This document shows positions 1 through 64,000 of a stretch of DNA of 64,000 nt, in pieces. The notes beneath the pieces are model-generated. The model saw nothing but the letters and a program-made list of their open reading frames with translations, did no database searches and was not told where the DNA came from. How positions within the stretch are numbered: position 1 is the stretch's first letter; each line of letters starts with the position of its first letter. Source of the DNA: Mytilus trossulus (lineage: Eukaryota); contig NC_086380.1 of the NCBI RefSeq assembly GCF_036588685.1, positions 4,836,001 through 4,900,000 on the forward strand. Reading direction: 5' to 3'. A program made the position numbers and the translations under genes.

Positions 1-2190
1 TAATGCTGTTCCTGGAAATCTCATACAATAAGCCTATGTACTTTGGGACAGGACAGTTGCCCTACAATTTTTTTCAAAATGTATTATAAAAAGTAAAATA
101 ACAAAAATACCGAATTTCAAGGAAAATTAAACATGAAAAATCTTTTAGCAGATGGCAAAATAAAAAGTGCAAAGATATCAAACTAGAGGTAAACAACTGT
201 CATGTTCATTACTTGGTACATGTAATTCCTATCACACGTGTACGACAGTCGTAGGGACCCCTATTGAAAGTTATGTAAATAGTCAAACAAATGTTGTTTC
301 CAGTAAGGTTATATATGTTAATCAAACACGAAAAAAACAACACGAAAATAATTTAATATTAAGGAAGAAGAAAAGGAATTTAGAAAAAGGGTGATGACAT
401 CTAAGAATTTCTTGTCCCAAAGTACCTGTGGTTGTAAGTAGTCAATTTTCAAACCTTAAATGATTCATAATAAAATTGTCTTGCATAATCCAAATTCTCA
501 ACTACTAGTATCAGTGCTTTATTTCTTTTTCGTCTTAAGAATTAAGAGTAGATCGGGGAATGCTCTTTTGCATGAAGACCCCAGGAATAGGTGGGTATTG
601 AAATATTGTCAACTGGACCTCTCACACCAAACAGTGAAATCCATTGTTAACAAAGATGTCCATTTTGGTGTGTAAGATGCATACATACGTCTCCCTGTCC
701 GGTCGTATTAAGTTCGTTAAAATTGATGCCTTGTGTATTGTAGATAGGGACAGTTCTGTGTTCGCGTTATGCACGTGAAAAAGTCAAAACAAAAAATATT
801 TGAGGGACAAAGCTAAACTTCTTCCCATATTCAACATACCATCACTTACCAGTGACAGTCTAAAATTACAGCATTTCATCCCGTTAAATTTTCTTTGCAG
901 AATCTTCCTATATTAATTTTAATAGATTTTTTGAATATCTGTTCTCGTCTGAATATGAATGAAATATTAGCCACTGGACTTACACAAAAACCAATCAACC
1001 ATAGACATGATGTTGCTATTACATGTTCTTTTTTAATTAACGAAGATTAAAATGTATGCACATCTTTGATATGGATAAGAACCCTGTAACTAGATATAGG
1101 AAGATGTGGTATGAGTGCCAATCAGACAACTCTCCATCACCAAAAATGTGTAGGTCAAAGATCAACTGGTTCAACCGCCTCACTGCTTTACGCATGTGCA
1201 ATGTTTCTATTTCTGACGATGAAACTTATTCAGATTCCTTAAGGATAATCATTTTGCCAAATCTTTGATAGTTTGTTACTCTACTCAGACTTTATTTAAG
1301 ACTATTGATGTGACAGAGATTGACAAATTTATTATACATTATGAGAGAGAGGCGAAAGATACAAGAGGGACATTCAACTCATAAATATAAATAGACACAT
1401 AATGTACACGTTGGTCTCTAGATGTCTTTTAATTGGTTGTGATCAGGCCTTGTGGTAATAAAATGCTACTCAATACTCTTGAGTTCAAATGTGTGCTCAA
1501 AACACCAAATCCAGTTTTTTGATCGGTTGATTTCTGAGTACAGTGATCATGCTCAAAAGTTTTATGCCCCGCAAGGCCTGGTGTGCTTGTCTAATGTCGT
1601 ATACCCATATTCCCTTAAATTCACATATAGAATGGTTTCAGCGAAGGGCTTAAAACGTTAGATGCTACTTTCACTTCTACTTCTACTTTGTAGTAACCGC
1701 CTTCAACACGTTGAAATTTACGTCACTTGAAAACTCACAACTAGATGCCAATATTCAACCACTTTTGGCATTTCCGAGCATTCACCTTTTCTACGCGATC
1801 TTTATACTCTACTGTAAATACAAAATTCCTTATGTATATACTTAATATATCTGGATCTGGTGAATAACTGTAATCAACGACCATTTCTCAAGCTAAAGAA
1901 ATCAAAACGTTTTACATAGGGATAATTACATGTAAGGTGGTTGACTTCTTACTAATAATGATAGCATTATCTATTCATAATATTTAACTTTAAGAATTTG
2001 TAAGTGTACTGTAAATGATTTAAGATATTACTTATGTTAAATATTGTTAACACAACAATAGTGATAATGGCCTCATAGTTGTAATCTGTAAAGAATACAA
2101 TTTTATTTCATTAAAAGTAAATGTGTATTATAATATACCTCGTTTGACTATTGGCTTTTGTCAGGTGTATGCTTTCTTGGTCTTTGCCAT

Positions 2191-3227
2191 CAGGGGCATG
2201 TCCAGGATATTTGAAAGGGGGCGTAGAATAAAATATTTCGCCGAGCGTAGCGAGGCGAAAAAAATTTTGGACCTTTTTTGGCTTAAAAACATAAAATAAT
2301 AGAGAATTGCACTAATGCAACGGTTCCTGACTTGGAGCATGTATATTTTATAGTTAAAGTGTCAGGGTGTGACATTTTTTATGCCGAGTTCTCTCCATTA
2401 ATTGTCTATGGTATATTAAAATGATTGGATGGATCTTAACAGCAGTAGACCAATAACGAGAAATTCCAAACTCAAGGGTATAAGGAGTTACTTAACATTT
2501 CAATTCCTAGGCCAGGATTTTATGAACGAGAGGCGTGATTACGGTTGAGGGTCCATGGGGAAGCTCAGAGGCTCCTGAATTTCAACAATTTAGCATCAAA
2601 TTATGAAGTAATCCCTCTATTTTTGATTAAGTTCGGGTTTCGTTGAACATGCTACAAGACAAATAAACACTGAAGAATAAAGTTCTTTCGTTCTGAGTAT
2701 TGCTTTAATGTGGAAACATACATATTTCTAGTATACATGATCCTTGACGCAAAACCTAAAATGAACACAGAAAAATTACTAGAGTGGAATCATTAGAACT
2801 ATTTTACGTGGATTTCTCATGGCGTAATCGTCAATAATTTTATCAAAATCAAGTTTAATGTCTCTGTGAACATATAAAAGAAGCAGAGCATTTAGGCGAT
2901 CCTCCTTCATGGTGCTTCTCAAATCATTCTTGATCAACTTGAAGGATGAGTTAGCTCTTTCGGTGGAGCTTGACGTGACGCTCGTCAAAGCAAGTAAGAA
3001 GAGAACTTTCATGATGTTTGGAAATAAAGTCGAGCATGCCCTTACATCAGTTAAGGTTGATGTTATTGACTCTGCATGGTTTGTACGGTAATTTTTCGAA
3101 AAACTGCTTCCAGAGTCTCATCTCTTGCCTGAATGTTTCAGGCGAAGGCAGATTATAACGATTTTTTTTATTGATTTTTTTTAAAGGGGGCGTACGCCCA
3201 TTACGCCCTTACCTGGACCTGCCCCTG
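2191..3227 (-). mobile_element. Internally deleted hAT-superfamily DNA transposon with 5-bp TSD
   Basis: TIRs CAGGGGCATGTCCAGG / CCTGGACCTGCCCCTG (15/16 match), flanked by GCCAT at 2186-2190 and 3228-3232. Contains a transposase C-terminal fragment. Confidence 0.88.
2779..3154 (-). pseudogene. hAT transposase C-terminal dimerisation domain fragment (ZMYM1/PRKRIR-like), frameshifted
   Basis: LPSPETFRQEMRLWKQFF / LFPNIMKVLFLLALTSVTSSSTERANSSFKLIKNDLRSTMKEDRLNALLLLYVHRDI matches the hATC pattern FPN...S...ER.FS.....K...RSTM...RL..L. Confidence 0.85.
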
Positions 3228-5437
3228 GCCATACATTGGAGTCTGGTAGGTGTATATAAATGTGGAATTTAGAAAAATCGACAATGTGAAAAGTGACAAA
3301 AAAGAAGGGGGGGGGGGGGGGTGAAGGGAAAACATAGGGAAAACAATAATAAGTATGAAATAGTGGGGTGCTATGGAATAAAATGCATAGAAAAAAAAAA
3401 TTGGCCTAAAATATTAAGAATATTGAAAGACCCTACGTGAAGACCCTCTTTCTATCCGGTACATTCTATCCAGACCCTATTGTATATTTTTCTGTTGAAC
3501 TTTCCTAATGATATTTGTACACTACCCTGATTATTGGTTAATTTCTGTGGGAATGATAATCCTAGATACATACAAAGTATATATAAATTGTTGTATATGG
3601 TAGTACCATCAATTTATTTACATTTTCGGAAACTTAATTGTTTTTTTGTAGGATATTCCTCAAGTTTTACAAAGTGTAGTACTCTAGATTTACATGGTAG
3701 ACAGTCGGGAGCATATCAAGCATGCTGCAATATTAAAAAGGGGGATTCCTAACCCTGGACAAAAAGGGGGGTTCCAACTACATGTTCCCATTCAAAGGCA
3801 TTGGGCAAAATGCATATAAAAAGAATAAAATTTGGGATTCGTGCGCTTTCTCAGTAGCTATATTTCGATCTATATACTATTCTTGTGCTGTAAAGTTGTT
3901 GATCGTGATTTTCATTTCAATTTTACGGGGAAAACAACAATCAGCAACAATAAATTGAATATTTTAACGCTTGCCAATATTTTTTTTACCTAACGTTACA
4001 GTGTTAAGAGTCCTCGGTAATCATTTTCTTGTCATTTTATAAAATTTCCTAAAATAAAATCGTATAAAATTCTAGTTATGAAATATGGCATAAGACAACA
4101 ACTCTTAATTAAATGATGAGATTAGTTTTCTGCATACCTATTGCTTAATCGAAGGCTCCAAAGAGATACCAGATGTGTATCGTCTGCTGATAATCAAATA
4201 ATTGTCTGCACGTGAATTACAGCATTTTCGTCTTCTGATTCATAACATCAGTGCCATATTTCAAGAAGGTTAACATACACAGGTAAGAAAGCAAATACTT
4301 TGAATTTTTCACCTCTATTAATGTGTAATTTATCCAATGTAAAATTATATTGTGTCCGTCCCTTGTTGATTACGATTACTATATATGTTACAATTTTTGC
4401 GCATTTGACACACTTTCCCTTAGATGCTACACAAATATGTAGATATCAGACATCCCCCTTTTCATTACCAAAATGCTTGCACTATGAGTTGCAATCTAGC
4501 TTCCACTTTAAATACAAAGCATTTATTTCATGTTTGTATTGAATGATGTACAGGTAAGCGTACAGTGATATCAGAAGTAAACACGAAGCACACCAAAGTG
4601 AAATATTACAGTGTTTTGATAAAATAACAAAACACTGAACAAATCACACTCATTGACAAAGTGTTCAATATTTATATTGTTTGTAAAGAATGTCAGAAAA
4701 CTGAGACGAATGTTCGAATAATATTTTACTTTGAAAGCGCAAATGGCATCAATACGCTATTATATACCACAGTCAGCTCACGTGCGATTGTGATATATAT
4801 CCACAAAACTTGAATGAAAGTAATTCAATGTGCACTAAAGATATGCAGAAATAGTAAAGTGGACAAATATTGAGAACAATACTTTAACATTCAGCGATGA
4901 TTCAATGGCTCTTCTCATTATCTATCTGTCAGCCATTACACGTGATCCGCGACAGATGCACATGCATGTACGTGCATTTTGTTTACATGAAATCGAACCT
5001 AAGATAATCAGTAAGGTATTTATAGAAGAGAACTTTATATAGCTGATTTGACGATGTTTCTTGTCATTATAAATTGAAAGTGAAACAGCCAGACAGTTAT
5101 ACAAATTCAGATGATTAATTCATCACAAATTATAATCATCGCAATCGACTAATGGAATAGAAAAATTAAAGAAGACAAGACAAATACTTCTGTTCTGTTC
5201 TGTTCAGGTAGATTCCACCGTTATGTATCGGAGCACTCCCACTTGGGGATATATGGTTTTAAAATATTTACAGATATTTACAGTGTGGTGTGGTGCTCAA
5301 GTTTAAAAAAAAACAACCTTATATACAGGTAAAACTGTGATTTTTAAGAACAATTGTTTAAAATTATGTGCTATTTACATCATTTATGATTCTACCTAAG
5401 TTAGAGTTTATGATTTTAAAAACAGTTGCATTTATAT

Positions 5438-5845
5438 CAATTCAATTCAATTCAAAGTTTTATTGCCATACAAACTTTACAGTTTGTGACATAATATAAC
5501 AACAACAAAAACAAATAAAGACAATAACTAAGTAACTCAATATATATACACAAATTCAGGTAGATATTAAGTCCCCTGTCCTCAGTTCCATTGACTTTTT
5601 TTTTTATAAAGGATCCTAGTTTATTCACTTGTGTTGGCGTTGATGGGTTAAGTATATATATTACTTTGTCATTGTCAGTGAGATTAGCAAATGAATTACT
5701 TTCTCTGTTAATGCAATCAAAATATGTTAATCTAATATTTGAATTATGAGAACAATTTATTAAGAAATGTTTCTCATCATCTAGTACTTTGCATTTTTTG
5801 CAAAGTCTCTCTTCGCGAGGAATTTTAAAATGCCTCCCTTTTTCA
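5438..5845 (-). mobile_element. 5'-truncated non-LTR retrotransposon 3' end (RTE-X/CR1-group-like)
   Basis: Minus frame EKGRHFKIPREERLCKKCKVLDDEKHFLINC (E.GR...R.C..C....E.HF...C ORF2 C-terminus), followed by AATAAA and a (TTGAA)n tail. Confidence 0.8.
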
Positions 5846-6160
5846 CATTAATTATTATTTGTTTATGTTAACCAGTATGATTGCGACATCGTTATTAGCT
5901 ATCAAAAACTGCCAAAATAAATGAAGGTATAAACATAAACATTTTTTTTTTTATTTATTATTGAATAGATATAATAAAAATGTTCGGTCTTTTACTATAC
6001 AAATGCGTACACATTTTTTTTAAATAGTAGATAGGTACTAGCATTGGAAAATTTGCAGTGAACATGATTATCACATTATCTATACACAACGTGTTTTGTC
6101 GACTGACCATACCATTTCTCATTTCCAGATCAAATTATTCTAAAAGCCATTTTTACTGGT

Positions 6161-8177
6161 TTATTCGGTAATGAGGTATCCAGAAAATGTCGACCTATGA
6201 TCTCCATAAATTCTTTCCGAAGCATCGGCATGTTTCACATAAACTGTGTCATTTAATTTCAATGCCATCACAACATTCAGAGTCCCTGTTGATAAATCAT
6301 TACCGAAAGCCAGGACTACTTTCTCATTATTTTTCCACAGATAGCAGTGTAAATCGCTATTATGATAAGCCATAACCGTTGTTGAAATAGAGTAGAGTCC
6401 CGTTTTCGGCGCAGTAAAAACTCCAGTGTCCTGACTGTAGACTCCACCCATGTTTAACCATATTTTGTCAAATACTACAACTTCATTACTAGCAAGACTC
6501 TTTGTTGGCGTAAGCGATGCTGTAAAGGCTGGCCTTTCCCTTTTTCGTCCAGGTTCTGAAAAATAATTTTCAATCTATTTTGTATACAGCTGTACAATAA
6601 CCCAATACAGTCTATATTTTTTCTATTAAAAATTATACTTATCGAAAGTGAGAATAAGCCTTCACTTGAAATAAGTAACATGTAGACGAAACGCGCGTCT
6701 GGCGTACTAAATTATAATCCTGGCACTTTTGATAACTATTTAAACCACTGGGTCAATGCCACTGCTGGTGGACGTTTCGTCCCAGAGGGTTTCACAAGCC
6801 CAGTAGTAACCACTTCGGTGTTGACCTGCATATCAATCATGTAGCCATTTTTATAAATATCTTGTTTACAAAACTTTGAATTTTTCGACAAACTAAGGAT
6901 TTTCTTGTTCCAGGCATAAATTACCTTAGCCGTATTTGGCACAACTTTTGGGAATTTTGGATTCTCAATGCTCTTCAACTTTTTACGTGTTTGGCTTTAT
7001 AAATATTACGATTTGAGCGTCACTGGATTATGAAGACGAAACGCGCGTCTGGCGTACTAAATTATAATCCTGGTACGTTTGATAACTATATATTTGCTTG
7101 CATTTCCTATCATGATTTTCTTGATAGAGGGTTACTGCTTACAAGGAAGCTATTAAACCAAGAGTTCCAAATGGTGAAGTTGAAATCATCCCTTCGTAAA
7201 TTTTACGGATCGACGCCATCACGAGTTGGTTGACCGTTATGGAATAACCGTTGCACAAATGATATCGGATATGTTCCTTACGTCGTAACTACAATCCCCT
7301 TCCCTTTCATGAATTTGACCTACCGAATTAGACTATTTACCGGATTTGTAATCACATAAGCAACACGACGGGTGCCGCATGTGGAGCAGGATCTGCTTAC
7401 CCTTCCGGAGCACCTGACATCACCCCAGTTTTAGGTGGGGTTCGTGTTGTTTATTCTTTAGTTTTCTATGTTGTGTCATGTGAACTATTGTTTTTCTGTT
7501 TGTCTTTTTTCATTTCTAGCCATGGCGTTGTCAGTTTGTTTTAGATTTATGAGTTTGACTGTCCCTTCGGTATCTTTCGTCCCTCTTTTTGTACACGCTG
7601 CATATCAGTTATATAAACATAAATACATATGGTCAGGTCTTCATATAAATGAGACAAAATTAAGAAGCATAACATTATAGGTATAACAATATCTTTTACT
7701 AAAACGATTTACACATTATAATTATAATCTTGGTACTTATGATAACTTACTACATACACTCAGAATTCGAAGTGGCGGATCCAGAAGGGCGGGTGGTTCC
7801 GGGGGATAAAAAAAACCCTTTTTGGTAACGATCAATGCATTTGAATAGGGACATATGGTTTGACCCCCCCCCTTTTCGTAGTATTTTTTTTTGTCATAAA
7901 AGCTACAGAAATACATCATATACATACCGTATCCTATGTCTTCAAGAACAGCCTGTTTTATCCGAGGAATCATCTCGTTCATGGTATCTTCTACTGTCTT
8001 CTTAATAGCTATCTTCAACACCTGGTTAAGTTTCGTGGTATCGAACAGAGCAACTAAAGGCATATTTAGATTGTCCAGTAGTGGTATCTCAGTAGAAGAG
8101 TTGTCACTATTTTGTCCTTTCGCGTATTTCATAATCGTAATTACTAAAAATTGAAGCAAAATCCCTCTTAGTACCAT
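6161..8177 (-). CDS. C1q domain-containing secreted protein, g1 (214 aa; exon 1 8177-7928, exon 2 6555-6161)
   Basis: Exon 1 reads MVLRGILLQFLVITIMKYAKG (signal peptide) plus a helical stalk and ends G|GTATGT. Exon 2 follows ttttcAG. The phase-1 join is in frame: IGY-E-PGRKRERPAFTASL...VFDKIWLNMGGVYSQDTGVFTAPKTGLYSIS...LKLNDTVYV...STFSGYLITE*. All gC1q hallmark motifs are present (AF.A, F..V..N.G..Y...TG.FTAP..GLY, L...D.V.V, STFSGYL). Confidence 0.93.
6684..7090. repeat. Dispersed ~370-bp repeat in g1 intron
   Basis: GTAGACGAAACGCGCGTCTGGCGTACTAAATTATAATCCTGG... occurs at the homologous intron site in g3 (19067-19416) and g6 (41214-41566). Related copies at ~29100-29320, ~52250-52420, 56158-57035 and 62587-62795. 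Confidence 0.8.
7091..7590 (+). mobile_element. Penelope-like retroelement 3' fragment
   Basis: ACISYHDFLDRGLLLTRKLLNQEFQMVKLKSSLRKFYG is homologous to the post-RT part of the element at 50650-51120 (ACSHYTDFIYRSVLLTQKLLQQ...LRKFYG). Absent from g3 and g6 introns. Confidence 0.7.
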
Positions 8178-8272
8178 AGTTACAAGTTCAAGAATTGTTT
8201 TCTTCTCTCCGACTGTGTACTTAAAAATTAACCTGCAAGAACTTATATGTTTCGGAAATTACGAATGCAAAG

Positions 8273-8395
8273 TATTTATATGCATTGATCACGTGGCTTA
8301 TGATAACAAAAACATAAAAAAAAAAACAAAAAAAAAAAACTGTTAAAGAGTAAGAGTGTTTGTTTGCAAATTAAAGACCGGCAAATGGTGTAAGT
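8273..8395 (-). promoter_or_regulatory. Putative core promoter of g1 (TATA box, E-box, conserved upstream block)
   Basis: Minus-strand TATAAATA at 8280-8273 is ~100 nt upstream of the ATG, with CACGTG just upstream and a conserved GCCGGTCTTTAATTTGCAAACAAA block. Same TATA at 14825, 20122, 34158, 37665, 42256, 50169/50255 and 60521. Confidence 0.65.
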
Positions 8396-11300
8396 TAACG
8401 TACTAGTGTGCTGTTTTTTTTACATTTTTTTTTATCAGATATCAAAGAGAACTGTTTAAATTAAAAATATTTTGTTACAAGATTTATATAGTCGTTGAAA
8501 GTTTAAAGCAATAAGTTGGGGCTCATGTAGGGTAGCACTCTTATATTGCAAGATCGCTTTTAAAGAAAGACAAGAACAGACTCACAGGTGATTTTGAAGC
8601 AAATGTAAAAGTCTCCAAATTAACGCTTTGGACATATTTAAGGTCACAGATCGTTTTAATTAGACGTCAGGTTGCACGATTGTCCAGGAAACCCGAAGCA
8701 TGTTAGACCTTCTTGGCTATCCGGCAAGATCAACACAACTTTTGAGAAAAGTTGTGAAAACATTCCAAAAAAATTTAGTTAAATGACAAGTGTAGTGCAC
8801 ATCGAGGTGGATAGTCCTATGCCAGTATTTTCTGGAGGCATTTTGAGAGGGAAATAATCTACCATCAGATTAAACATATTCACTTAGGTGCTGAGTCCGT
8901 TTTATAGTCACGAAGGACATGTCAAACACACATGACGTCACAAATCGTGAGATGGGATTAAAGGAAGAGCTGAACAGAAAATGCACAGACTATTTAAAGA
9001 CCGATTAGATATATCACATCAGTCCGGCTTTTATAACTACATGTGAAGCTTGATATTCTTACCCTTCTGGGGCAACTTAGGCCATCCCCGTTTTGGGTGG
9101 GGTTCGTGTTGTGTACTCTTTAGTTTCCTATGTTATACATGTATTTTGTGTAAATTAAGTGCCTGTTTGTCTTTTTTCTTTTGCGACATGGCGTTGTCAG
9201 TTTAATATTTTCGAGTTATTTCGCCTCTCTTTTGTGAGTTTATAAATGACTATGATCAACATTGATCTCACACTTGTAAAAACAGACCAGGATATAAAAT
9301 TTCGAACATTAAAGTTCCAGGTAGGCTTACTTTAGTACTATGTTTTAAATTAGCGACACGGATCTGACGAATGCTTTGTGTTTACAGTTTTATTTTCGTA
9401 TAATTTGCACTAAAAAGAATTTTATTTATACGCATTGGGTTCTGTTGACGTCCACGTATATTGTTGAAATATATCATTTTTTGACATTATCACTCCAATA
9501 TAAAAAAAAGAAGAAGATGTGGTATGACTTCCAACGAGACAACTATCCACAAGAGATCAAAATGAAACAGATATTGACAACTATAGGTCACCGTACGGCT
9601 TTCAACAATGAGCAAAGCCCATGCCGCATAGTCAGCTATAAAAGGCCCCAATATGACCATATTTTATACAACAAACTAATGATCTCTTGCCCGCAACTTA
9701 AAACTTTTTTGAGAAGATGATCGTACTTCATCACAGTTTTAATGATTTTGTTCAGTTTCTTGTGACAATTAATACAAGTATTCAAAACAAAACCATGCTT
9801 GTTGGAAAATGTTATCGCATATCTTATAATAGCACAAAAATTAATAGTATTTCAGCTGTTATCTTTCGATGATTTCCTACAATCACATCTTTACAATTTG
9901 TTTTTTACGATTTTCATGTAAGAAAATTCTGTACAAATAACACTTTAGAAAGCATTTTTTAGGCATGCTTTAATATCTATAACTGGTGAAATGTAAAACA
10001 TGCATCAGTTTAATGAGACCCAAAGAACTGCACTCAAAATATTTTTTTTTACGCCTCTTGTTTTCTGTTGACGTCCACGTATATTATTGAAATATGTCTT
10101 CTTGTTTTACCAAATCACTCCAACTATGTTTTTAAACAACACATTAATGATCTCCTGCAAGCGACTCAAACTTCTGAGGAAAGAGTTTGGAGAGTTATTT
10201 TGAGAGATAATCGAACTTTATCACAATTTAAATGATATTTTTTAGTTCCTAGTGACATTTCCCAATTGTCAATGCTAGTATTCAAGACAAAACCATGGTT
10301 GTTTGAAAATACTATCGCATATCATATGATAGTACAAACACTAATAGTATTCTAGATGTAATTTTGGGATGATTTCCTACAATTACATTTTTACAATTTT
10401 TATTTTTGGGATACGATTGCTTTCAAGCAATCTGTAGACTTTTACCGTTGACTCAGGGCTCATTCCCTCAAGTCAACTGTTTTATTCTAAACATTCATCA
10501 ACTTCTCAGATTCTTTTGATTGTCTTGCTTTAAAAGGTAAAAATAAGCAAATAAATTGGATATAAACAACTTTCCTGTAATGTTCTTCTCATAATCTTCA
10601 TGTTTGATATTTCCCTTTGACTTATATGAGTGTTTTTAACAACACGGAAAATCATAATTAAGCAGTATTTATATTTAGTGTTTTTAGAAATTTAGAAACA
10701 CGTCAGATAAAAACTTAAGTGGAGTATATCTATATTTTACCGTTATGAAACTGATATTTGATACTGTACTCTCATGAAGATATGGAGAACCATTCATCAT
10801 ATCATTTGATAAACGTTCTTGTTCCAAGTCGCAACTCGCGGTTTTGTTTATGCATTAACGCGCATGCGTGTAGTTTTCTTGATTATCCGATTGAGTGGTT
10901 TCTCTGGATTCCCCACTTCATTGATTAATTTGAAACTCATGGGATTCGTTCTTTGTCTGTCTGCTATTGAGGGTTATTGTTATTATATAATTTTAAATCA
11001 TATACATCATTTCAATTATATGTTTACCTATAACACCCCTTCAGTCGAAATGGAGTATTATCGTTTCGAGTTGTCTCCCTTCTGAAAGTATTTTCCGTCA
11101 ACGAAATACACTACGACGTGTCAAGAAAAAATAACTTGTTTGATGTCGATAAACGTCTTATTATATTAAGAACGATCTCAATTTAAACAAAGGAGTGTGT
11201 ACGGAAAGGAGTCATGCCCACGGACCCAAAAAAATAATATTTAAAGCGTTAGAAATGGGGTTCCTCCTAGAATTAACGGTGATAAGATACGAAGTGAAAT

Positions 11301-13246
11301 ACCTTCTCTCACTCTCAGTGACTGCTGTGGAAAGTAAACTTAGAATTGATAGTACAAAAAATAAAACACAATAAGTACATTGCTCATACACTTGTATCTG
11401 GAATTGGCTATTTTTAAAGTTGAATAACTATTCAGATTATTACATGTTGCATGTGCAGTTATATGTCTTGAATAAGTTTTGAAAATAATACTATCCAGCT
11501 GTACCAGGGCTGCCAAAAATACTTCAGACTCACGCATGCTAATTTTTTTTGCGGCAGTATCCTTTGATCTATTTTTTTTCCTCTTTGATATTTTCAATTT
11601 TTGCCAAATCTCATGCATTTGCTTAATTAAAAGTTGTCATAACTGCTATGCATGTGTCGATGAAAACTATGGCAATCGTATCCCTCAGAGCATTCTGCTC
11701 TTTGATTACGATTTTCATGTTAAGAAAAAAAAAATCTGTTCAAATAAAACTTGAGAAAGCTTTGTTTCTAGCATGCTATAATATATATAACCGGTTTAAA
11801 TGTTGAAATATATAAGTTTAATGAGTCCCAAAGAACTGCTTTTGTTATTTTCATTAAAAACATATTTTACTGAAATGTTGTTTAAATACATGGTACCAGA
11901 CTTTTATTCATTTTTTGTTCATAGATTAGGCTGTAAGTTTTCTCGTTTCAATTGTTTTTATATTGTCATTTCGGGGCCTCTCATAACTAACTATGCGGTA
12001 TGAGATTTGCTCATTGTTGAAGTCCGTACGGTGACGTATATATGTTTTTGTAGTTGTTAATTTCTGTGTCATTTTGGTCTCTTGGATAGTTTTCTCATTG
12101 GCAATCCTACAAAATCTTCCTTTTTATTACCAAAATGTTGAACTATGAATTGCAATTTTTCATTTGAAATACAAAGCATACATATAGTTGCGTTATTGTC
12201 ATGTACAAATGTATATGTATTCAGTAATGTACATCTAAGTGTCCCTGTAGGGTTTTAAAGACACATCATATATAATAGTATTTAATGAATAACCAATCAC
12301 ACCCATTGACAAAGTGTTCAATAATTATTTTGTTTATAAGGAATGTAAGAAAACTGAGACAAATGTAAAATTAATATTCTACTTTGAAAGGGCGAACGGC
12401 AATGGTAGCATAGTCATACGCACATCTTCAATTGTAATTTGTAATTAACACAGAAATCAAATGAAACTAATTCTATGTGCACCAGGATATGCAGAAAAAG
12501 TGACGATATAGTATATTGGACAAATATCGAGAACAATACTGCTGAAATTCAGTGATGGTTCAATGGCACTTCTCATTATCTATCAATCAGCCATTACACG
12601 TGATCAGCGACAGATGCACATGCATGTACGTGCATTTTGTTTACATGAAATCGAACCTAAGATAATCAGTAAGGTATTTATAGAACAGAACTATATATAG
12701 CTGATTTGACGATGTTTCTCGTCATTATAAATTGAAATTGAAGCTGCTAGACAGTTATACAAATTCAGATGATTAATTCATCACAAACTATAATCATTGA
12801 AATCGATTTATGAAATAGAAGAATTAAAGAAGGCATTAAATATATTTTGGCTGTGTCACCAAATCAACGTAAATGAGTGAATTCGTAACAAATATGTTGT
12901 ACGTGCTTTGAATTTATCTAGGAATACCATTCTCACATTAATTATTTGTTTATGTTAACTTTGATTGCGACATCGTTATTAGCTATCATTAACTGTAGAA
13001 ATAAACAAAGATATAAAAAAAAAAAATTTGTTAGAAATCTTTTATTTATTACTCAATAGATATAATAAAATTATATGTCGTTCCCTAAAAAATGCATATA
13101 TATTTTGTTTTGAAATAATATAAATAGGTACTAGCATTTGGAAATTTTCAGTGAACATGAGTATGACATTTTATATACATAACGTGTGTTTTGCCGAATT
13201 CATTTCTTTTTTTCCAGATCAAATTCTTCTAAAGGTTTTTACTGGT

Positions 13247-14751
13247 TTATTCGGTAATTAGGTATCCAGAAAATGTCGACCTATGATTTCCATAAATCTG
13301 TTCCCTACCACCAGCATGTTTGACATAAACTGTGTCACTCTTCTTTAATGCAACCACAACATTCAGAGTCCCAGTCGATAATTTAGTACCGAAAGCTCTG
13401 ACCAGTTTCTGATTATTCTTCCACAAATCGCAGTGTAACATGGTGGTATAATAAGACATAACCGTTGTTGAAATAGAGTAGAGTCCCGTTTTCGGCGCAG
13501 TAAAAACGCCTGTGTCCTGATTGTAAGCGGCACCCATATTTAACCATACTTTGTCAAATATCACAACTTCACTACTAGCAAGATTCTTAGATGATGTAAG
13601 CGATGCTGTAAAAGCTGGCCTTTCCTGTTCTTTTCCAGGTTCTGAAAATTAATTTTCAATGTAATATTCAATTTTCATAACACATGAAAAATAACCCGAA
13701 TACTGTCTGTATTGTCTTTATATTTATTGAAAGGGAAAATGATTTTCGAAACCAATACTTGTAACATATATTTGTATTGTCAGCATATTAGTAATTTAAA
13801 CACCATACAAATGACGTGGTGTGAACACCAATGAGACAACTTTCCGCCAGAGACCATATTATAAAGAATTATATTTAAGAAGCATAATATAATATAAATA
13901 TAATTCCATACAGTTGAACGTAGAGAATTAGAGTGAAATTATTTTCTCTTGTCTTTTCATGATGTATAGGTGTACTTATCGTGTGCTCAGTTTCCCGCCG
14001 AAACCGGGGTTTCGGTAATTCAACACGACAACGCCAAAGGAGCGGTTCTCCTCTTTAAATAACTTTGAAAATTTTAATTTATTCAATAAGTCTCCCTTTT
14101 TAGTTATTTATAAGCCGGACAATAAGATTGATAGGACTGGAGGTATATTTTTTTTGGTATTATGTTGTGTGAAGCATAATATATACAAATGTGATTTTGA
14201 AGGTAACATATTTAATAAACATAGCAGTGGCGTTGTCGTGTAGCTTTGCCCTTTAATTATGAGTTTTGTATTCTTCATAGTATGTTATTTTCTTTAAGTG
14301 TTTTTCAAAGGCATACTTTGTGAAGTTCAATATAGAATGAAGGTTGTTACAAGAGAACAATATCTTTTACTAAAGCGGTTCACACTTACATTCAGAACTC
14401 GAAATACATTTTCATGGTAGTTGATATTTTCTGTCACAAAAGTATATAAACTTATATATACATACCGTTTCCAATGTCAGCAATAACAGCCTGTTTTATC
14501 CGAGGAATCATCTGGTTCATGATATCTTCTACTTCCTTCTGAATCATCTGGTTCATGGTATCTTCTACTTCCTTCTGAATAGCGATCTTCAACACCTGGT
14601 TAAGTTTCGTGGTATCAAACAAAGCAACTAAAGGCATATTTTGAGTGTCCAGTAGTGGTATCACAGTTGAAGAGTTGTCACTATTTTGTCCTTTCGCGTA
14701 TTTCATAATCGTAATTACAAAAAGTAGAAACAAAATCCCTCTTAGTACCAT
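13247..14751 (-). CDS. C1q domain-containing secreted protein, g2 (226 aa; exon 1 14751-14466, exon 2 13641-13247)
   Basis: Same two-exon, phase-1 GT-AG structure. Exon 1 is 286 nt because of a 36-nt tandem duplication (IQKEVEDTMNQM/IQKEVEDIMNQM). Exon 2 is 395 nt with an intact gC1q domain. Confidence 0.93.
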
Positions 14752-17700
14752 TATTACAAGTTTTCTTTACTCCGACTGTTCAGTTAGGAACCTGACAAAA
14801 TTTCGGAAATTATCAAATGAGAAGTATTTATATGCATCGCTCACGTGGTTTATTAAAAAAAACTCACAACAAATAAATAAAACTGTCAAGAGTCTAAGAT
14901 TTTTTGTTTGCAAATTAAAGACCGGCAAATGGTCGCTGTCTTTCATAGTTTTTTTCTTATCAGATATCACAAGGAACTGTTAAAATTGGATAAGTATTTT
15001 GTTGAATGATTAATAATAACGTTATCATAGTTTTAAGCAAAACCGCCCACCTTGGTTGGAGCTCCTGTGGTCGTTTTAAAGTATATCACAGGTCACAAGA
15101 TGACTTTTAAGCAAATTTAAAAGTCTTCAAATTAATGCTTTGAACATGTTAAAAGGAAACAGATCGTCAGTTGAAATTAGATGCCAGGTTGCACGATCGC
15201 CCAACAAAGTTCGATGGTCTCGGGTACTTATTGGTCATGTTGGATCCACCAGGTTATTCACGAGATCTACACAGCTTTTGCTAATAGTCGTATGATCATT
15301 CCAAAACAATAGGGTGATGTGAAACCTCAAATTGAAAAAAAATTTTTTTATAACAAAATGGATAATTGTCCTGATTAATCTTACGAAAAATTACTTTTTC
15401 TGCAGACAATTATTTAATTTGTCCACATTTAGAAGAATTTAACTTTTTTTAGTTGCTTGCTTCTAGGAAGCAATTCGCCGACACATGTTCCGTATTCAAA
15501 AAGACTTAGCGTGACCCTCTCGGAAAAATCGGACGATTGCAAAAACATTACATATGGATATGTCACTGAAATAAACTATTATCTGATTGTGCATGTTAAA
15601 CACGTGCTCATTATCCATATTATAAACTTAGTCTTCTGTGCACGATTTTGTCATTTTTTACGCGAAAATATCATATAATCGTCATCTTTCTCTCCCTGTT
15701 TGTTATGAAGTTAAGATATGGAAGCTTATTAACTGTCGTTTTTTAAAACAGTATTTTACCGATTGTCATTATATAGTAAACAATCAACAAAGAAGTATAC
15801 ATGCATTTGTTCAAGAATTGGATAATCACAATTTTTACCACTCCCTCGTTTCATATGACTTTAAATGACAAGAGGAGTCAACATCGAGTTGGCTAGTTCT
15901 ACGCCATTATTGTCTTGAGGCATCTATAATCAGATTAAACATATTGATTTTGGTACTACTGAAGTCCGTTTTAAAGTTATGAAGGCTATGAAAAACACAT
16001 ATGACATCACAAATAGTGACATGGGATTTTATGAAAAGCTGAACAAAAAATACACAGGCTCATTGAAGACCGATGTGAAATATCAAATCAGGCCCCGCTT
16101 TTATTATAACATGTGAAGCCGGATATGCTTACTCTTCTGGAGCAACTGAGACCACCCTCGTTTTTGGTGGGGTTCGTGTTGCTTAGTCTTTAATTTTCTA
16201 TGTTGTACATTTATTTTGTGCAAATTAAGTGCCTGTTTGTCTAATTTTCTTGAACCATGGCGTTGTCAGTTTATTTCGACATTTGTAACTGGCTTAGATC
16301 AAAATTGATCTCACAATAGTAGAAAAAAAAATCATGGAGTAAAATTTCGAACGAAAAAGTTCCAGGTGGTTTTAATTTAGTTAAAATATAAAGACTCTGA
16401 CTCTAGAATTTGAAGCATGCAACGTGTTTACAGTTCAATTTTCGAATAATTTGCACTCCAAAGAACTAAAAGAGGGACGAAAGATACTAGAGGGACAAAC
16501 TCATAAATCGAAAATAAACTCACAACGCCATGTTTATACGCATCAGGTTCTGTCGACGTTTATCATAGAAATAGATCTATTTTTTTGACATTATCACTCC
16601 AACCATGCACACTATGTTTGTAAACAACAACCTGATGTTCTCCCGCCCTCAACCCAAACTTCTTGAGGAACTAATTTTGAGAGATTTCTATTGTAGATTT
16701 TAAGCTTGAGGGTTAATCTTACTTGCTCACTATTTAAATGATTTTGTTTACTAGTAGTTCTTTGTGACATTTTCCATTTGTAATCTGTCGACACCAGTAT
16801 TCAAGTCAAAACCATGGTTGTTTGAAAATATCATCGCATATATTTTGATAGCACAAAAATTAAAAGTAATCTAGCTGTAATTAATTAATAATTTATATCT
16901 TTATTGAATAATCAGATAGTATACACGGCATCATTGCTTAAAAGTTAACATGAGTCTTGACCACAATTCTATCAGTATTTTGTTTTAGATAATAAACACA
17001 ATTACATTTAGTATTGTACAGTTAAAAGATTTGTCTATAGTGTATTCGAACTATGGCTCATCAATTACACCAATAAGCAAAGTACTGAAGTACTGAACAT
17101 CTGATAACCACAAGTCTGTAGCTGAGGGACATAATCACAAGTGTCTCAGAAAATAATTCATTTCTATACTAAAAATAAGGTAAATGTACAGCGAGGGTTT
17201 TGACTGAGACAAGTTCGTGTGTGGATGATGAATAAATGACGGGAATTCAACCTAACCGTAATAACCATTATATTGTAGTCATTTAACCATTTGTGATCAG
17301 TATACTCTGGTTTGTTATTATATATATATTATATCAGTATTTGTATTATATTCATTTGCATATCATTCTATTCTACTATTTTAATGATAGTGCAGTGCAA
17401 GTGCATGGTGCACACTCTTCTGTAAGAATTCGTTTTTCTAATAGATTGGATTTGGAAAGGCATTCATTATTTCACAGTTTCATACCATTTATCTATGTTT
17501 TCGAAAAGTATTTTCACGAATATTTATTGATGAAATTAATGTATAACAACCGATAAGGCATTTTATTTTGCATTCAATAATATCCACGCAGTTATACGAA
17601 ATTTGTTCGGTTATCAGTCAAAATTCCAAGTCACGTCGTTCTAATTTGAAAATACAAATGGCATTGGTTACCTATTTATTCACCATAGGTTCCATGTTGA

Positions 17701-18545
17701 TTTGTAATTTCCCCAAAGGTTGATTGAAACGTATTCAATGTGCAATAAAGATATGCAGAAAGTGTTTGACAATATAGCATAATGAATAAATATTGAGAAC
17801 AATTCTTTAAGATTCAGTGATGATTCAATGGCACTTCTCTTTATCTATCAGTCCGTGAAAAGGCTTAAGCGACAGATGTTCATGCATCTACGTGCATTTT
17901 GTTTACATGAAATCGAACATAAGATAATCAGTTTAGGTATTTATAGAGTGTGAAGCTGATTTGACGATGTTTTGCATCATTATAAATTGCAATTGAAGCT
18001 GCCAGATAGCTATACTAACTCATATGATTAATTCCTGTATGTGATAGAGAGACATCATAAGAGAACAAAATAGAAAAAAAGAAAAAATTGTAAATCAGCT
18101 GTTAACGTAAATAAGTGAATTCGTAAAGACAACTTTAATATGTATCGGAGAATGTCACTCTCATATTAATTGTGCATTTTTTGTTTGTTTATTGTTTGTT
18201 CTTGTTAACTTTAATTATGACTACATTATAAATTCAATCACCAGTACTATACACTTTTGGCAGCAGTTCACTACCAAGAATTTGTCCCAAAAATAAAGAT
18301 AAAAAATGAGAAGTAAATATTCTGGAAAAGTATTTATTTATTACGATATAAATGTAATGAATTGTTCGGTCGATAACTAAACAAATTCTATTTTTTTATA
18401 ATTTGAAATAATATAGGTACTAGCATTTTTATTTTTGCAGTTCACATGAGTATAACATTATCTATACACAACATATTTGATGACGGCTGCCTCCAAAACA
18501 TTTCTTATTTCCAGATCAATTTCTTCTAAAAGTTATTTTACTGGT

Positions 18546-20034
18546 TTACTTGCTAATTAGGTATCCAGAAAATGTCGACCTATGTTCTCCAACAATTATT
18601 TCCGTACCACCGGCATGTTTAACAAAAACTTTGTCATTCATCTTCAATGCCATCACAACATTCAGAGTCCCAGTTGATAAATTATTACCGAAGGCCTGGA
18701 CCATTCTCTCATTATTTTTCCACAGAAAGCAGTGCAAATACTTGGCATAATAAGACATAACCGTTGTTGAAATAGAGTAAAGTCCCGTTTTTGGCGCAGT
18801 AAAAACTCCAGTGTCCTGACTGTAGACTCCACCAATGTTTAACCATACTTTGTCAAATACTACAACTTCATTACTAGCAAGACTCTTAGATGATGTAAGC
18901 GATGCTGTAAAGGCTGGCCTTTCCCTTTTTCGTCCAGGTTCTGAAAAATAATTGTCAATCTATTTTGTATACAGCTGTACAATAACCCAATACAGTCTAT
19001 ATTTTTTCTATTAAAAATTATACTTATCGAAAGTGAGAATAAGCCTTCACTTGAAATAAGTAACATGTAGACGAAACGCGCGTCTGGCGTACTAAATTAT
19101 AATCCTGGTACTTTTGATAACTATTTAAACCACTGGGTCGATGCCACTGCTGGTGGACGTTTCGTTCCCGAGGGTTTCACTAGCCCAGTAGTAACCACTT
19201 TGGTGTTGACCTGAATATCAATCATGTGGTCATTTTTATAGATGTCCTGTTTACAAAACTTTGAATTTTTTGACAAACTAAGGATTTTCTTATTCCAGAC
19301 ATAGATTACCTTAGCCGTATTTGGCACAACTTTTTGAAATTTTAGATCCTCAATGCTCTTCAACTTTGTACGTGTTTGGCCTCATAAAAATTACAATTTG
19401 AGCGTAACTGATGAGTCTAATGTACTCTCTGCATATCAGTAATATAAACATTAATACATGTGGTCAGGTATTCATATAAATGAGACAAAATTAAGAAGCA
19501 TAACATTATATAACAATATCTTTTACTTAAACGATTTACACATACACTCAGAACTCGTAGTGGCGGATCCAGAAGGGCGGGGTGGTTCCGGGGGATAAAA
19601 AAAACCTTTTTGGGGACGATCAATGCATTTGAATAGGGACATATGGTTTGACACCCACCCTTTTCTTCTGTGTTTTGAACCCTTTTTTTTTAAATGGTTG
19701 GATCCGTCCCCGACTCGAAATATATTGCCATGGCCGTAGTATATTTTCTGTCATAAAAGCTTCAGAAATACATCATATACATACCGTTTCCTATGTCTTT
19801 AATAACAGCCTGTTTTATCTGAGGAACCATCTCGTTCATGGTATCTTCTACTGTCTTCTGTATAGCGATCTTCAACACCTCGTTAAGTTTCGTGGTATCG
19901 AACAGAGCAACTAAAGGCATATTAAGATTGTCCAGTAGTGGTATCTCAGTAGAAGAGTTGTCACTTTTTTGTCCTTTCCCGTACTTCATAATCGTAATCA
20001 CAGAAAGTAGAAACAAAATCCTCCTTAGTACCAT
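18546..20034 (-). CDS. C1q domain-containing secreted protein, g3 (214 aa; exon 1 20034-19785, exon 2 18940-18546)
   Basis: ATG at 20034 is homologous to paralog starts. Donor G|GTATGT, acceptor ttttcAG. Exon 2 is open: EPGRKRERPAFTASL...WLNIGGVYSQDTGVFTAPKTGLY...STFSGYLISK*. Confidence 0.93.
19558..19712. mobile_element. 155-bp hAT-like MITE with 5-bp TSD (ACTCG) in g3 intron
   Basis: Ends TAGTGGCGGATCCA...TGGATCCGTCCCCG, with ACTCG at 19553-19557 and 19713-19717. The empty site with a single ACTCG is in the g2 intron (~14397). Same insertion in g6 (41707-41855), partial in g1 (~7770-7875) and g4 (~32530-32643). Confidence 0.8.
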
Positions 20035-20319
20035 GGTTACAAGTTTATCAATTGTTTTCTTCACTCCGACTGTTTATTCAAAAACCTACAAGAACTAATA
20101 TGTTTCAGAAAAAATGCAAAGTATTTATATGCGTTGCTCATGTGGTTAAAAAAACACCATATCAAACAAACAGTCAGAGTACGAGTGTTTGTTTGCAAAT
20201 TACATACCGGCGAATGGTGTAAGGTAACGTTTACTGTCACTTATAATTTTTAATTATCAGATATCAAAGTGAACTGTTTAAATTAGATTAAGGTTTTGTT
20301 ACAAGATTTAGATAGTTTT

Positions 20320-21378
20320 ATTGTCGAGCCTGCAACTTTTGTTGCAGAAAGCTCGACATAGGGATAGTGATCCGGTGGCGGCGGCGGCGTTATCTAACTT
20401 CTTAAAAGCTTTATATTTTAGAAGGTAGAAGACCTGGATGCTTCATACTTTGTATATAGATGCCTCATGTTACGAACTTTCCGTCGGTCAAATGTACAAT
20501 GTCCTTGATCTCATTTTTATGGTTCAGTAACTACTTGGAAAAAAAGTTACGATTTTTTGTAATGTGAAATTCTCTCTTTAATATTATAAGTAATTGGATA
20601 ACTATATTTGTTGTTTGTCCTCATGCCCGTCAGACAGTTTTCACTTGACCTCATTTCATGGATCAGTGAACAAGGTGAAGTTTTGGTGGTCAAGTCAATA
20701 TCTCAGATACTATTAGCAATAGGTCTAGTATATTCGGTGTATGGAAGGACTGTAAGGTGTACATGTCTAACTGGCAAGTGTCATCTGACCTTGACCTCAT
20801 TTTCATGGTTCAGTGGTTATAGTTAAGTTTTTGTGTTTTGGTCTGTTTTTCTTATACTGTCTGCAATAGGTCTACTATATTTGGTGTATGGAATGATTGT
20901 AAGGTGTACATGTCTAGCTGACAGGTGTCATCTGACCTTGACTTCATTTTCATGGTTCAGTGGTCAAAGTTAAGTTTTTGAGATTTGGTCTATTTTTTTA
21001 ATACTTTATGCATTAGGTCAACTATATTTGGTGTATGAAAATGTTTTATGATCTATATGTCTGTTTAGCAAGTTTTATTTGACCTTGACCTTATTTTCAC
21101 GGTCCATTGCTAAGTGTTTGTGTTTTGGTCTGTTATTCTTAATTTATAAGCAATAAGTGAACTATATTTGTTGTATTGCAGAATTGTTAGCTGTACATGT
21201 CAACCTGGCATGGTTCATCTGACCTTGACCTCATTTTCATGGTTTATTGATCAATGTTGCGTTTTCTTGGTTAATGTTTAGTTTATGTGACAGTTGTAAT
21301 AAAGCTTTATATTTAGGTCTATCTACATAATATCAATGATTAGTAAAGAAGGCGAGACATTTCAGTGTGTACACTCTT
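20320..21378 (+). mobile_element. Non-autonomous Helentron/HINE-like element
   Basis: 5' hairpin TGTCGAGC...GCTCGACA, (GGC)n microsatellite, internal tandem repeats containing TGACCTTGACCTCATTTTCATGGTTCA, and insertion into a T-rich site that is empty in paralogs. Confidence 0.75.
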
Positions 21379-22115
21379 TTTAAACATTGTTTAAAGGAAT
21401 ATCATCCACCTTGGTTGGAGCTCATGAAGGTAGCCCTCTTGGAATGCAAAAACGCTTTTAAAAAAGCCATGCACATATCTACAGGTGGCTTTTAAGCAAA
21501 TGTAAAATCTCCAAATTAATGCTTTTTTGTACAAATTAAAATGTAACAGATCGTTTTGAATTAGGCACCAGGTTGCACGGTCGTCCACGAAAGCACGAAG
21601 GTCTTAGTAACTCTCGGGTACCTATTGGACCATGTTGGATCCACTTGGTAATTTTGCGAGCTCAACACAATTTTTTAGAAAAGTTGTGTAACTATTCAAG
21701 AATAATTTACTTAAATGACAAGAGACGTCGACATCGAGTTGGTCAGTATTTTCTGGCGGCATTTTGAGAGGGAAATGATATATCATCAGATTAAACATTG
21801 ACTGAGTCCGTTTTATAGGTATAAAGGCCACATGTCAAACACATCTGACGTCACAAATATCAATAAGGGATTAAAGGAAGAGCTGACCACAAAATACACA
21901 GGCTCATTGAAGACCGATTTAACATATCACATCAGGCACCGCTTTTATAATTGTCAAGCCGGATATGCTTACTCTTCCGGAGGAATTAATACCACCCTCG
22001 TTGGTGGTAGGGTTCATGTTGATAAGTCTTTAATTATCTATGTTGTACATTTTGTGCAAATTAAGTGCGTTTGTCTGATTTTACTTTAACCATGGCGTTG
22101 TCGGTGTTTTATTCG

Positions 22116-22220
22116 AGCACTCCAGCTCCCTCCACCATTAAAAACTGGCCGCCATGAAATAGCCTATATTCGGTGCTTAAAAGTGGCGTTAAAACACTAA
22201 CAATCAAATCAATCAATCGA
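22116..22220 (+). mobile_element. SINE 3' remnant
   Basis: CCTCCACCATTAAAAACTGGCCGCCATGAAATAGC...AAAGTGGCGTTAAAACAC followed by a (CAAT)n tail. Absent from the paralogous spacers. Confidence 0.55.
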
Positions 22221-25200
22221 ACGAACGAAATAAAAAGTTCCAGGTGAGCTTAATTAAGTTAGAATATGAAGACTTTGACTCTAGAATCTGAAGCATGCTA
22301 TGTGTTTACAGTTCAATTTTCGATTAAATTCGTGGTACCATACTTTCATTCATATTTTGTTTATAGATTAGGCTGTAAGTTTTCTCGTTTGAATTGTTTT
22401 ACATTGTCATTCGGGGACTTTTATAGCTTACTATGCGGTATGAGATTTTCTCATTGTTGTAGCCGTACGGTGACCTATATATGTTTTTGTAGTTGTTTTT
22501 AAATTTCTGTGTCATTTTGGTCTCTTGTGGAGAGTTGTCTCATTGGCAATCATACCATATCTTCTTTTTTTATGTTTTATGTTTCCTTGTATTACCAAAA
22601 TGTTTGAACTATGAGTTGCAATCTTTTATTTGAAATACAAAGCGTACATTTAGTTATTGTCATGTACAAATATATATGTATTCAATAATGTAAAGCTAAG
22701 TGGCCCTGTGGGGATTTAAAGACACATCATATATTATAGTATTTAATGAATAACCAATCACACTCATTGACAAAGTGTTCAATAATTATATGGTTTATAA
22801 AGAATGTAAGAAAACTGAGACAAATGTAAAATTGATATTCTACTTTGAATGGGCGAACGGCAATGGTAGCCTAGTCATACGCACATCATCAATTGTAATT
22901 TGTAATTAACACAGAAGTCAACTAATTCTTTGTGCACAAGGATATGCAGAAAAAGTTACGATATAGTATATTGGACAAATATCGAGAACAATACTGCTAA
23001 AAATCAGTGATGGTTCAATGGCGTTTCTCATTATCTATCTGTCAGCCATTTACACGTGATCAGCGACAGATGCGCATGCATGTACGTGCATTTTGTTTAC
23101 ATGAAATCGAACTTAAGATAATCAGTAAGGTATTTATAGAACAGAACAATATATAGCTGATTTGACGATGTTTCTCGGCTTTATAAATTGAAATTGAAGC
23201 TGCCAGACAGTTATACTAATTCAGAGGATTAATTCATCGCAAACTATAATCATCGCAATCGATTAATGAAATAGAAAAAATAAAGAAGACAAGACAAGAC
23301 AAATACTTTATTAAAGTATCACCACTTGTTACATATAAAATATACAACATAGACTTAGTAAAACACAAGTCAACAACAAAGGTCAGCATATAAAGAGTTA
23401 TGAGAGACTTTTTTTTTTCTTCTTAAATTATGATACAAAGGACAAGGTATGATAAGGGCTATTTTTGGCCCCCTCTCCAAATAAGTTTAAATTGACATCA
23501 ATGATGGTCTTAGTGTAGACACTAGAAAAAATAATGATTTTATTGTGTTCCGGTGAAAGGAAGGTTGCCTAGCAACGGTTTTTATGAAGAATGAAAATTA
23601 TCACATATTAATTGCTTTATCAGTAAAAATTTTAATATTTGCAAATGATATTGTTTGTCCAAGAAGAACTTGAAGTCACAAATGAAAATACCCTTTAATT
23701 TTGTTTATTATATGCTTAAAAACAACCTTGGCAACAGAAATGTTGCCTAGCAACGGTTAAAAAATTGGTACTTGCCCCTCTTAAGTATGAATTAAGCTGT
23801 TGTTTGAAGATTTTTTTTCCATTTGGTGTTTCATCCAATATTTTAAAGGCACAAATTTTCAAAAGTATTTAATTTTAAAAAGGAAGTAAAACTAACAAAC
23901 CTTTCGGATATCTACATATAGATAATATTGACATAACATCTTTAAAATTTCAACTTACCGACTACTGTCTGTAGGACTGTCACAAGCAAGAAAAGGAAAA
24001 CTCCCAGTCGTGCATCCAAGATTCCGGCTGTTTGAGTCTCATGTGATGCAAAGTTGCTTATATACCCTTAATAAACCCACGTGTGGACACGTACATTTAT
24101 CAGATATATTGACGAATTCGGGTACGTATTTGTCAATCGAAGTCAATTTAATATTATCCTTCTAATTTGAAAAAAAAGGTTTTAAAAGAATTGGCGAAAC
24201 AGGTTGTGTTGTTTACGCACAAGATATATTAAAAAATTGACAATAATTACACTTAAAGATTGATGATTGTATCAAAATTAAAAAAGAAAAAAAAACTTGT
24301 ATGTATATTTTTTTGATATGTTATACATAATCAACAGTAAATTAAATTAAGTAACATGAGTTGTTGATTGTATCTTCTAATAGGTTATAGGCTATCTATA
24401 TTAAAATGATGCTATTGTCCATCCGTAAATATTAATTTAAACATTGTAATTACATGTCTAATATACCTTCTCATATATCTGAAATTATCATTATTTCCGA
24501 ATATTGCATCTCCTTGTTTTTGCTACGTAACACATGTTTTAATTGTATTTAATACAATTATATTTCACCGATGTGATAACTTACACCGACGCATGTTGAA
24601 TTTGAATAGTGTATTGCTTCTTTTTATTCGAAAAATAATTTTTGGAAGTTACACATGTAGAATAAGGCAAAACGAAAAATTTTAATAAGTTTAAGCTTGA
24701 GAATATTGTTTGAAATTGAAAAATTCCATGCAGTTTTCCAAAAACTAAAATTTGTTTTATTCATGTTTATAATCTGTGTGAACTGTGTTATATATATTTA
24801 AGTCTTTGTAAACGTCAGGCAATTTAGAAGAATTTCAAATTTGACCAAAAAAAAACCAAACCAAATTTATCATCCAATTTGAAGTAACGTTCATCTTGAG
24901 GTAGGAATGGTAGCTTTTTCGTTTCCGTGTGTCTGGTAATTCGAGTAATCTCCAGGTAACTTTTGGTTAGAATGATAGCAAATTACGGAGTTAGTTCCCC
25001 TCAATTGGTAATTTCTAGTGCATGTCAACCAAATATATCTTGAATTACCAGAACAGGAAAAGGAAATGAATGTTATATTTGTGCACTATTATACATTGTA
25101 TTATTATTTATTCATTTTTTTTCTCGTCTTGAATAAGTACAATGTATTTTTAAAAAACCGGTAGTCGGCATTTCATTTTTGAAATAGAATGCAATATGTT

Positions 25201-26570
25201 TTTATGGATATTAGAAAGCCAAGCTCCAATGTATTACGCTAGAATATATTCATGACTAGAATTTCAGTTGATTGATCTTTTACTGCTGCTGATTTTGTTT
25301 CCCTTTTTTTTTCTTTTGTTATTGTTGATAGTTTCTATTTTTATCATGCTTTTTACCCCAACAACACAGACATGGGTAAAAATCGTAATTCAAACTCCAG
25401 TATCTATTTAAGAATTGTACTTTATTTAAGAAATAATTGATGCCAGCTATACTTTATTGTAGTTTTAACATGGGTAGGCATTATATTCGTGATTATTTTT
25501 GCCAGAGTGATAATCAATTATTTCGATTCTGATTAGGTCATTTACGGTAATTTCTATGTTCGCTGTGTACAGTATTTGTGTAGGCTCTTCCATCAACCTC
25601 CCTGTCGATTTGTATCCAACTAGTTCAAACCAGTTTAATTTAGCAAAGTTGCTTTTCTAAAATTCAAAATTGAAACAAAAATTAACAAATTTATTAACTA
25701 AAACGATATTTGTGTCACAATATAACAGAAAAGTTATAATCCAACCGTCTTTTCGTTTGAAGTCAATTTCTGACACGCATATTTTCAAGTCAGTTGTCAA
25801 TAGCGGTGGACGCACAAGAAGAATCGGTAGGTCTATAGTTACTAAATTAATCGTAAATGTTCCGCCGGTTATGGTAGCATTGGTAAATATGTTCATATCT
25901 GATAGAGGATTCCTTGATAAAATTGTGCTGACATTCGAGGCTTGGCAGGAGGGGCCCTTTGGCAGAGATTCATTTATACTTGCGGTGCCCAGAAAAAAAA
26001 AAATAGCATTGTTGAGTTCCAGAAAAAAATTAAAATATCCTTGTGGCGTCCCAGAAAAAAATTAAAATAGCCTTGCCAGACGTCATAATTATTTGGACTA
26101 TACTTGCGGTAGCTACACCCTGTAAAGTTGATGAAAGTGCACGCCATTGTGCATCTGACGATTTAAAATGCTGTATTACATGATGATTAAAATTAAAACT
26201 GAGTGACAATCTTGTTGTATTTGTAAAATGCATTGGAAACTTCGGTGGTATATTGGTAATTACGCCTATTTTTTTAAAATAGGAGAATGGGGTTCGATTC
26301 CCTGCTAGGGTCAATCCATTTTATCATAAATATGAAACAATTTTGTCATTTCATTACAACAGTTATAATAACCTATACTTTATTTTATATTTATTGTCAG
26401 ATCATATGTTTCAATGAAATTATTATAAACATGCCTTTTTAACAGGATAGATGAAACGTGTTTTTTCAGAGGGAGGGGTTTTGAAGTTAGAACAGCCAAC
26501 ATTAGCAACATAGTGACCATTTGCCATTAGACATAGTGACCATTCGCCATTAGATTCACTGGCCAAAAAA

Positions 26571-26787
26571 GCAAAAGTGTCGGACAAAAAGCAAAATAAT
26601 CGGACAAAAAGCAAAACGGACAAAAAGCAACGGACAAAAAGCAAAAGTGTCGGACAAAAAGCAAAATAATCGGACAAAAAGCAAAACGGACAAAAAGCAA
26701 CGGACAAAAAGCAAAAGTGTCGGACAAAAAGCAAAATTATCGGACAAAAAGCAAAAACGGACAAAAAGCGAATTGCGAACAAAAAGC
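26571..26787. repeat. Higher-order minisatellite (70-bp unit x ~3)
   Basis: Each 70-bp unit is four GCAA..CGGACAAAAA subunits of 20+20+16+14 nt. Units start at 26571, 26641 and 26711. Confidence 0.92.
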
Positions 26788-27309
26788 ACCGTATCATACG
26801 GTGTTACACTATAATATACACATCTAGATTATCAATATTTTTGGGACGAATTCTATATTGAGTATAGAATCCCACATCTTACTAAGCAACATCAAACATT
26901 TTGTTTTAATTTGTAGACCAGTACAAAATCTTTGTTTCAATGTGAAAGTCTTTTCATGAAAACAAGAATATATAAGATTTAATAATTTGAGATGAGTTTA
27001 AACAGTTTTTAAAGATACTTAACAGTTAATGGAATAAAAGAGACGTGACTTGTACCACATACAGACATTTTGCGGAATAAAATGTCTAATCCAGGCAATT
27101 ACGAATTAATATGATGTACACATGTAGGGGTTGGAATAAATGTGTCCTCTGCATGGGTACAAACCTATGGTGGATTAGAAACGACTTAACAAGGCAAAAA
27201 GGGGGGTGTATACATCGTTTTTGGAGTTATTAACGAGGCATTTAACCATGAAAGTTAAAGGTCAAATAATTGGACCTTGAGATCAACGGTAAATGTCATA
27301 ATGATATTG

Positions 27310-27735
27310 AAATTGATAATAGAAATGGAGAATGTATCAAAGAAACATCAACCCGACCAAAGAAGAAACAACAGCAGAAGGTCACCAACAGGTCTTCAAT
27401 GTAACGAGAAATTCCCGCACCCGGAGGCGTCCTTCAGCTGGCCCATAAACAAATATGTACTAGTTCAGTGATGATGAACGCCATACTAATTTCCAAATTG
27501 TACACAAGAAACTAAAATTAAAAAAATACAAGACTAACAAAGACCAGAGGTTCCTGATTTGGGACAGGCGCTAAAATGCGGCGGGGATTAACATGTTTAC
27601 GAGCTCTCAACCCTCCCCTATATCCCTCGAGCCAATGTTGAGAAGTAAACGCATTACAATACGTACATTTAAAATTCAATTCAAGAGAAGTTCGAGTCTG
27701 ATGTCAGAAGATGTAACCAAAGAAAATAAACAAAA
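27310..27735. repeat. Dispersed repeat (AAATTGAGAATGGAAATGGGGAATGTGTCAAAG family)
   Basis: Homologous to 49141-49560 and 51133-51290. Confidence 0.8.
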
Positions 27736-28854
27736 TTAGACTGTTATGATATCTGAGTCATGGCTATACACTGTATGCCAAATATCACAAGTCAATGTAT
27801 AAAAACTAAATAAGTGTAGACCGGGACAAGTGTGTATGAGAATAAAATTCCAAAAAAAGAAGAAAAAAGTAATATGTTTAACATAATTAATCCATTCATT
27901 TCATTTGAAGCCAGAGAAAATTGACAAAGACAAGTGAAAACTGAGTACAGAATAAACTGTTTTCTTTCAAGATGAAATGGACTATGGTTTGAATGGTTTT
28001 ACAGTAGTAATTTTGAGGCCCTTTATAGCTGGTTGTTTGGTGTGAGCTAAGGCCCCGTGCCGTACATTGATCTATAATGGTTTACTTGTATAAATTGTTA
28101 TTTGGATGGAGAGTTGTATCATTGGCACTCACATCACATCTTCCTATAACTATGGAACATTTTTGTTATCTGTAATTATGATGTGAATACTGGCAATGAC
28201 GGAAAATGGTTTCACTTTCCTGTCAGTGTCAAATGATTTGTGAAATATCATGTAAAATGCATGACATTTGTATGTGATTGATTTGCATTTTGTATTTTTT
28301 CGTTTTGTTTTTGTAATTTGTTTATCAAAATGAACTACAGTTTTAATTGGATATGAAAGTTACTAATAAGAGTATACTAATATAAGTTCGGGTTAGGGTG
28401 AAGGTTGTCGCCTGTTTAAACGTTTACACATGCTGCGTTTGTTTGCAACTAGTTACGAACCTGTTCAGTGGTTGTTGTGGTTCATACGTGTTCCTCGTTT
28501 CTAGTTTTTTTTATATAAAGATTAAACCGTTGATTTTCCTGTTTGAATTGCTACATTAGCCACTTGTGTGTCCTTGATAGCTTGCAGGTTGGTGTAATCC
28601 AAAGCTCTGTGTTAAAGGTCGTACTTTGACCTATAATTGTTTACTTTTTACATGTTGTGTCCTGAAAGGAGAGTAGTATCATTGGCACTAATACCACATC
28701 TTCTTATTTCTATAAATGTTGCAAAAGTTATTTCTTTTGTGTGGATGTGTATGTTTAAGCGCGGATTCATATACGATGGATTCTTACAGTATGCACCCTT
28801 TTATTCATTCATTGTACAATTTTATAAATATAATAAATGAATTAAAACGCCTGA

Positions 28855-29030
28855 TATCGTGGGTTCTGACACCGGCCTGGTCAAACTTAAGACTTAAAAA
28901 TTGGTATTTGCTGATTTCCGTCAATCAATTGGCATTAAGGGGTAAGAACAAAAACTAGTTGGATCGGAGTGTCAAGTTAGGGTAATATGTCTTCCAACGG
29001 ACTGTAACCTTTTAAGCTATAGCACACTAA
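28855..29030 (+). mobile_element. Degenerate tRNA-derived SINE remnant
   Basis: Degenerate B-box-like GGTTC followed by GGTCAAAC..AAGACT.AAAATTGGTATTTGCTG..TT.C.G...GCATTAAGG.GTAAGA, resembling bivalve SINE central domains (recognised from memory). Confidence 0.45.
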
Positions 29031-29786
29031 AAATTAATGAAACAAACAACCCATTCAGCAACATGATGTCCAAAAGTGAGCACTTTGTGTAAACATGAAT
29101 TATGATTGAAATAGTAACTTTTATGAATTAACTGTTAACAAAACTTTATATTGTTTGCAAAAACTACGGATAATATATTCAGGAATAAATAACCTTTATT
29201 CACAAAATAAAATCGGAATTTGAGCCTTTTATGGTCCTTTGACATTTTTTTTATTCGACCGTCACTGATGAGTCTTTTGTACGCGAAACACACGTCTTAC
29301 AAGCAAGATATCTTTAATTATGATGCGTTTTTATTCCTTTCATATTCAATACTTGTTTTATTTTCTTCGACGTGTAAATATCTGATTAAAAAATAAAAGA
29401 AGCTTTTATTCTTTTGAATATGTTTAAATTCATAATACATGAAGTGCTGTTATTTTAGAAGATATATGATTGATTGAATGTTGTTTCCTGACCGTCCAGT
29501 GACAAATACTTTATGCATGCAAATTTTAACGGAAAGATATGAAGAGAATGATTTGCAAACAAGAAATACGAAGTAGCACCAAGTTGTCGTCAAGACAGAA
29601 CAACGGGAAGGCGGGTGACAATTATAACAAATAATAAGTCCAATAAATTCAACGCCATGACCAAAAAAAATAACTCAAGATACATAATTTAGATCATAAA
29701 AGTGTTGGATAGTTTTGTTTAATTTTGATTATTGTTACACTTACACAATTAACTAATTAAAATGGTCACATGGTGTCTTCTTATGT

Positions 29787-30049
29787 GAGGGTGAGGACAG
29801 GGGGTACCCTTCTCCCTTCTCCCACCCCTCATCTCCTTTCTCCTACCAGGCCTCTTCTCCTTTCTCCTACCCCTCTTCTCCTTATTTTTTTTTAATTTAC
29901 CGGAAAAAAGAGATATTTTATTTTTTTGATATTTTATTTTTTTCTCCAACTTTTCTCCTTTCTCCCAGCCTTCCTCTCCTTTCTCGTACCCCCTTTCTCC
30001 TTTCTCCTACCCCTTTCTCCCGGTCTCCCTCACCCCTGTCCTCCCCCTC
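29787..30049. mobile_element. 263-bp MITE with 6-bp TSD
   Basis: TIRs GAGGGTGAGGACAGGGG / CCCCTGTCCTCCCCCTC. TTATGT at 29781-29786 and 30050-30055. Interior has TTCTCCT-rich subrepeats. Confidence 0.8.
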
Positions 30050-30986
30050 TTATGTGATATGAATTACAGTGTATGTTATTATTCACAGTTCTGTAGTTTA
30101 TTTTCGCCATCTGTATTTTTATTAAATGATTGTCTAAAATGTTAACTTGGCATGCCATACTTTGTAGAAATGCGGACGTGAAAGAAAGCACTTTTCACAA
30201 AAGTGTCAACGGAGATTAAAACATTCCAGGGCGACGATTTCGTCAATTATGAAACAAAATACGTATATATGCACTTTTTGAGTATGAACCAGTTATTATA
30301 TTCATTCACAATTACGTTCCCAGTATTTCTCTGAAGTTTATCACAGTTCCGTTTATTTTTGGGTCAAATTTCGACGGTCTGCTAAAATGTCACTTTAAAT
30401 TAAAGAATAATGAGTAAAGGAATATCCTGTTTTCCTGTCTCAAATATATGTTTATTTTTCGTCCTAAAGAAACTAGCTATTATTATAGCGTAGCAGGAAC
30501 ACTTTTCCGTCGTCAGATCTAGTAAATACCGGAAATCATCTCCGGTCCGCAGTTCGGTTAAAAATTTCGATGATTCAATGAAAACAACGACGATTTTTTG
30601 TCACTTTTTTGAATTTTTAACTATGAGCGTACTTACGACCCACTAAAATATTTGAACTACATCAACATTAATGTTCAAGGAATGTCTGGTATAAATATGA
30701 TCGTTGGTCGTAGGTACGCTCATAGTTTAAAATGCAGAAAAAGTTTTTGAAACTGCCATTTTTCTGCCCTTTTCGCGAATATTGAGGTCTTTACAGCAAC
30801 AGAGCATGAATAATATCAACGGAAGTTGAAAAATCTATTAATGTTAACAAAAATATAGGTTTTAAACTTTAAGAATAATGTATTATAATTAATGGCAAGT
30901 CACTTTTAATTTGAACGAAATTAGGGGGCCGTTCTCTACCTTGTCATTTGTCAACAAGTATGAGTATACATACCATTTTCGCTTAA

Positions 30987-31376
30987 GGATGTTCGCTACT
31001 CTATTAAAAAATAACAAGCTTTTTTAAAGACTGTTATGGATCGATAGTATATAAATAAAGGAAATAAAAAAGTAGAAAAAAATGGCGGGTCCGTGTGCTA
31101 GTTTTAGAGATATAAGCCATTGAAAATTTGGCGGGAAATAACTCTCTCTGGACTTTTCATAAACTTAACATTGGCACCTTATTTGTTTCAAAAACTATGA
31201 AAAAATAACAAGAATTTTATAAAATTTTGTAATATGGCTTTTTAAACTTTATGTTATAAAATTATGAAAAGAAAAGTAGGGGTTAGTGGGCAAAATTTTT
31301 TGATGACAATACATGGATAAAACCAGAGGATTCCAAAAATCTGGCAAAAAATCCAAATACAGTGGAGCAAACATCC
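30987..31376. mobile_element. Kolobok-type MITE (TTAA TSD)
   Basis: TTAA|GGATGTTCGCT ... AGCAAACATCC|TTAA; RR...YY termini with TTAA duplication. Confidence 0.75.
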
Positions 31377-31848
31377 TTAATTAAAATTTCATATATATTC
31401 AGTATCGTGGCTGTATCGACAATCAACGTAAATGAGTTACATATATGTTGTACTTTGTATGTATTAAGGAACTCAGTCTAGGAATTTTCCATTCTCACAT
31501 TAATTATTTGTTAATGTTAATGCTGATTAAGAAATCATGTTTAGCTAAATGGGTACACATCAACACTTCTATCCTATTCTACTACCTAGAATTGCTGAAA
31601 TAAACGAAGATATAAAACAAATCATTTTCTGATTTTTTTTAATTTATTACTAAATAGATATAATAAAAATCTCGGTCTTTTACTAAACAAATGCATATTT
31701 ATGTATTTTTTTGAAATAATATAGAAAGGTACTAGCATTTGGAAATTTGCAGTGAACATAAGTATGACATTATCTAAAAATAATGTGTGGTTTGTCGACT
31801 TCATTTATCTTTTTCCAGATCAAATTCTTCTAAAATGTTTCTACTGGT

Positions 31849-34064
31849 TTACTCGGAAATGAGGTATCCAGAAAATGTCGACCTTTGATCTCCATAAATG
31901 TATTCCGAATCACTGTATAAATGTTTGACATAAACTGTGTCATTCATCTTCAATGCCATCACAACATTCAGAGTTCCAGTCGATAAATCATTACCGAAAG
32001 CCCTGACCAGTTTCTCATTATTCTTCCACAAATCGCAGTGTAAATAGCTGTTATAGTTAGACATCACCGTTGTTGAAATAGAGTAGAGTCCCATTTTAGG
32101 AGCAGTAAAAAGTCCAGTCTCGTGATCGTAAGCTCTACCCATGTTTAACCATACTTTGTCAAATATTACAACTCCGTTACCACCGAAATTTTGGGTGGAT
32201 GTAAGTGATGCTGTAAAAGCTGGCCTTTCCTTAACTCGTCCAGGTTCTGAAAAATAATTTTCAATGCCTTTTGCATACAGCTTGAAAAATAACCAAATAC
32301 AGTCTATATTGTCTATATGAAATTATACTAATTGAAAGTAAAAATGGGCCTTCACTTAAGTTACATATATTTGTGCCCTCTGCATTTAGTTTTATAAACA
32401 TAAATACATGTGGTAAGGTCATCATATTAATGAGACAACTCTCCGCCAGAGACCATATGATAGAGAAGTTAAATTAAGAAGCATAACATAACAACATCTC
32501 TTACTAAAGCGATTTACACATACATTTAGAGGTTGGAATCATTTTTTTTTGGTGGTCACTTCATTTCAATAGGGACATATGGTAGGAATCCCCCGTTCGC
32601 CTTGGTTGGGACCCTCCTTTTTTAATGGCTGGTTCCGCCTCTGACTCGAAAACATTGTCATGGCCGCATAATATTTTTTTAGTCATAAAAGCGTAGGACT
32701 CAAATCTATGGTGGGTTCCAAATCTATGGCAGATTTCTAATCTATGGTAAATGTGACGTCATGCCATCCCACATCTATGGCAAGTTTTGTACTTTCCTAA
32801 TCTATGGCGGATTTATGTTGTTTCCAAATCTATTGCAAATTTTGTGCAAATGGAAAACAATGCAGTTCATTTTCGACCTATAACTTGTCTTGAGCAAGTC
32901 GAAAAATACGACAACTGGAGCATGTCTACAAACATTTGTGGAATAAACATTCCATAATGTTAAAATGATGTGTTCTGTAAAAAATAAACATTTTTCATGA
33001 AACCTGTGCATGGTACCTTTTTTTAGCCAATTCATTAAACCAACTAATAAGACCTCTAACAAACAAGAAGGCCGCTTTTTATAAAAAAAAAATATAAAAA
33101 AGTAACAAATAAAAATAGACAGTTTGAATTTTCAAATAATATTTATTTCAGCGATATCGTTAATACATCTTTTTTTTATTTGATGACGATTTAAATCAAA
33201 TTTGTATCCCGTAATTTTATCTATTATTTTATAAACTTTGCCAGCCGTAGACAGTAAACTACTACTAACTAGATATAGGAAGATGTGGAATGAGTGCCAA
33301 TGAGACAACTCTCCATCCAAGTTACTATTTATAAAAGTAAACCAGTATAGGTCCAGGTACGGCCTTCAACAAGGAGCCTTGGCTCACACCAAACAGCAAG
33401 CTATAAAAATCCTTTTTTCTAAAATATGCGGTACTGAAAATAGAGGCGCCATAATTCATCGCGGGATTCGGCCAGTACAGCACATTTGGTCCATCTTTAG
33501 AATAGTAGGTCACATCTTCCTTTAAACCACCCAAAAAATGTTGTCATGGAAATATCTTCATCTTGAATGGTGTTCAAATTTATGGGTTCCGCCATCGTTA
33601 GCGGCATCGAAGATCTAATATGGCGTTATATTCAATTGTGACGTTATACGGTACCCTTTCCCCGAGATCTGCCATAGATTTGGAGTAAACAAAAATCTGC
33701 CATAGATTTGAGTTGTTTGGCGTTTGTAACGTCACATTTGCCATAGATTAGGAATCTGCCATAAATTTGGAACCCGCCATAGATATGAGTCCTATATATA
33801 TACTTCATACATACCGTATCCAATGTCGACAATAACAGCCTGTTTTATCCGAGGAATCATCTCGTTCATGGTATCTTCTACTGTCTTCTTAATAGCGGCC
33901 CCCAACACCTCGTTAAGTTTTGTGGTATCGAACAGTGCAACTAAAGGCATATTTTGATTGTCCAGTAGTGGTATCTCAGTAGAAGAGTTGTCACTATTTT
34001 GTCCTTTCGCGTATTTCATAATCGTAATTACTAAAAGTTGAAACAAAATCCTTCTTAGTACCAT
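31849..34064 (-). CDS. C1q domain-containing secreted protein, g4 (215 aa; exon 1 34064-33815, exon 2 32246-31849)
   Basis: Canonical splice sites. Exon 2 is 398 nt (one extra codon in KHLYSDSEY) and reads EPGRVKERPAFTASLTSTQNFGGNGVVIFDKVWLNMG...STFSGYLISE*. Confidence 0.93.
32696..33792. mobile_element. MITE with ~65-bp TIRs and TA TSD in g4 intron
   Basis: TA|GGACTCAAATCTATGGTGGGTTCCAAATCTATGGCAGATT... and ...AATCTGCCATAAATTTGGAACCCGCCATAGATATGAGTCC|TA. Absent from paralogous introns. Carries a nested short repeat at ~33270-33408. Confidence 0.85.
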
Positions 34065-34496
34065 GGTTACAAGTTTAACTATTTGTTTTCTTCACTCCGA
34101 CTGTGGTATTTGAAAACCTGCAAGAACTTATATGTTTCGGAAATTACGAATGCAAAGTATTTATATGCATTGCTCACGTGGTTTATTATAAAAAAAAAAC
34201 ATTTAAAAAACCAAAAAAAACCCAACAAAACTGTCAGAGTAAGAGTGTTTGTTTGCCAATTAAAGACCGGCAAATGATGTAAGTTAATGTTTGCTGTCTT
34301 TTATAGTTTTTTGTTTTTATCATATATTAAAGGGAACTGTTTAAATTAGATAAAGGTTTTGTTACAAGATTTATATAGTTTTGTTGAACATTGTTTAAAG
34401 CAATATCATCCACCTTGGTAAGGGCTCGTGAAGGGTAGCCCTCTTGGATTGCAAGATCGCTTTTAAAGGAACCCAATCTGAGATTCACAGGTGATT

Positions 34497-35487
34497 TTTG
34501 TCGAGCCTGCGACGCAGAAAGCTCGACATAGGTTTAGTGATCCGGCGGCGGCGGCGTTAGCTAACTTCTTAAAAGCTTTATAGTTTAGAAGGTGAAAGAC
34601 CTGGATGCTTCATACTACTTGAAAAAAAAAACAAGATGTTTTGTATTGTTAAATTCTCTCTTATAATAAGTAATAGGATAACTATATTTGGTATGCACGT
34701 ACCTTGCAAAGCCTCATGCCCGTCAGACAGTTTTCACTTGACCACGACCTCATTTCATGGATCAGTGAACAAGGTTAAGTTTTGGTGGTCAAGTCCATAT
34801 CTGAGATACCATAAGCAATAGGTCTAGTATATTCGGTGTATGGAAGCACTGTAAAGTGGTCAACTGTCCAACTGGCAGGTGTCATCTGACCTTGACCTCA
34901 TTTTCATGGTTCAGTGGTTATAGTTAAGTTTTTTTGTGTTTTGGTCTGTTTTTCTTATACTGGATGCAATAGGTATTCTATATTTGGTGTATGGAATGAT
35001 TGTAAGGTGTACATGGCTAACGGGCAGGTGTCATCTGACCTTGACCTCATTTTCATGGTTCAGTGGTCAAAGTTAAGATTTTGAGTTTTGGTCTTTTTTT
35101 CTAAAACTATATGCAACAGGTCAATTATAATTGGTGTATGGACATATTTTATGATCTATATGTCAGTCGTGCAAGTTTTATTTGTCTTTGACCTCATTTT
35201 CACAGTTCATTACTCAGTGTTAAGTTTTTGTGTTTTGGTCTCTTTTTCTTAAACTATAAGCAATATGTCAACTAAATTTGTTGTATGGAAGAATTGTTAG
35301 CTGTAAATGCCTGCCTGGTATGGTTCATCTGACCTTGACCTCCTTTTCATGGTTCAAAGGTCAATGTTTAGTTTTCTTTGTTTATGTTAAGTTCATGTGA
35401 CAGTTGTAATAAAGCTGATATTTAGGACTACCAATATAATATCAATGAATAGTAAAGAAGGCGAGACATTTCAGTGTGTGCACTCAT
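34497..35487 (+). mobile_element. Non-autonomous Helentron/HINE-like element (same family as 20320-21378)
   Basis: Same termini (TGTCGAGCC...; ...GAAGGCGAGACATTTCAGTGTGTGCACTC), (GGC)n and internal tandem repeats. Confidence 0.75.
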
Positions 35488-36661
35488 GTTAAGTAAATGT
35501 AAAAGTCTCCAAATTAACGCTTTGAACATATTTAAAGGTCACAGATCGTTTTCATTTGACGTCAGGTTGCACGATTGCCCAGCAAACCCGAAGGTCTCAG
35601 GTACTAATTTGACCATGTTGGACCCACTTGGTTATTCGACGAGATCAACACAACTTTTGAGAAAAATTTGTGTAACCATTCCAGAACAATTTAGTAAAAT
35701 TAGTCCTGCGCCAGTTTTTCATGTATATGTATTCAAAAAGTCCCTATGGGGAGTATAATGCACACTATATATTACAGTGTTTTGATCAATGAGAAAACAT
35801 TGAACAAATCAAACTCATTGACAAAGTATTCAAAGTATGTGGATTTTATTGAATTTCAGACTTTGAAAGGGCAAATGACATTAATATCGCAGTATATGCC
35901 ACAGGCTCACGTGTGATTCTCATTTCCCCCAAAGTTGATTGAAAATAATTCAATGTGCATTACAAATATGAAGAAAGAGTTTGACAAAATCATTGATTAT
36001 ATTAAAGTGGATAAATATTGAGATCAATACTTTAAGATTCAGTGATGATTCAATGGCTCTTCTCATTATCTACCAATCAGCCATTTACACGTGATCAGCG
36101 ACAAATGCACATGCATGTACGTGCACTTTGTTTACATGAAATCAAATCTAAGATAATTAGTAAGGTATTTATAGAGTAGAACAATATGTAGCTAATTTGA
36201 CAGTGTTTCTCATCGTTATAAATTAAAATTGAAGCTACAAGCAGACAACTTTACTAATGCAGACGATTACTAGTAATTAATTGCGAACTATAATAACCGC
36301 AATCGATTAATAAAACAGAAAAAATAAAGGCATAAATCACAAAACAATATAGAGTGAACTTGTAACAAATATGTTGCACTTTGTATTTAGCTAGGAATAC
36401 AATGCTCACTATAATTATTTGTTTATGTTAACTTTGATTGCGACATCATAATTTGTTTAATGGGTTCGCCAAAACACTTCTATAGCCTATTTCACTATCA
36501 AGAGTTGCCGAAATGAATGAAGATATAAAAAAAAAATCAGAATTAAATTTCTGGAAAAGGCTTTATTTATTACTGGATGATATATTAAATTTGCTCGGTC
36601 TTTTACTAAACACCTCCAAAACATTACTCATTTCCAGATCAATTTCTTCTAAAAGTTTTTT

Positions 36662-37569
36662 TTACTCGGTAATTAGGTATCCGGAAAATGTCGACCTTTG
36701 ATCTCCAAAAATTCTTTCCGAACCAGCGGCGTGTTTGACATAAACTGTGTCACTCTTCTTTAATACCATCACAACATTCAGAGTCCCAGTCGAAAAATCA
36801 TTACCGAAAGCCAGGACCATTCTCTCATTATTTTTCCACAGAAAGCAGTGTAAATGGCTGTTATGATGAGACATAACCGTTGTTGAAATAGAGTAGAGTC
36901 CCGTTTTGGGCGCAGTAAAAACTCCAGTGTCGTTATCATAAGCTCCACTCATGTTTAACCATACTTTGTCAAATATAATAACTTCATATCCAGCAAGATA
37001 CTTATGTGATGTAAGCGATGCTGTAAAAGCTGGCCTTTCATTTTCTCGTCCAGGTTCTGAAAAATAATGCAATGTGAACGCAGCTTGAAAAATAATCCTA
37101 ACAGACTATATTCAATTGGTCTTTATGACATTATGTTAATTGAAAGGAAAAAGATACATTTTGATAGAGAAGTAAAAAAAAAGAAGCATTTAATAATATA
37201 ACAATATATCTTTATTATCACAAATTTTACGCATACGTTCAGAACTCAAAAAACATTGTCAGGTGAATTTTTTTTTATTGATTTTTTTAAAAGCTGCTGA
37301 CATACATATACTTTTTACATACCGTATCCAATGTCGTTAATAACAGCCTGTTTTATCCGAGGAATAATCTCGTTCATGATATCTACTGTCTTCTTAATAG
37401 CGGCCCTCAACACCTCGTTAAGTTTTGTGGTATCGAACAGAGCAACTAAAGGCATATTTAGATTGTCCAGTAGTGGTATCTCAGTAGAAGAGTTGTCACT
37501 ATTTTGTCCTTTCGCGTATTTCATAATCGTAATTACTAAAAATTGAAGCAAAATCCCTCTTAGTACCAT
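36662..37569 (-). CDS. C1q domain-containing secreted protein, g5 (213 aa; exon 1 37569-37323, exon 2 37056-36662)
   Basis: 266-nt GT-AG intron. Exon 1 has an in-frame 3-nt deletion (TVDIMNE). gC1q exon is intact. Confidence 0.93.
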
Positions 37570-40500
37570 AGTTACAAGTTCAAGAATTGTTTTCTTCTCT
37601 CCGACTGTGTACTTAAAAATTAACCTGCAAGAACTTATATGTGTCGGAAATTACGAATGCAAAGTATTTATATGCATCACTCATGTGGCTTATGATAACA
37701 AAAACATAAACAAAAAAACAAACAAAAAACTGTTAAAGAGTAAGAGTGTTTGTTTGCAAATTAAAGACCAAAGAGTAAGAGTGTTTGTTTGCAAATTAAA
37801 GACCGGCAAATGGTGTAAGTTAACGTACTAGTATGCTGTTTTTTTATAATTTTTTTTTATCAGATATCAAAGAGAACTGTTTAAATTAAAAATATTTTGT
37901 TACAAGATTTATATAGTTTTGTTGAAAGTTTAAAGCAATAAGTTGGGGCTCATGTAGGGTAGCACTCTTATATTGCAAGATCGCTTTTAAAGAAAGACAA
38001 GCACAGACTCACAGGTGATTTTGAAGCAAATGTAAAAGTCTCCAAATTAACGCTTTGGACATATTTAAAGGTCACAGATCGTTTTAATAAGACGTCAGGT
38101 TGCACGATTGCCCAGGAAACCCGAAGCATGTTAGACCTTCTTGGTTATTCGACAAGATCAACACAACTTTTGAGAAAAGTTGTGAAAACATTCCAGCAAA
38201 AATTTAGTTAAATGACAAGTGGAGTCAACATCGAGTTTTTTGGAGGCATTTTGAGAGGGAAATAATCTACCATCAGATTACACATATTCACTTAGGTACT
38301 GAGTCCGTTTTATAGTTATGAAGGCCATTTCAAACACATATGACGTCACAAATCGTGACATGGGATTAAAGGAAGAGCTGAACAGAAAGTACACAGGCTA
38401 TTTGAAGACCGATTAGACATATCACATCAGACCCTGTTTTTATAATTACATGTGAAGCCGGATATTCTTACCCTTCTGGAGCAACTGAGATCACCCCCGT
38501 TTTTGGTGGGGTTCGTGTTGTGAACTCTTTAGTTTTCTATGTTGTACATGTATTTTGTGTAAATTAAGTGCCTGTTTGTCTTTATTCTTTTGAGCCATGG
38601 CGTTGTCAGTTTATTTTCGACTTGTGTGAATTTATCAATGACTAAGATCAAAATTGATCTCATAATTGTAAAACAAAAATCAGGATATAAAATTTTGAAC
38701 ATAAAAGTTCCAGGTAGGCTTAATTTAGTACTATGTTTTAAATATAACGACAAGGATCTGAAGAATGCTATGTGTTTACAGTTCAATTTTCGTATAATTT
38801 GCACTCACAAGAATTTTGTTTATACGCATTGGGCTCTGTTGACATCCACGTATATCATTGAAATATATCATATTTTAACAATATCACTCCAACCATGTTA
38901 TATACAACAAACTAATGATCTCCTGCCCGCAACTCAAAACTTTTTTGAGGAGATAATCGCACTGCATCACAGTTTTAATGATTTTGTTCAGTTCCTAGTG
39001 ACAATTAATACTAGTATTCCAGACAAAACCATGGTTGTTGGAAAATACTATCGCATATCTTATGATATCACAAACACTAATAGTATTCTAGATGTAATTT
39101 AACGATGATTTCCTATTTACAATAACATCTAAACAATTTTTATTTTTACGATTTTCATGTAAGAAAAAAAAATCTGTTTAAATAAAACTTGAGAAAGCGT
39201 TTTTTCTAGCATGCTATAATATATATAACTGGTTTAAATGTTGAAATATATAAGTTTAATGAGACCCAAAGAACTGTATTGTTGTTTGAATACGTGGTGC
39301 CAGACTTTTATTCCTCTTTTTGTTCATAGATTAGGCTGTTAGTTTTCTCGTTTGAATTGTTTTACATTGTCATTTCGGGGCCTTTTATAACTAACTATGC
39401 GGTATGAGCTTTGCTCATTGTTCAAGTCCGTACGGTGACGTATATATGTTTTTGTAGTTGTTAATTTCTGTGTCATTTTATTCTCTTGTGGAGAGTTGTC
39501 TCATTGGCAATCATACCAAATCTTCTTTTTTATATTTTATATTTCCTTTTTATTACCAAATGTTTGAATTATGAGTTGCAATTTTTCATTTGAAATACAA
39601 AGCATGCATATAGTTGCGTTATTGTCATGTACAAATGTATATGTATTCAGTAATGTACAGCTAAGTATCCCTGTGGGGATTTAAAGAAACATCATATATT
39701 ATAGTATTTAATGAATAACCAATCACACTCATTGACAAAGTGTTCTATAATTATATTGTTTATAAAGAATGTAAGAAAACTGAGACAAATGTAAAATTAA
39801 TATTCTACTTTGAAAGGGCGAACGGCAATGGTAGCCTAGTCATACGCACATCTTCAATTGTAATTTGTAATTAACACAGAAATCAAATGAAACTAATTCT
39901 ATGTGCACAAGGATATGCAGAAAAAGTGACGATATAGTGTATTGGACAAATATCGAGAACAATACTGCTGAAATTCAGTGATGGTTCAATGGCTCTTCTC
40001 ATTATCTATCTGTCAGCCATTACACGTGATCAGCGACAGATGCACATGCATGTACGTGCATTTTGTTTACATGAAATCGAACCTTAGATAATCAGTAAGG
40101 TACTTATAGAACAGAACAATGTTTAGCTGATTTAACGATGTTTCTCGTCTTTATAAATTGAAATTGAAGCTGCCAGACAGTTATACAAATTCATATGATA
40201 AATTCACCACAAACTATAATCACCGCAATCGATTTATAAAATAGAAAAATTAAAGAAGGCATTAAATATATTTTTGCTGTATCACCAAATCAACGTAAAT
40301 GAGTGAATTCGTAACAAATATGTTGTACGTGCTTTGAATTTATCTAGAAATACCGGTCTCACATTAATTATTTGTTTATGTTAACTGTAATTGTGACATC
40401 GTTATTCGCTATCATTAACTGTCTAAATAAACGAAGATATAAAAAAAAACTTTTGTGAAAAATGTTTTATTTATTCCCAAATAGGTATAATAAAATGCTC

Positions 40501-40685
40501 GGTCATTCACTAAACAAATGCATATATATATATATATTTGAAATAATATAGAAAGGTACTAGCATTTGGAAATATGAAGTGAACATGAGTATGACATTAT
40601 CTATACATAACGTGTGTTTTTTCGACTGACTTAATATCATTTCTCATTTCCAGATCAAATTATTCTAAAAGTTATTTTTGCTGGT

Positions 40686-42160
40686 TTATTCGGTAATAAG
40701 GTATCCAGAAAATGTCGACCTTTGATCTCCATAAATTCTTTCCGAACCAGTGTGATGTTTTACATAAACTGTGTCATTTAATTTCAATGCCATCACAACA
40801 TTTAGAGTCCCTGTTGATAAATCATTACCGAAAGCCAGGACTACTTTCTCATTATTTTTCCACAGATTGCAGTGCAAGTAGCTGTTATGATAAGCCATAA
40901 CCGTTGTTGAAATAGAGTAAAGTCCCGTTTTCGGCGCAGTAAAAACTCCAGTGTCCTGACTGTAGACTTCACCCATGTTTAACCATATTTTGTCAAATAC
41001 TACAACTTCATTAATAGCAAGACTCTTAGTTAGCGTAAGCGATGCTGTAAAGGCTGGCCTTTCCCTTTTTCGTCCAGGTTCTAAAAAATAATTGTCAATC
41101 TATTTTATATACAGCTGTACAATTATAACCCAATACAGTCTATATTTTTTCTATTAAAAATTATACTTAATTATCGAAAGTGAGAATAAGCCTTCACTTG
41201 AAATAAGTAACATGTAGACGAAACGCGCGGCAGGCGTACTAAATTATAATCCTGGTACTTTTGATAACTATTTAAACCACTGGGTCGATGCCACTGCTGG
41301 TGGACGTTTCGTCCCCGAGGGTTTCACTAGCCCAGTAGTAACCACTTCGGTGTTGACCTGAATATCAATCATGTGGTCTCTTTTATAGATGTCCTGTTTA
41401 CAAAATTTTGAATTTTTCGACAAACTAAGGATTTTCTTATTCCAGACATAGATTATACCTTAGCCGTATTTGGCACAACTTTTTGGAATTTTGGATCCTC
41501 AATGCTCTTCAACTTTGTACGTGTTTGGCCTTATAAAAATTACAATTTGAGCGTAACTGATGAGTCTAATGTACTCTCTGCATATCAGTAATATAAACAT
41601 TAATACATGTGGTCAGGTATTCATATAAATGAGACAAAATTAAGAAGCATAACATTATATAACAATATCTTTTACTAAAACGATTTACACACACACTCAG
41701 AATTCGTAGTGGCGGATCCAGAAGGGCGGGGTGGTTCCGGGGGATAAAAACCCCTTTTTGGGGACGATCAATGCATTTGAATAGGGACATATGGTTTGAC
41801 CCCCCTTTTCTCCTGTGTTTTGACCTCCTTTTTAAAATGGTTGGATCCGTCCCCGACTCGAAATATATTGCCATGGCCGTAGTAACATTTCTGTCATAAA
41901 AGCTACATACCGTATCCAATGTCTTCAATAACAGCCTGTTTTATCCGAGGAATCATCTCGTTTATGGCATCTTCTACTGACTTCTTAATAGCTACCTTCA
42001 ACACCTGGTTAAGTTTCGTGGTATCGAACAGAGCAACTAAAGGCATATTTAGATTGTCCAGTAGTGGTATCTCAGTAGAAGAGTTGTCACTATTTTGTCC
42101 TTTCGCGTATTTCATAATCGTAATTACTAAAAATTGAAGCAAAATCCCTCTTAGTACCAT
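40686..42160 (-). CDS. C1q domain-containing secreted protein, g6 (214 aa; exon 1 42160-41911, exon 2 41080-40686)
   Basis: Closest paralog of g1. Donor G|GTATGT, acceptor tttttAG, open frame through STFSGYLITE*. Confidence 0.93.
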
Positions 42161-44966
42161 AGTTACAAGTTCAAGAATTGTTTTCTTCTCTCCGACTGTG
42201 TACTTAAAAATTAACCTGCAAGAACTTATATGTTTCGGAAATTACGAATGCAAAGTATTTATATGCATCACTCATGTGGCTTATGATAACAAAAACCAAT
42301 AAAAAACAAAAACTGTCAGAGTAAGAGTGTTTGTTTGCAAATTTAAGACCGGCCAATGGTGTAAGTAAACGTTTGCTGTCTTCACTAAAAAAAAAATATC
42401 AGATATCAAAGGGAACTGTTTAAATTAAAAATGTTTTGTTACAAGATTTATATAGTTTTGTTGAACATAGTTTAAAGCAATATCATCCACCTAAGACGGG
42501 GCTCATGTAGGGTAGCCCTCTTGGATTGCAAGATCGCTTTTTAAGAAAGACAAGCACAGACTCACAGGTGATTTTGAAGCAAACGTAAAAGTCTCCAAAT
42601 TAACGCTTTGAACATATTTAAGGTCACAGATCGTTTTTATTAAACGCCAGCTTAGACGATTGCCCAGTAAACCCGAAGCATGTTGGACCTTCTTGGTTAT
42701 TCGGCAAGATCAACACAACTTTTGAGAAAAGTTGTGGAAACATTCCAGCAAAAATTTAATTAAATAACAAGTGGAGTGAACATCGAGTTGGATAGTCCTT
42801 CGCCAGTATTTTCTGGAGGCATATTGAGAGGGAAATAATCTACCATCAGATTAAACATATTCACTTAGGTACTGAGTCCGTTTTATAGGTATGAAGGCCC
42901 TGTCAAACGCACATGACGTCACAGATCGTGACACGAGATTGAAGGAAGAGCTGAACAGAAAATACACAGGCTATGTGAAGACCGATTAGATTAGATATCA
43001 CATCAAGCCCTGCTTTTAAAATTACATGTGAAGCCGGATATTCTTATCCTTCTGGAGCAACTGAGATCATCCCCCGGTTTTGGTGGGGTTCGTGCTGTGT
43101 ACTCTTTAGGTTTAAATGTCGTACATGTTTTTTTTAATGTAAATTAAGTTCCTGTTTGTCTTTTGTTTTAAGCCATGGCGTTGTAAATTTATTTTTGGCA
43201 TGTGAGTTTTTTGTCTCTCTTTCATGAATTTATAAATGACTAAGATCAAAATTGATCTCACAATTGTAAAAATAAACCAGGATAATTTTTTTCGAACAGA
43301 AAAGTTCCACGTAGGCTTAATTTAGTAATATGTTTTAAATTAGCAACACGGATCTGAAGAATGCTATGTGTTTACAGTTCAATTTTAGTATAATTTGCAC
43401 ATAAAAGAATACTTATTTATACGCATTGGGTTCTGTTGACGTCCACGTATATTATTGAAATACATCATTTTTTGACATTATCACTCCAATATAAAAAAAA
43501 GATGTGGTATGACTGCCAACGAGACAACTGTCCACAACAGATCAAAATGAAACAGTTATTAACAGCTATAGGTCACCGTACGGCTTTCAACAATGAGCAA
43601 AGTCCATGCCGAATAGTCAGCTATAAAAGGCCCCGATATGACCATGTATTATACAACAAACTAACGATTTCTTGCCCGCAGTTCCTTGTGACAATTAATA
43701 CTAGTATTCAAGACAAAACCATGGTTGTTGGAAAATAATATCGCATATTTTACAATAGCACAAAAATTAATAGTATTTAAGCTGTAATTTTTCGATGATT
43801 TCCTACAATCACATCTTTACAATTTGTTTTAACGATTTTCATGTATGAAAATTCTGTACAAATAACACTTTAGAAAGCGTTTTGTTTAGGCATGCTTTAC
43901 TATAGATCTATAACTGGTGAAATGTAAAAATGCATCAGTTTAATGAGACCCAAAGGACTGCACTCAAAATATTTTTTTTTACGCCTCTCGTTTTCTGTTG
44001 AGGTCCACGTATATTATTGAAATATGTCTTCTTGTTTTACCAAATCACTCCAACTATGTCTTTAAACAACACATTAATGATCTCCTGCACGCAACTCAAA
44101 CTTCTGAGGAAAGAGTTTGGAGAGTTGTTTTGAGAGATAATCGAACTTTATCACAATTTAAATGATTTTTTTTAGTTCCTAGTACCATTTTCCAATTGTT
44201 AATGCTAGTATTCAAGACAAAACCATGGTTGTTGGAAAATACTATCGCATATCATATGATAGCACAAACACTTATAGTATTCTAGATGTAATTTAGGGAT
44301 GATTTTCTACAATTACATTTTTACAATTTTAATTTTTGGGATACGATTGCTTTCAAGCAATCTGTAGACTTTTACCGTTGACTCAGGGCTCATTCCCTCG
44401 CGTCAACTGTTTTATTCTAAACATTCAGTAACCTCTCAGATTCTTATGATTGTCTTGCTTTAAAAGGTAAAAATAAGCCAAAAAATTGGATATAAACAAC
44501 TTTCCAGTAATGTTCTTCTCATAATCTTCATGTTTGATATTTCCCTTGACCAATATGCGTGTTTTTAACAACACGGAAAATCATAATTAAGCAGTATTTA
44601 TATTTAGTGTATTTATAAATTTAGAAACACGTCAGAGGAAATTCCCCAGTTTTGATAATTAAATGCGAGAGTTCTCTGAATTCCGAAAATTCTATTTCTG
44701 TCATATAAGAACTGAAGTGGAGTATTTCTATATTTTACCGTTATGAAACTGATATTTGATACTGAACTCTCATGAAGATATGGAGAACCATTCATCATAT
44801 CATTTAATAAACGTTCTTGTTCCAAATCGCAAGTCGCGATTTTGTTTATGTATTAATGCGCATGCGTATAGTTTTCTTGATTATCCGATTGAGTGGTTTC
44901 TCTGGATTCCCCACTTCATTGATTGATTTGAAACTCATGCGATTCTTTCTTTGTCTGTCTGCTATT

Positions 44967-45316
44967 TAAGAATTGAATGCTTCTTTTTGTAAATTTATTG
45001 GGTGGTAAAAGCGTTGACCGAAGTAAATTTTGTATGAAGCGCGGAACTTCATTCTAAAAATGTACGTACGGTCAACGCTTTTACAACCCTATAAAGTTTC
45101 AAAAAGAAGTATTCAATACTTATAATTACATTTTTTTTAGCTAAAATCATGAAAACACGATTTTTATCCAGTTTTATTTAATTCACCTGTGCACTTTTTT
45201 GTGGGATCTCGTGTCATCATGCATGATAAATGTTATTGTCTGATGCAATTGTTTACGGAATAACATGTTAGCCAATCAGAATAACGTATTATAATGAAAC
45301 TTACATCTGATGTAAT
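44967..45316. mobile_element. ~350-bp non-autonomous element with internal inverted repeat
   Basis: Absent at the paralogous site (~10967). Internal IR AAAAGCGTTGACCG...CGGTCAACGCTTTT. An inverted copy lies at 63245-63610. Confidence 0.75.
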
Positions 45317-48300
45317 TATTGAGGTTTATTGTTGTTGTATAATTTTAAATCATATGCATCATTTAAATTATATGTTTACCTATAACACCCCTTCAGTCGA
45401 AATGGAGTCTTCCATATTATCGTTTCGAGTTGTCTCCCTTCTGGAAGTATTTTCCGTCAACGAAATACACTACGACTCGTCTAGAAAAATAACTTGTTAG
45501 ATGTCGATAAACGTCTTATTATATTAAGAACGATCTCAATTTAAACAAAGGAGTGTGTACGGAAAGGAGTCATGCCCACGGACCCAAAAAAATAATATTT
45601 AAAGCGTTAGAAATGGGGTTCCTCCTATAATTAATGATGAAATACCTTCCTCACTCTCATTGACTGCTGTGGAAAGTAAACTTAGAATTGATAGTACAAA
45701 AAATAAAACACAATAAGTACATTGCTCATACACTTGTATCTGGGATTGGCTATTTTTAAAGTTGAGTAACTATTCAGATTATTACATTTTGCATGTGCAG
45801 TTGAATGTCTTGAATAAGTTTTGAAAATAATACTATCCAGCTGTACCAGGGCTGCCAAAAATGCGTCAGACTCACGCATGCTCATGCTTTTTTTGAGGCA
45901 GTATCCTTTGATCTATTTTTTTCCTCTTTGATATTTTCAATTTTGGCCAAAATTCATGCATTTGCTAAATGAAAAGTTGTCATAACTGCTATACATGTGT
46001 CAATGAAAACTATGGCAATCGTATCCTTCAGACAGTCTGATCTTTGATTACGATTTTCAAGTTAAGAAAAAAAAATCTGTTCAAATAAAACTTGAGAAAG
46101 CTTTGTTTCTAGCATGCTATAATATATATAACTGGTTTAAATGTTGAAATATATAAGTTTAATGAGTCCCAAAGAACTGCTTTTGTTATTTCCATTAAAA
46201 AAAACATATTTTACTGAAATGTTGTTTGAATACGTGGTACCAGACTTTTATTCATTATTTTGTTCATAGATTAGGCTGTAAGTTATCTCGTTTGAATTGT
46301 TTTATATTGTCAATTCGGGGCCTTTTATAACTAACTATGCGGTATGATATTTGCTCCTTGTTGAAGTCCGTACGGTGACGTATATATTTTTTTGTAGTTG
46401 TTAATTTCTGTGTCATTTTGGTCTCTTGTAAATAATTGTCTCATTGGCAATCATACCAAATCTTTTTTATATTTTATATTTCCTTTTTATTACCAAAATG
46501 TTTGAACTATGAGTTGCAATCTTTCATTTGAAATACAAAGCATACATATAGTTGAGTTATTGTCATGTACAAATGTATATGTATTCAGTAATGTACAGCT
46601 AAGTGTCCCTGTGGGGATTTAAAGACACACCATATATCATAGTATTTAATGAATAACCAATCACACTCATTGACAAAGTGTTCAATAATTATATGGTTTA
46701 TAAAGAATGTAAAAAACTGAGACAAATGTAAAATTAATATTGTACTTTTAAAGGGCGAACGGCAATGGTAGCATAGTCATACGCACATCTTCAATTGTAA
46801 TTTGTAATAAACACAGAAATCAAATGAAACTAATTCTATGTGCACAAGGATATGCAGAAAAAGTGACGATATAGTATATTGGACAAATATCGAGAACAAT
46901 ACTGCTGAAATTCAGTGATGGTTCAATGGCACTTCTCATTATCTATCAATCAGCCATTACACGTGATCAGCGACAGATGCACATGCATGTACGTGCATTT
47001 TGTTTACATGAAATCGAACCTAAGATAATCAGTAAGGTATTTATAGAACAGAACTATATATAGCTGATTTGACGATGTTTCTCGTCATTATAAATTGAAA
47101 TTGAAGCTGCCACACAGTTATACAAATTCAGATGATTAATTCATCACAAACTATAATCATTGAAATCGATTTATGAAATAGAAGAATTAAAGAAGGCATT
47201 AAATATATTTTGGCTGTGTCACCAAATCAACGTAAATGAGTGAATTCGTAACAAATATGTTGTACGTGCTTTGAATTTATCTAGGAATACCATTCTCACA
47301 TTAATTATTTGTTTATGTTAACTTTGATTGCGACATCGTTATTAGCTATCATTAACTGTAGAAATAAACAAAGATATAAAAAAAAAAACTTTGTTAGAAA
47401 TCTTTTATTTATTACTCAATAGATATAATAAAATTATATGTCGTTCCCTAAAAAATGCATATATATTTTGTTTTGAAACAATATAAATAGGTACTAGCAT
47501 TTGGAAATTTTCAGTGAACATGAGTATGACATTTTCTATACATAACGTGTGTTTTGCCGAATTCATTTCTTTTTTTCCAGATCAAATTCTTCTAAAGGTT
47601 TTTACTGGTTTATTCGGTAATTAGGTATCCAGAAAATGTCGACCTATGATTTCCATAAATCTGTTCCCTACCACCAGCATGTTTGACATAAACTGTGTCA
47701 CTCTTCTTTAATGCAACCACAACATTCAGAGTCCCAGTCGATAATTTAGTACCGAAAGCTCTGACCAGTTTCTGATTATTCTTCCACAAATCGCAGTGTA
47801 ACATGGTGGTATAATAAGACATAACCGTTGTTGAAATAGAGTAGAGTCCCGTTTTCGGCGCAGTAAAAACGCCTGTGTCCTGATTGTAAGCGGCACCCAT
47901 ATTTAACCATACTTTGTCAAATATCACAACTTCACTACTAGCAAGATTCTTAGATGATGTAAGCGATGCTGTAAAAGCTGGCCTTTCCTGTTCTTTTCCA
48001 GGTTCTGAAAACTAATTTTCAATGTAATATTCAATTTTTATAACACATGAAAAATAACCCGAATACTGTCTATATTGTCTTTATATTTATTGAAAGGGAA
48101 AATGATTTTCGAAACCAATACTTGTTACATATATTTGTATTGTCTCAGCATATTAGTAATTTAAACACCATACAAATGACGTGGTGCGAACACCAATGAG
48201 ACAACTCTCCGCCAGAGACCATATTATAAAGAATTATATTTAAGAAGCATAATATAATATAAATATAATTTCATACAGTTGAACGTAGAGAATTAGAGTG

Positions 48301-48741
48301 AAATTATTTTCTCTTGACTTTTCATGATGTATAGGTGTACCTATCGTGTGGTCAGTTTCCCGCCGAAACCGGGGTTTCGGTCATTCAGCACGACAACGTC
48401 AAAGGAGCGGTTTTCCTCATTTAATAACTTTGAACATTTTAATTTATTCAATAAGTCTCCCTTTTTAGTTATTTATAAGCCGGACAATAAGATTGATAGG
48501 ACTGGATGTTGTTTTTTTGTATTATGTTGTGTGAAGTATAATATATACAAATGTGATTTTGAATGTTCATAGGTAACATACTTAATAAACATAGCAGCGG
48601 CGTTGTCGTGTAGCTTTGCACTTTATTATGAGTTTTGTATTCTTCATACTTTTATGGTATGCTATTTTCTTTAAGTGTTTTTCAAAGGCGTAACTTATTA
48701 AAGTTCAATACAGAATGAAGGTTGTTACAAGAGAACAATAT

Positions 48742-49080
48742 ACAATTATGGCCTGTTGAAAATGTAAATATCCAAAATTGTCAACACGAGAAGGTTATTT
48801 CAGTGAGGGCGCAGCCCGAAGTGAAATAACTTTTAAGGGTTGACAATTTTGGATATTTATCGATTCTAAAGGGCCACAATTGTTTTAATTTACCGAACTT
48901 ACAGTGGAAGGGCCTTTTGTACACTTACTGTAAATATTATATTTTTACATAAACAAACACAAGCTGACGTTTGAAAAAAAAAGTTGTGTTTTAGAATTTC
49001 TCGAATGTACAACAAAGGTAGAATCATTTTGTAAAATATTGATGGCCCTGTGAGAGATATCATCTGCTGCTGGCACTCTA
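48742..49080. mobile_element. Insertion with ~140-bp terminal palindrome in g7 intron (Crypton-like non-autonomous?)
   Basis: TATCCAAAATTGTCAAC..GTTATTTCA..TGAAATAAC..GTTGACAATTTTGGATA hairpin at 48742-48883. Absent from the g2 intron. Family assignment is tentative. Confidence 0.55.
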
Positions 49081-49140
49081 TACACTTACATTCAGTACTC
49101 GAAAACATTTTCATGGCAGTTATTATTTTCTGTCACAAAA

Positions 49141-49830
49141 TAAAATTGAGAATGGAAATGGGGAATGTGTCAAAGAGACAACAACCCGACCAAATAAAAA
49201 ACAACAGCAGAAGGTCACCAACAGGTCTTCAATGTAGCGAGAAATTCCCGCACCCGGAGGCGTCCTTCAGCTGGCCCCTAAACAAATATATACTAGTTCA
49301 GTGATAATGAACGCCATTCTAATTTCCAAATTGTACACAAGAAACTAATATAAAAATAATACAAGACTAACAAAGGCCAGAGGCTCCTGACTTGGGACAG
49401 GCGCAAAAATGCGGCGGGGTTAAACATGTTTGTGAGATCTCAACCCTCCCCCTATACCTCTAACCAATGTAGAAAAATAAACGCATAACAATACGCACAT
49501 TAAAATTCAGTTCAAGAGAAGTCCGAGTCTGATGTCAGAAGATGTAACCAAAGAAAATAAACAAAATGACAATAATACATAAATAACAACAGACTACTAG
49601 CAGTTAACTGACATGCCAGCTCCAGACTTCAATTAAACTGACTGAAAGATTATGATTTCATCATATGAACATCAGGCACAATCCTTCCCGTTAGGGGTTT
49701 AGTATCATACCATCATAAAATATATGAGAAGAACATAACCCGTGTCATGCCAACAACTGTTTTTAGAATAAATGTCTTTAGTTCCGACGCAAAGACCTTA
49801 TCAGTGACTCAATATTAACGCCAAACTATG
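49141..49830. repeat. Dispersed repeat inserted in g7 intron
   Basis: Homologous to 27310-27735 and 51133-51290. Absent from the g2 intron and ends ~25 nt from the donor site. Confidence 0.8.
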
Positions 49831-50644
49831 CACTGTATATGAACTTTTTCATACCGTTTCCAATGTCAGCAATAACAGCCTGTTTTATCCGAGGAATCAT
49901 CTGGTTCATGATATCTTTTACTTCCTTCTGAATAGCGATCGTCAACACCTGGTTAAGTTTCGTGGTATTAAACAAAGCAACTAAAGGTATATTTTGAAGA
50001 ATTGTCACTATTTTGTCCTTTCGCGTATTTCATAATCGTAATTAAAAAATGTAGAAACAAAATCCCTCTTAGTACCATTATTACAAGTTTAACAATTGTT
50101 TTCTTCACTCCGACTGTGTATTTAAAAACCTGCAAGAACTCATATGTTTCGAAAATTACTAATGCAAATATTTATATGCATTGCTTAACAATTGTTTTCT
50201 TTACTCAACTTTTTTAGTAAGGAACCTGACAAAATTCCGGCAACAAATGAGAATTATTTATATGCATCGCTCACGTGGTTTATTAAAAAAAACCACAACA
50301 AATAAAAAAAAAACTGTCAAGAGTCTAAGATTTTTTGTTTGCAAATTAAAGACCGGCAAATGGTCGCTGTCTTTCGTTTTGTTTTTTTATTTTGCCATGT
50401 GATTATGGACTTTCCAAATTGAGTTTCCTCTCAGTTCAGTATTTTTGTGATTTTACTTTTTTCAAAGTTTTTTTCTTATCAGATATCACAGGGAACTGTT
50501 TAAATTGGATAAATATTTTGTTAAAAGATTTAAATTAACGTTAACACAGTTTGAAGTAAAATCGCCCACCCTGGTTGGAGCTCCTGTGGTCGCTTTAAAA
50601 TATATCACAGGTCACATGTTAAAAGGTAACAGATCGTCAGTTTG

Positions 50645-51125
50645 CGAATTTCTTTAATTTTACTTTCCGATATATTGATGATGTTCTATTTTTGAATAAC
50701 CCATAACCCATACTTCAGCCAATACTTACATCTCATATATCCCAGTGAACTTGAAATTAAGGGTACTACTGATACTAGAAGGACTGCTTCATACCTTGAT
50801 CTTTTCCTCAATATTGACGTAGATGAGACAACTTCACACGATAATCTATGATAAACGGGACGATTTCAACTTCCCAGTTGTCAATTTTCCATTTCTCAGC
50901 AGTAACATACCCTCTGCCCCTTCGTATGGTGTTTACATATCACAAGTGATACGTTATTCACGTGCTTGTTCACACTATACGGACTTCATATACAGGAGTG
51001 TGCTCCTTACGCAGAAACTGCTCCAACAAAGTTATGAGGAGGACAGATTGAAATTGACACTCCGTAAATTTTATGGACACCATCACGAATTGGTGGATCC
51101 ATACGATGTGTCTTTAACCAAAGTA
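50645..51125 (+). mobile_element. Penelope-like element reverse transcriptase fragment (frameshifted)
   Basis: FNFTFRYIDDVL..NNPYF..YLHLIYPSELEIK.TT.....ASYLDL...LHT.IYDKRDDFNFPVVNFPFLSSNIPSAPSYGVYISQVIRYSRACS (RT YIDD motif plus PLE-type thumb). A 7-nt duplication at ~50700 and a 1-nt shift at ~50825 break the frame. Confidence 0.85.
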
Positions 51126-53965
51126 GTTAAGATAAAATTGAGAATGAAAATGGGGAATGTGTCAAAGTGACAACAACCCGACCAAATAAAAAAACACAAC
51201 AGCAGAAGGTCACCAACAGGTCTTCAATGTAGCGAGAAATTCCCGCACCCGGAGGCGTCCTACAGCTGGCCCCTAAAAAAATATATACTATTATATAGAT
51301 TAGACCGTTGGTTTTCCCGTTTGAATGGTTTTACACTAGTAATTTTGGGGCCCTTTATAGCTTGTTGTTCGGTGTGAGCCAAGGCTCCGTGTTGAAGGCC
51401 GTACTTTAACCTATAATGGTTTAATTTTTAAATTGTTATTTGGATGGAGAGTTGTCTCATTGGCTCTCACACCACATCTTCCTATATCTAGTTCAGTGAT
51501 AATGAACATTTTTACCACATGGTAAATTGTGGTTTGTCATTATTTCGTCTAAAATTTTAATTACCAAACGTGACTTATTCCCGATTGTGACTGTTTTGCT
51601 GAATGTGAATTCGCATTACTATAAGACGTGTTACGGTACTTGTCTATCCCAAATTCATGTATTTTGTTTAAATGTTTAATGTTATAATTGTAATTCTCAT
51701 TGAATTTTGAAAAATTAATCACCGCCTTCATTTATTAGATTTAATTTTGTTCAACGTGATCTGAACGATAATTTACGTTTGAAGTTGGATTCATAACAAA
51801 CTGGACATATATATATATATATATATATATTATAGTTAATTGCTATTTTAAATAAGTATTGCAATATGCATTGTGTTTAAATGTAATATCAGTATTTAGT
51901 TCTAATATAATCTTAAATCCATCCTAATTCTATCTTACTTTTGAATTATAGTTTTTCATATGTGACGTCATTTTTGTGCTGTTTCAGAAATTTCATAAAT
52001 TCAAATGTGACGTTATTTTTGTGCCTTTTCGCCATCGTATGTGACGTCATTTTAATGATTTATTGTGTTGAGGCCCGGACTGAGTCGGTGTGTCTATTCT
52101 GTGTTGGTCTTAGCATTATGTATTCGGGTTTAGTTTTCTGTAATTAGTTAATACTTCAGTTTCATAATGTATATCTCTTTTATATTCATTTGATAAAATT
52201 TACTGTTTGCAATAGCATTAATTGTTCTAAATAATAGGGATGTTCTTATCCCAAGCATAAAAACATAGCCGTATTTGACACAACCTATTTCAACTTTTGA
52301 TCTTCAGTGCTGTACAACTTTGTACTTTTTTCACTTTCGATCTTTTATATCTGGGCGTCACTGGTGAGTCTTGTGTGGACGAGGCGCGTTTTGAGCGTAT
52401 TGAATTTTAAACCTGATGCTTTTTGTTATCTATTAATCATGTGTTTCTTTGTCTAATATGTTCTCCTATTTATTTGTATTATAGTCCTTTACTATTATGT
52501 TGTCATTTCAATGTTATATTTAACATTGCTATTAAAGTGCGAGGTTTGGCATGCCACAAAACCAGGTTCAACCCACCATTTTTTTCCCTTTAAAAATGTC
52601 CTGTACCAAGTCAGGAAGATGGCCATTGTTATATTATTGTTCGTTTCTGTGTGTGTTACATTTTGACGTTAATTGCGTCGTTTGTTTTCTCTAATTTTTT
52701 AGTGTAAATTCACATTGCGATAAGACGTGTCACGGTACTTGTCTATCCCAAATTCATGTATTTGGTTTTGATGTTATATTTGTTATTCTCGTGGGATTTT
52801 GTCTGATGCTTGGTCCGTTTCTGTGTGTCTTACATTTCAGTGTTGTGTCGTTGTTCTCCTTGTATTTAAAGCGTTTCCCTCTGTTTTAGTTTGTTACCCC
52901 GATTTTGTTTATTGTCCATGGATATATGAGTTTTGAACAGCGGTATACTACTGTTGCCTTTATTTAAAGTTATGAAGGCCATATCAAAAACATATGACGT
53001 CACAAATCGTGACATGGGATTTTAGGAAGAGCTTAACAGAAAATACCCAGGCTCATTGACGACCAATTTGACATATCAAATGAGGCTTCGCTTTTATTAT
53101 AACATGTGAGGCCGGAAAAGCTTACTCTTCCGGAGCAACTAAGACCACCCCCGTATTTGGTAGGGTTCGTGTTAGTCTTTAATTTTCTTTGTTGTACATT
53201 TATTTTGTGCAAATTGAGTGCCTGTTTGTTTAATTTTCTTTAGCCATGGCGTTGTCAGTTTATTTCGACATTTTTAAATGGCTTAGATCAAAATTGATAT
53301 CACAAAAGTAGAAAAGAATTCAGGGAGATAAAAAAATTCGAACGAAAAGGTTCCAGGTGGTCTTAATTTAGTTTAAATATAACGACTCTGACTCTAGAAT
53401 CTGAAGCATGCAATGTATTTACAGTTCAATTTTCGTATAATTTGCACTCCAAAAAATCTAAATGTATATACGCATCGGGTTCTGTTGACGTAAACGTTTA
53501 TCATAGAAATAGATTTTTTAGACATTATCACTCCAACCATACACGCTATTTTTGTATAAAACAAACTAATGATCTCCCGCCCTCAACTCAAACTTCTTGA
53601 GGAACTATTTTTGAGAGATTTCTATCGTAGAGTTTAAACTTGAGGGATAATCTTACTTGATCACAATTTAAATGGTTACGTTTACTAAAAGGTTCCTAAT
53701 GACATTTTCCATTAGTAATCTGTCGACATCAGTATTCAAGACAAAACCATGATTGTTTGAAAATATCATCACATATCTTATGATAACACAAACATTAATA
53801 GTATTGTAGCTGTTATAATAGATGATTTATAATTTTTTTCATTGTTATATTCGGGCCTTTCAACGCTGACTATGCGGTATGGGCCTTGATCATTGTTGCA
53901 GGCCGTACGGTGACCTATAATTGTTAATGTCTGTGTCACTTTGGTCTCTTGTGGACAGTTGTCTC

Positions 53966-55441
53966 ATTTCCAATTATACCACATCTTTTTTTATATTTAT
54001 TGAAATGTCAGATAGCATACATGGCATCCTAGCTTAAAAGTTAACATGACCACAATATCATCAGTACTATTTTGTTTTAGAATAATAAACACAATTACAT
54101 TAGGAATCGTTCAGTTAGAAGTCTTGTATATAGTGTATTCGAACTATGCCTACTCAATTACACTAGCAATCAAAGTACTGAAGTACTGACCGCAAGTTCT
54201 TGTGGATGGTCACAAGCACAAGTGTCTCAGAAAATGAATCACATCTTTAAACTTGAAAGTAAGTACATAGATATATATCTTTTCTGAGATCGTGTGTGGA
54301 TGATGAATAAATGGCAGGAAATTCAACATCACCGTAATACCAGTGTCTCAGAAAATAAATCACATCTCTATACCTAAAAGTAAGGTTAAGGAACATAGAT
54401 ATATATTTTTTTCTGAGATCGTGTGTTGATGATGATTACATGACAAGGAATTCAACCTCGCCGTAATAACTATTATATTGTAGGGATATAATCATTTGTG
54501 ATCAGTATATTTTGGTTTGTTATTATATATTATACTAGGACACACCCGTGATATCGCTGGTCCGTGACTAAATTAGAGTATATAACTATGCGTATTATCT
54601 GATAAAGTCATGCGGATTATAAGATGCACAGTTTTCTCTGCTTCCAAAATCTTTTTGTTTGAACCCTTCTACCTAGAACTTATCAGTTATTGGTAATGTT
54701 AATTTCCAATTATACCACATCTTTTTTTATATTTATTGAAATGTCAGATAGCATACATGGCATCCTAGCTTAAAAGTTAACATGACTACAATATCATCAG
54801 TACTATTTTGTTTTAGAATAATAAACACAATTACATTAGGAATCGTTCAGTTAGAAGTCTTGTATATAGTGTATTCGAACTATGCCTACTCAATTACACT
54901 AGCAATCAAAGTACTGAAGTACTGACCGCAAGTTCTTGTGGATGGTCACAAGCACAAGTGTCTCAGAAAATGAATCACATCTTTAAACTTGAAAGTAAGT
55001 ACATAGATATATATCTTTTCTGAGATCGTGTGTGGATGATGAATAAATGGCAGGAAATTCAACATCACCGTAATACCAGTGTCTCAGAAAATAAATCACA
55101 TCTCTATACCTAAAAGTAAGGTTAAGGAACATAGATATATATTTTTTTCTGAGATCGTGTGTTGATGATGATTACATGACAAGGAATTCAACCTCGCCGT
55201 AATAACTATTATATTGTAGGGATATAATCATTTGTGATCAGTATATTTTGGTTTGTTATTATATATTATACTAGGACACACCCGTGATATCGCTGGTCCG
55301 TGACTAAATTAGAGTATATAACTATGCGTATTATCTGATAAAGTCATGCGGATTATAAGATGCACAGTTTTCTCTGCTTCCAAAATCTTTTTGTTTGAAC
55401 CCTTCTACCTAGAACTTATCAGTTATTGGTAATGTTAATTT
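53966..55441. repeat. 736-bp tandem duplication (2 copies, no differences seen)
   Basis: TTCCAATTATACCACATC at ~53968 and ~54704; CTAGGACACACCCGTG at 54535 and 55271 (period 736). Confidence 0.92.
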
Positions 55442-55615
55442 TTTGAAAAACGTAAGGTCCTGGAACGGATTATTTTTTAATCAACAGGATTGTCCTATTT
55501 TAGGTATACATAAAGTTGAATTATTTTATTCACTGTTTTATATCATACCCGATAACAAATTGAAAACCGTACCTATACGTCTTATTTTAAGTCCAGATTT
55601 TTAGTATTCGCATTG
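55271..55615 (-). mobile_element. Helitron-like element 3' end (second copy at 54535-54701)
   Basis: Minus strand ends ...CAGCGATATCACGGGTGTGTCCTAG|T, i.e. an imperfect subterminal hairpin, terminal CTAG and following T. Absent at the paralogous site (~17330). The 5' limit is approximate. Confidence 0.6.
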
Positions 55616-55664
55616 TCTATTTCAATGTGCAATAAAGATATGCAGAACGAGTTTGACAATATCA

Positions 55665-56148
55665 TTATACCCCCGATTTAAAAAAAAAGGGGGGTATACT
55701 GCTTTATCTCTGTCTGTCCTTCCGTCAGTTCGTCAGTCAGTCCGTCCGTCCGTCCGTCCCATGAATATATTTTGTCGCATTTTTCTCAGGAACTACAATT
55801 CAACGATTTCTGAAATTTGGTTTCAGGGTTTATCTAAGTCAGACATACCGTGTGATGCGTTTTCAGATTGATCACTTGAAAACTTCCTGTTTACCGAACA
55901 CTTGTATGATTTTACACATGATAGCCAAGTTGAAAATTTTCGTCACATTTTTCTCAGGAACTACAATACAAGAATTTCTGAAATTTGGTTTCAGGATTTA
56001 TATAAGTCAGCTATACCGTGTGATGCGTTTTCAGATTCATCACTCTACAACTTCCTGTTTACCGAACACTTTGATATTTTTACACTATTTATATTATCCA
56101 CTTGCGGCGGGGGTATCATCAGTGAGCAGTAGCTCGCAGTTTCACTTG
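55665..56148 (+). mobile_element. Helentron-associated HINE (DINE-1-like)
   Basis: SubTIRs ATACCCCCG (55667) / CGGGGGTAT (~56108), (GTCC)n microsatellite, two ~168-bp core repeats, 3' stem-loop GTGAGCAGTAGCTCGC. Confidence 0.85.
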
Positions 56149-56157
56149 CTGAATATA

Positions 56158-57035
56158 AATAAACTCATCATAGATACCAGGACTAAATTTAGTATATACG
56201 CAAGACGCGTTTCGTCTACAAAAGACTCATAAGTGAATCTCGAATCCAAAAAAGTTAAAAAGGCCAAATAAAGTACGAAGTTGAAGAGTATTGAGAACCA
56301 AAATTCCTAATGTGTTGCCAAATACAGCTAAGGTAATCAATGCCTGAGGTAGAAAAGCCTTAGTATTTCAAAAAATGCCAAAATTTGTAAACAGTAAATT
56401 TATAAATATAACCGTATCAATGACATTTCATGTCAGCACAAAAAATGCTGACTACTGGACTTGTGATACCCTCGGGGGGGGGGGGGGGGAATAAATCTCC
56501 ACCAGCAGTGGCATCGACCTAGTGGTTGTAAATAAACTCATCATAGATACCAGGACTAAATTTAGTATATACGCCAGACGCGTTTCGTCTACAAAAAAAT
56601 TATCAGTGACGCTCAGTCCAAAAAAGTTAAAAAGGCCAAATAAAGTACGAAGTTGAAGAGCATTGAAAACCAAAATTCCTAAAAGTGTTGCCAAATACAG
56701 CTAAGGTAATCTATGCCTGGATAGAGAAGCCTTAGTATTTCAAAAAAATCAAAAATGTGTAAACAGTAAATTTATAAATATAACCATATCAATGACAATT
56801 CATGTCAGCACAAAAAGTGCTGACTACTGGGCTTGTGATACCCTTGGGGAAATAAATCTCCACCAGCAGTGGCATTGACCCAGTGGTTGTAAATAAACTC
56901 ATCATAGATACCAGGACTAAATTTAGTATATACGCCAGACGCGTTTCGTCTACAAACGACTTATCAATGACGCTCGATCCAAAAAAGTTAAAAAGGCCAA
57001 ATAAAGTACGAAGTTGAAGAGCATTGAGAACCAAA
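56158..57035. repeat. Tandem array (~2.4 copies, 361-373 bp) of the dispersed ~370-bp repeat, inverted orientation
   Basis: AAACTCATCATAGATACCAGGACTAAATTTAG starts at 56161, 56534 and 56895. Confidence 0.88.
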
Positions 57036-57177
57036 ATGTAATATAGTGGACAAATATTGAGAACAAAACTTTAAGATTCAGTGATGATTCAATGGCTCTT
57101 CTCTTTATCTACCAATCAGCCATTTACACGTGATCAGCAACAAATGCACATGCATGTTTACATGAAAACAAGCCTTA

Positions 57178-58030
57178 GGCAGTGTTCACATTGACATCAA
57201 CTCGGTGTTGTGTTAGTGTAACTCACACATTAACTGAACATTATTACTTTCTCATTGATAAAACTCAATGTTTAAATGTAGTGTAAATCATGTTTTGTCT
57301 ACAAGCAGTCGATATTCGATGTAGACCTTGTGTAGGTTAAATGTACACAAAAAAAGGCATTCTGAACAACGATTCACTCATAAATGCATTACTGAAAAAG
57401 GGTGAGGCTTATTGTGTGTTTGTGCAGCAATTCAAGTCCGTTAAAATACAGTTAGAAAAAACCATAACCCCCTCCTTTTGCTAAATACTCCTTGGAGAAA
57501 AAATACCATTTGAAACAAACAGAAAAGATAGATATGTAGTGATCCTTAAACATTGCAATTCTATTTCTTCGGATGGTCTGTAAGCAAGCTGATACAGCCT
57601 ATGTTTTTAATGCGTAATCGAGACATCTGAGTCAGAATTTTTTCTCGGGCGAAAGTTTATATTTATTTATTTTTTCCATGGTACCAATTCAATATTTGAC
57701 ACTATAATGTATGTGCAAACTTTGGATTCAGGACATTTGTTCATTCTAATCATCTGTATGAACCGATTTTAAAAAAATCAAATTGTGGTAAAATCACCCC
57801 CCTTTTTAAAGTCAAATGGTTGTTCCCTATAAACTGCTAAAAAAGTTGTTCGAAAATTTGAATTCTGTTCTACGTAATGAACATTTAAATGACATAAACT
57901 TTACAAGTGTGAACAAAACTTATGTACAGGTAGCTAAACAAGGTGTATAGAAGTGAACAAATTTAATGTGAAACTAGTGTGCATTACATTAAACCAAATG
58001 TAGTACAAAGCGTTTGGTGTGAACACGGCC
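57178..58030. mobile_element. PIF/Harbinger-type MITE
   Basis: TTA|GGCAGTGTTCACA ... TGTGAACACGGCC|TAA; interrupts the CCTAAGATAATCAG motif that is intact in paralogs. Confidence 0.78.
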
Positions 58031-58554
58031 TAAGATAATCAGTCAGGTATTTATAGAGTAGAACAATATGTAGCTAATTTGACAGTGTTTCTCATCATTA
58101 TAAATAAAAATTTAAGCTCCGAGCAGACTACTTAACTAATGCAGACGATTACTAGTAATTAATCGCAAACTATAATAACAGCAATCGATTAATAAAATAG
58201 AAAAATTAAAGGCATAAATCACAAAACAATATAAATAACACATGAATGAGTGAACTTGTAACACATATGTTGCACTTTGTATGTAGCTAGGAATACGATG
58301 CTCACTCTAATTATTTGTTTATGTTAACTTTGATTGCGACGTCATAATTTGTTTAATGGGTACGCCAAAACACTTCCATAGCCACTATCAAGAATTGCCG
58401 ACATAAATGAAGACATAAAAAAATCAGAATTAAATTTCAGGAAAATGCTTTATTTATTACTAGATGAATATATTAAATTTTCTCAGTCTCCTACTAAACA
58501 CCTCCAAAACATTTCTCATTTCCAGATCAATTTCTTCTAAAAGATTTTACAGGT

Positions 58555-59467
58555 TTACTCGGTAATTAGATATCCGGAAAATGTCGATCTATGATCTCCA
58601 TAAATGTATTCCTTAGCATTAATATGTTTGACATAAACTGTGTCATTCTTCTTTAATGCCACCACAACATTCAGAGTCCCAGTCGATAATTTAGTACCGA
58701 AAGCTCTGACCAGTTTCTCATTATTCTTCCACAAATCGCAGTGTAAATGACTGCTGAGATAAGACATAACCGTTGTTGAAATAGAGTAGAGTCCCGCTTT
58801 CAGCGCAGTAAAAACTCCAGTTTTCTTATCGTAAGCTCCACCCATATTTAGCCATATTTTGTCAAATATAACAACTTCGTATCGACCAAGATTTCTGTGT
58901 GATGTAAGTGATGCTGTAAAAGCTGGTCTTTCTTTTTCTCGTCCTGGTTCTGTAAAAAATAATTTCCAATGTAGTTTGCTTAACACATGGAAAATAACCC
59001 AATACAAACTTTAATGCTAAATGAAATTATGTTAACTGAGAGGGAAAACATACCCTTTGATAGAGAAATCAAATAAAGCAGCATTAAAACAATATCTCTT
59101 ATTTAAAAAACAAATTTTGACGCATACGTTCAGAATTCAAAATACATTGTCATGCGAATTTTCTTTGATCGATTTTTTAAAAAAGCTACTGAAATACATG
59201 AACTTTATACATACCGTATCCAATGTCAGCAAGAACAGCCTGTTTTATCCGAGGAATCATCTCGTTCATGGTATCTTCTACTGTCTTCTTTATAGCGGCC
59301 CTCAATACCTCGTTAAGTTTCGTGGTATCGAACATAGCAACTAAAGGCATATTTAGATTGTCCAGTAGTGGTATCTCAGTAGAGGAGTTGTTAGGTTTTT
59401 GTCCTTTCCCGTATTTGATAATAATTGTTACGACAAAAATTAATAATACAATCGCTTTAAGTGTCAT
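58555..59467 (-). CDS. C1q domain-containing secreted protein, g8 (215 aa; exon 1 59467-59215, exon 2 58949-58555)
   Basis: Divergent signal peptide MTLKAIVLLIFVVTIIIKYGKG, 265-nt GT-AG intron, intact gC1q exon. Confidence 0.92.
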
Positions 59468-61672
59468 TGTTACAACTTTAACCGAAATTTTCTTTACTCC
59501 AACTGTTTAGTTAACAACAATACAGATTGGATATGTTTCGGAAATAAAATACATGAGAAGTAACATATATGTGTATATAATATATATATAATATAGCACG
59601 CCATTTATAAATTAACATATTTAATTCACGAAAAGCGCAGCTTTTTGTGACTAAATATGTAAGTGAGTAAGGTATGGCTATATATGATTTGTACCATTAA
59701 TTGTCTTTGATTCAGGTCAAAAGTTTAATGGCTGTATGCTGACCATAATAACTTAACTGTACTTTTTGGTATGTCAATCCATAGTGGCGTGATACTAAAC
59801 ATGCTAAATTTGATTTTCAGAACATGAACAAATTCAGCAGATGATAATTGAATATGTAGTTTAGATACAGGAACATTTAAATTGATTCAGATATTCAAAT
59901 TTGTTAGCTATTTATGTATTATTGAATAGTTTTTATCTCCCCGACAATTCTCTATAAACAGGGATGTGGGTATGTTAGGTGGATGTAACATTTTTTATGA
60001 TGTTTTTATGCCTTCAAAACAGAAAAGGGCGAGTAGTTTCAAATAGTTTTTAACGTTGTGATAAGACGAAAACTATTTCCCAAGTCCCAACAACTGTACA
60101 GATATCGATTTATTGAATTAAATGTTCGTTTATTACGAGAAAGGTATAGGAAACAAATATTTGAAGTTCGATCAATTTACGGAGATAGACCTTTATGAAA
60201 TGGAGAAAATTATTAAACATCCAGTGACATATATTTTTGTTTTAGAATATTATTGATTTCGAAAAGATAAAATCAGGAATCCAACAACATTACTGTTGGA
60301 AAATATATATAGTTAGATCTATTACATTTTGTTTCATTATTTGTTTCATTATTTGTTTCTCGAAGGAGGCGGTGCCAGACTGTGCATTAACAACTCTATT
60401 ATGGAAGATCCAGCACTGTTTTAAGGTCCTCCTATTCTATTCTCTGCAATTCAAACGAGATGCGGTCAAAGGCGGGAATGGCTTGTGAAATAAAAAAAAT
60501 ATTACCATCCATATTACAAGTATTTATATGCATCACTCACCTTGTTGTCCCCCCTCCCCAAGCAAAAAAAAACAACCCCAAAACCTCACTGAGGATTTGT
60601 TTTTCCTTTCTTGCAAATTAAAGACCGACACATAATGTAAAGTTCGTAGTCTTTGAACAGCTTTTTATTGGATACCAAAGGGAACTGATCTGATTGGACC
60701 AATGCCAACGTATATGGTAGACATACATTTGTTTTTTGACATTATCACTTCAATCACAAGATATGTATACAAAACAAAATAAGTATATAATTTCTGTGCT
60801 ATCAGCATGTTTTTGGAATTGTATCCTTAACTTATCAACTGTAAAATAAAATATCTTAGCTGTTATTGCGCTTGCTCACAATGTTAATAACAATCATTTT
60901 AAAAACATATACATTTGAATGCAATAAGTTTTATATTACCATCATTCGTATATTAAGATATCAGATATCGTCACATTTTAAACATGACATCATCGATTGG
61001 AAATAAACGCTAATACCTTTTAACATTTCAAAATAAAAACTGAGAATAGAAACGAGGAACGTTTTAAAAAGACATCAAAGAGCCGAAAACAGTACAAGTA
61101 TCCATTTCAGATTAAGAAGTAAAGTTGACAAAGTTAAGGAGCCACAAAGAAATGCTTTTTTTTTTGGTACGTTCAAAGAAAAATATTGAATATTATATTA
61201 CAGAAATATTCTCTTTTAGTATGGTAACTGCTAAAGGAAATCATATGATAGGAAATTTAGGCTCTGATTATCAAAAATCAAAATGGTGGTACACACATCA
61301 AACTCGGGTCCCGCTGAAATGCTGCTCCAAAAGCAATTGAAAGCTCACAATGAAAACAAAGTCATGTCTTTATCTTTTCTTTTTTTTTTTAATCTTCTTA
61401 TTAGAGTTAATTTACCAATTGCAGAACTAAACGTCCTGATCGTATATTTTATAGAGAAACAGTGAGAAAGATATAAGTGAATCTGATTAAACCTAAAACG
61501 ATTTTTGTTCTGATACACGTCTTTTGCGACCTAAAATCGTTATGGGTATTTTCTCATATTTTTTTTTATATCATTCTCCAATGCTAGTAATGAGTTTTAA
61601 CCAAGTCCTAGTATTAATCCATATTTTGCTTAAGCTTGTCATATTCCATAATTCACTTTAGTTTCATTAGTT

Positions 61673-62044
61673 TTACTGTTCATTGATTAGATATGCAGAA
61701 AACATACTATAGTTCCTTCCTAATATCTTTTCCCCATCTTTTTTGTCGTGTTTTATGTAGATAAATTCCCCTTTTTTCACTGTGTAGTATTCCCGGAAAA
61801 GAATTATTCCCATATAGTATAAATGTGACTTGATTGAGAGGTGACAGTGTATGTATGGACATAACAGTACTTGATAGGAAGTACAATCCGTTTCTTGGAA
61901 CCGTAAACACCCCTGTAGTAGGGTTATAAGCATTGCCCACATTTAGCCATACTTGGTCAAATTTTATAATTTCATTAGAATGTGGTGTATTTTACGTTTT
62001 CATTGATGCTGTAAATGCGGGTCTTTCATGTATTCGTCCAGGTT
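61673..62044 (-). pseudogene. Divergent C1q-domain exon, pseudogenised (g9)
   Basis: Acceptor AG at 62046-62045, then EPGRIHERPAFTASMKT*NTPHSNEIIKFDQVWLNVGNAYNPTTGVFTVPRNGLYFLSSTVMS. In-frame TAA at 61994-61992. After a frameshift near 61850 it reads ...HCHL...VKKGEFIYIKH...YSMFSAYLINEQ*. No matching exon 1 seen inside the window. Confidence 0.85.
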
Positions 62045-63244
62045 CTATAATAGAATGGAAATAATAATCAAGGTATAGACATGTTACAAATAAAGGATAG
62101 TTCTAAAATGATGAACAAATCATATTTTTACTGTCAAAACTGAATGCAACGACTCCTTCTAGAATGCTATACTTAATTATTACTTATGAACGCTGTTTTC
62201 ATCTGATGAGTTAAGCTCTTTTCAACTGATTGCTATAGTTTGTTCTTATGTTGTACTGTTACATCACTTGGCCCAGCAATCATGTTTATTCCTGTTCAAA
62301 CCTGTATGGCTTTGATCAAATTGGGAGCCTACAATTCAGTGATTTTAACTGTTGCTGTAATCATATTTTTTTGGTTTGTTAATTCTATATCAGCCAATAC
62401 TGGCGTGAATGGTTTACATTTGTCATTTTAGGCATTTTTTGTATCTTATTATGCCATGTGGGATTTGCTCATTGTCGAAGGCCCAACGATGACCTCTAGT
62501 TGTTAGCTTCAATGTTATTCAGTCTCTGACGGAGGGTCGTCTCATCGGCAATCATACTACTTCTTCTTATTTTGATATGTAAAAAAACTCATCATAGATA
62601 CCAGGACTAAATTCAGTATATACGCCAGACGTGCGTTTCGCCTACAAAAGACTCATCAGTGACGCTCGAATCTAAAAAAGTTAAAAAGGCCAAATAAAGT
62701 ACGAAGTTGAAGAGCATTGAGGAACAAAATTCTTAAATGTTTTGCCAAATATAGCTAAGGTAATCTATGCCTAAGGTAGAAAATCCTTAGCATTTGTATA
62801 ATGTATGTGTATATATCTGATATTAATTATGTCTTAGACATTTGTCGTGCAACGGGAAATCGATTTCATATTCTTAACTCTACTTCTCCTTAAGCCAATC
62901 CTGTCAGTTCTCATGATATAAATCGCTTAGTATAAACTACTAGGATTTAGTTGATAAAATTAGTCAGAATGCTTATTTGATTGAACTAAAACTAAGGTTT
63001 TTATTACATTGAATGAGTTAAGCGTATATTTTTTAATCAGTTATGCTATTAACTTTCCCTGAAAAATGATACTGTATTTGTTTTCTGGAGCTAACCTAGT
63101 GAAAGTTAACATTGCACCCATCTCAGAAAATACTCATAACTTAGGTACCAGCTATTATGTTTTGATTATACTGGACAGAGACGTTTAATAAATGTTGTAT
63201 TTCGTTTGTCATTGTTTCCTAATGAAACAATTGTTTTTTAATGA

Positions 63245-63610
63245 ATAATTACATTAGATGTATGTTTCATTATAATACGTTATTCTGATTGGCTAATTGC
63301 ACATCACATGTTATTCCGTAAGCAATTGCATGAGACAATAACATTTCATTCATGATGACACGAGGTCCCACAATAAAGTGCACAGGTGAATTTAAACATT
63401 AAACTTCATGAAAATCGTGTTTTTATAATCCTAGCTAAAAAATGTAATTATAAGTATTGAATGCTTCTTTTTGTAACTTTATAGGGTTGTAAAAGCGTTG
63501 ACCGTGCGTACATTTTTAGAATGAAGCGCTTCCGCGCTTCATACAAAATGTACTTCGGTCAACGCTTTTATACCCCAAAAAATTTACAAAAAGAAGCATT
63601 CAATTCTTAA
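63245..63610. mobile_element. ~350-bp non-autonomous element (inverted copy of 44967-45316)
   Basis: Reverse-complement match to 44967-45316 including the internal IR. Confidence 0.75.
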
Positions 63611-64000
63611 TTAAAAGCTAGAGTTTTAAGTGTTTAATTATGAGCTGTAAAACAAAATTTTAAATTGGTTTCTTGATTACATTTTAATAAGGTCAAGAAA
63701 ACGTTTGTTTGTCCCCGGTATATTTTTTGCAATAAATAAACATTTAAAAAAAAAGATTTCAAAAGTGTATTATGAGTTTAATGAAATACAGAATAGTTGC
63801 ATAATTTTCCAATACAAATAGCAAGATATGTCTTAGTCAATTTTTGATAGACTTTATCGTAAATAACAGGAAGTCGAGTTTTTCTTCTAAACATGAGATA
63901 AATCATCATTACACTCAATTAGGAAGTCTATAGTAAAGTAAAGGTAAAAGAAGTATACCGCTGTTCAAAACTCGTAAATCTATTGACAAAAAGCAAAATT

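Follow-up and report, generated by a model that had tools for sequence, protein, structure and literature searches.

In a window of 64,000 nucleotides from the mussel Mytilus trossulus, we describe a tandem array of nine related C1q-domain loci, g1–g9. Gene conversion or unequal crossover has made mosaics of their heads; gene conversion, which the original prediction for this DNA had overlooked, is the best-supported process here. The reading that we favour, with a probability of about 0.55, is that of a tandem C1qDC cluster in which exchange made the mosaic heads, the strands and the predicted interface are constrained, and the tip loops are free to change, likely with selection on a few residues of the C-D and G-H loops.

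Array layout and gene models

Of the nine loci, g1–g6 and g8 are seven intact two-exon genes which combine a signal-like N-terminus, a predicted trimeric coiled coil and a gC1q head; the exceptions are g7 and g9. The head exons of g1–g8 lie on the minus strand, and the loci are:

6161–8177, minus strand: g1, intact C1qDC gene of 214 aa (gene model, Pfam C1q); exon 1 8177–7928 and exon 2 6555–6161, minus strand, with an intron of 1372 nt in phase 1
13247–14751, minus strand: g2, intact, 226 aa; coiled-coil exon with a 36-nt tandem duplication
18546–20034, minus strand: g3, intact, 214 aa; chimeric head
31849–34064, minus strand: g4, intact, 215 aa; G-H loop with a one-residue insertion
36662–37569, minus strand: g5, intact, 213 aa; intron of 266 nt
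40686–42160, minus strand: g6, intact, 214 aa; together with g7 a duplicate of the g1 and g2 block
47610–50078, minus strand: g7, frameshifted by a 26-nt deletion in exon 1
58555–59467, minus strand: g8, intact, 215 aa
61676–62044, minus strand: g9, remnant of a head exon belonging to an older sister clade, with a stop, deletions and a frameshift

The decayed g9 shows 64% to homologue P0022, versus about 50% for g1–g8, and no exon 1 belonging to it was found within the window. A perfect tandem repeat of 740 bp lies at 53966–55441, and one of nine other ORFs scanned matched Pfam (a hAT fragment).

Fold and predicted trimer

Each of the four heads scanned (g1, g2, g5 and g8) matched the Pfam C1q family PF00386, with 75.7–81.6 bits against a cut-off of 23.7. 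AlphaFold predicts the head as a ten-strand jelly roll (pLDDT 85–96), for which Foldseek found matches at E of about 4e-12, the best being C1QL3, caprin-2 and cerebellins, with TM-scores (to target) of 0.74–0.86 against vertebrate gC1q structures. The predicted fold is that of the vertebrate gC1q trimers (C1QL1–3, cerebellins, caprin-2, adiponectin and C1q), from which the array heads differ in being 24–30% identical and in having no collagen, the gene models containing no Gly-X-Y repeat. An apex of the adiponectin type carries a calcium site. The E-F loop of the array is about four residues shorter than that of adiponectin and has none of its acidic residues, so the apex calcium site is likely absent from these heads.

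The proteins are predicted to form homotrimers with an N-terminal three-helix coiled coil. The trimer model scored 0.93 against 0.00 for the best control (pLDDT 82–83). In calibration, 21 of 30 solved pairs and none of 23 single chains came up to the mark applied (17 of 29 and 0 of 30 in eukaryotes), and the score may reflect memory of solved C1q trimers. At least 92% of contacts are shared between model runs. Predicted helices span residues 47–65 and 71–80, and heptad-spaced inter-chain contacts, part of the interface, at residues 54–81 place the coiled coil before the head; it was judged from model helices and contacts, and the definition of the sC1q-like type II class uses COILS. Both gene model and predicted structure have a hydrophobic N-terminal helix at residues 2–19, and the array proteins are probably secreted.

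Variable patches and scaffold

Four hypervariable patches on a near-invariant scaffold had been proposed. All seven scaffold motifs are present in each of the eight head exons g1–g8, and the quoted patch strings match the sequence (with patch 1 of g3 and patch 2 of g6 omitted from the list), but the scaffold is less fixed than proposed: eleven non-patch columns have three to four states, among them columns of the B'-B loop (head columns 37–42) and of the linker (columns 4–5). The patches themselves exist, although a fifth, in the B'-B loop, had been missed and patch 3 is weak, its state common to g2 and g8 lying inside a conversion tract. In g1 the patches are:

6485–6508, minus strand: patch 1, A-A' loop, residues 100–107; variable, dN/dS about 1
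6428–6445, minus strand: fifth patch, B'-B loop, residues 121–126; probably not at the apex
6341–6370, minus strand: patch 2, C-D loop plus the first part of strand D, residues 146–151 and 155
6296–6301, minus strand: patch 3, E-F turn, residues 169–170; only three states and dN/dS below 1, the predicted interface including residue 169
6206–6229, minus strand: patch 4, G-H loop, residues 193–200; most variable, with indels among homologues

Variability was counted over seven distinct heads; g7 duplicates g2 exactly in exon 2 and was left out. Among 131 columns 55 vary, namely 23 of 26 in the patches and 32 of 105 in the rest (Fisher p=7e-8, the patches having been picked after the data were seen). 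When loops were delimited independently, by AlphaFold secondary structure, they took up 32 of 131 columns and held 49 of 98 extra residue states (circular-shift p=0.008); half of the variation lies outside the apex loops. Seven of the nine amino-acid differences between g1 and g6 fall within patches, in line with what had been claimed for this pair.

The assignment of the patches to the A-A', C-D, E-F and G-H loops was borne out by model secondary structure and by alignments with C1q, adiponectin and cerebellin. Which loops form the apex of gC1q heads, as assigned here, is in part our assumption, because a literature search turned up no publication that lists them; for clustering on one face we likewise relied on secondary structure, lists of interface residues and an assumed topology. 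Only one patch residue is among the 39 predicted head-interface residues, of which 10 vary, mostly by conservative changes.

Mosaic heads and sequence exchange

Recombination within the heads is supported by the PHI test (p=0.0006–0.003) and by a breakpoint gain of 41.2, against a maximum of 24.0 in 200 single-tree simulations. Clear tracts link g2 with g7, g2 with g8 and g1 with g3, the first being:

12465–13964 with 46828–48330, no strand assigned: conversion tract between g2 and g7, covering the whole head exon

This tract contains 14 substitutions in 1500 nt, versus 66 in the adjoining 1478 (p=1e-9), and exon 2 is identical between the two genes (0 of 393 nt different). The intron and codons 1–61 of g3 are of the g1/g6 type and its 3' half is of another, with 8 of 183 nt different from g1 in one part and 34 of 207 in the other. 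Similarly, head codons 68–108 of g8 differ from g2 at 3 of 123 nt, the remainder at 53 of 267. Across 17 proteins, the distances measured on different segments show almost no correlation (Spearman −0.10 to 0.19), except for A-A' with B'-B (0.58). Segments with conflicting histories thus occur together with near-identical tracts, which is the mark of a family with interlocus conversion, though flanks of paralogues are still about 20% diverged, so exchange is patchy rather than strongly homogenising.

Could part of the array and its mosaic signal stem from an assembly that placed both haplotypes of a highly heterozygous mussel one after the other? The g1 and g2 block does recur as g6 and g7, with 4–16% divergence, and the 740-bp repeat is perfect. 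Yet the tracts are near-identical rather than identical and involve several pairs, loop letters of the g6 type recur in transcript contigs of runs X1 and X5, and the same loop types are recombined in other Mytilus species (e.g., P0014, in which a g3-like 3' half is joined to another 5' half). We therefore regard such an artefact as very improbable.

Exchange of this kind is known from opsins, MHC and plant R genes, in which, as in the mussel array, conversion links neighbouring copies, a pseudogene among them, and segments enter new combinations (Fawcett and Innan 2011, PMC3924837). The divergence peaks described for those families have a parallel in synonymous divergence that tends to be 1.6–1.8 times higher in the mussel patches (p=0.06–0.13). 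The mussel array differs from those families in its patchy exchange. A literature search on gene conversion in bivalve C1qDC genes returned nothing beyond a general review. The array clearly illustrates an established route by which shellfish immune families diversify, and its mechanism is not new.

Tests of positive selection

Codon tests used seven sequences, all from the window. The proposal of positive selection at the patches stands under standard site models (LRT 16.35 for M1a/M2a, 17.83 for M7/M8 and 16.23 for M8a/M8), which flag five codons confined to C-D and G-H: residue 151 in patch 2 and residues 193, 194, 196 and 198 in patch 4. It does not stand for A-A' and E-F, where dN/dS is at or below 1, nor under models with multiple hits or local dS. 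The notion of four equally hypervariable patches was accordingly rejected.

When branch lengths were scaled per segment, the M1a/M2a LRT fell to 12.9–14.3 with one or two breakpoints and to 5.3–7.0 with three to five, significance being gone at four or five (p=0.06–0.07). Allowing double and triple changes gave an LRT of 1.4–3.3, again not significant, and a neutral model with multiple hits fitted slightly better than M2a. The signal was also lost when G-H codons 109–115 were dropped (p=0.22). Exon 1, outside the head, passes as well (LRT 11.8), with residue 79 the sole codon left after partitioning; positive selection on the signal peptide vanished at that step and was rejected.

These results bear on the possibility, tentative but serious, that constraint on exposed loops is simply relaxed: loops would drift near-neutrally, short tracts from unsampled paralogues and small indels would cluster the changes, and neither selection for diversity nor a special binding role would be involved. 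By class, dN/dS is 0.22–0.24 in strands, 0.46–0.51 in other loops and 1.2–1.3 in apex loops. Consistent with relaxed constraint, it is 1.09–1.13 in patches and about 1.0 in structure-defined apex loops once their own dS is used (patch pN 0.344, pS 0.329), in addition to the loss of significance under multiple hits. Sites away from the apex (the B'-B loop and residue 79) are equally variable, many changes are first-base toggles among Tyr, His, Asn and Asp codons, and the G-H differences of g1 and g6 are near the local neutral level because their 3' flank is 13–18% diverged. In C1q domains at large, it is the loops that vary (bioRxiv 10.1101/776690).

On the other hand, neutral simulations on mosaic trees or with multiple hits never reached the observed LRT (0 of 45, 0 of 45 and 0 of 60), even though 3 of 45, 8 of 45 (one at 16.3) and 21 of 60 of them went beyond the nominal 5% threshold. 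The structure-defined C-D loop has dN/dS of 2.1–2.5 (p about 0.03, uncorrected), patch pN is above scaffold pS (0.23), and the only pair with identical heads, g2 and g7, is the one with a dead partner (n=1). The evidence is thus suggestive of positive selection confined to C-D and G-H codons rather than spread over four patches.

Proposed explanation and alternatives

Under the favoured reading of an exchange-made cluster, copies would have arisen by unequal crossover, and conversion would reshuffle 5' (A-A', B'-B), middle (D-G) and loop segments. Purifying selection would keep the strands and the predicted trimer interface and leave the predicted tip loops free to change, with diversifying selection likely on a few C-D and G-H residues which would tune the binding of each copy. 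Residues 151, 193, 194, 196 and 198, presumably adjacent at the start of strand D and the end of strand G by jelly-roll topology, may cluster into a specificity site, and by analogy with other bivalve C1qDC proteins the ligands would be microbial or particle surfaces. A bolder and rather doubtful extension is a germline combinatorial recognition repertoire, in which conversion, including from dead copies like g7, would deal loop modules among trimeric heads, selection would keep the combinations, and residues 151 and 193–198 at the C-D/G-H junction would mark the ligand-specificity site of bivalve C1qDC proteins.

C1qDC proteins occur in mussel shell and extrapallial fluid, and it is conceivable, if unlikely, that the diversified loops belong to proteins secreted into shell, byssus or extrapallial fluid, as parts of a matrix, of mucus or of a metal-binding system, rather than to sensors of microbes. 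The patches are rich in His, Tyr, Asn and Ser and several homologues are automatically named 'heavy metal-binding protein HIP-like', but these names are similarity labels which differ among near-identical paralogues. In its rapid turnover, its pseudogenes and its mosaic heads the array is like clusters of immune genes (PMC3924837), and those bivalve C1qDC proteins that have been characterised bind microbial patterns (PMC5877582).

Among the closest known parallels is the tandem duplication of C1qDC genes in Crassostrea virginica, with 4–11 selected sites per cluster (Gerdol et al. 2019, PMC6835236). Like the mussel array, its sC1q-like type II clusters have two coding exons, a coiled coil and a gC1q head, near-identical recent copies and mostly purifying selection on the head. 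They also have a signal peptide, to which the signal-like N-terminus of the mussel proteins would correspond, and a few sites with dN/dS above 1, more of them in the gap-rich C-terminal part, comparable to the candidate sites of the mussel. The oyster paper does not use 'gene conversion' or 'loop', its methods passage has no correction for recombination, and it calls the placement of selected sites on a structure beyond reach. For the mussel array, in contrast, the loops that hold the sites can be named and the heads are demonstrably mosaic, but the selection signal is less robust. The array also carries a warning: in clusters of this sort, gene conversion and multi-nucleotide changes inflate the outcome of selection scans.

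C1qDC genes number in the hundreds in bivalves, and their ligand-recognising residues were called 'virtually unknown' (PMC6835236); exposed loops of vertebrate gC1q domains vary and can tune ligand preference (10.1101/776690). In the array, a single scaffold comes with loop swaps made by nature (g1 and g6 with nine differences, half-domain sharing between g1 and g3 and between g2 and g8), which together with the five candidate residues make the ligand-recognition question directly testable.

The variable loops of antibodies, the CDRs, are rich in Tyr, Ser and Asn and sit on a conserved beta-sandwich. The mussel loops resemble them in both respects, but this is an analogy only, as the mussel variation sits between germline paralogues and the array showed neither libraries of segments nor recombination signals. 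Somatic diversification, for which FREPs provide an example (PMC5877582), was rejected here for want of evidence, and the presence of g6-type loops in contigs of both X1 and X5 speaks for germline variation.

Homologues and transcripts

No window gene matches homologue P0008 above 80%. A search of sequencing runs gave 24 rows, none of which contained half of the words sought. Contig depth cannot rank expression, and no splice joint was seen in contigs of run X5. Homologue P0001 is identical to the g1 protein and P0010, by inspection, to that of g2, and the g1 splice joint 6555–7928 is present in transcript contigs of three of the four runs.

Gene models and protein architecture

A six-frame motif search of the window recovered nine C1q-type head exons, every one on the minus strand, and eight of the nine have an upstream coding exon. 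Joining the exons at a phase-1 GT-AG intron yields seven intact proteins, 213-226 aa in length (g1-g6 and g8 among the tandem C1qDC loci g1-g9); g7 is shifted in frame by a 26-nt deletion within exon 1, and g9, a decayed sister-clade exon, carries a stop, deletions and a frameshift. The g1 splice joint (6555-7928) is present in contigs from three of four sequencing runs, matching at 85% likeness. A protein with the identical g1 head sequence is labelled Mytilus trossulus, and all named matches above 50% identity are from Mytilus. Intron lengths (265-1850 nt) appear to differ largely through repeat insertions, and repeats and other sequence nearby include:

2779-3117, minus strand: hAT transposase C-terminal fragment (Pfam PF05699, E=3e-5)
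6680-7590: high-copy repeats in the g1 intron, with very deep contig cover
20707-21244, 34739-35383, 55769-57037: intergenic satellite-like arrays (147, 168 and 361 bp)

Pfam C1q was found in all four heads scanned, and the head (residue numbers here are those of g1) is predicted as a jelly-roll fold. The trimer modelling suggested in the original prediction supports a trimer: three copies of residues 21-214 scored 0.93 against 0.00 for the best control, with contact agreement of at least 92% and pLDDT of 82-83 across runs, at a score mark reached by 21/30 solved pairs and 0/23 single chains, although the pass may reflect solved C1q trimers. Inter-chain contacts in this model are heptad-spaced at residues 54-81, and the hydrophobic N-terminus suggests secretion. 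The array proteins match the secreted coiled-coil (type II) C1qDC architecture, as defined in the available text of PMC6835236. The g2 coiled coil is 12 residues longer through a 36-nt in-frame tandem duplication (14505-14580) that g7 does not have. P0012, a database homologue from M. californianus ('isoform X3'), combines a sister-clade N-terminal exon, like that of P0026, with a g1-g8-type head, which from its sequence could be either an inter-clade exon exchange or a gene-model join.

Location of head variation

g7 duplicates g2 and was left out; among the seven genes that remain, 55 of the 131 head columns vary: 23/26 in the four patches and 32/105 elsewhere. The original description of the scaffold motifs and patch strings holds, and the g1/g6 pair does differ mainly in the patches (7/9 differences). 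Variation is concentrated where four strong patches had been proposed, but patch 3 amounts to two columns with three states, and variation is not confined to the four, since a fifth patch (the B'-B loop) and the linker are equally variable. Ten proteins not labelled trossulus vary at the same columns.

By predicted secondary structure, and when aligned with C1q, adiponectin and cerebellins, the patches fall in the A-A', C-D, E-F and G-H loops, as anticipated. On the coiled-coil side, the contact list brings together the starts of strands A and C and the ends of F and H (93, 137, 181, 212); on the other side, it brings together the ends of A, C and E and the start of H (97, 145, 164-167, 203-206). 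This arrangement agrees with an exit of all four loops at the end away from the coiled coil in the model. The B'-B patch probably lies on the flank near the base. The model-defined apex loops (32 columns) hold 49 of 98 extra states (circular-shift p=0.008), and among 39 predicted interface residues, 10 of them variable, residue 169 is the sole patch residue. We found no paper stating the gC1q apex loop set in the literature searched; its composition is taken here partly as background.

Mosaicism and gene conversion

Informative sites agree with their neighbours beyond expectation (PHI p=0.0006 and 0.003), and placing a single breakpoint at about codons 45-70 improves the fit by 41 log-likelihood units, when none of 200 simulations on a single tree gained more than 24. 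Individual tracts stand out: g2 and g7 differ at 14/1500 nt across the whole head exon versus 66/1478 adjoining, g1 and g3 at 8/183 nt in codons 1-61 versus 34/207 beyond, and g2 and g8 at 3/123 nt in codons 68-108 versus 53/267 elsewhere. Exon 1 is likewise mosaic (gain of ~40, uncalibrated). Distances measured in different segments are nearly uncorrelated among 17 close proteins (22 minus P0018, P0021 and three sister-clade proteins), a pattern that saturation of short variable segments would also produce.

The g1+g2 block is repeated as g6+g7. Only one pair of heads is fully homogenised, and one of its two members, g7, is dead; this single case fits selection against identical heads in live copies. 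The g6 letters of the C-D and G-H loops recur in contigs from two runs (X1, X5), suggesting variants that are germline and shared. Separately, a tandem duplication of 740 bp at 99.9% identity (53966-55441) is either very recent or an assembly artefact.

Tests of selection

Site models were fitted to seven sequences with codon models that we wrote in Python (F3x4, naive empirical Bayes) rather than with PAML. The standard tests support positive selection (LRT 16.35 for M1a/M2a, 17.83 for M7/M8, 16.23 for M8a/M8) and put ~9% of sites in a class with dN/dS near 3.9. Allowing one or two breakpoints leaves LRTs of 12.9-14.3 and columns 67, 109, 111, 113 and 115 (residues 151, 193, 194, 196 and 198). 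Neutral simulations reached an LRT of 16.4 in 0/45, 0/45 and 0/60 cases, with nominal false positives in 3/45, 8/45 and 21/60. With three to five breakpoints p rises to 0.03-0.07, and dropping G-H codons 109-115 gives p=0.22; once double and triple changes are admitted, the LRT is only 1.4-3.3.

Against gene-wide dS the patches reach 1.64-1.78, but their choice was itself based on variability; with their own synonymous rate dN/dS is 1.09-1.13 (pN 0.344 versus pS 0.329). The structure-defined C-D loop stands at 2.1-2.5 (p about 0.03 in one test out of four), A-A' at 0.8-1.1, E-F at 0.75-0.86, the pooled apex loops at 1.2-1.3, no different from 1, and the strands at 0.22-0.24. The claim of positive selection in the patches passes standard site models but not the multi-hit and local-dS analyses, and these mixed results indicate loops that are at least free of constraint. 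On balance, we lean slightly towards a few residues of the C-D and G-H loops being under diversifying selection. Exon 1 is also positive (LRT 11.8), with one codon left after partitioning: residue 79 (7939-7941, just before the intron), with six residues in the seven genes, the only exon-1 site with high dN/dS, at the coiled-coil end and away from the apex.

Known clusters and proposed mechanism

The available text of PMC6835236 describes oyster clusters with tandem expansion in which 4-11 sites per cluster are under positive selection, more densely towards the C-terminal half; the mussel array shares the tandem expansion and has five candidate selected sites. In Mercenaria, too, the predominant C1qDC genes are tandem and of type II (PMC8905726, in the part available), and the accessible part of PMC8678459 tests selection in TLRs. 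Haplotype shuffling by conversion, with peaks of divergence left behind, is known as a general process (PMC3924837, available text); reports of gene conversion in bivalve C1qDC arrays were absent from the literature searched, which took in little subscription literature. Mosaic heads, the loop assignment and five candidate residues are a modest addition over known clusters.

We propose that unequal crossover would multiply and remove copies while half-domains and shorter tracts pass from copy to copy by conversion. The fold and interface would stay under purifying selection, and loop changes would build up and be recombined, some likely favoured through altered binding. A putative immune role is borrowed by analogy from other bivalve C1qDC proteins (PMC5877582, available text).

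Candidate binding surface

Across 22 proteins, His153 and Cys154 never change and His192 almost never does. The three adjoin residues 151 and 193, which vary the most, and are possibly the constant core of a putative binding site. In the jelly-roll topology the start of strand D lies next to where strand G ends, so the five candidate residues would make up a single sub-site in each chain. Among P0001-P0018, Asp at residue 155 (6341-6343) occurs with Arg at residue 165 (6311-6313) in 9/10 proteins, and non-Asp with non-Arg in 8/8, either as a compensating pair or through plain linkage within conversion tracts. The E-F loop (residues 166-173) has ~4 residues fewer than that of adiponectin and cerebellin and lacks their acidic residues, presumably the calcium sites of those proteins, so calcium-independent binding would be expected.

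What the first reader, a model, noticed from the sequence alone, without database searches (positions are those of the whole stretch)
13247..58949. Patchwork sharing of exon-2 tracts conflicts with the intron-transposon tree: ectopic gene conversion shuffling loops
Seen: intronic markers give a nested grouping. The ACTCG-TSD MITE is in g1, g3, g4 and g6 only, and the 370-bp repeat is in g1, g3 and g6 only. Coding tracts cut across this. g4 shares CTGACCAGTTTCTCATTATTCTTCCACAAATCGCAGTG (DLWKNNEKLVR, including synonymous sites) with g8 and nearly with g2/g7, then switches to the g1-type NDLSTGTLNVVMALK. g3 shares a ~37-nt tract GGACCATTCTCTCATTATTTTTCCACAGAAAGCAGTG (HCFLWKNNERMV) with g5. g2 and g8 share AFGTKLSTGTLNVVVALKK. 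Inference: short conversion tracts anchored in the invariant strands recombine loop cassettes between paralogs, giving a combinatorial germline repertoire. This is the best candidate for an undescribed system in the window.
Basis: partly seen in the sequence, partly recalled or inferred. Interest (0 to 1): 0.75.

Follow-up and report, generated by a model that had tools for sequence, protein, structure and literature searches.

The report
Recombining tandem C1q gene array

Summary
The window holds eight two-exon C1q-domain genes (g1-g8, minus strand; g7 frameshifted) and a decayed ninth exon. Both quoted tracts exist exactly, and exon 2 is recombinant: PHI p 0.0004-0.009; one breakpoint near nt 201-213 saves 11 parsimony steps, against at most 6 in 800 clonal simulations. 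The loop-cassette reading is not supported. None of the three named short tracts is globally significant (0.27-1.0). The better-supported blocks are longer: 123 nt of strands D-G (g2/g7 with g8), intron plus 185 nt (g3 with g1/g6), and about 1.2 kb that makes g2 and g7 exon 2 identical. The three hypervariable segments show 7 of 7 distinct haplotypes, no excess synonymous divergence and no special tree (p 0.15-0.23). Mosaics also occur in exon 1 and in 4 of 7 non-coding alignments, so the intron tree is one local tree among several. Best reading: meiotic unequal crossing-over and ectopic conversion that swap or homogenise framework blocks, with loops diverging by point substitution. This is known from plant R genes, MHC and Sp185/333; my searches found no report of conversion for bivalve C1qDC. 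Part of the g2/g7 signal could be an assembly effect. Interest 0.25.

The parts
6161..8177 (-). g1: exon 1 7928-8177 (predicted signal peptide and coiled coil), intron, exon 2 6161-6555 (C1q domain)
   Evidence: (PF00386, E 6e-22)
13247..14751 (-). g2: exon 1 14466-14751 (with a 36-nt internal duplication), exon 2 13247-13641
   Evidence: (PF00386, E 8e-23)
18546..20034 (-). g3: exon 1 19785-20034, exon 2 18546-18940; g4-type upstream, g1/g6-type intron and 5' half of exon 2
31849..34064 (-). g4: exon 1 33815-34064, exon 2 31849-32246 (one extra codon in the G-H segment)
36662..37569 (-). g5: exon 1 37323-37569, exon 2 36662-37056; chimera with g1/g6-type upstream and first 143 coding nt, g8-type intron and 3' flank
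40686..42160 (-). g6: exon 1 41911-42160, exon 2 40686-41080; g1-type gene with g2/g7-type 3' flank
47610..50078 (-). g7: exon 1 49855-50078 with a 26-nt frameshifting deletion (likely pseudogene); exon 2 47610-48004 identical to g2
58555..59467 (-). g8: exon 1 59215-59467, exon 2 58555-58949
61670..62050 (-). g9: decayed exon-2 paralogue, about 67% identical, with an in-frame stop and frameshifts; approximate ends
12484..13648 (-). g2/g7 homogenised zone: 5 differences in 1165 nt, with a 475-nt identical run 13174-13648 (g7 counterpart about 47537-48011); flanks differ by about 4.4%
   Evidence: permutation p 2e-4
13316..13438 (-). g2 copy of the strand D-G block shared with g8 (exon-2 nt 204-326); g7 copy at 47679-47801
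58624..58746 (-). g8 copy of the strand D-G block: 3 mismatches to g2 in 123 nt, against 53 in the other 272 nt
   Evidence: pair p 0.0044, global 0.062; triplet p 0.0007
18756..19764 (-). g3 block shared with g6/g1: intron (27 of 818 differ from g6) plus exon-2 nt 1-185 (9 of 185), ending at the C-D loop
   Evidence: global p 0.027 with g6, 0.037 with g1
   Evidence: nominal significance only
   Evidence: not significant
19553..19717 (.). MITE-like insertion with both ACTCG copies (g3); relatives at the same intron site in g6 (about 41705-41860), g4 (about 32530-32648) and g1 (about 7768-7877)
19066..19424 (.). ~370-bp intron repeat in g3; also g1 6681-7091 and g6 41213-41573; free tandem copies at 56156-57037

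Best explanation
This is a tandem array of eight two-exon C1q-domain genes whose copies are mosaics of one another, likely because misaligned copies recombine at meiosis by unequal crossing-over and ectopic gene conversion, while the hypervariable loops likely diverge by point substitution under relaxed or diversifying selection. Shown: gene anatomy, mosaic signal in exon 2 and outside it, chimeric g3, g5 and g6, the g2/g7 identical zone, private loops. Inferred: crossovers inside genes made the g5 and g6 chimeras (the g1|g2 spacer recurs at g5|g6 and g6|g7); conversion tracts of roughly 100 nt to 1.2 kb copied framework blocks; tracts appear to end at the C-D and G-H loops because heterology stops strand exchange, or selection removes conversions that erase a loop, or detection simply ends there. 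The effect is new pairings of an N-terminal half, a D-G block and private loops, as a by-product of ordinary recombination with no dedicated machinery.
For: Recombination in exon 2 (7 sequences; g7 dropped as identical to g2): PHI p 0.0004-0.003, codon-block p 0.001-0.009; one-breakpoint parsimony gain 11 against a permutation mean of 3-4, p 0.001-0.003; 0 of 800 clonal simulations reached it, maximum 6; framework sites alone give p 0.005. Not confined to exon 2: one-breakpoint p<0.05 in 4 of 7 purely non-coding alignments and in upstream+exon 1 (p 0.005). g5 exon 1 has 0 differences from g1/g6 in the first 143 nt and 12 after; its 3' flank differs from g8 at 34 of 505. The g6 distal 3' block differs from g1 at 76 of 530 but from g2 at 26 of 545. 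g2/g7: 0 of 395 in exon 2, 31 of 718 in the intron. Loops: residues 14-24, 62-67 and 109-119 have 7 of 7 distinct nucleotide haplotypes; pN/pS is 1.11 in four loop segments and 0.35 elsewhere; G-H pN 0.32, pS 0.10. Synonymous difference among same-amino-acid codons is 47 of 363 in loops and 266 of 1642 in framework. g1/g6 differ at 12 of 99 loop nt and 7 of 296 framework nt, p 3.5e-4, with an intergenic baseline of 47 of 952. One contig of run X2 (DNA?, a different organism label) spans g4 31870-32163 with 5 differences, where the nearest paralogue has 39, so the g4 pattern exists outside this assembly. The same process is described for oyster C1qDC arrays (unequal crossing-over, episodic positive selection; PMC6835236) and for duplicates under conversion plus selection (PMC3924837).
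Against: Only the g3 with g6/g1 block passes a global GENECONV-like test in exon 2, and only at one of three penalty settings. No triplet of 210 passes Bonferroni (best 0.0005, threshold 0.00024, close to the permutation floor). Synonymous-only PHI is borderline (p 0.04-0.06, 14 sites). Exon 1 alone (p 0.077), the proximal upstream block (0.09), the 7-gene 3' block (0.13) and the distal upstream block (1.0, tree-like) are not significant; gappy non-coding alignments can mimic signal. Loop pN does not exceed pS significantly (bootstrap interval spans 0), so positive selection is not shown. Three detected tract ends fall at the C-D loop, which is non-random-looking and untested. A site-wise null favoured a separate loop tree (p 0.026). 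Conversion and double crossover cannot be told apart from one haplotype.
Confidence: 0.8

Rival explanations
1. One reading: short conversion tracts anchored in invariant strands swap loop cassettes between paralogues, as a dedicated combinatorial germline system.
For: Exon 2 is recombinant. The small E-F loop motif is shared by g2/g7 and g8, and g1/g6 share theirs. Loop sites prefer a different best tree from framework sites (gain 5, p 0.026 under a site-wise null). The best-breakpoint plateau (nt 123-216) includes the invariant C strand.
Against: 0 shared haplotypes among 7 genes in the three hypervariable segments. Contiguity-aware nulls give p 0.15 (10 of 67 shifts) and 0.23. Loop sites alone show no breakpoint signal (p 0.27). 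Shared tracts are mostly predicted strands. Exchanges also occur in exon 1 and non-coding DNA. Any homology-dependent recombination, and the spacing of informative sites, place breakpoints in conserved stretches (established knowledge; PMC3924818 passages).
Confidence: 0.05
2. Micro-conversion from donors outside the window writes the hypervariable loops: short multi-nucleotide patches are copied in from other C1qDC genes, while long tracts homogenise the framework.
For: g1 and g6 differ at 5 sites within 8 nt at the start of the G-H segment, all non-synonymous, on a framework that differs by 7 of 296. Bivalve genomes hold hundreds of C1qDC genes that could be donors (PMC6835236).
Against: No donor for the g6 patch among the eight genes. 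Loops show no excess synonymous divergence, which import from distant donors would bring; G-H pS is 0.10. Donors outside the window were not searched.
Confidence: 0.08
3. Part of the pattern is an assembly effect: g1-g2 and g6-g7 are two haplotypes placed in tandem, or polishing collapsed g7 exon 2 onto g2.
For: g1-g2 and g6-g7 are collinear at 94-95% over about 5 kb. In run X1 two contigs upstream of g5 and g6 have depth 44 and 49, two in the g5 3' flank 79 and 81, and one across the shared g2/g7 zone 86, not double; the tool warns that depth is no copy number. No listed piece spans the stretch.
Against: The g6 3' flank is g2-type, not g1-type, which a simple allele of g1 would not be. An X1 contig matches 37010-37456 (g5 exon 2 edge, intron, part of exon 1) with 0 differences; an X19 contig covers g5 exon 1 across the switch with 4 differences and 3 gap positions; an X2 contig matches g4. 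The exon-2 tests exclude g7.
Confidence: 0.12
4. No recombination: the patchwork is recurrent mutation at hypervariable sites plus retained ancestral states.
For: Adequate for the g3/g5 tract (3 exclusive non-synonymous sites, p 0.4-0.56) and for the g4 'switch'.
Against: Clonal simulations with site rates kept in place never reach the observed breakpoint gain or the low consistency index 0.67 (0 of 400 in each of two settings). The {g2,g4,g8} split, 3 of whose 6 clustered sites are synonymous, conflicts with the MITE group under any root. It cannot give the g2/g7 zone or the g5 and g6 switches.
Confidence: 0.03

Closest known systems
Bivalve secreted C1q-like type II (C1qDC) tandem clusters, Crassostrea virginica (PMC6835236; seen: abstract, introduction, sections 2.1 start and 2.4, term passages; supplements not read)
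   Same: Two exons, N-terminal extension before a C1q domain, tandem near-identical paralogues, unequal crossing-over, conserved scaffold with a few fast sites.
   Different: That paper holds no occurrence of 'conversion', 'recombination' or 'concerted'; intragenic mosaics and a homogenised exon are shown here. The organism of this window was not established.
Duplicated genes under conversion plus selection: peaks of divergence (opsins), MHC, self-incompatibility, Ig and R-gene haplotype shuffling, pseudogenes kept by conversion (PMC3924837; seen: term passages)
   Same: Chimeric haplotypes from conversion; low divergence in converted blocks with peaks at selected sites; a broken copy (g7) carrying an intact converted exon.
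   Different: Nothing mechanistic; here it rests on one haplotype and eight genes, without polymorphism data.
Plant NBS-LRR type I clusters, e.g. coffee SH3 (PMC3113787; seen: term passages)
   Same: Tandem immune receptors, chimeric paralogues, listed tracts of 200-1258 nt, fast-evolving exposed residues.
   Different: Different protein family and kingdom; positive selection is significant there and not shown here.
Sea urchin Sp185/333 (SpTransformer) cluster (PMC3091723; seen: term passages)
   Same: Small two-exon clustered invertebrate immune genes with mosaic second exons; duplication and conversion proposed.
   Different: Sp185/333 genes share discrete elements and are flanked by microsatellites proposed to bound exchange. 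Here loops are not shared, and tandem-repeat search shows no microsatellite pair flanking each gene.
Biomphalaria FREP somatic diversification (PMC3313920; seen: term passages)
   Same: Molluscan lectin-like immune family with gene conversion invoked.
   Different: FREP diversification is somatic. The mosaics here are in assembled genomic DNA, and the g4 pattern recurs in another run. Somatic change was not testable.

Membership tests
C1q-domain-containing proteins | C-terminal globular C1q domain | tested here: met
   PF00386 over the full profile for 2 of 2 exons scanned; g2 model pLDDT 82.5, best Foldseek hits are C1q domains, TM 0.84; the other exons align at 74-80% to g2
Bivalve sC1q-like type II | Signal peptide plus coiled coil before the C1q domain, no collagen, two exons | tested here: inconclusive
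   Two exons, a hydrophobic N-terminus and no Gly-X-Y run are seen directly; signal peptide and coiled coil judged by eye, no predictor run
Bivalve sC1q-like type II | Bivalve origin and lectin or opsonin activity | not tested
   Organism names are coded and no homologue search outside the window was run; activity needs a bench assay
Tandem gene family under unequal crossing-over and ectopic conversion | Significant recombination among paralogues | tested here: met
Tandem gene family under unequal crossing-over and ectopic conversion | Tracts cross coding and non-coding DNA, of varied length, some homogenising | tested here: met
Tandem gene family under unequal crossing-over and ectopic conversion | Diversifying selection at exposed sites | tested here: inconclusive
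   loop pN/pS 1.11, bootstrap interval spans 0; G-H segment 0.32/0.10; g1/g6 loop excess p 3.5e-4; segments were partly chosen for their variability
Tandem gene family under unequal crossing-over and ectopic conversion | Non-reciprocal transfer (conversion rather than double crossover) and shared polymorphism | not testable with these tools
   needs phased haplotypes of many animals
   7 of 7 distinct haplotypes in three hypervariable segments; only the 5-residue E-F segment is shared, inside a 123-nt strand block
   framework sites alone are recombinant (p 0.005), loop sites alone are not (p 0.27); loop partition p 0.15-0.23
   gain plateau nt 123-216, best 206-213; too few events to test
Somatic diversification (FREP-like) | Transcripts or somatic DNA with mosaics absent from the germline | not testable with these tools
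   only assembled contigs were available, and they drop rare variants

The most novel reading that the evidence does not exclude
Bivalve C1q lectins are built combinatorially: conversion swaps whole structural blocks (the N-terminal half up to the C-D loop; the D-G block with its outward-facing residues and E-F loop), selection keeps the C-D and G-H loops out of long tracts, micro-conversion from the genome's many other C1qDC genes rewrites those loops, and the broken g7 serves as a sequence donor. That would be an MHC-like germline diversity generator for a 130-residue lectin domain.
Probability: 0.1. Interest if true: 0.6.

Novelty: new member of a known kind. Interest (0 to 1): 0.25.

Why it matters
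It gives a worked case of intragenic exchange in a likely bivalve C1qDC array. My four searches found no paper reporting conversion for this family, and the main paper on its expansion does not mention it. In practice, trees and positive-selection scans of such arrays need recombination-aware methods, intron insertions are not safe lineage markers, and the private C-D and G-H segments are the first candidates for ligand specificity. The mechanism itself is textbook.

Tried and rejected
No whole genome is held, and no search for homologues outside the window was run, so outgroup paralogues and outside donors are untested. The decayed g9 exon was tried as outgroup; at about 67% identity it misaligns across strands D-F and cannot polarise the tracts. 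GENECONV-like test without mismatches: 0 of 21 pairs globally significant; with penalty 1, 2 of 21; with penalty 2, 0 of 21. Split-clustering test: 0 of 7 groups pass Bonferroni. The loop-versus-framework partition looked significant under a site-wise null and was rejected under two contiguity-aware nulls. Sequencing runs: no RNA holder listed; X19 is only guessed to be RNA, so expression is not claimed. I laid 4 of 24 listed runs on 31500-50400 only (g1, g2, g3 and g8 not covered); repeats swamped the tables, only 40 of 752 difference rows were shown, and nothing could be read on polymorphic tracts or on the g7 deletion. Earlier findings of the scan: nothing by place, words or sequence. No long non-C1q ORF such as a recombinase or transposase: the longest other stop-to-stop frame is 179 aa (those frames were not scanned against Pfam). 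Strand letters A-H are the recalled C1q convention laid on the DSSP elements; DSSP puts short strands (18-20, 113-116) inside two segments I call loops, and 'apex' or 'outward-facing' position was not measured on the model.

Full report
ANATOMY. The window is 64 kb at about 33% GC. It holds eight genes on the minus strand, each with two exons and a GT-AG intron of 265-1850 nt. Exon 2 encodes a complete C1q domain (PF00386 in 2 of 2 exons scanned; g2 model pLDDT 82.5, best structural matches Caprin-2 C1q, C1QL2/3 and Cbln1). Exon 1 gives a hydrophobic N-terminus and a likely coiled coil, judged by eye. This matches the secreted C1q-like type II class that dominates oyster C1qDC clusters (PMC6835236). 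Bivalve origin is an inference; no call named the organism. g7 has a 26-nt deletion in exon 1. A decayed ninth exon lies near 61.7-62.0 kb.

THE OBSERVATION. Both quoted tracts are present exactly. The 370-bp repeat is in the g1, g3 and g6 introns. MITE-derived sequence sits at one site in g1, g3, g4 and g6, with both ACTCG copies only in g3. The split {g2,g4,g8} in the D-E hairpin conflicts with the MITE group whatever the root, so retained ancestry cannot explain it. Taken one by one the named tracts are weak: g3/g5 pair p 0.40-0.56; g4/g8 pair p 0.022-0.040, global 0.27-0.44; the g4 switch to a 'g1 type' has triplet p 0.69-0.89, and g4 is no closer to g1 (7 differences) than to g5 (6) or g3 (7) over nt 245-320.

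RECOMBINATION IS REAL. On 7 distinct exon-2 sequences (g7 dropped because it equals g2) with 68 informative sites, PHI gives p 0.0004-0.003, or 0.001-0.009 with codons kept together; synonymous sites alone give 0.04-0.06. One breakpoint near nt 201-213, at the end of the C-D loop, lowers parsimony from 126 to 115 steps (permutation p 0.001-0.003). None of 800 clonal simulations with site rates kept in place exceeded 6. The 5' half groups g1, g3, g6 and g5, g8, as the introns do; the 3' half groups g3 with g5 and g2 with g8. The better-supported blocks are long: g3 with g6/g1 over the intron (27 of 818 differ) and nt 1-185 (9 of 185; global p 0.027 and 0.037), and g2/g7 with g8 over nt 204-326 (3 of 123, against 53 of 272 outside; global p 0.062). 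These pass or approach significance at only one of three penalty settings, and no triplet of 210 passes Bonferroni.

IT IS NOT LOOP SHUFFLING. On the model, the quoted tracts are strands D and E with an invariant two-residue turn, and strands E-F with the short E-F loop (strand letters recalled). The three hypervariable segments (residues 14-24, 62-67, 109-119) have 7 of 7 distinct haplotypes in protein and DNA. Framework sites alone are recombinant (p 0.005); loop sites alone are not (p 0.27). A loop-versus-framework split saved 5 steps, p 0.026 against random sites, but p 0.15 against circular shifts and 0.23 against random contiguous blocks. Loops change amino acids often (48% of codon pairs against 15%) with no extra synonymous change (47 of 363 against 266 of 1642). 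pN/pS is 1.11 in loops and 0.35 elsewhere; the excess over 1 is not significant. The g2/g8 block lies between the C-D loop (9 of 18 nt differ) and the G-H segment (9 of 33). This resembles the peaks of divergence expected where selection resists conversion (PMC3924837 passages), though detection bias gives the same look.

THE WHOLE UNIT IS MOSAIC. g5 equals g1/g6 for the first 143 coding nt (0 differences, then 12), has a g1-type upstream region (28 of 644) and a g8-type intron and 3' flank (34 of 505). g6 is g1-like with a g2/g7-type 3' block (26 of 545, against 76 of 530 to g1). g3 has a g4-type upstream region with the 147-bp array, exon 1 differing from g6 at 25 of 250, and a g6-type intron. 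The g1|g2 spacer recurs at g6|g7 (94-95%) and, shortened, at g5|g6; crossovers inside genes would give this pattern (inference). g2 and g7 differ by about 4.4% in intron and distal flank but at 0 of 395 nt in exon 2 and 5 of 1165 across 12484-13648 (p 2e-4). As g7 is frameshifted, purifying selection is an unlikely cause; recent homogenising conversion is the likely one. The breakpoint test was significant in 4 of 7 purely non-coding alignments (overlapping data, three regions) and in upstream plus exon 1; it was not in exon 1 alone, the proximal upstream block, the 7-gene 3' block or the distal upstream block. Assigning the block at 22752-23294 to g4 is my inference. The intron tree is therefore one local tree, not the yardstick.

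OUTSIDE EVIDENCE. Four of 24 listed runs were laid on 31500-50400. One X2 contig (different organism label, depth 7.7) covers g4 31870-32163 with 5 differences; the nearest paralogue differs at 39, and turning the D-E tract into the g1, g3, g5 or g6 type takes 7-8 changes. So the g4 pattern is present in another sample, likely germline and old. X19 contigs match g6 exon 2 (221 nt, 0 differences) and g5 exon 1 across its switch (4 differences, 3 gap positions). X1 may be the source sample and is not independent. Its contig depths (44-49 at two places, 79-86 at three, including the shared g2/g7 zone) leave open that parts of the array are hemizygous or that g2 and g7 are haplotypes; the tool warns that depth is no copy number. 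No homologue search outside the window was run, so outgroups and outside donors remain open.

COMPARISON AND VERDICT. It works like other tandem immune clusters with unequal crossing-over, conversion and fast exposed sites: plant NBS-LRR (PMC3113787 passages), MHC and R genes (PMC3924837 passages), Sp185/333 (PMC3091723 passages). Experimental mean tracts of 200-500 bp, and the warning that overlapping events look like short tracts, are in PMC3924818 (passages). It fails the tests for a loop-cassette system; somatic FREP-like change (PMC3313920 passages) was not testable. Searches for conversion in bivalve C1qDC gave one review holding the terms once each (PMC11674123, listing only); PMC6835236 has no 'conversion' or 'recombination' in its main text. 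No supplements were read, and subscription papers are not covered. Verdict: observation partly confirmed, interpretation partly supported, new member of a known kind, interest 0.25. The boldest reading left, block-wise combinatorics with loop micro-conversion from outside donors, has probability about 0.1 and would rate 0.6.

Noticed in passing
window 23300-31400: About 8 kb separates the proximal 3' flank of g4 from a g2/g6/g7-type distal 3' block at 22324-23294. It holds short tandem arrays (25988-26788, 29809-30045) and no long ORF; likely an insertion, or the block is left from a lost gene.
   Followed up: partly
window 53966-55441: A 740-bp near-perfect tandem duplication (99.9% identical): very recent, or an assembly duplication.
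   Followed up: no
window 32694-33794 (g4 intron): An insertion of about 1.1 kb with ~128-nt inverted arms (80%) and short internal repeats; the g7 intron has another with ~143-nt inverted arms. Likely non-autonomous DNA transposons, high-copy in the laid runs.
   Followed up: partly
window 44963-45320 and 63244-63622: A ~360-bp element with 54-nt inverted arms, in opposite orientations; present in the g6|g7 spacer and absent from the matching g1|g2 spacer.
   Followed up: no
window 14505-14580: 36-nt tandem duplication in g2 exon 1 adds 12 residues to the likely coiled coil; absent from g7.
   Followed up: no
window 20707-21244 and 34739-35383: 147-bp tandem arrays upstream of g3 and g4 only; high-copy in the laid runs.
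   Followed up: partly
window 5455-5847, minus strand: A 131-aa stop-to-stop frame with a Cys/His pattern recalling the C-terminus of non-LTR retroelement proteins (recalled, not scanned).
   Followed up: no
window 40740-40760 (g6) against 6215-6235 (g1): Five non-synonymous differences within 8 nt at the start of the G-H segment, between genes whose framework is 97.6% identical; no donor in the window.
   Followed up: partly
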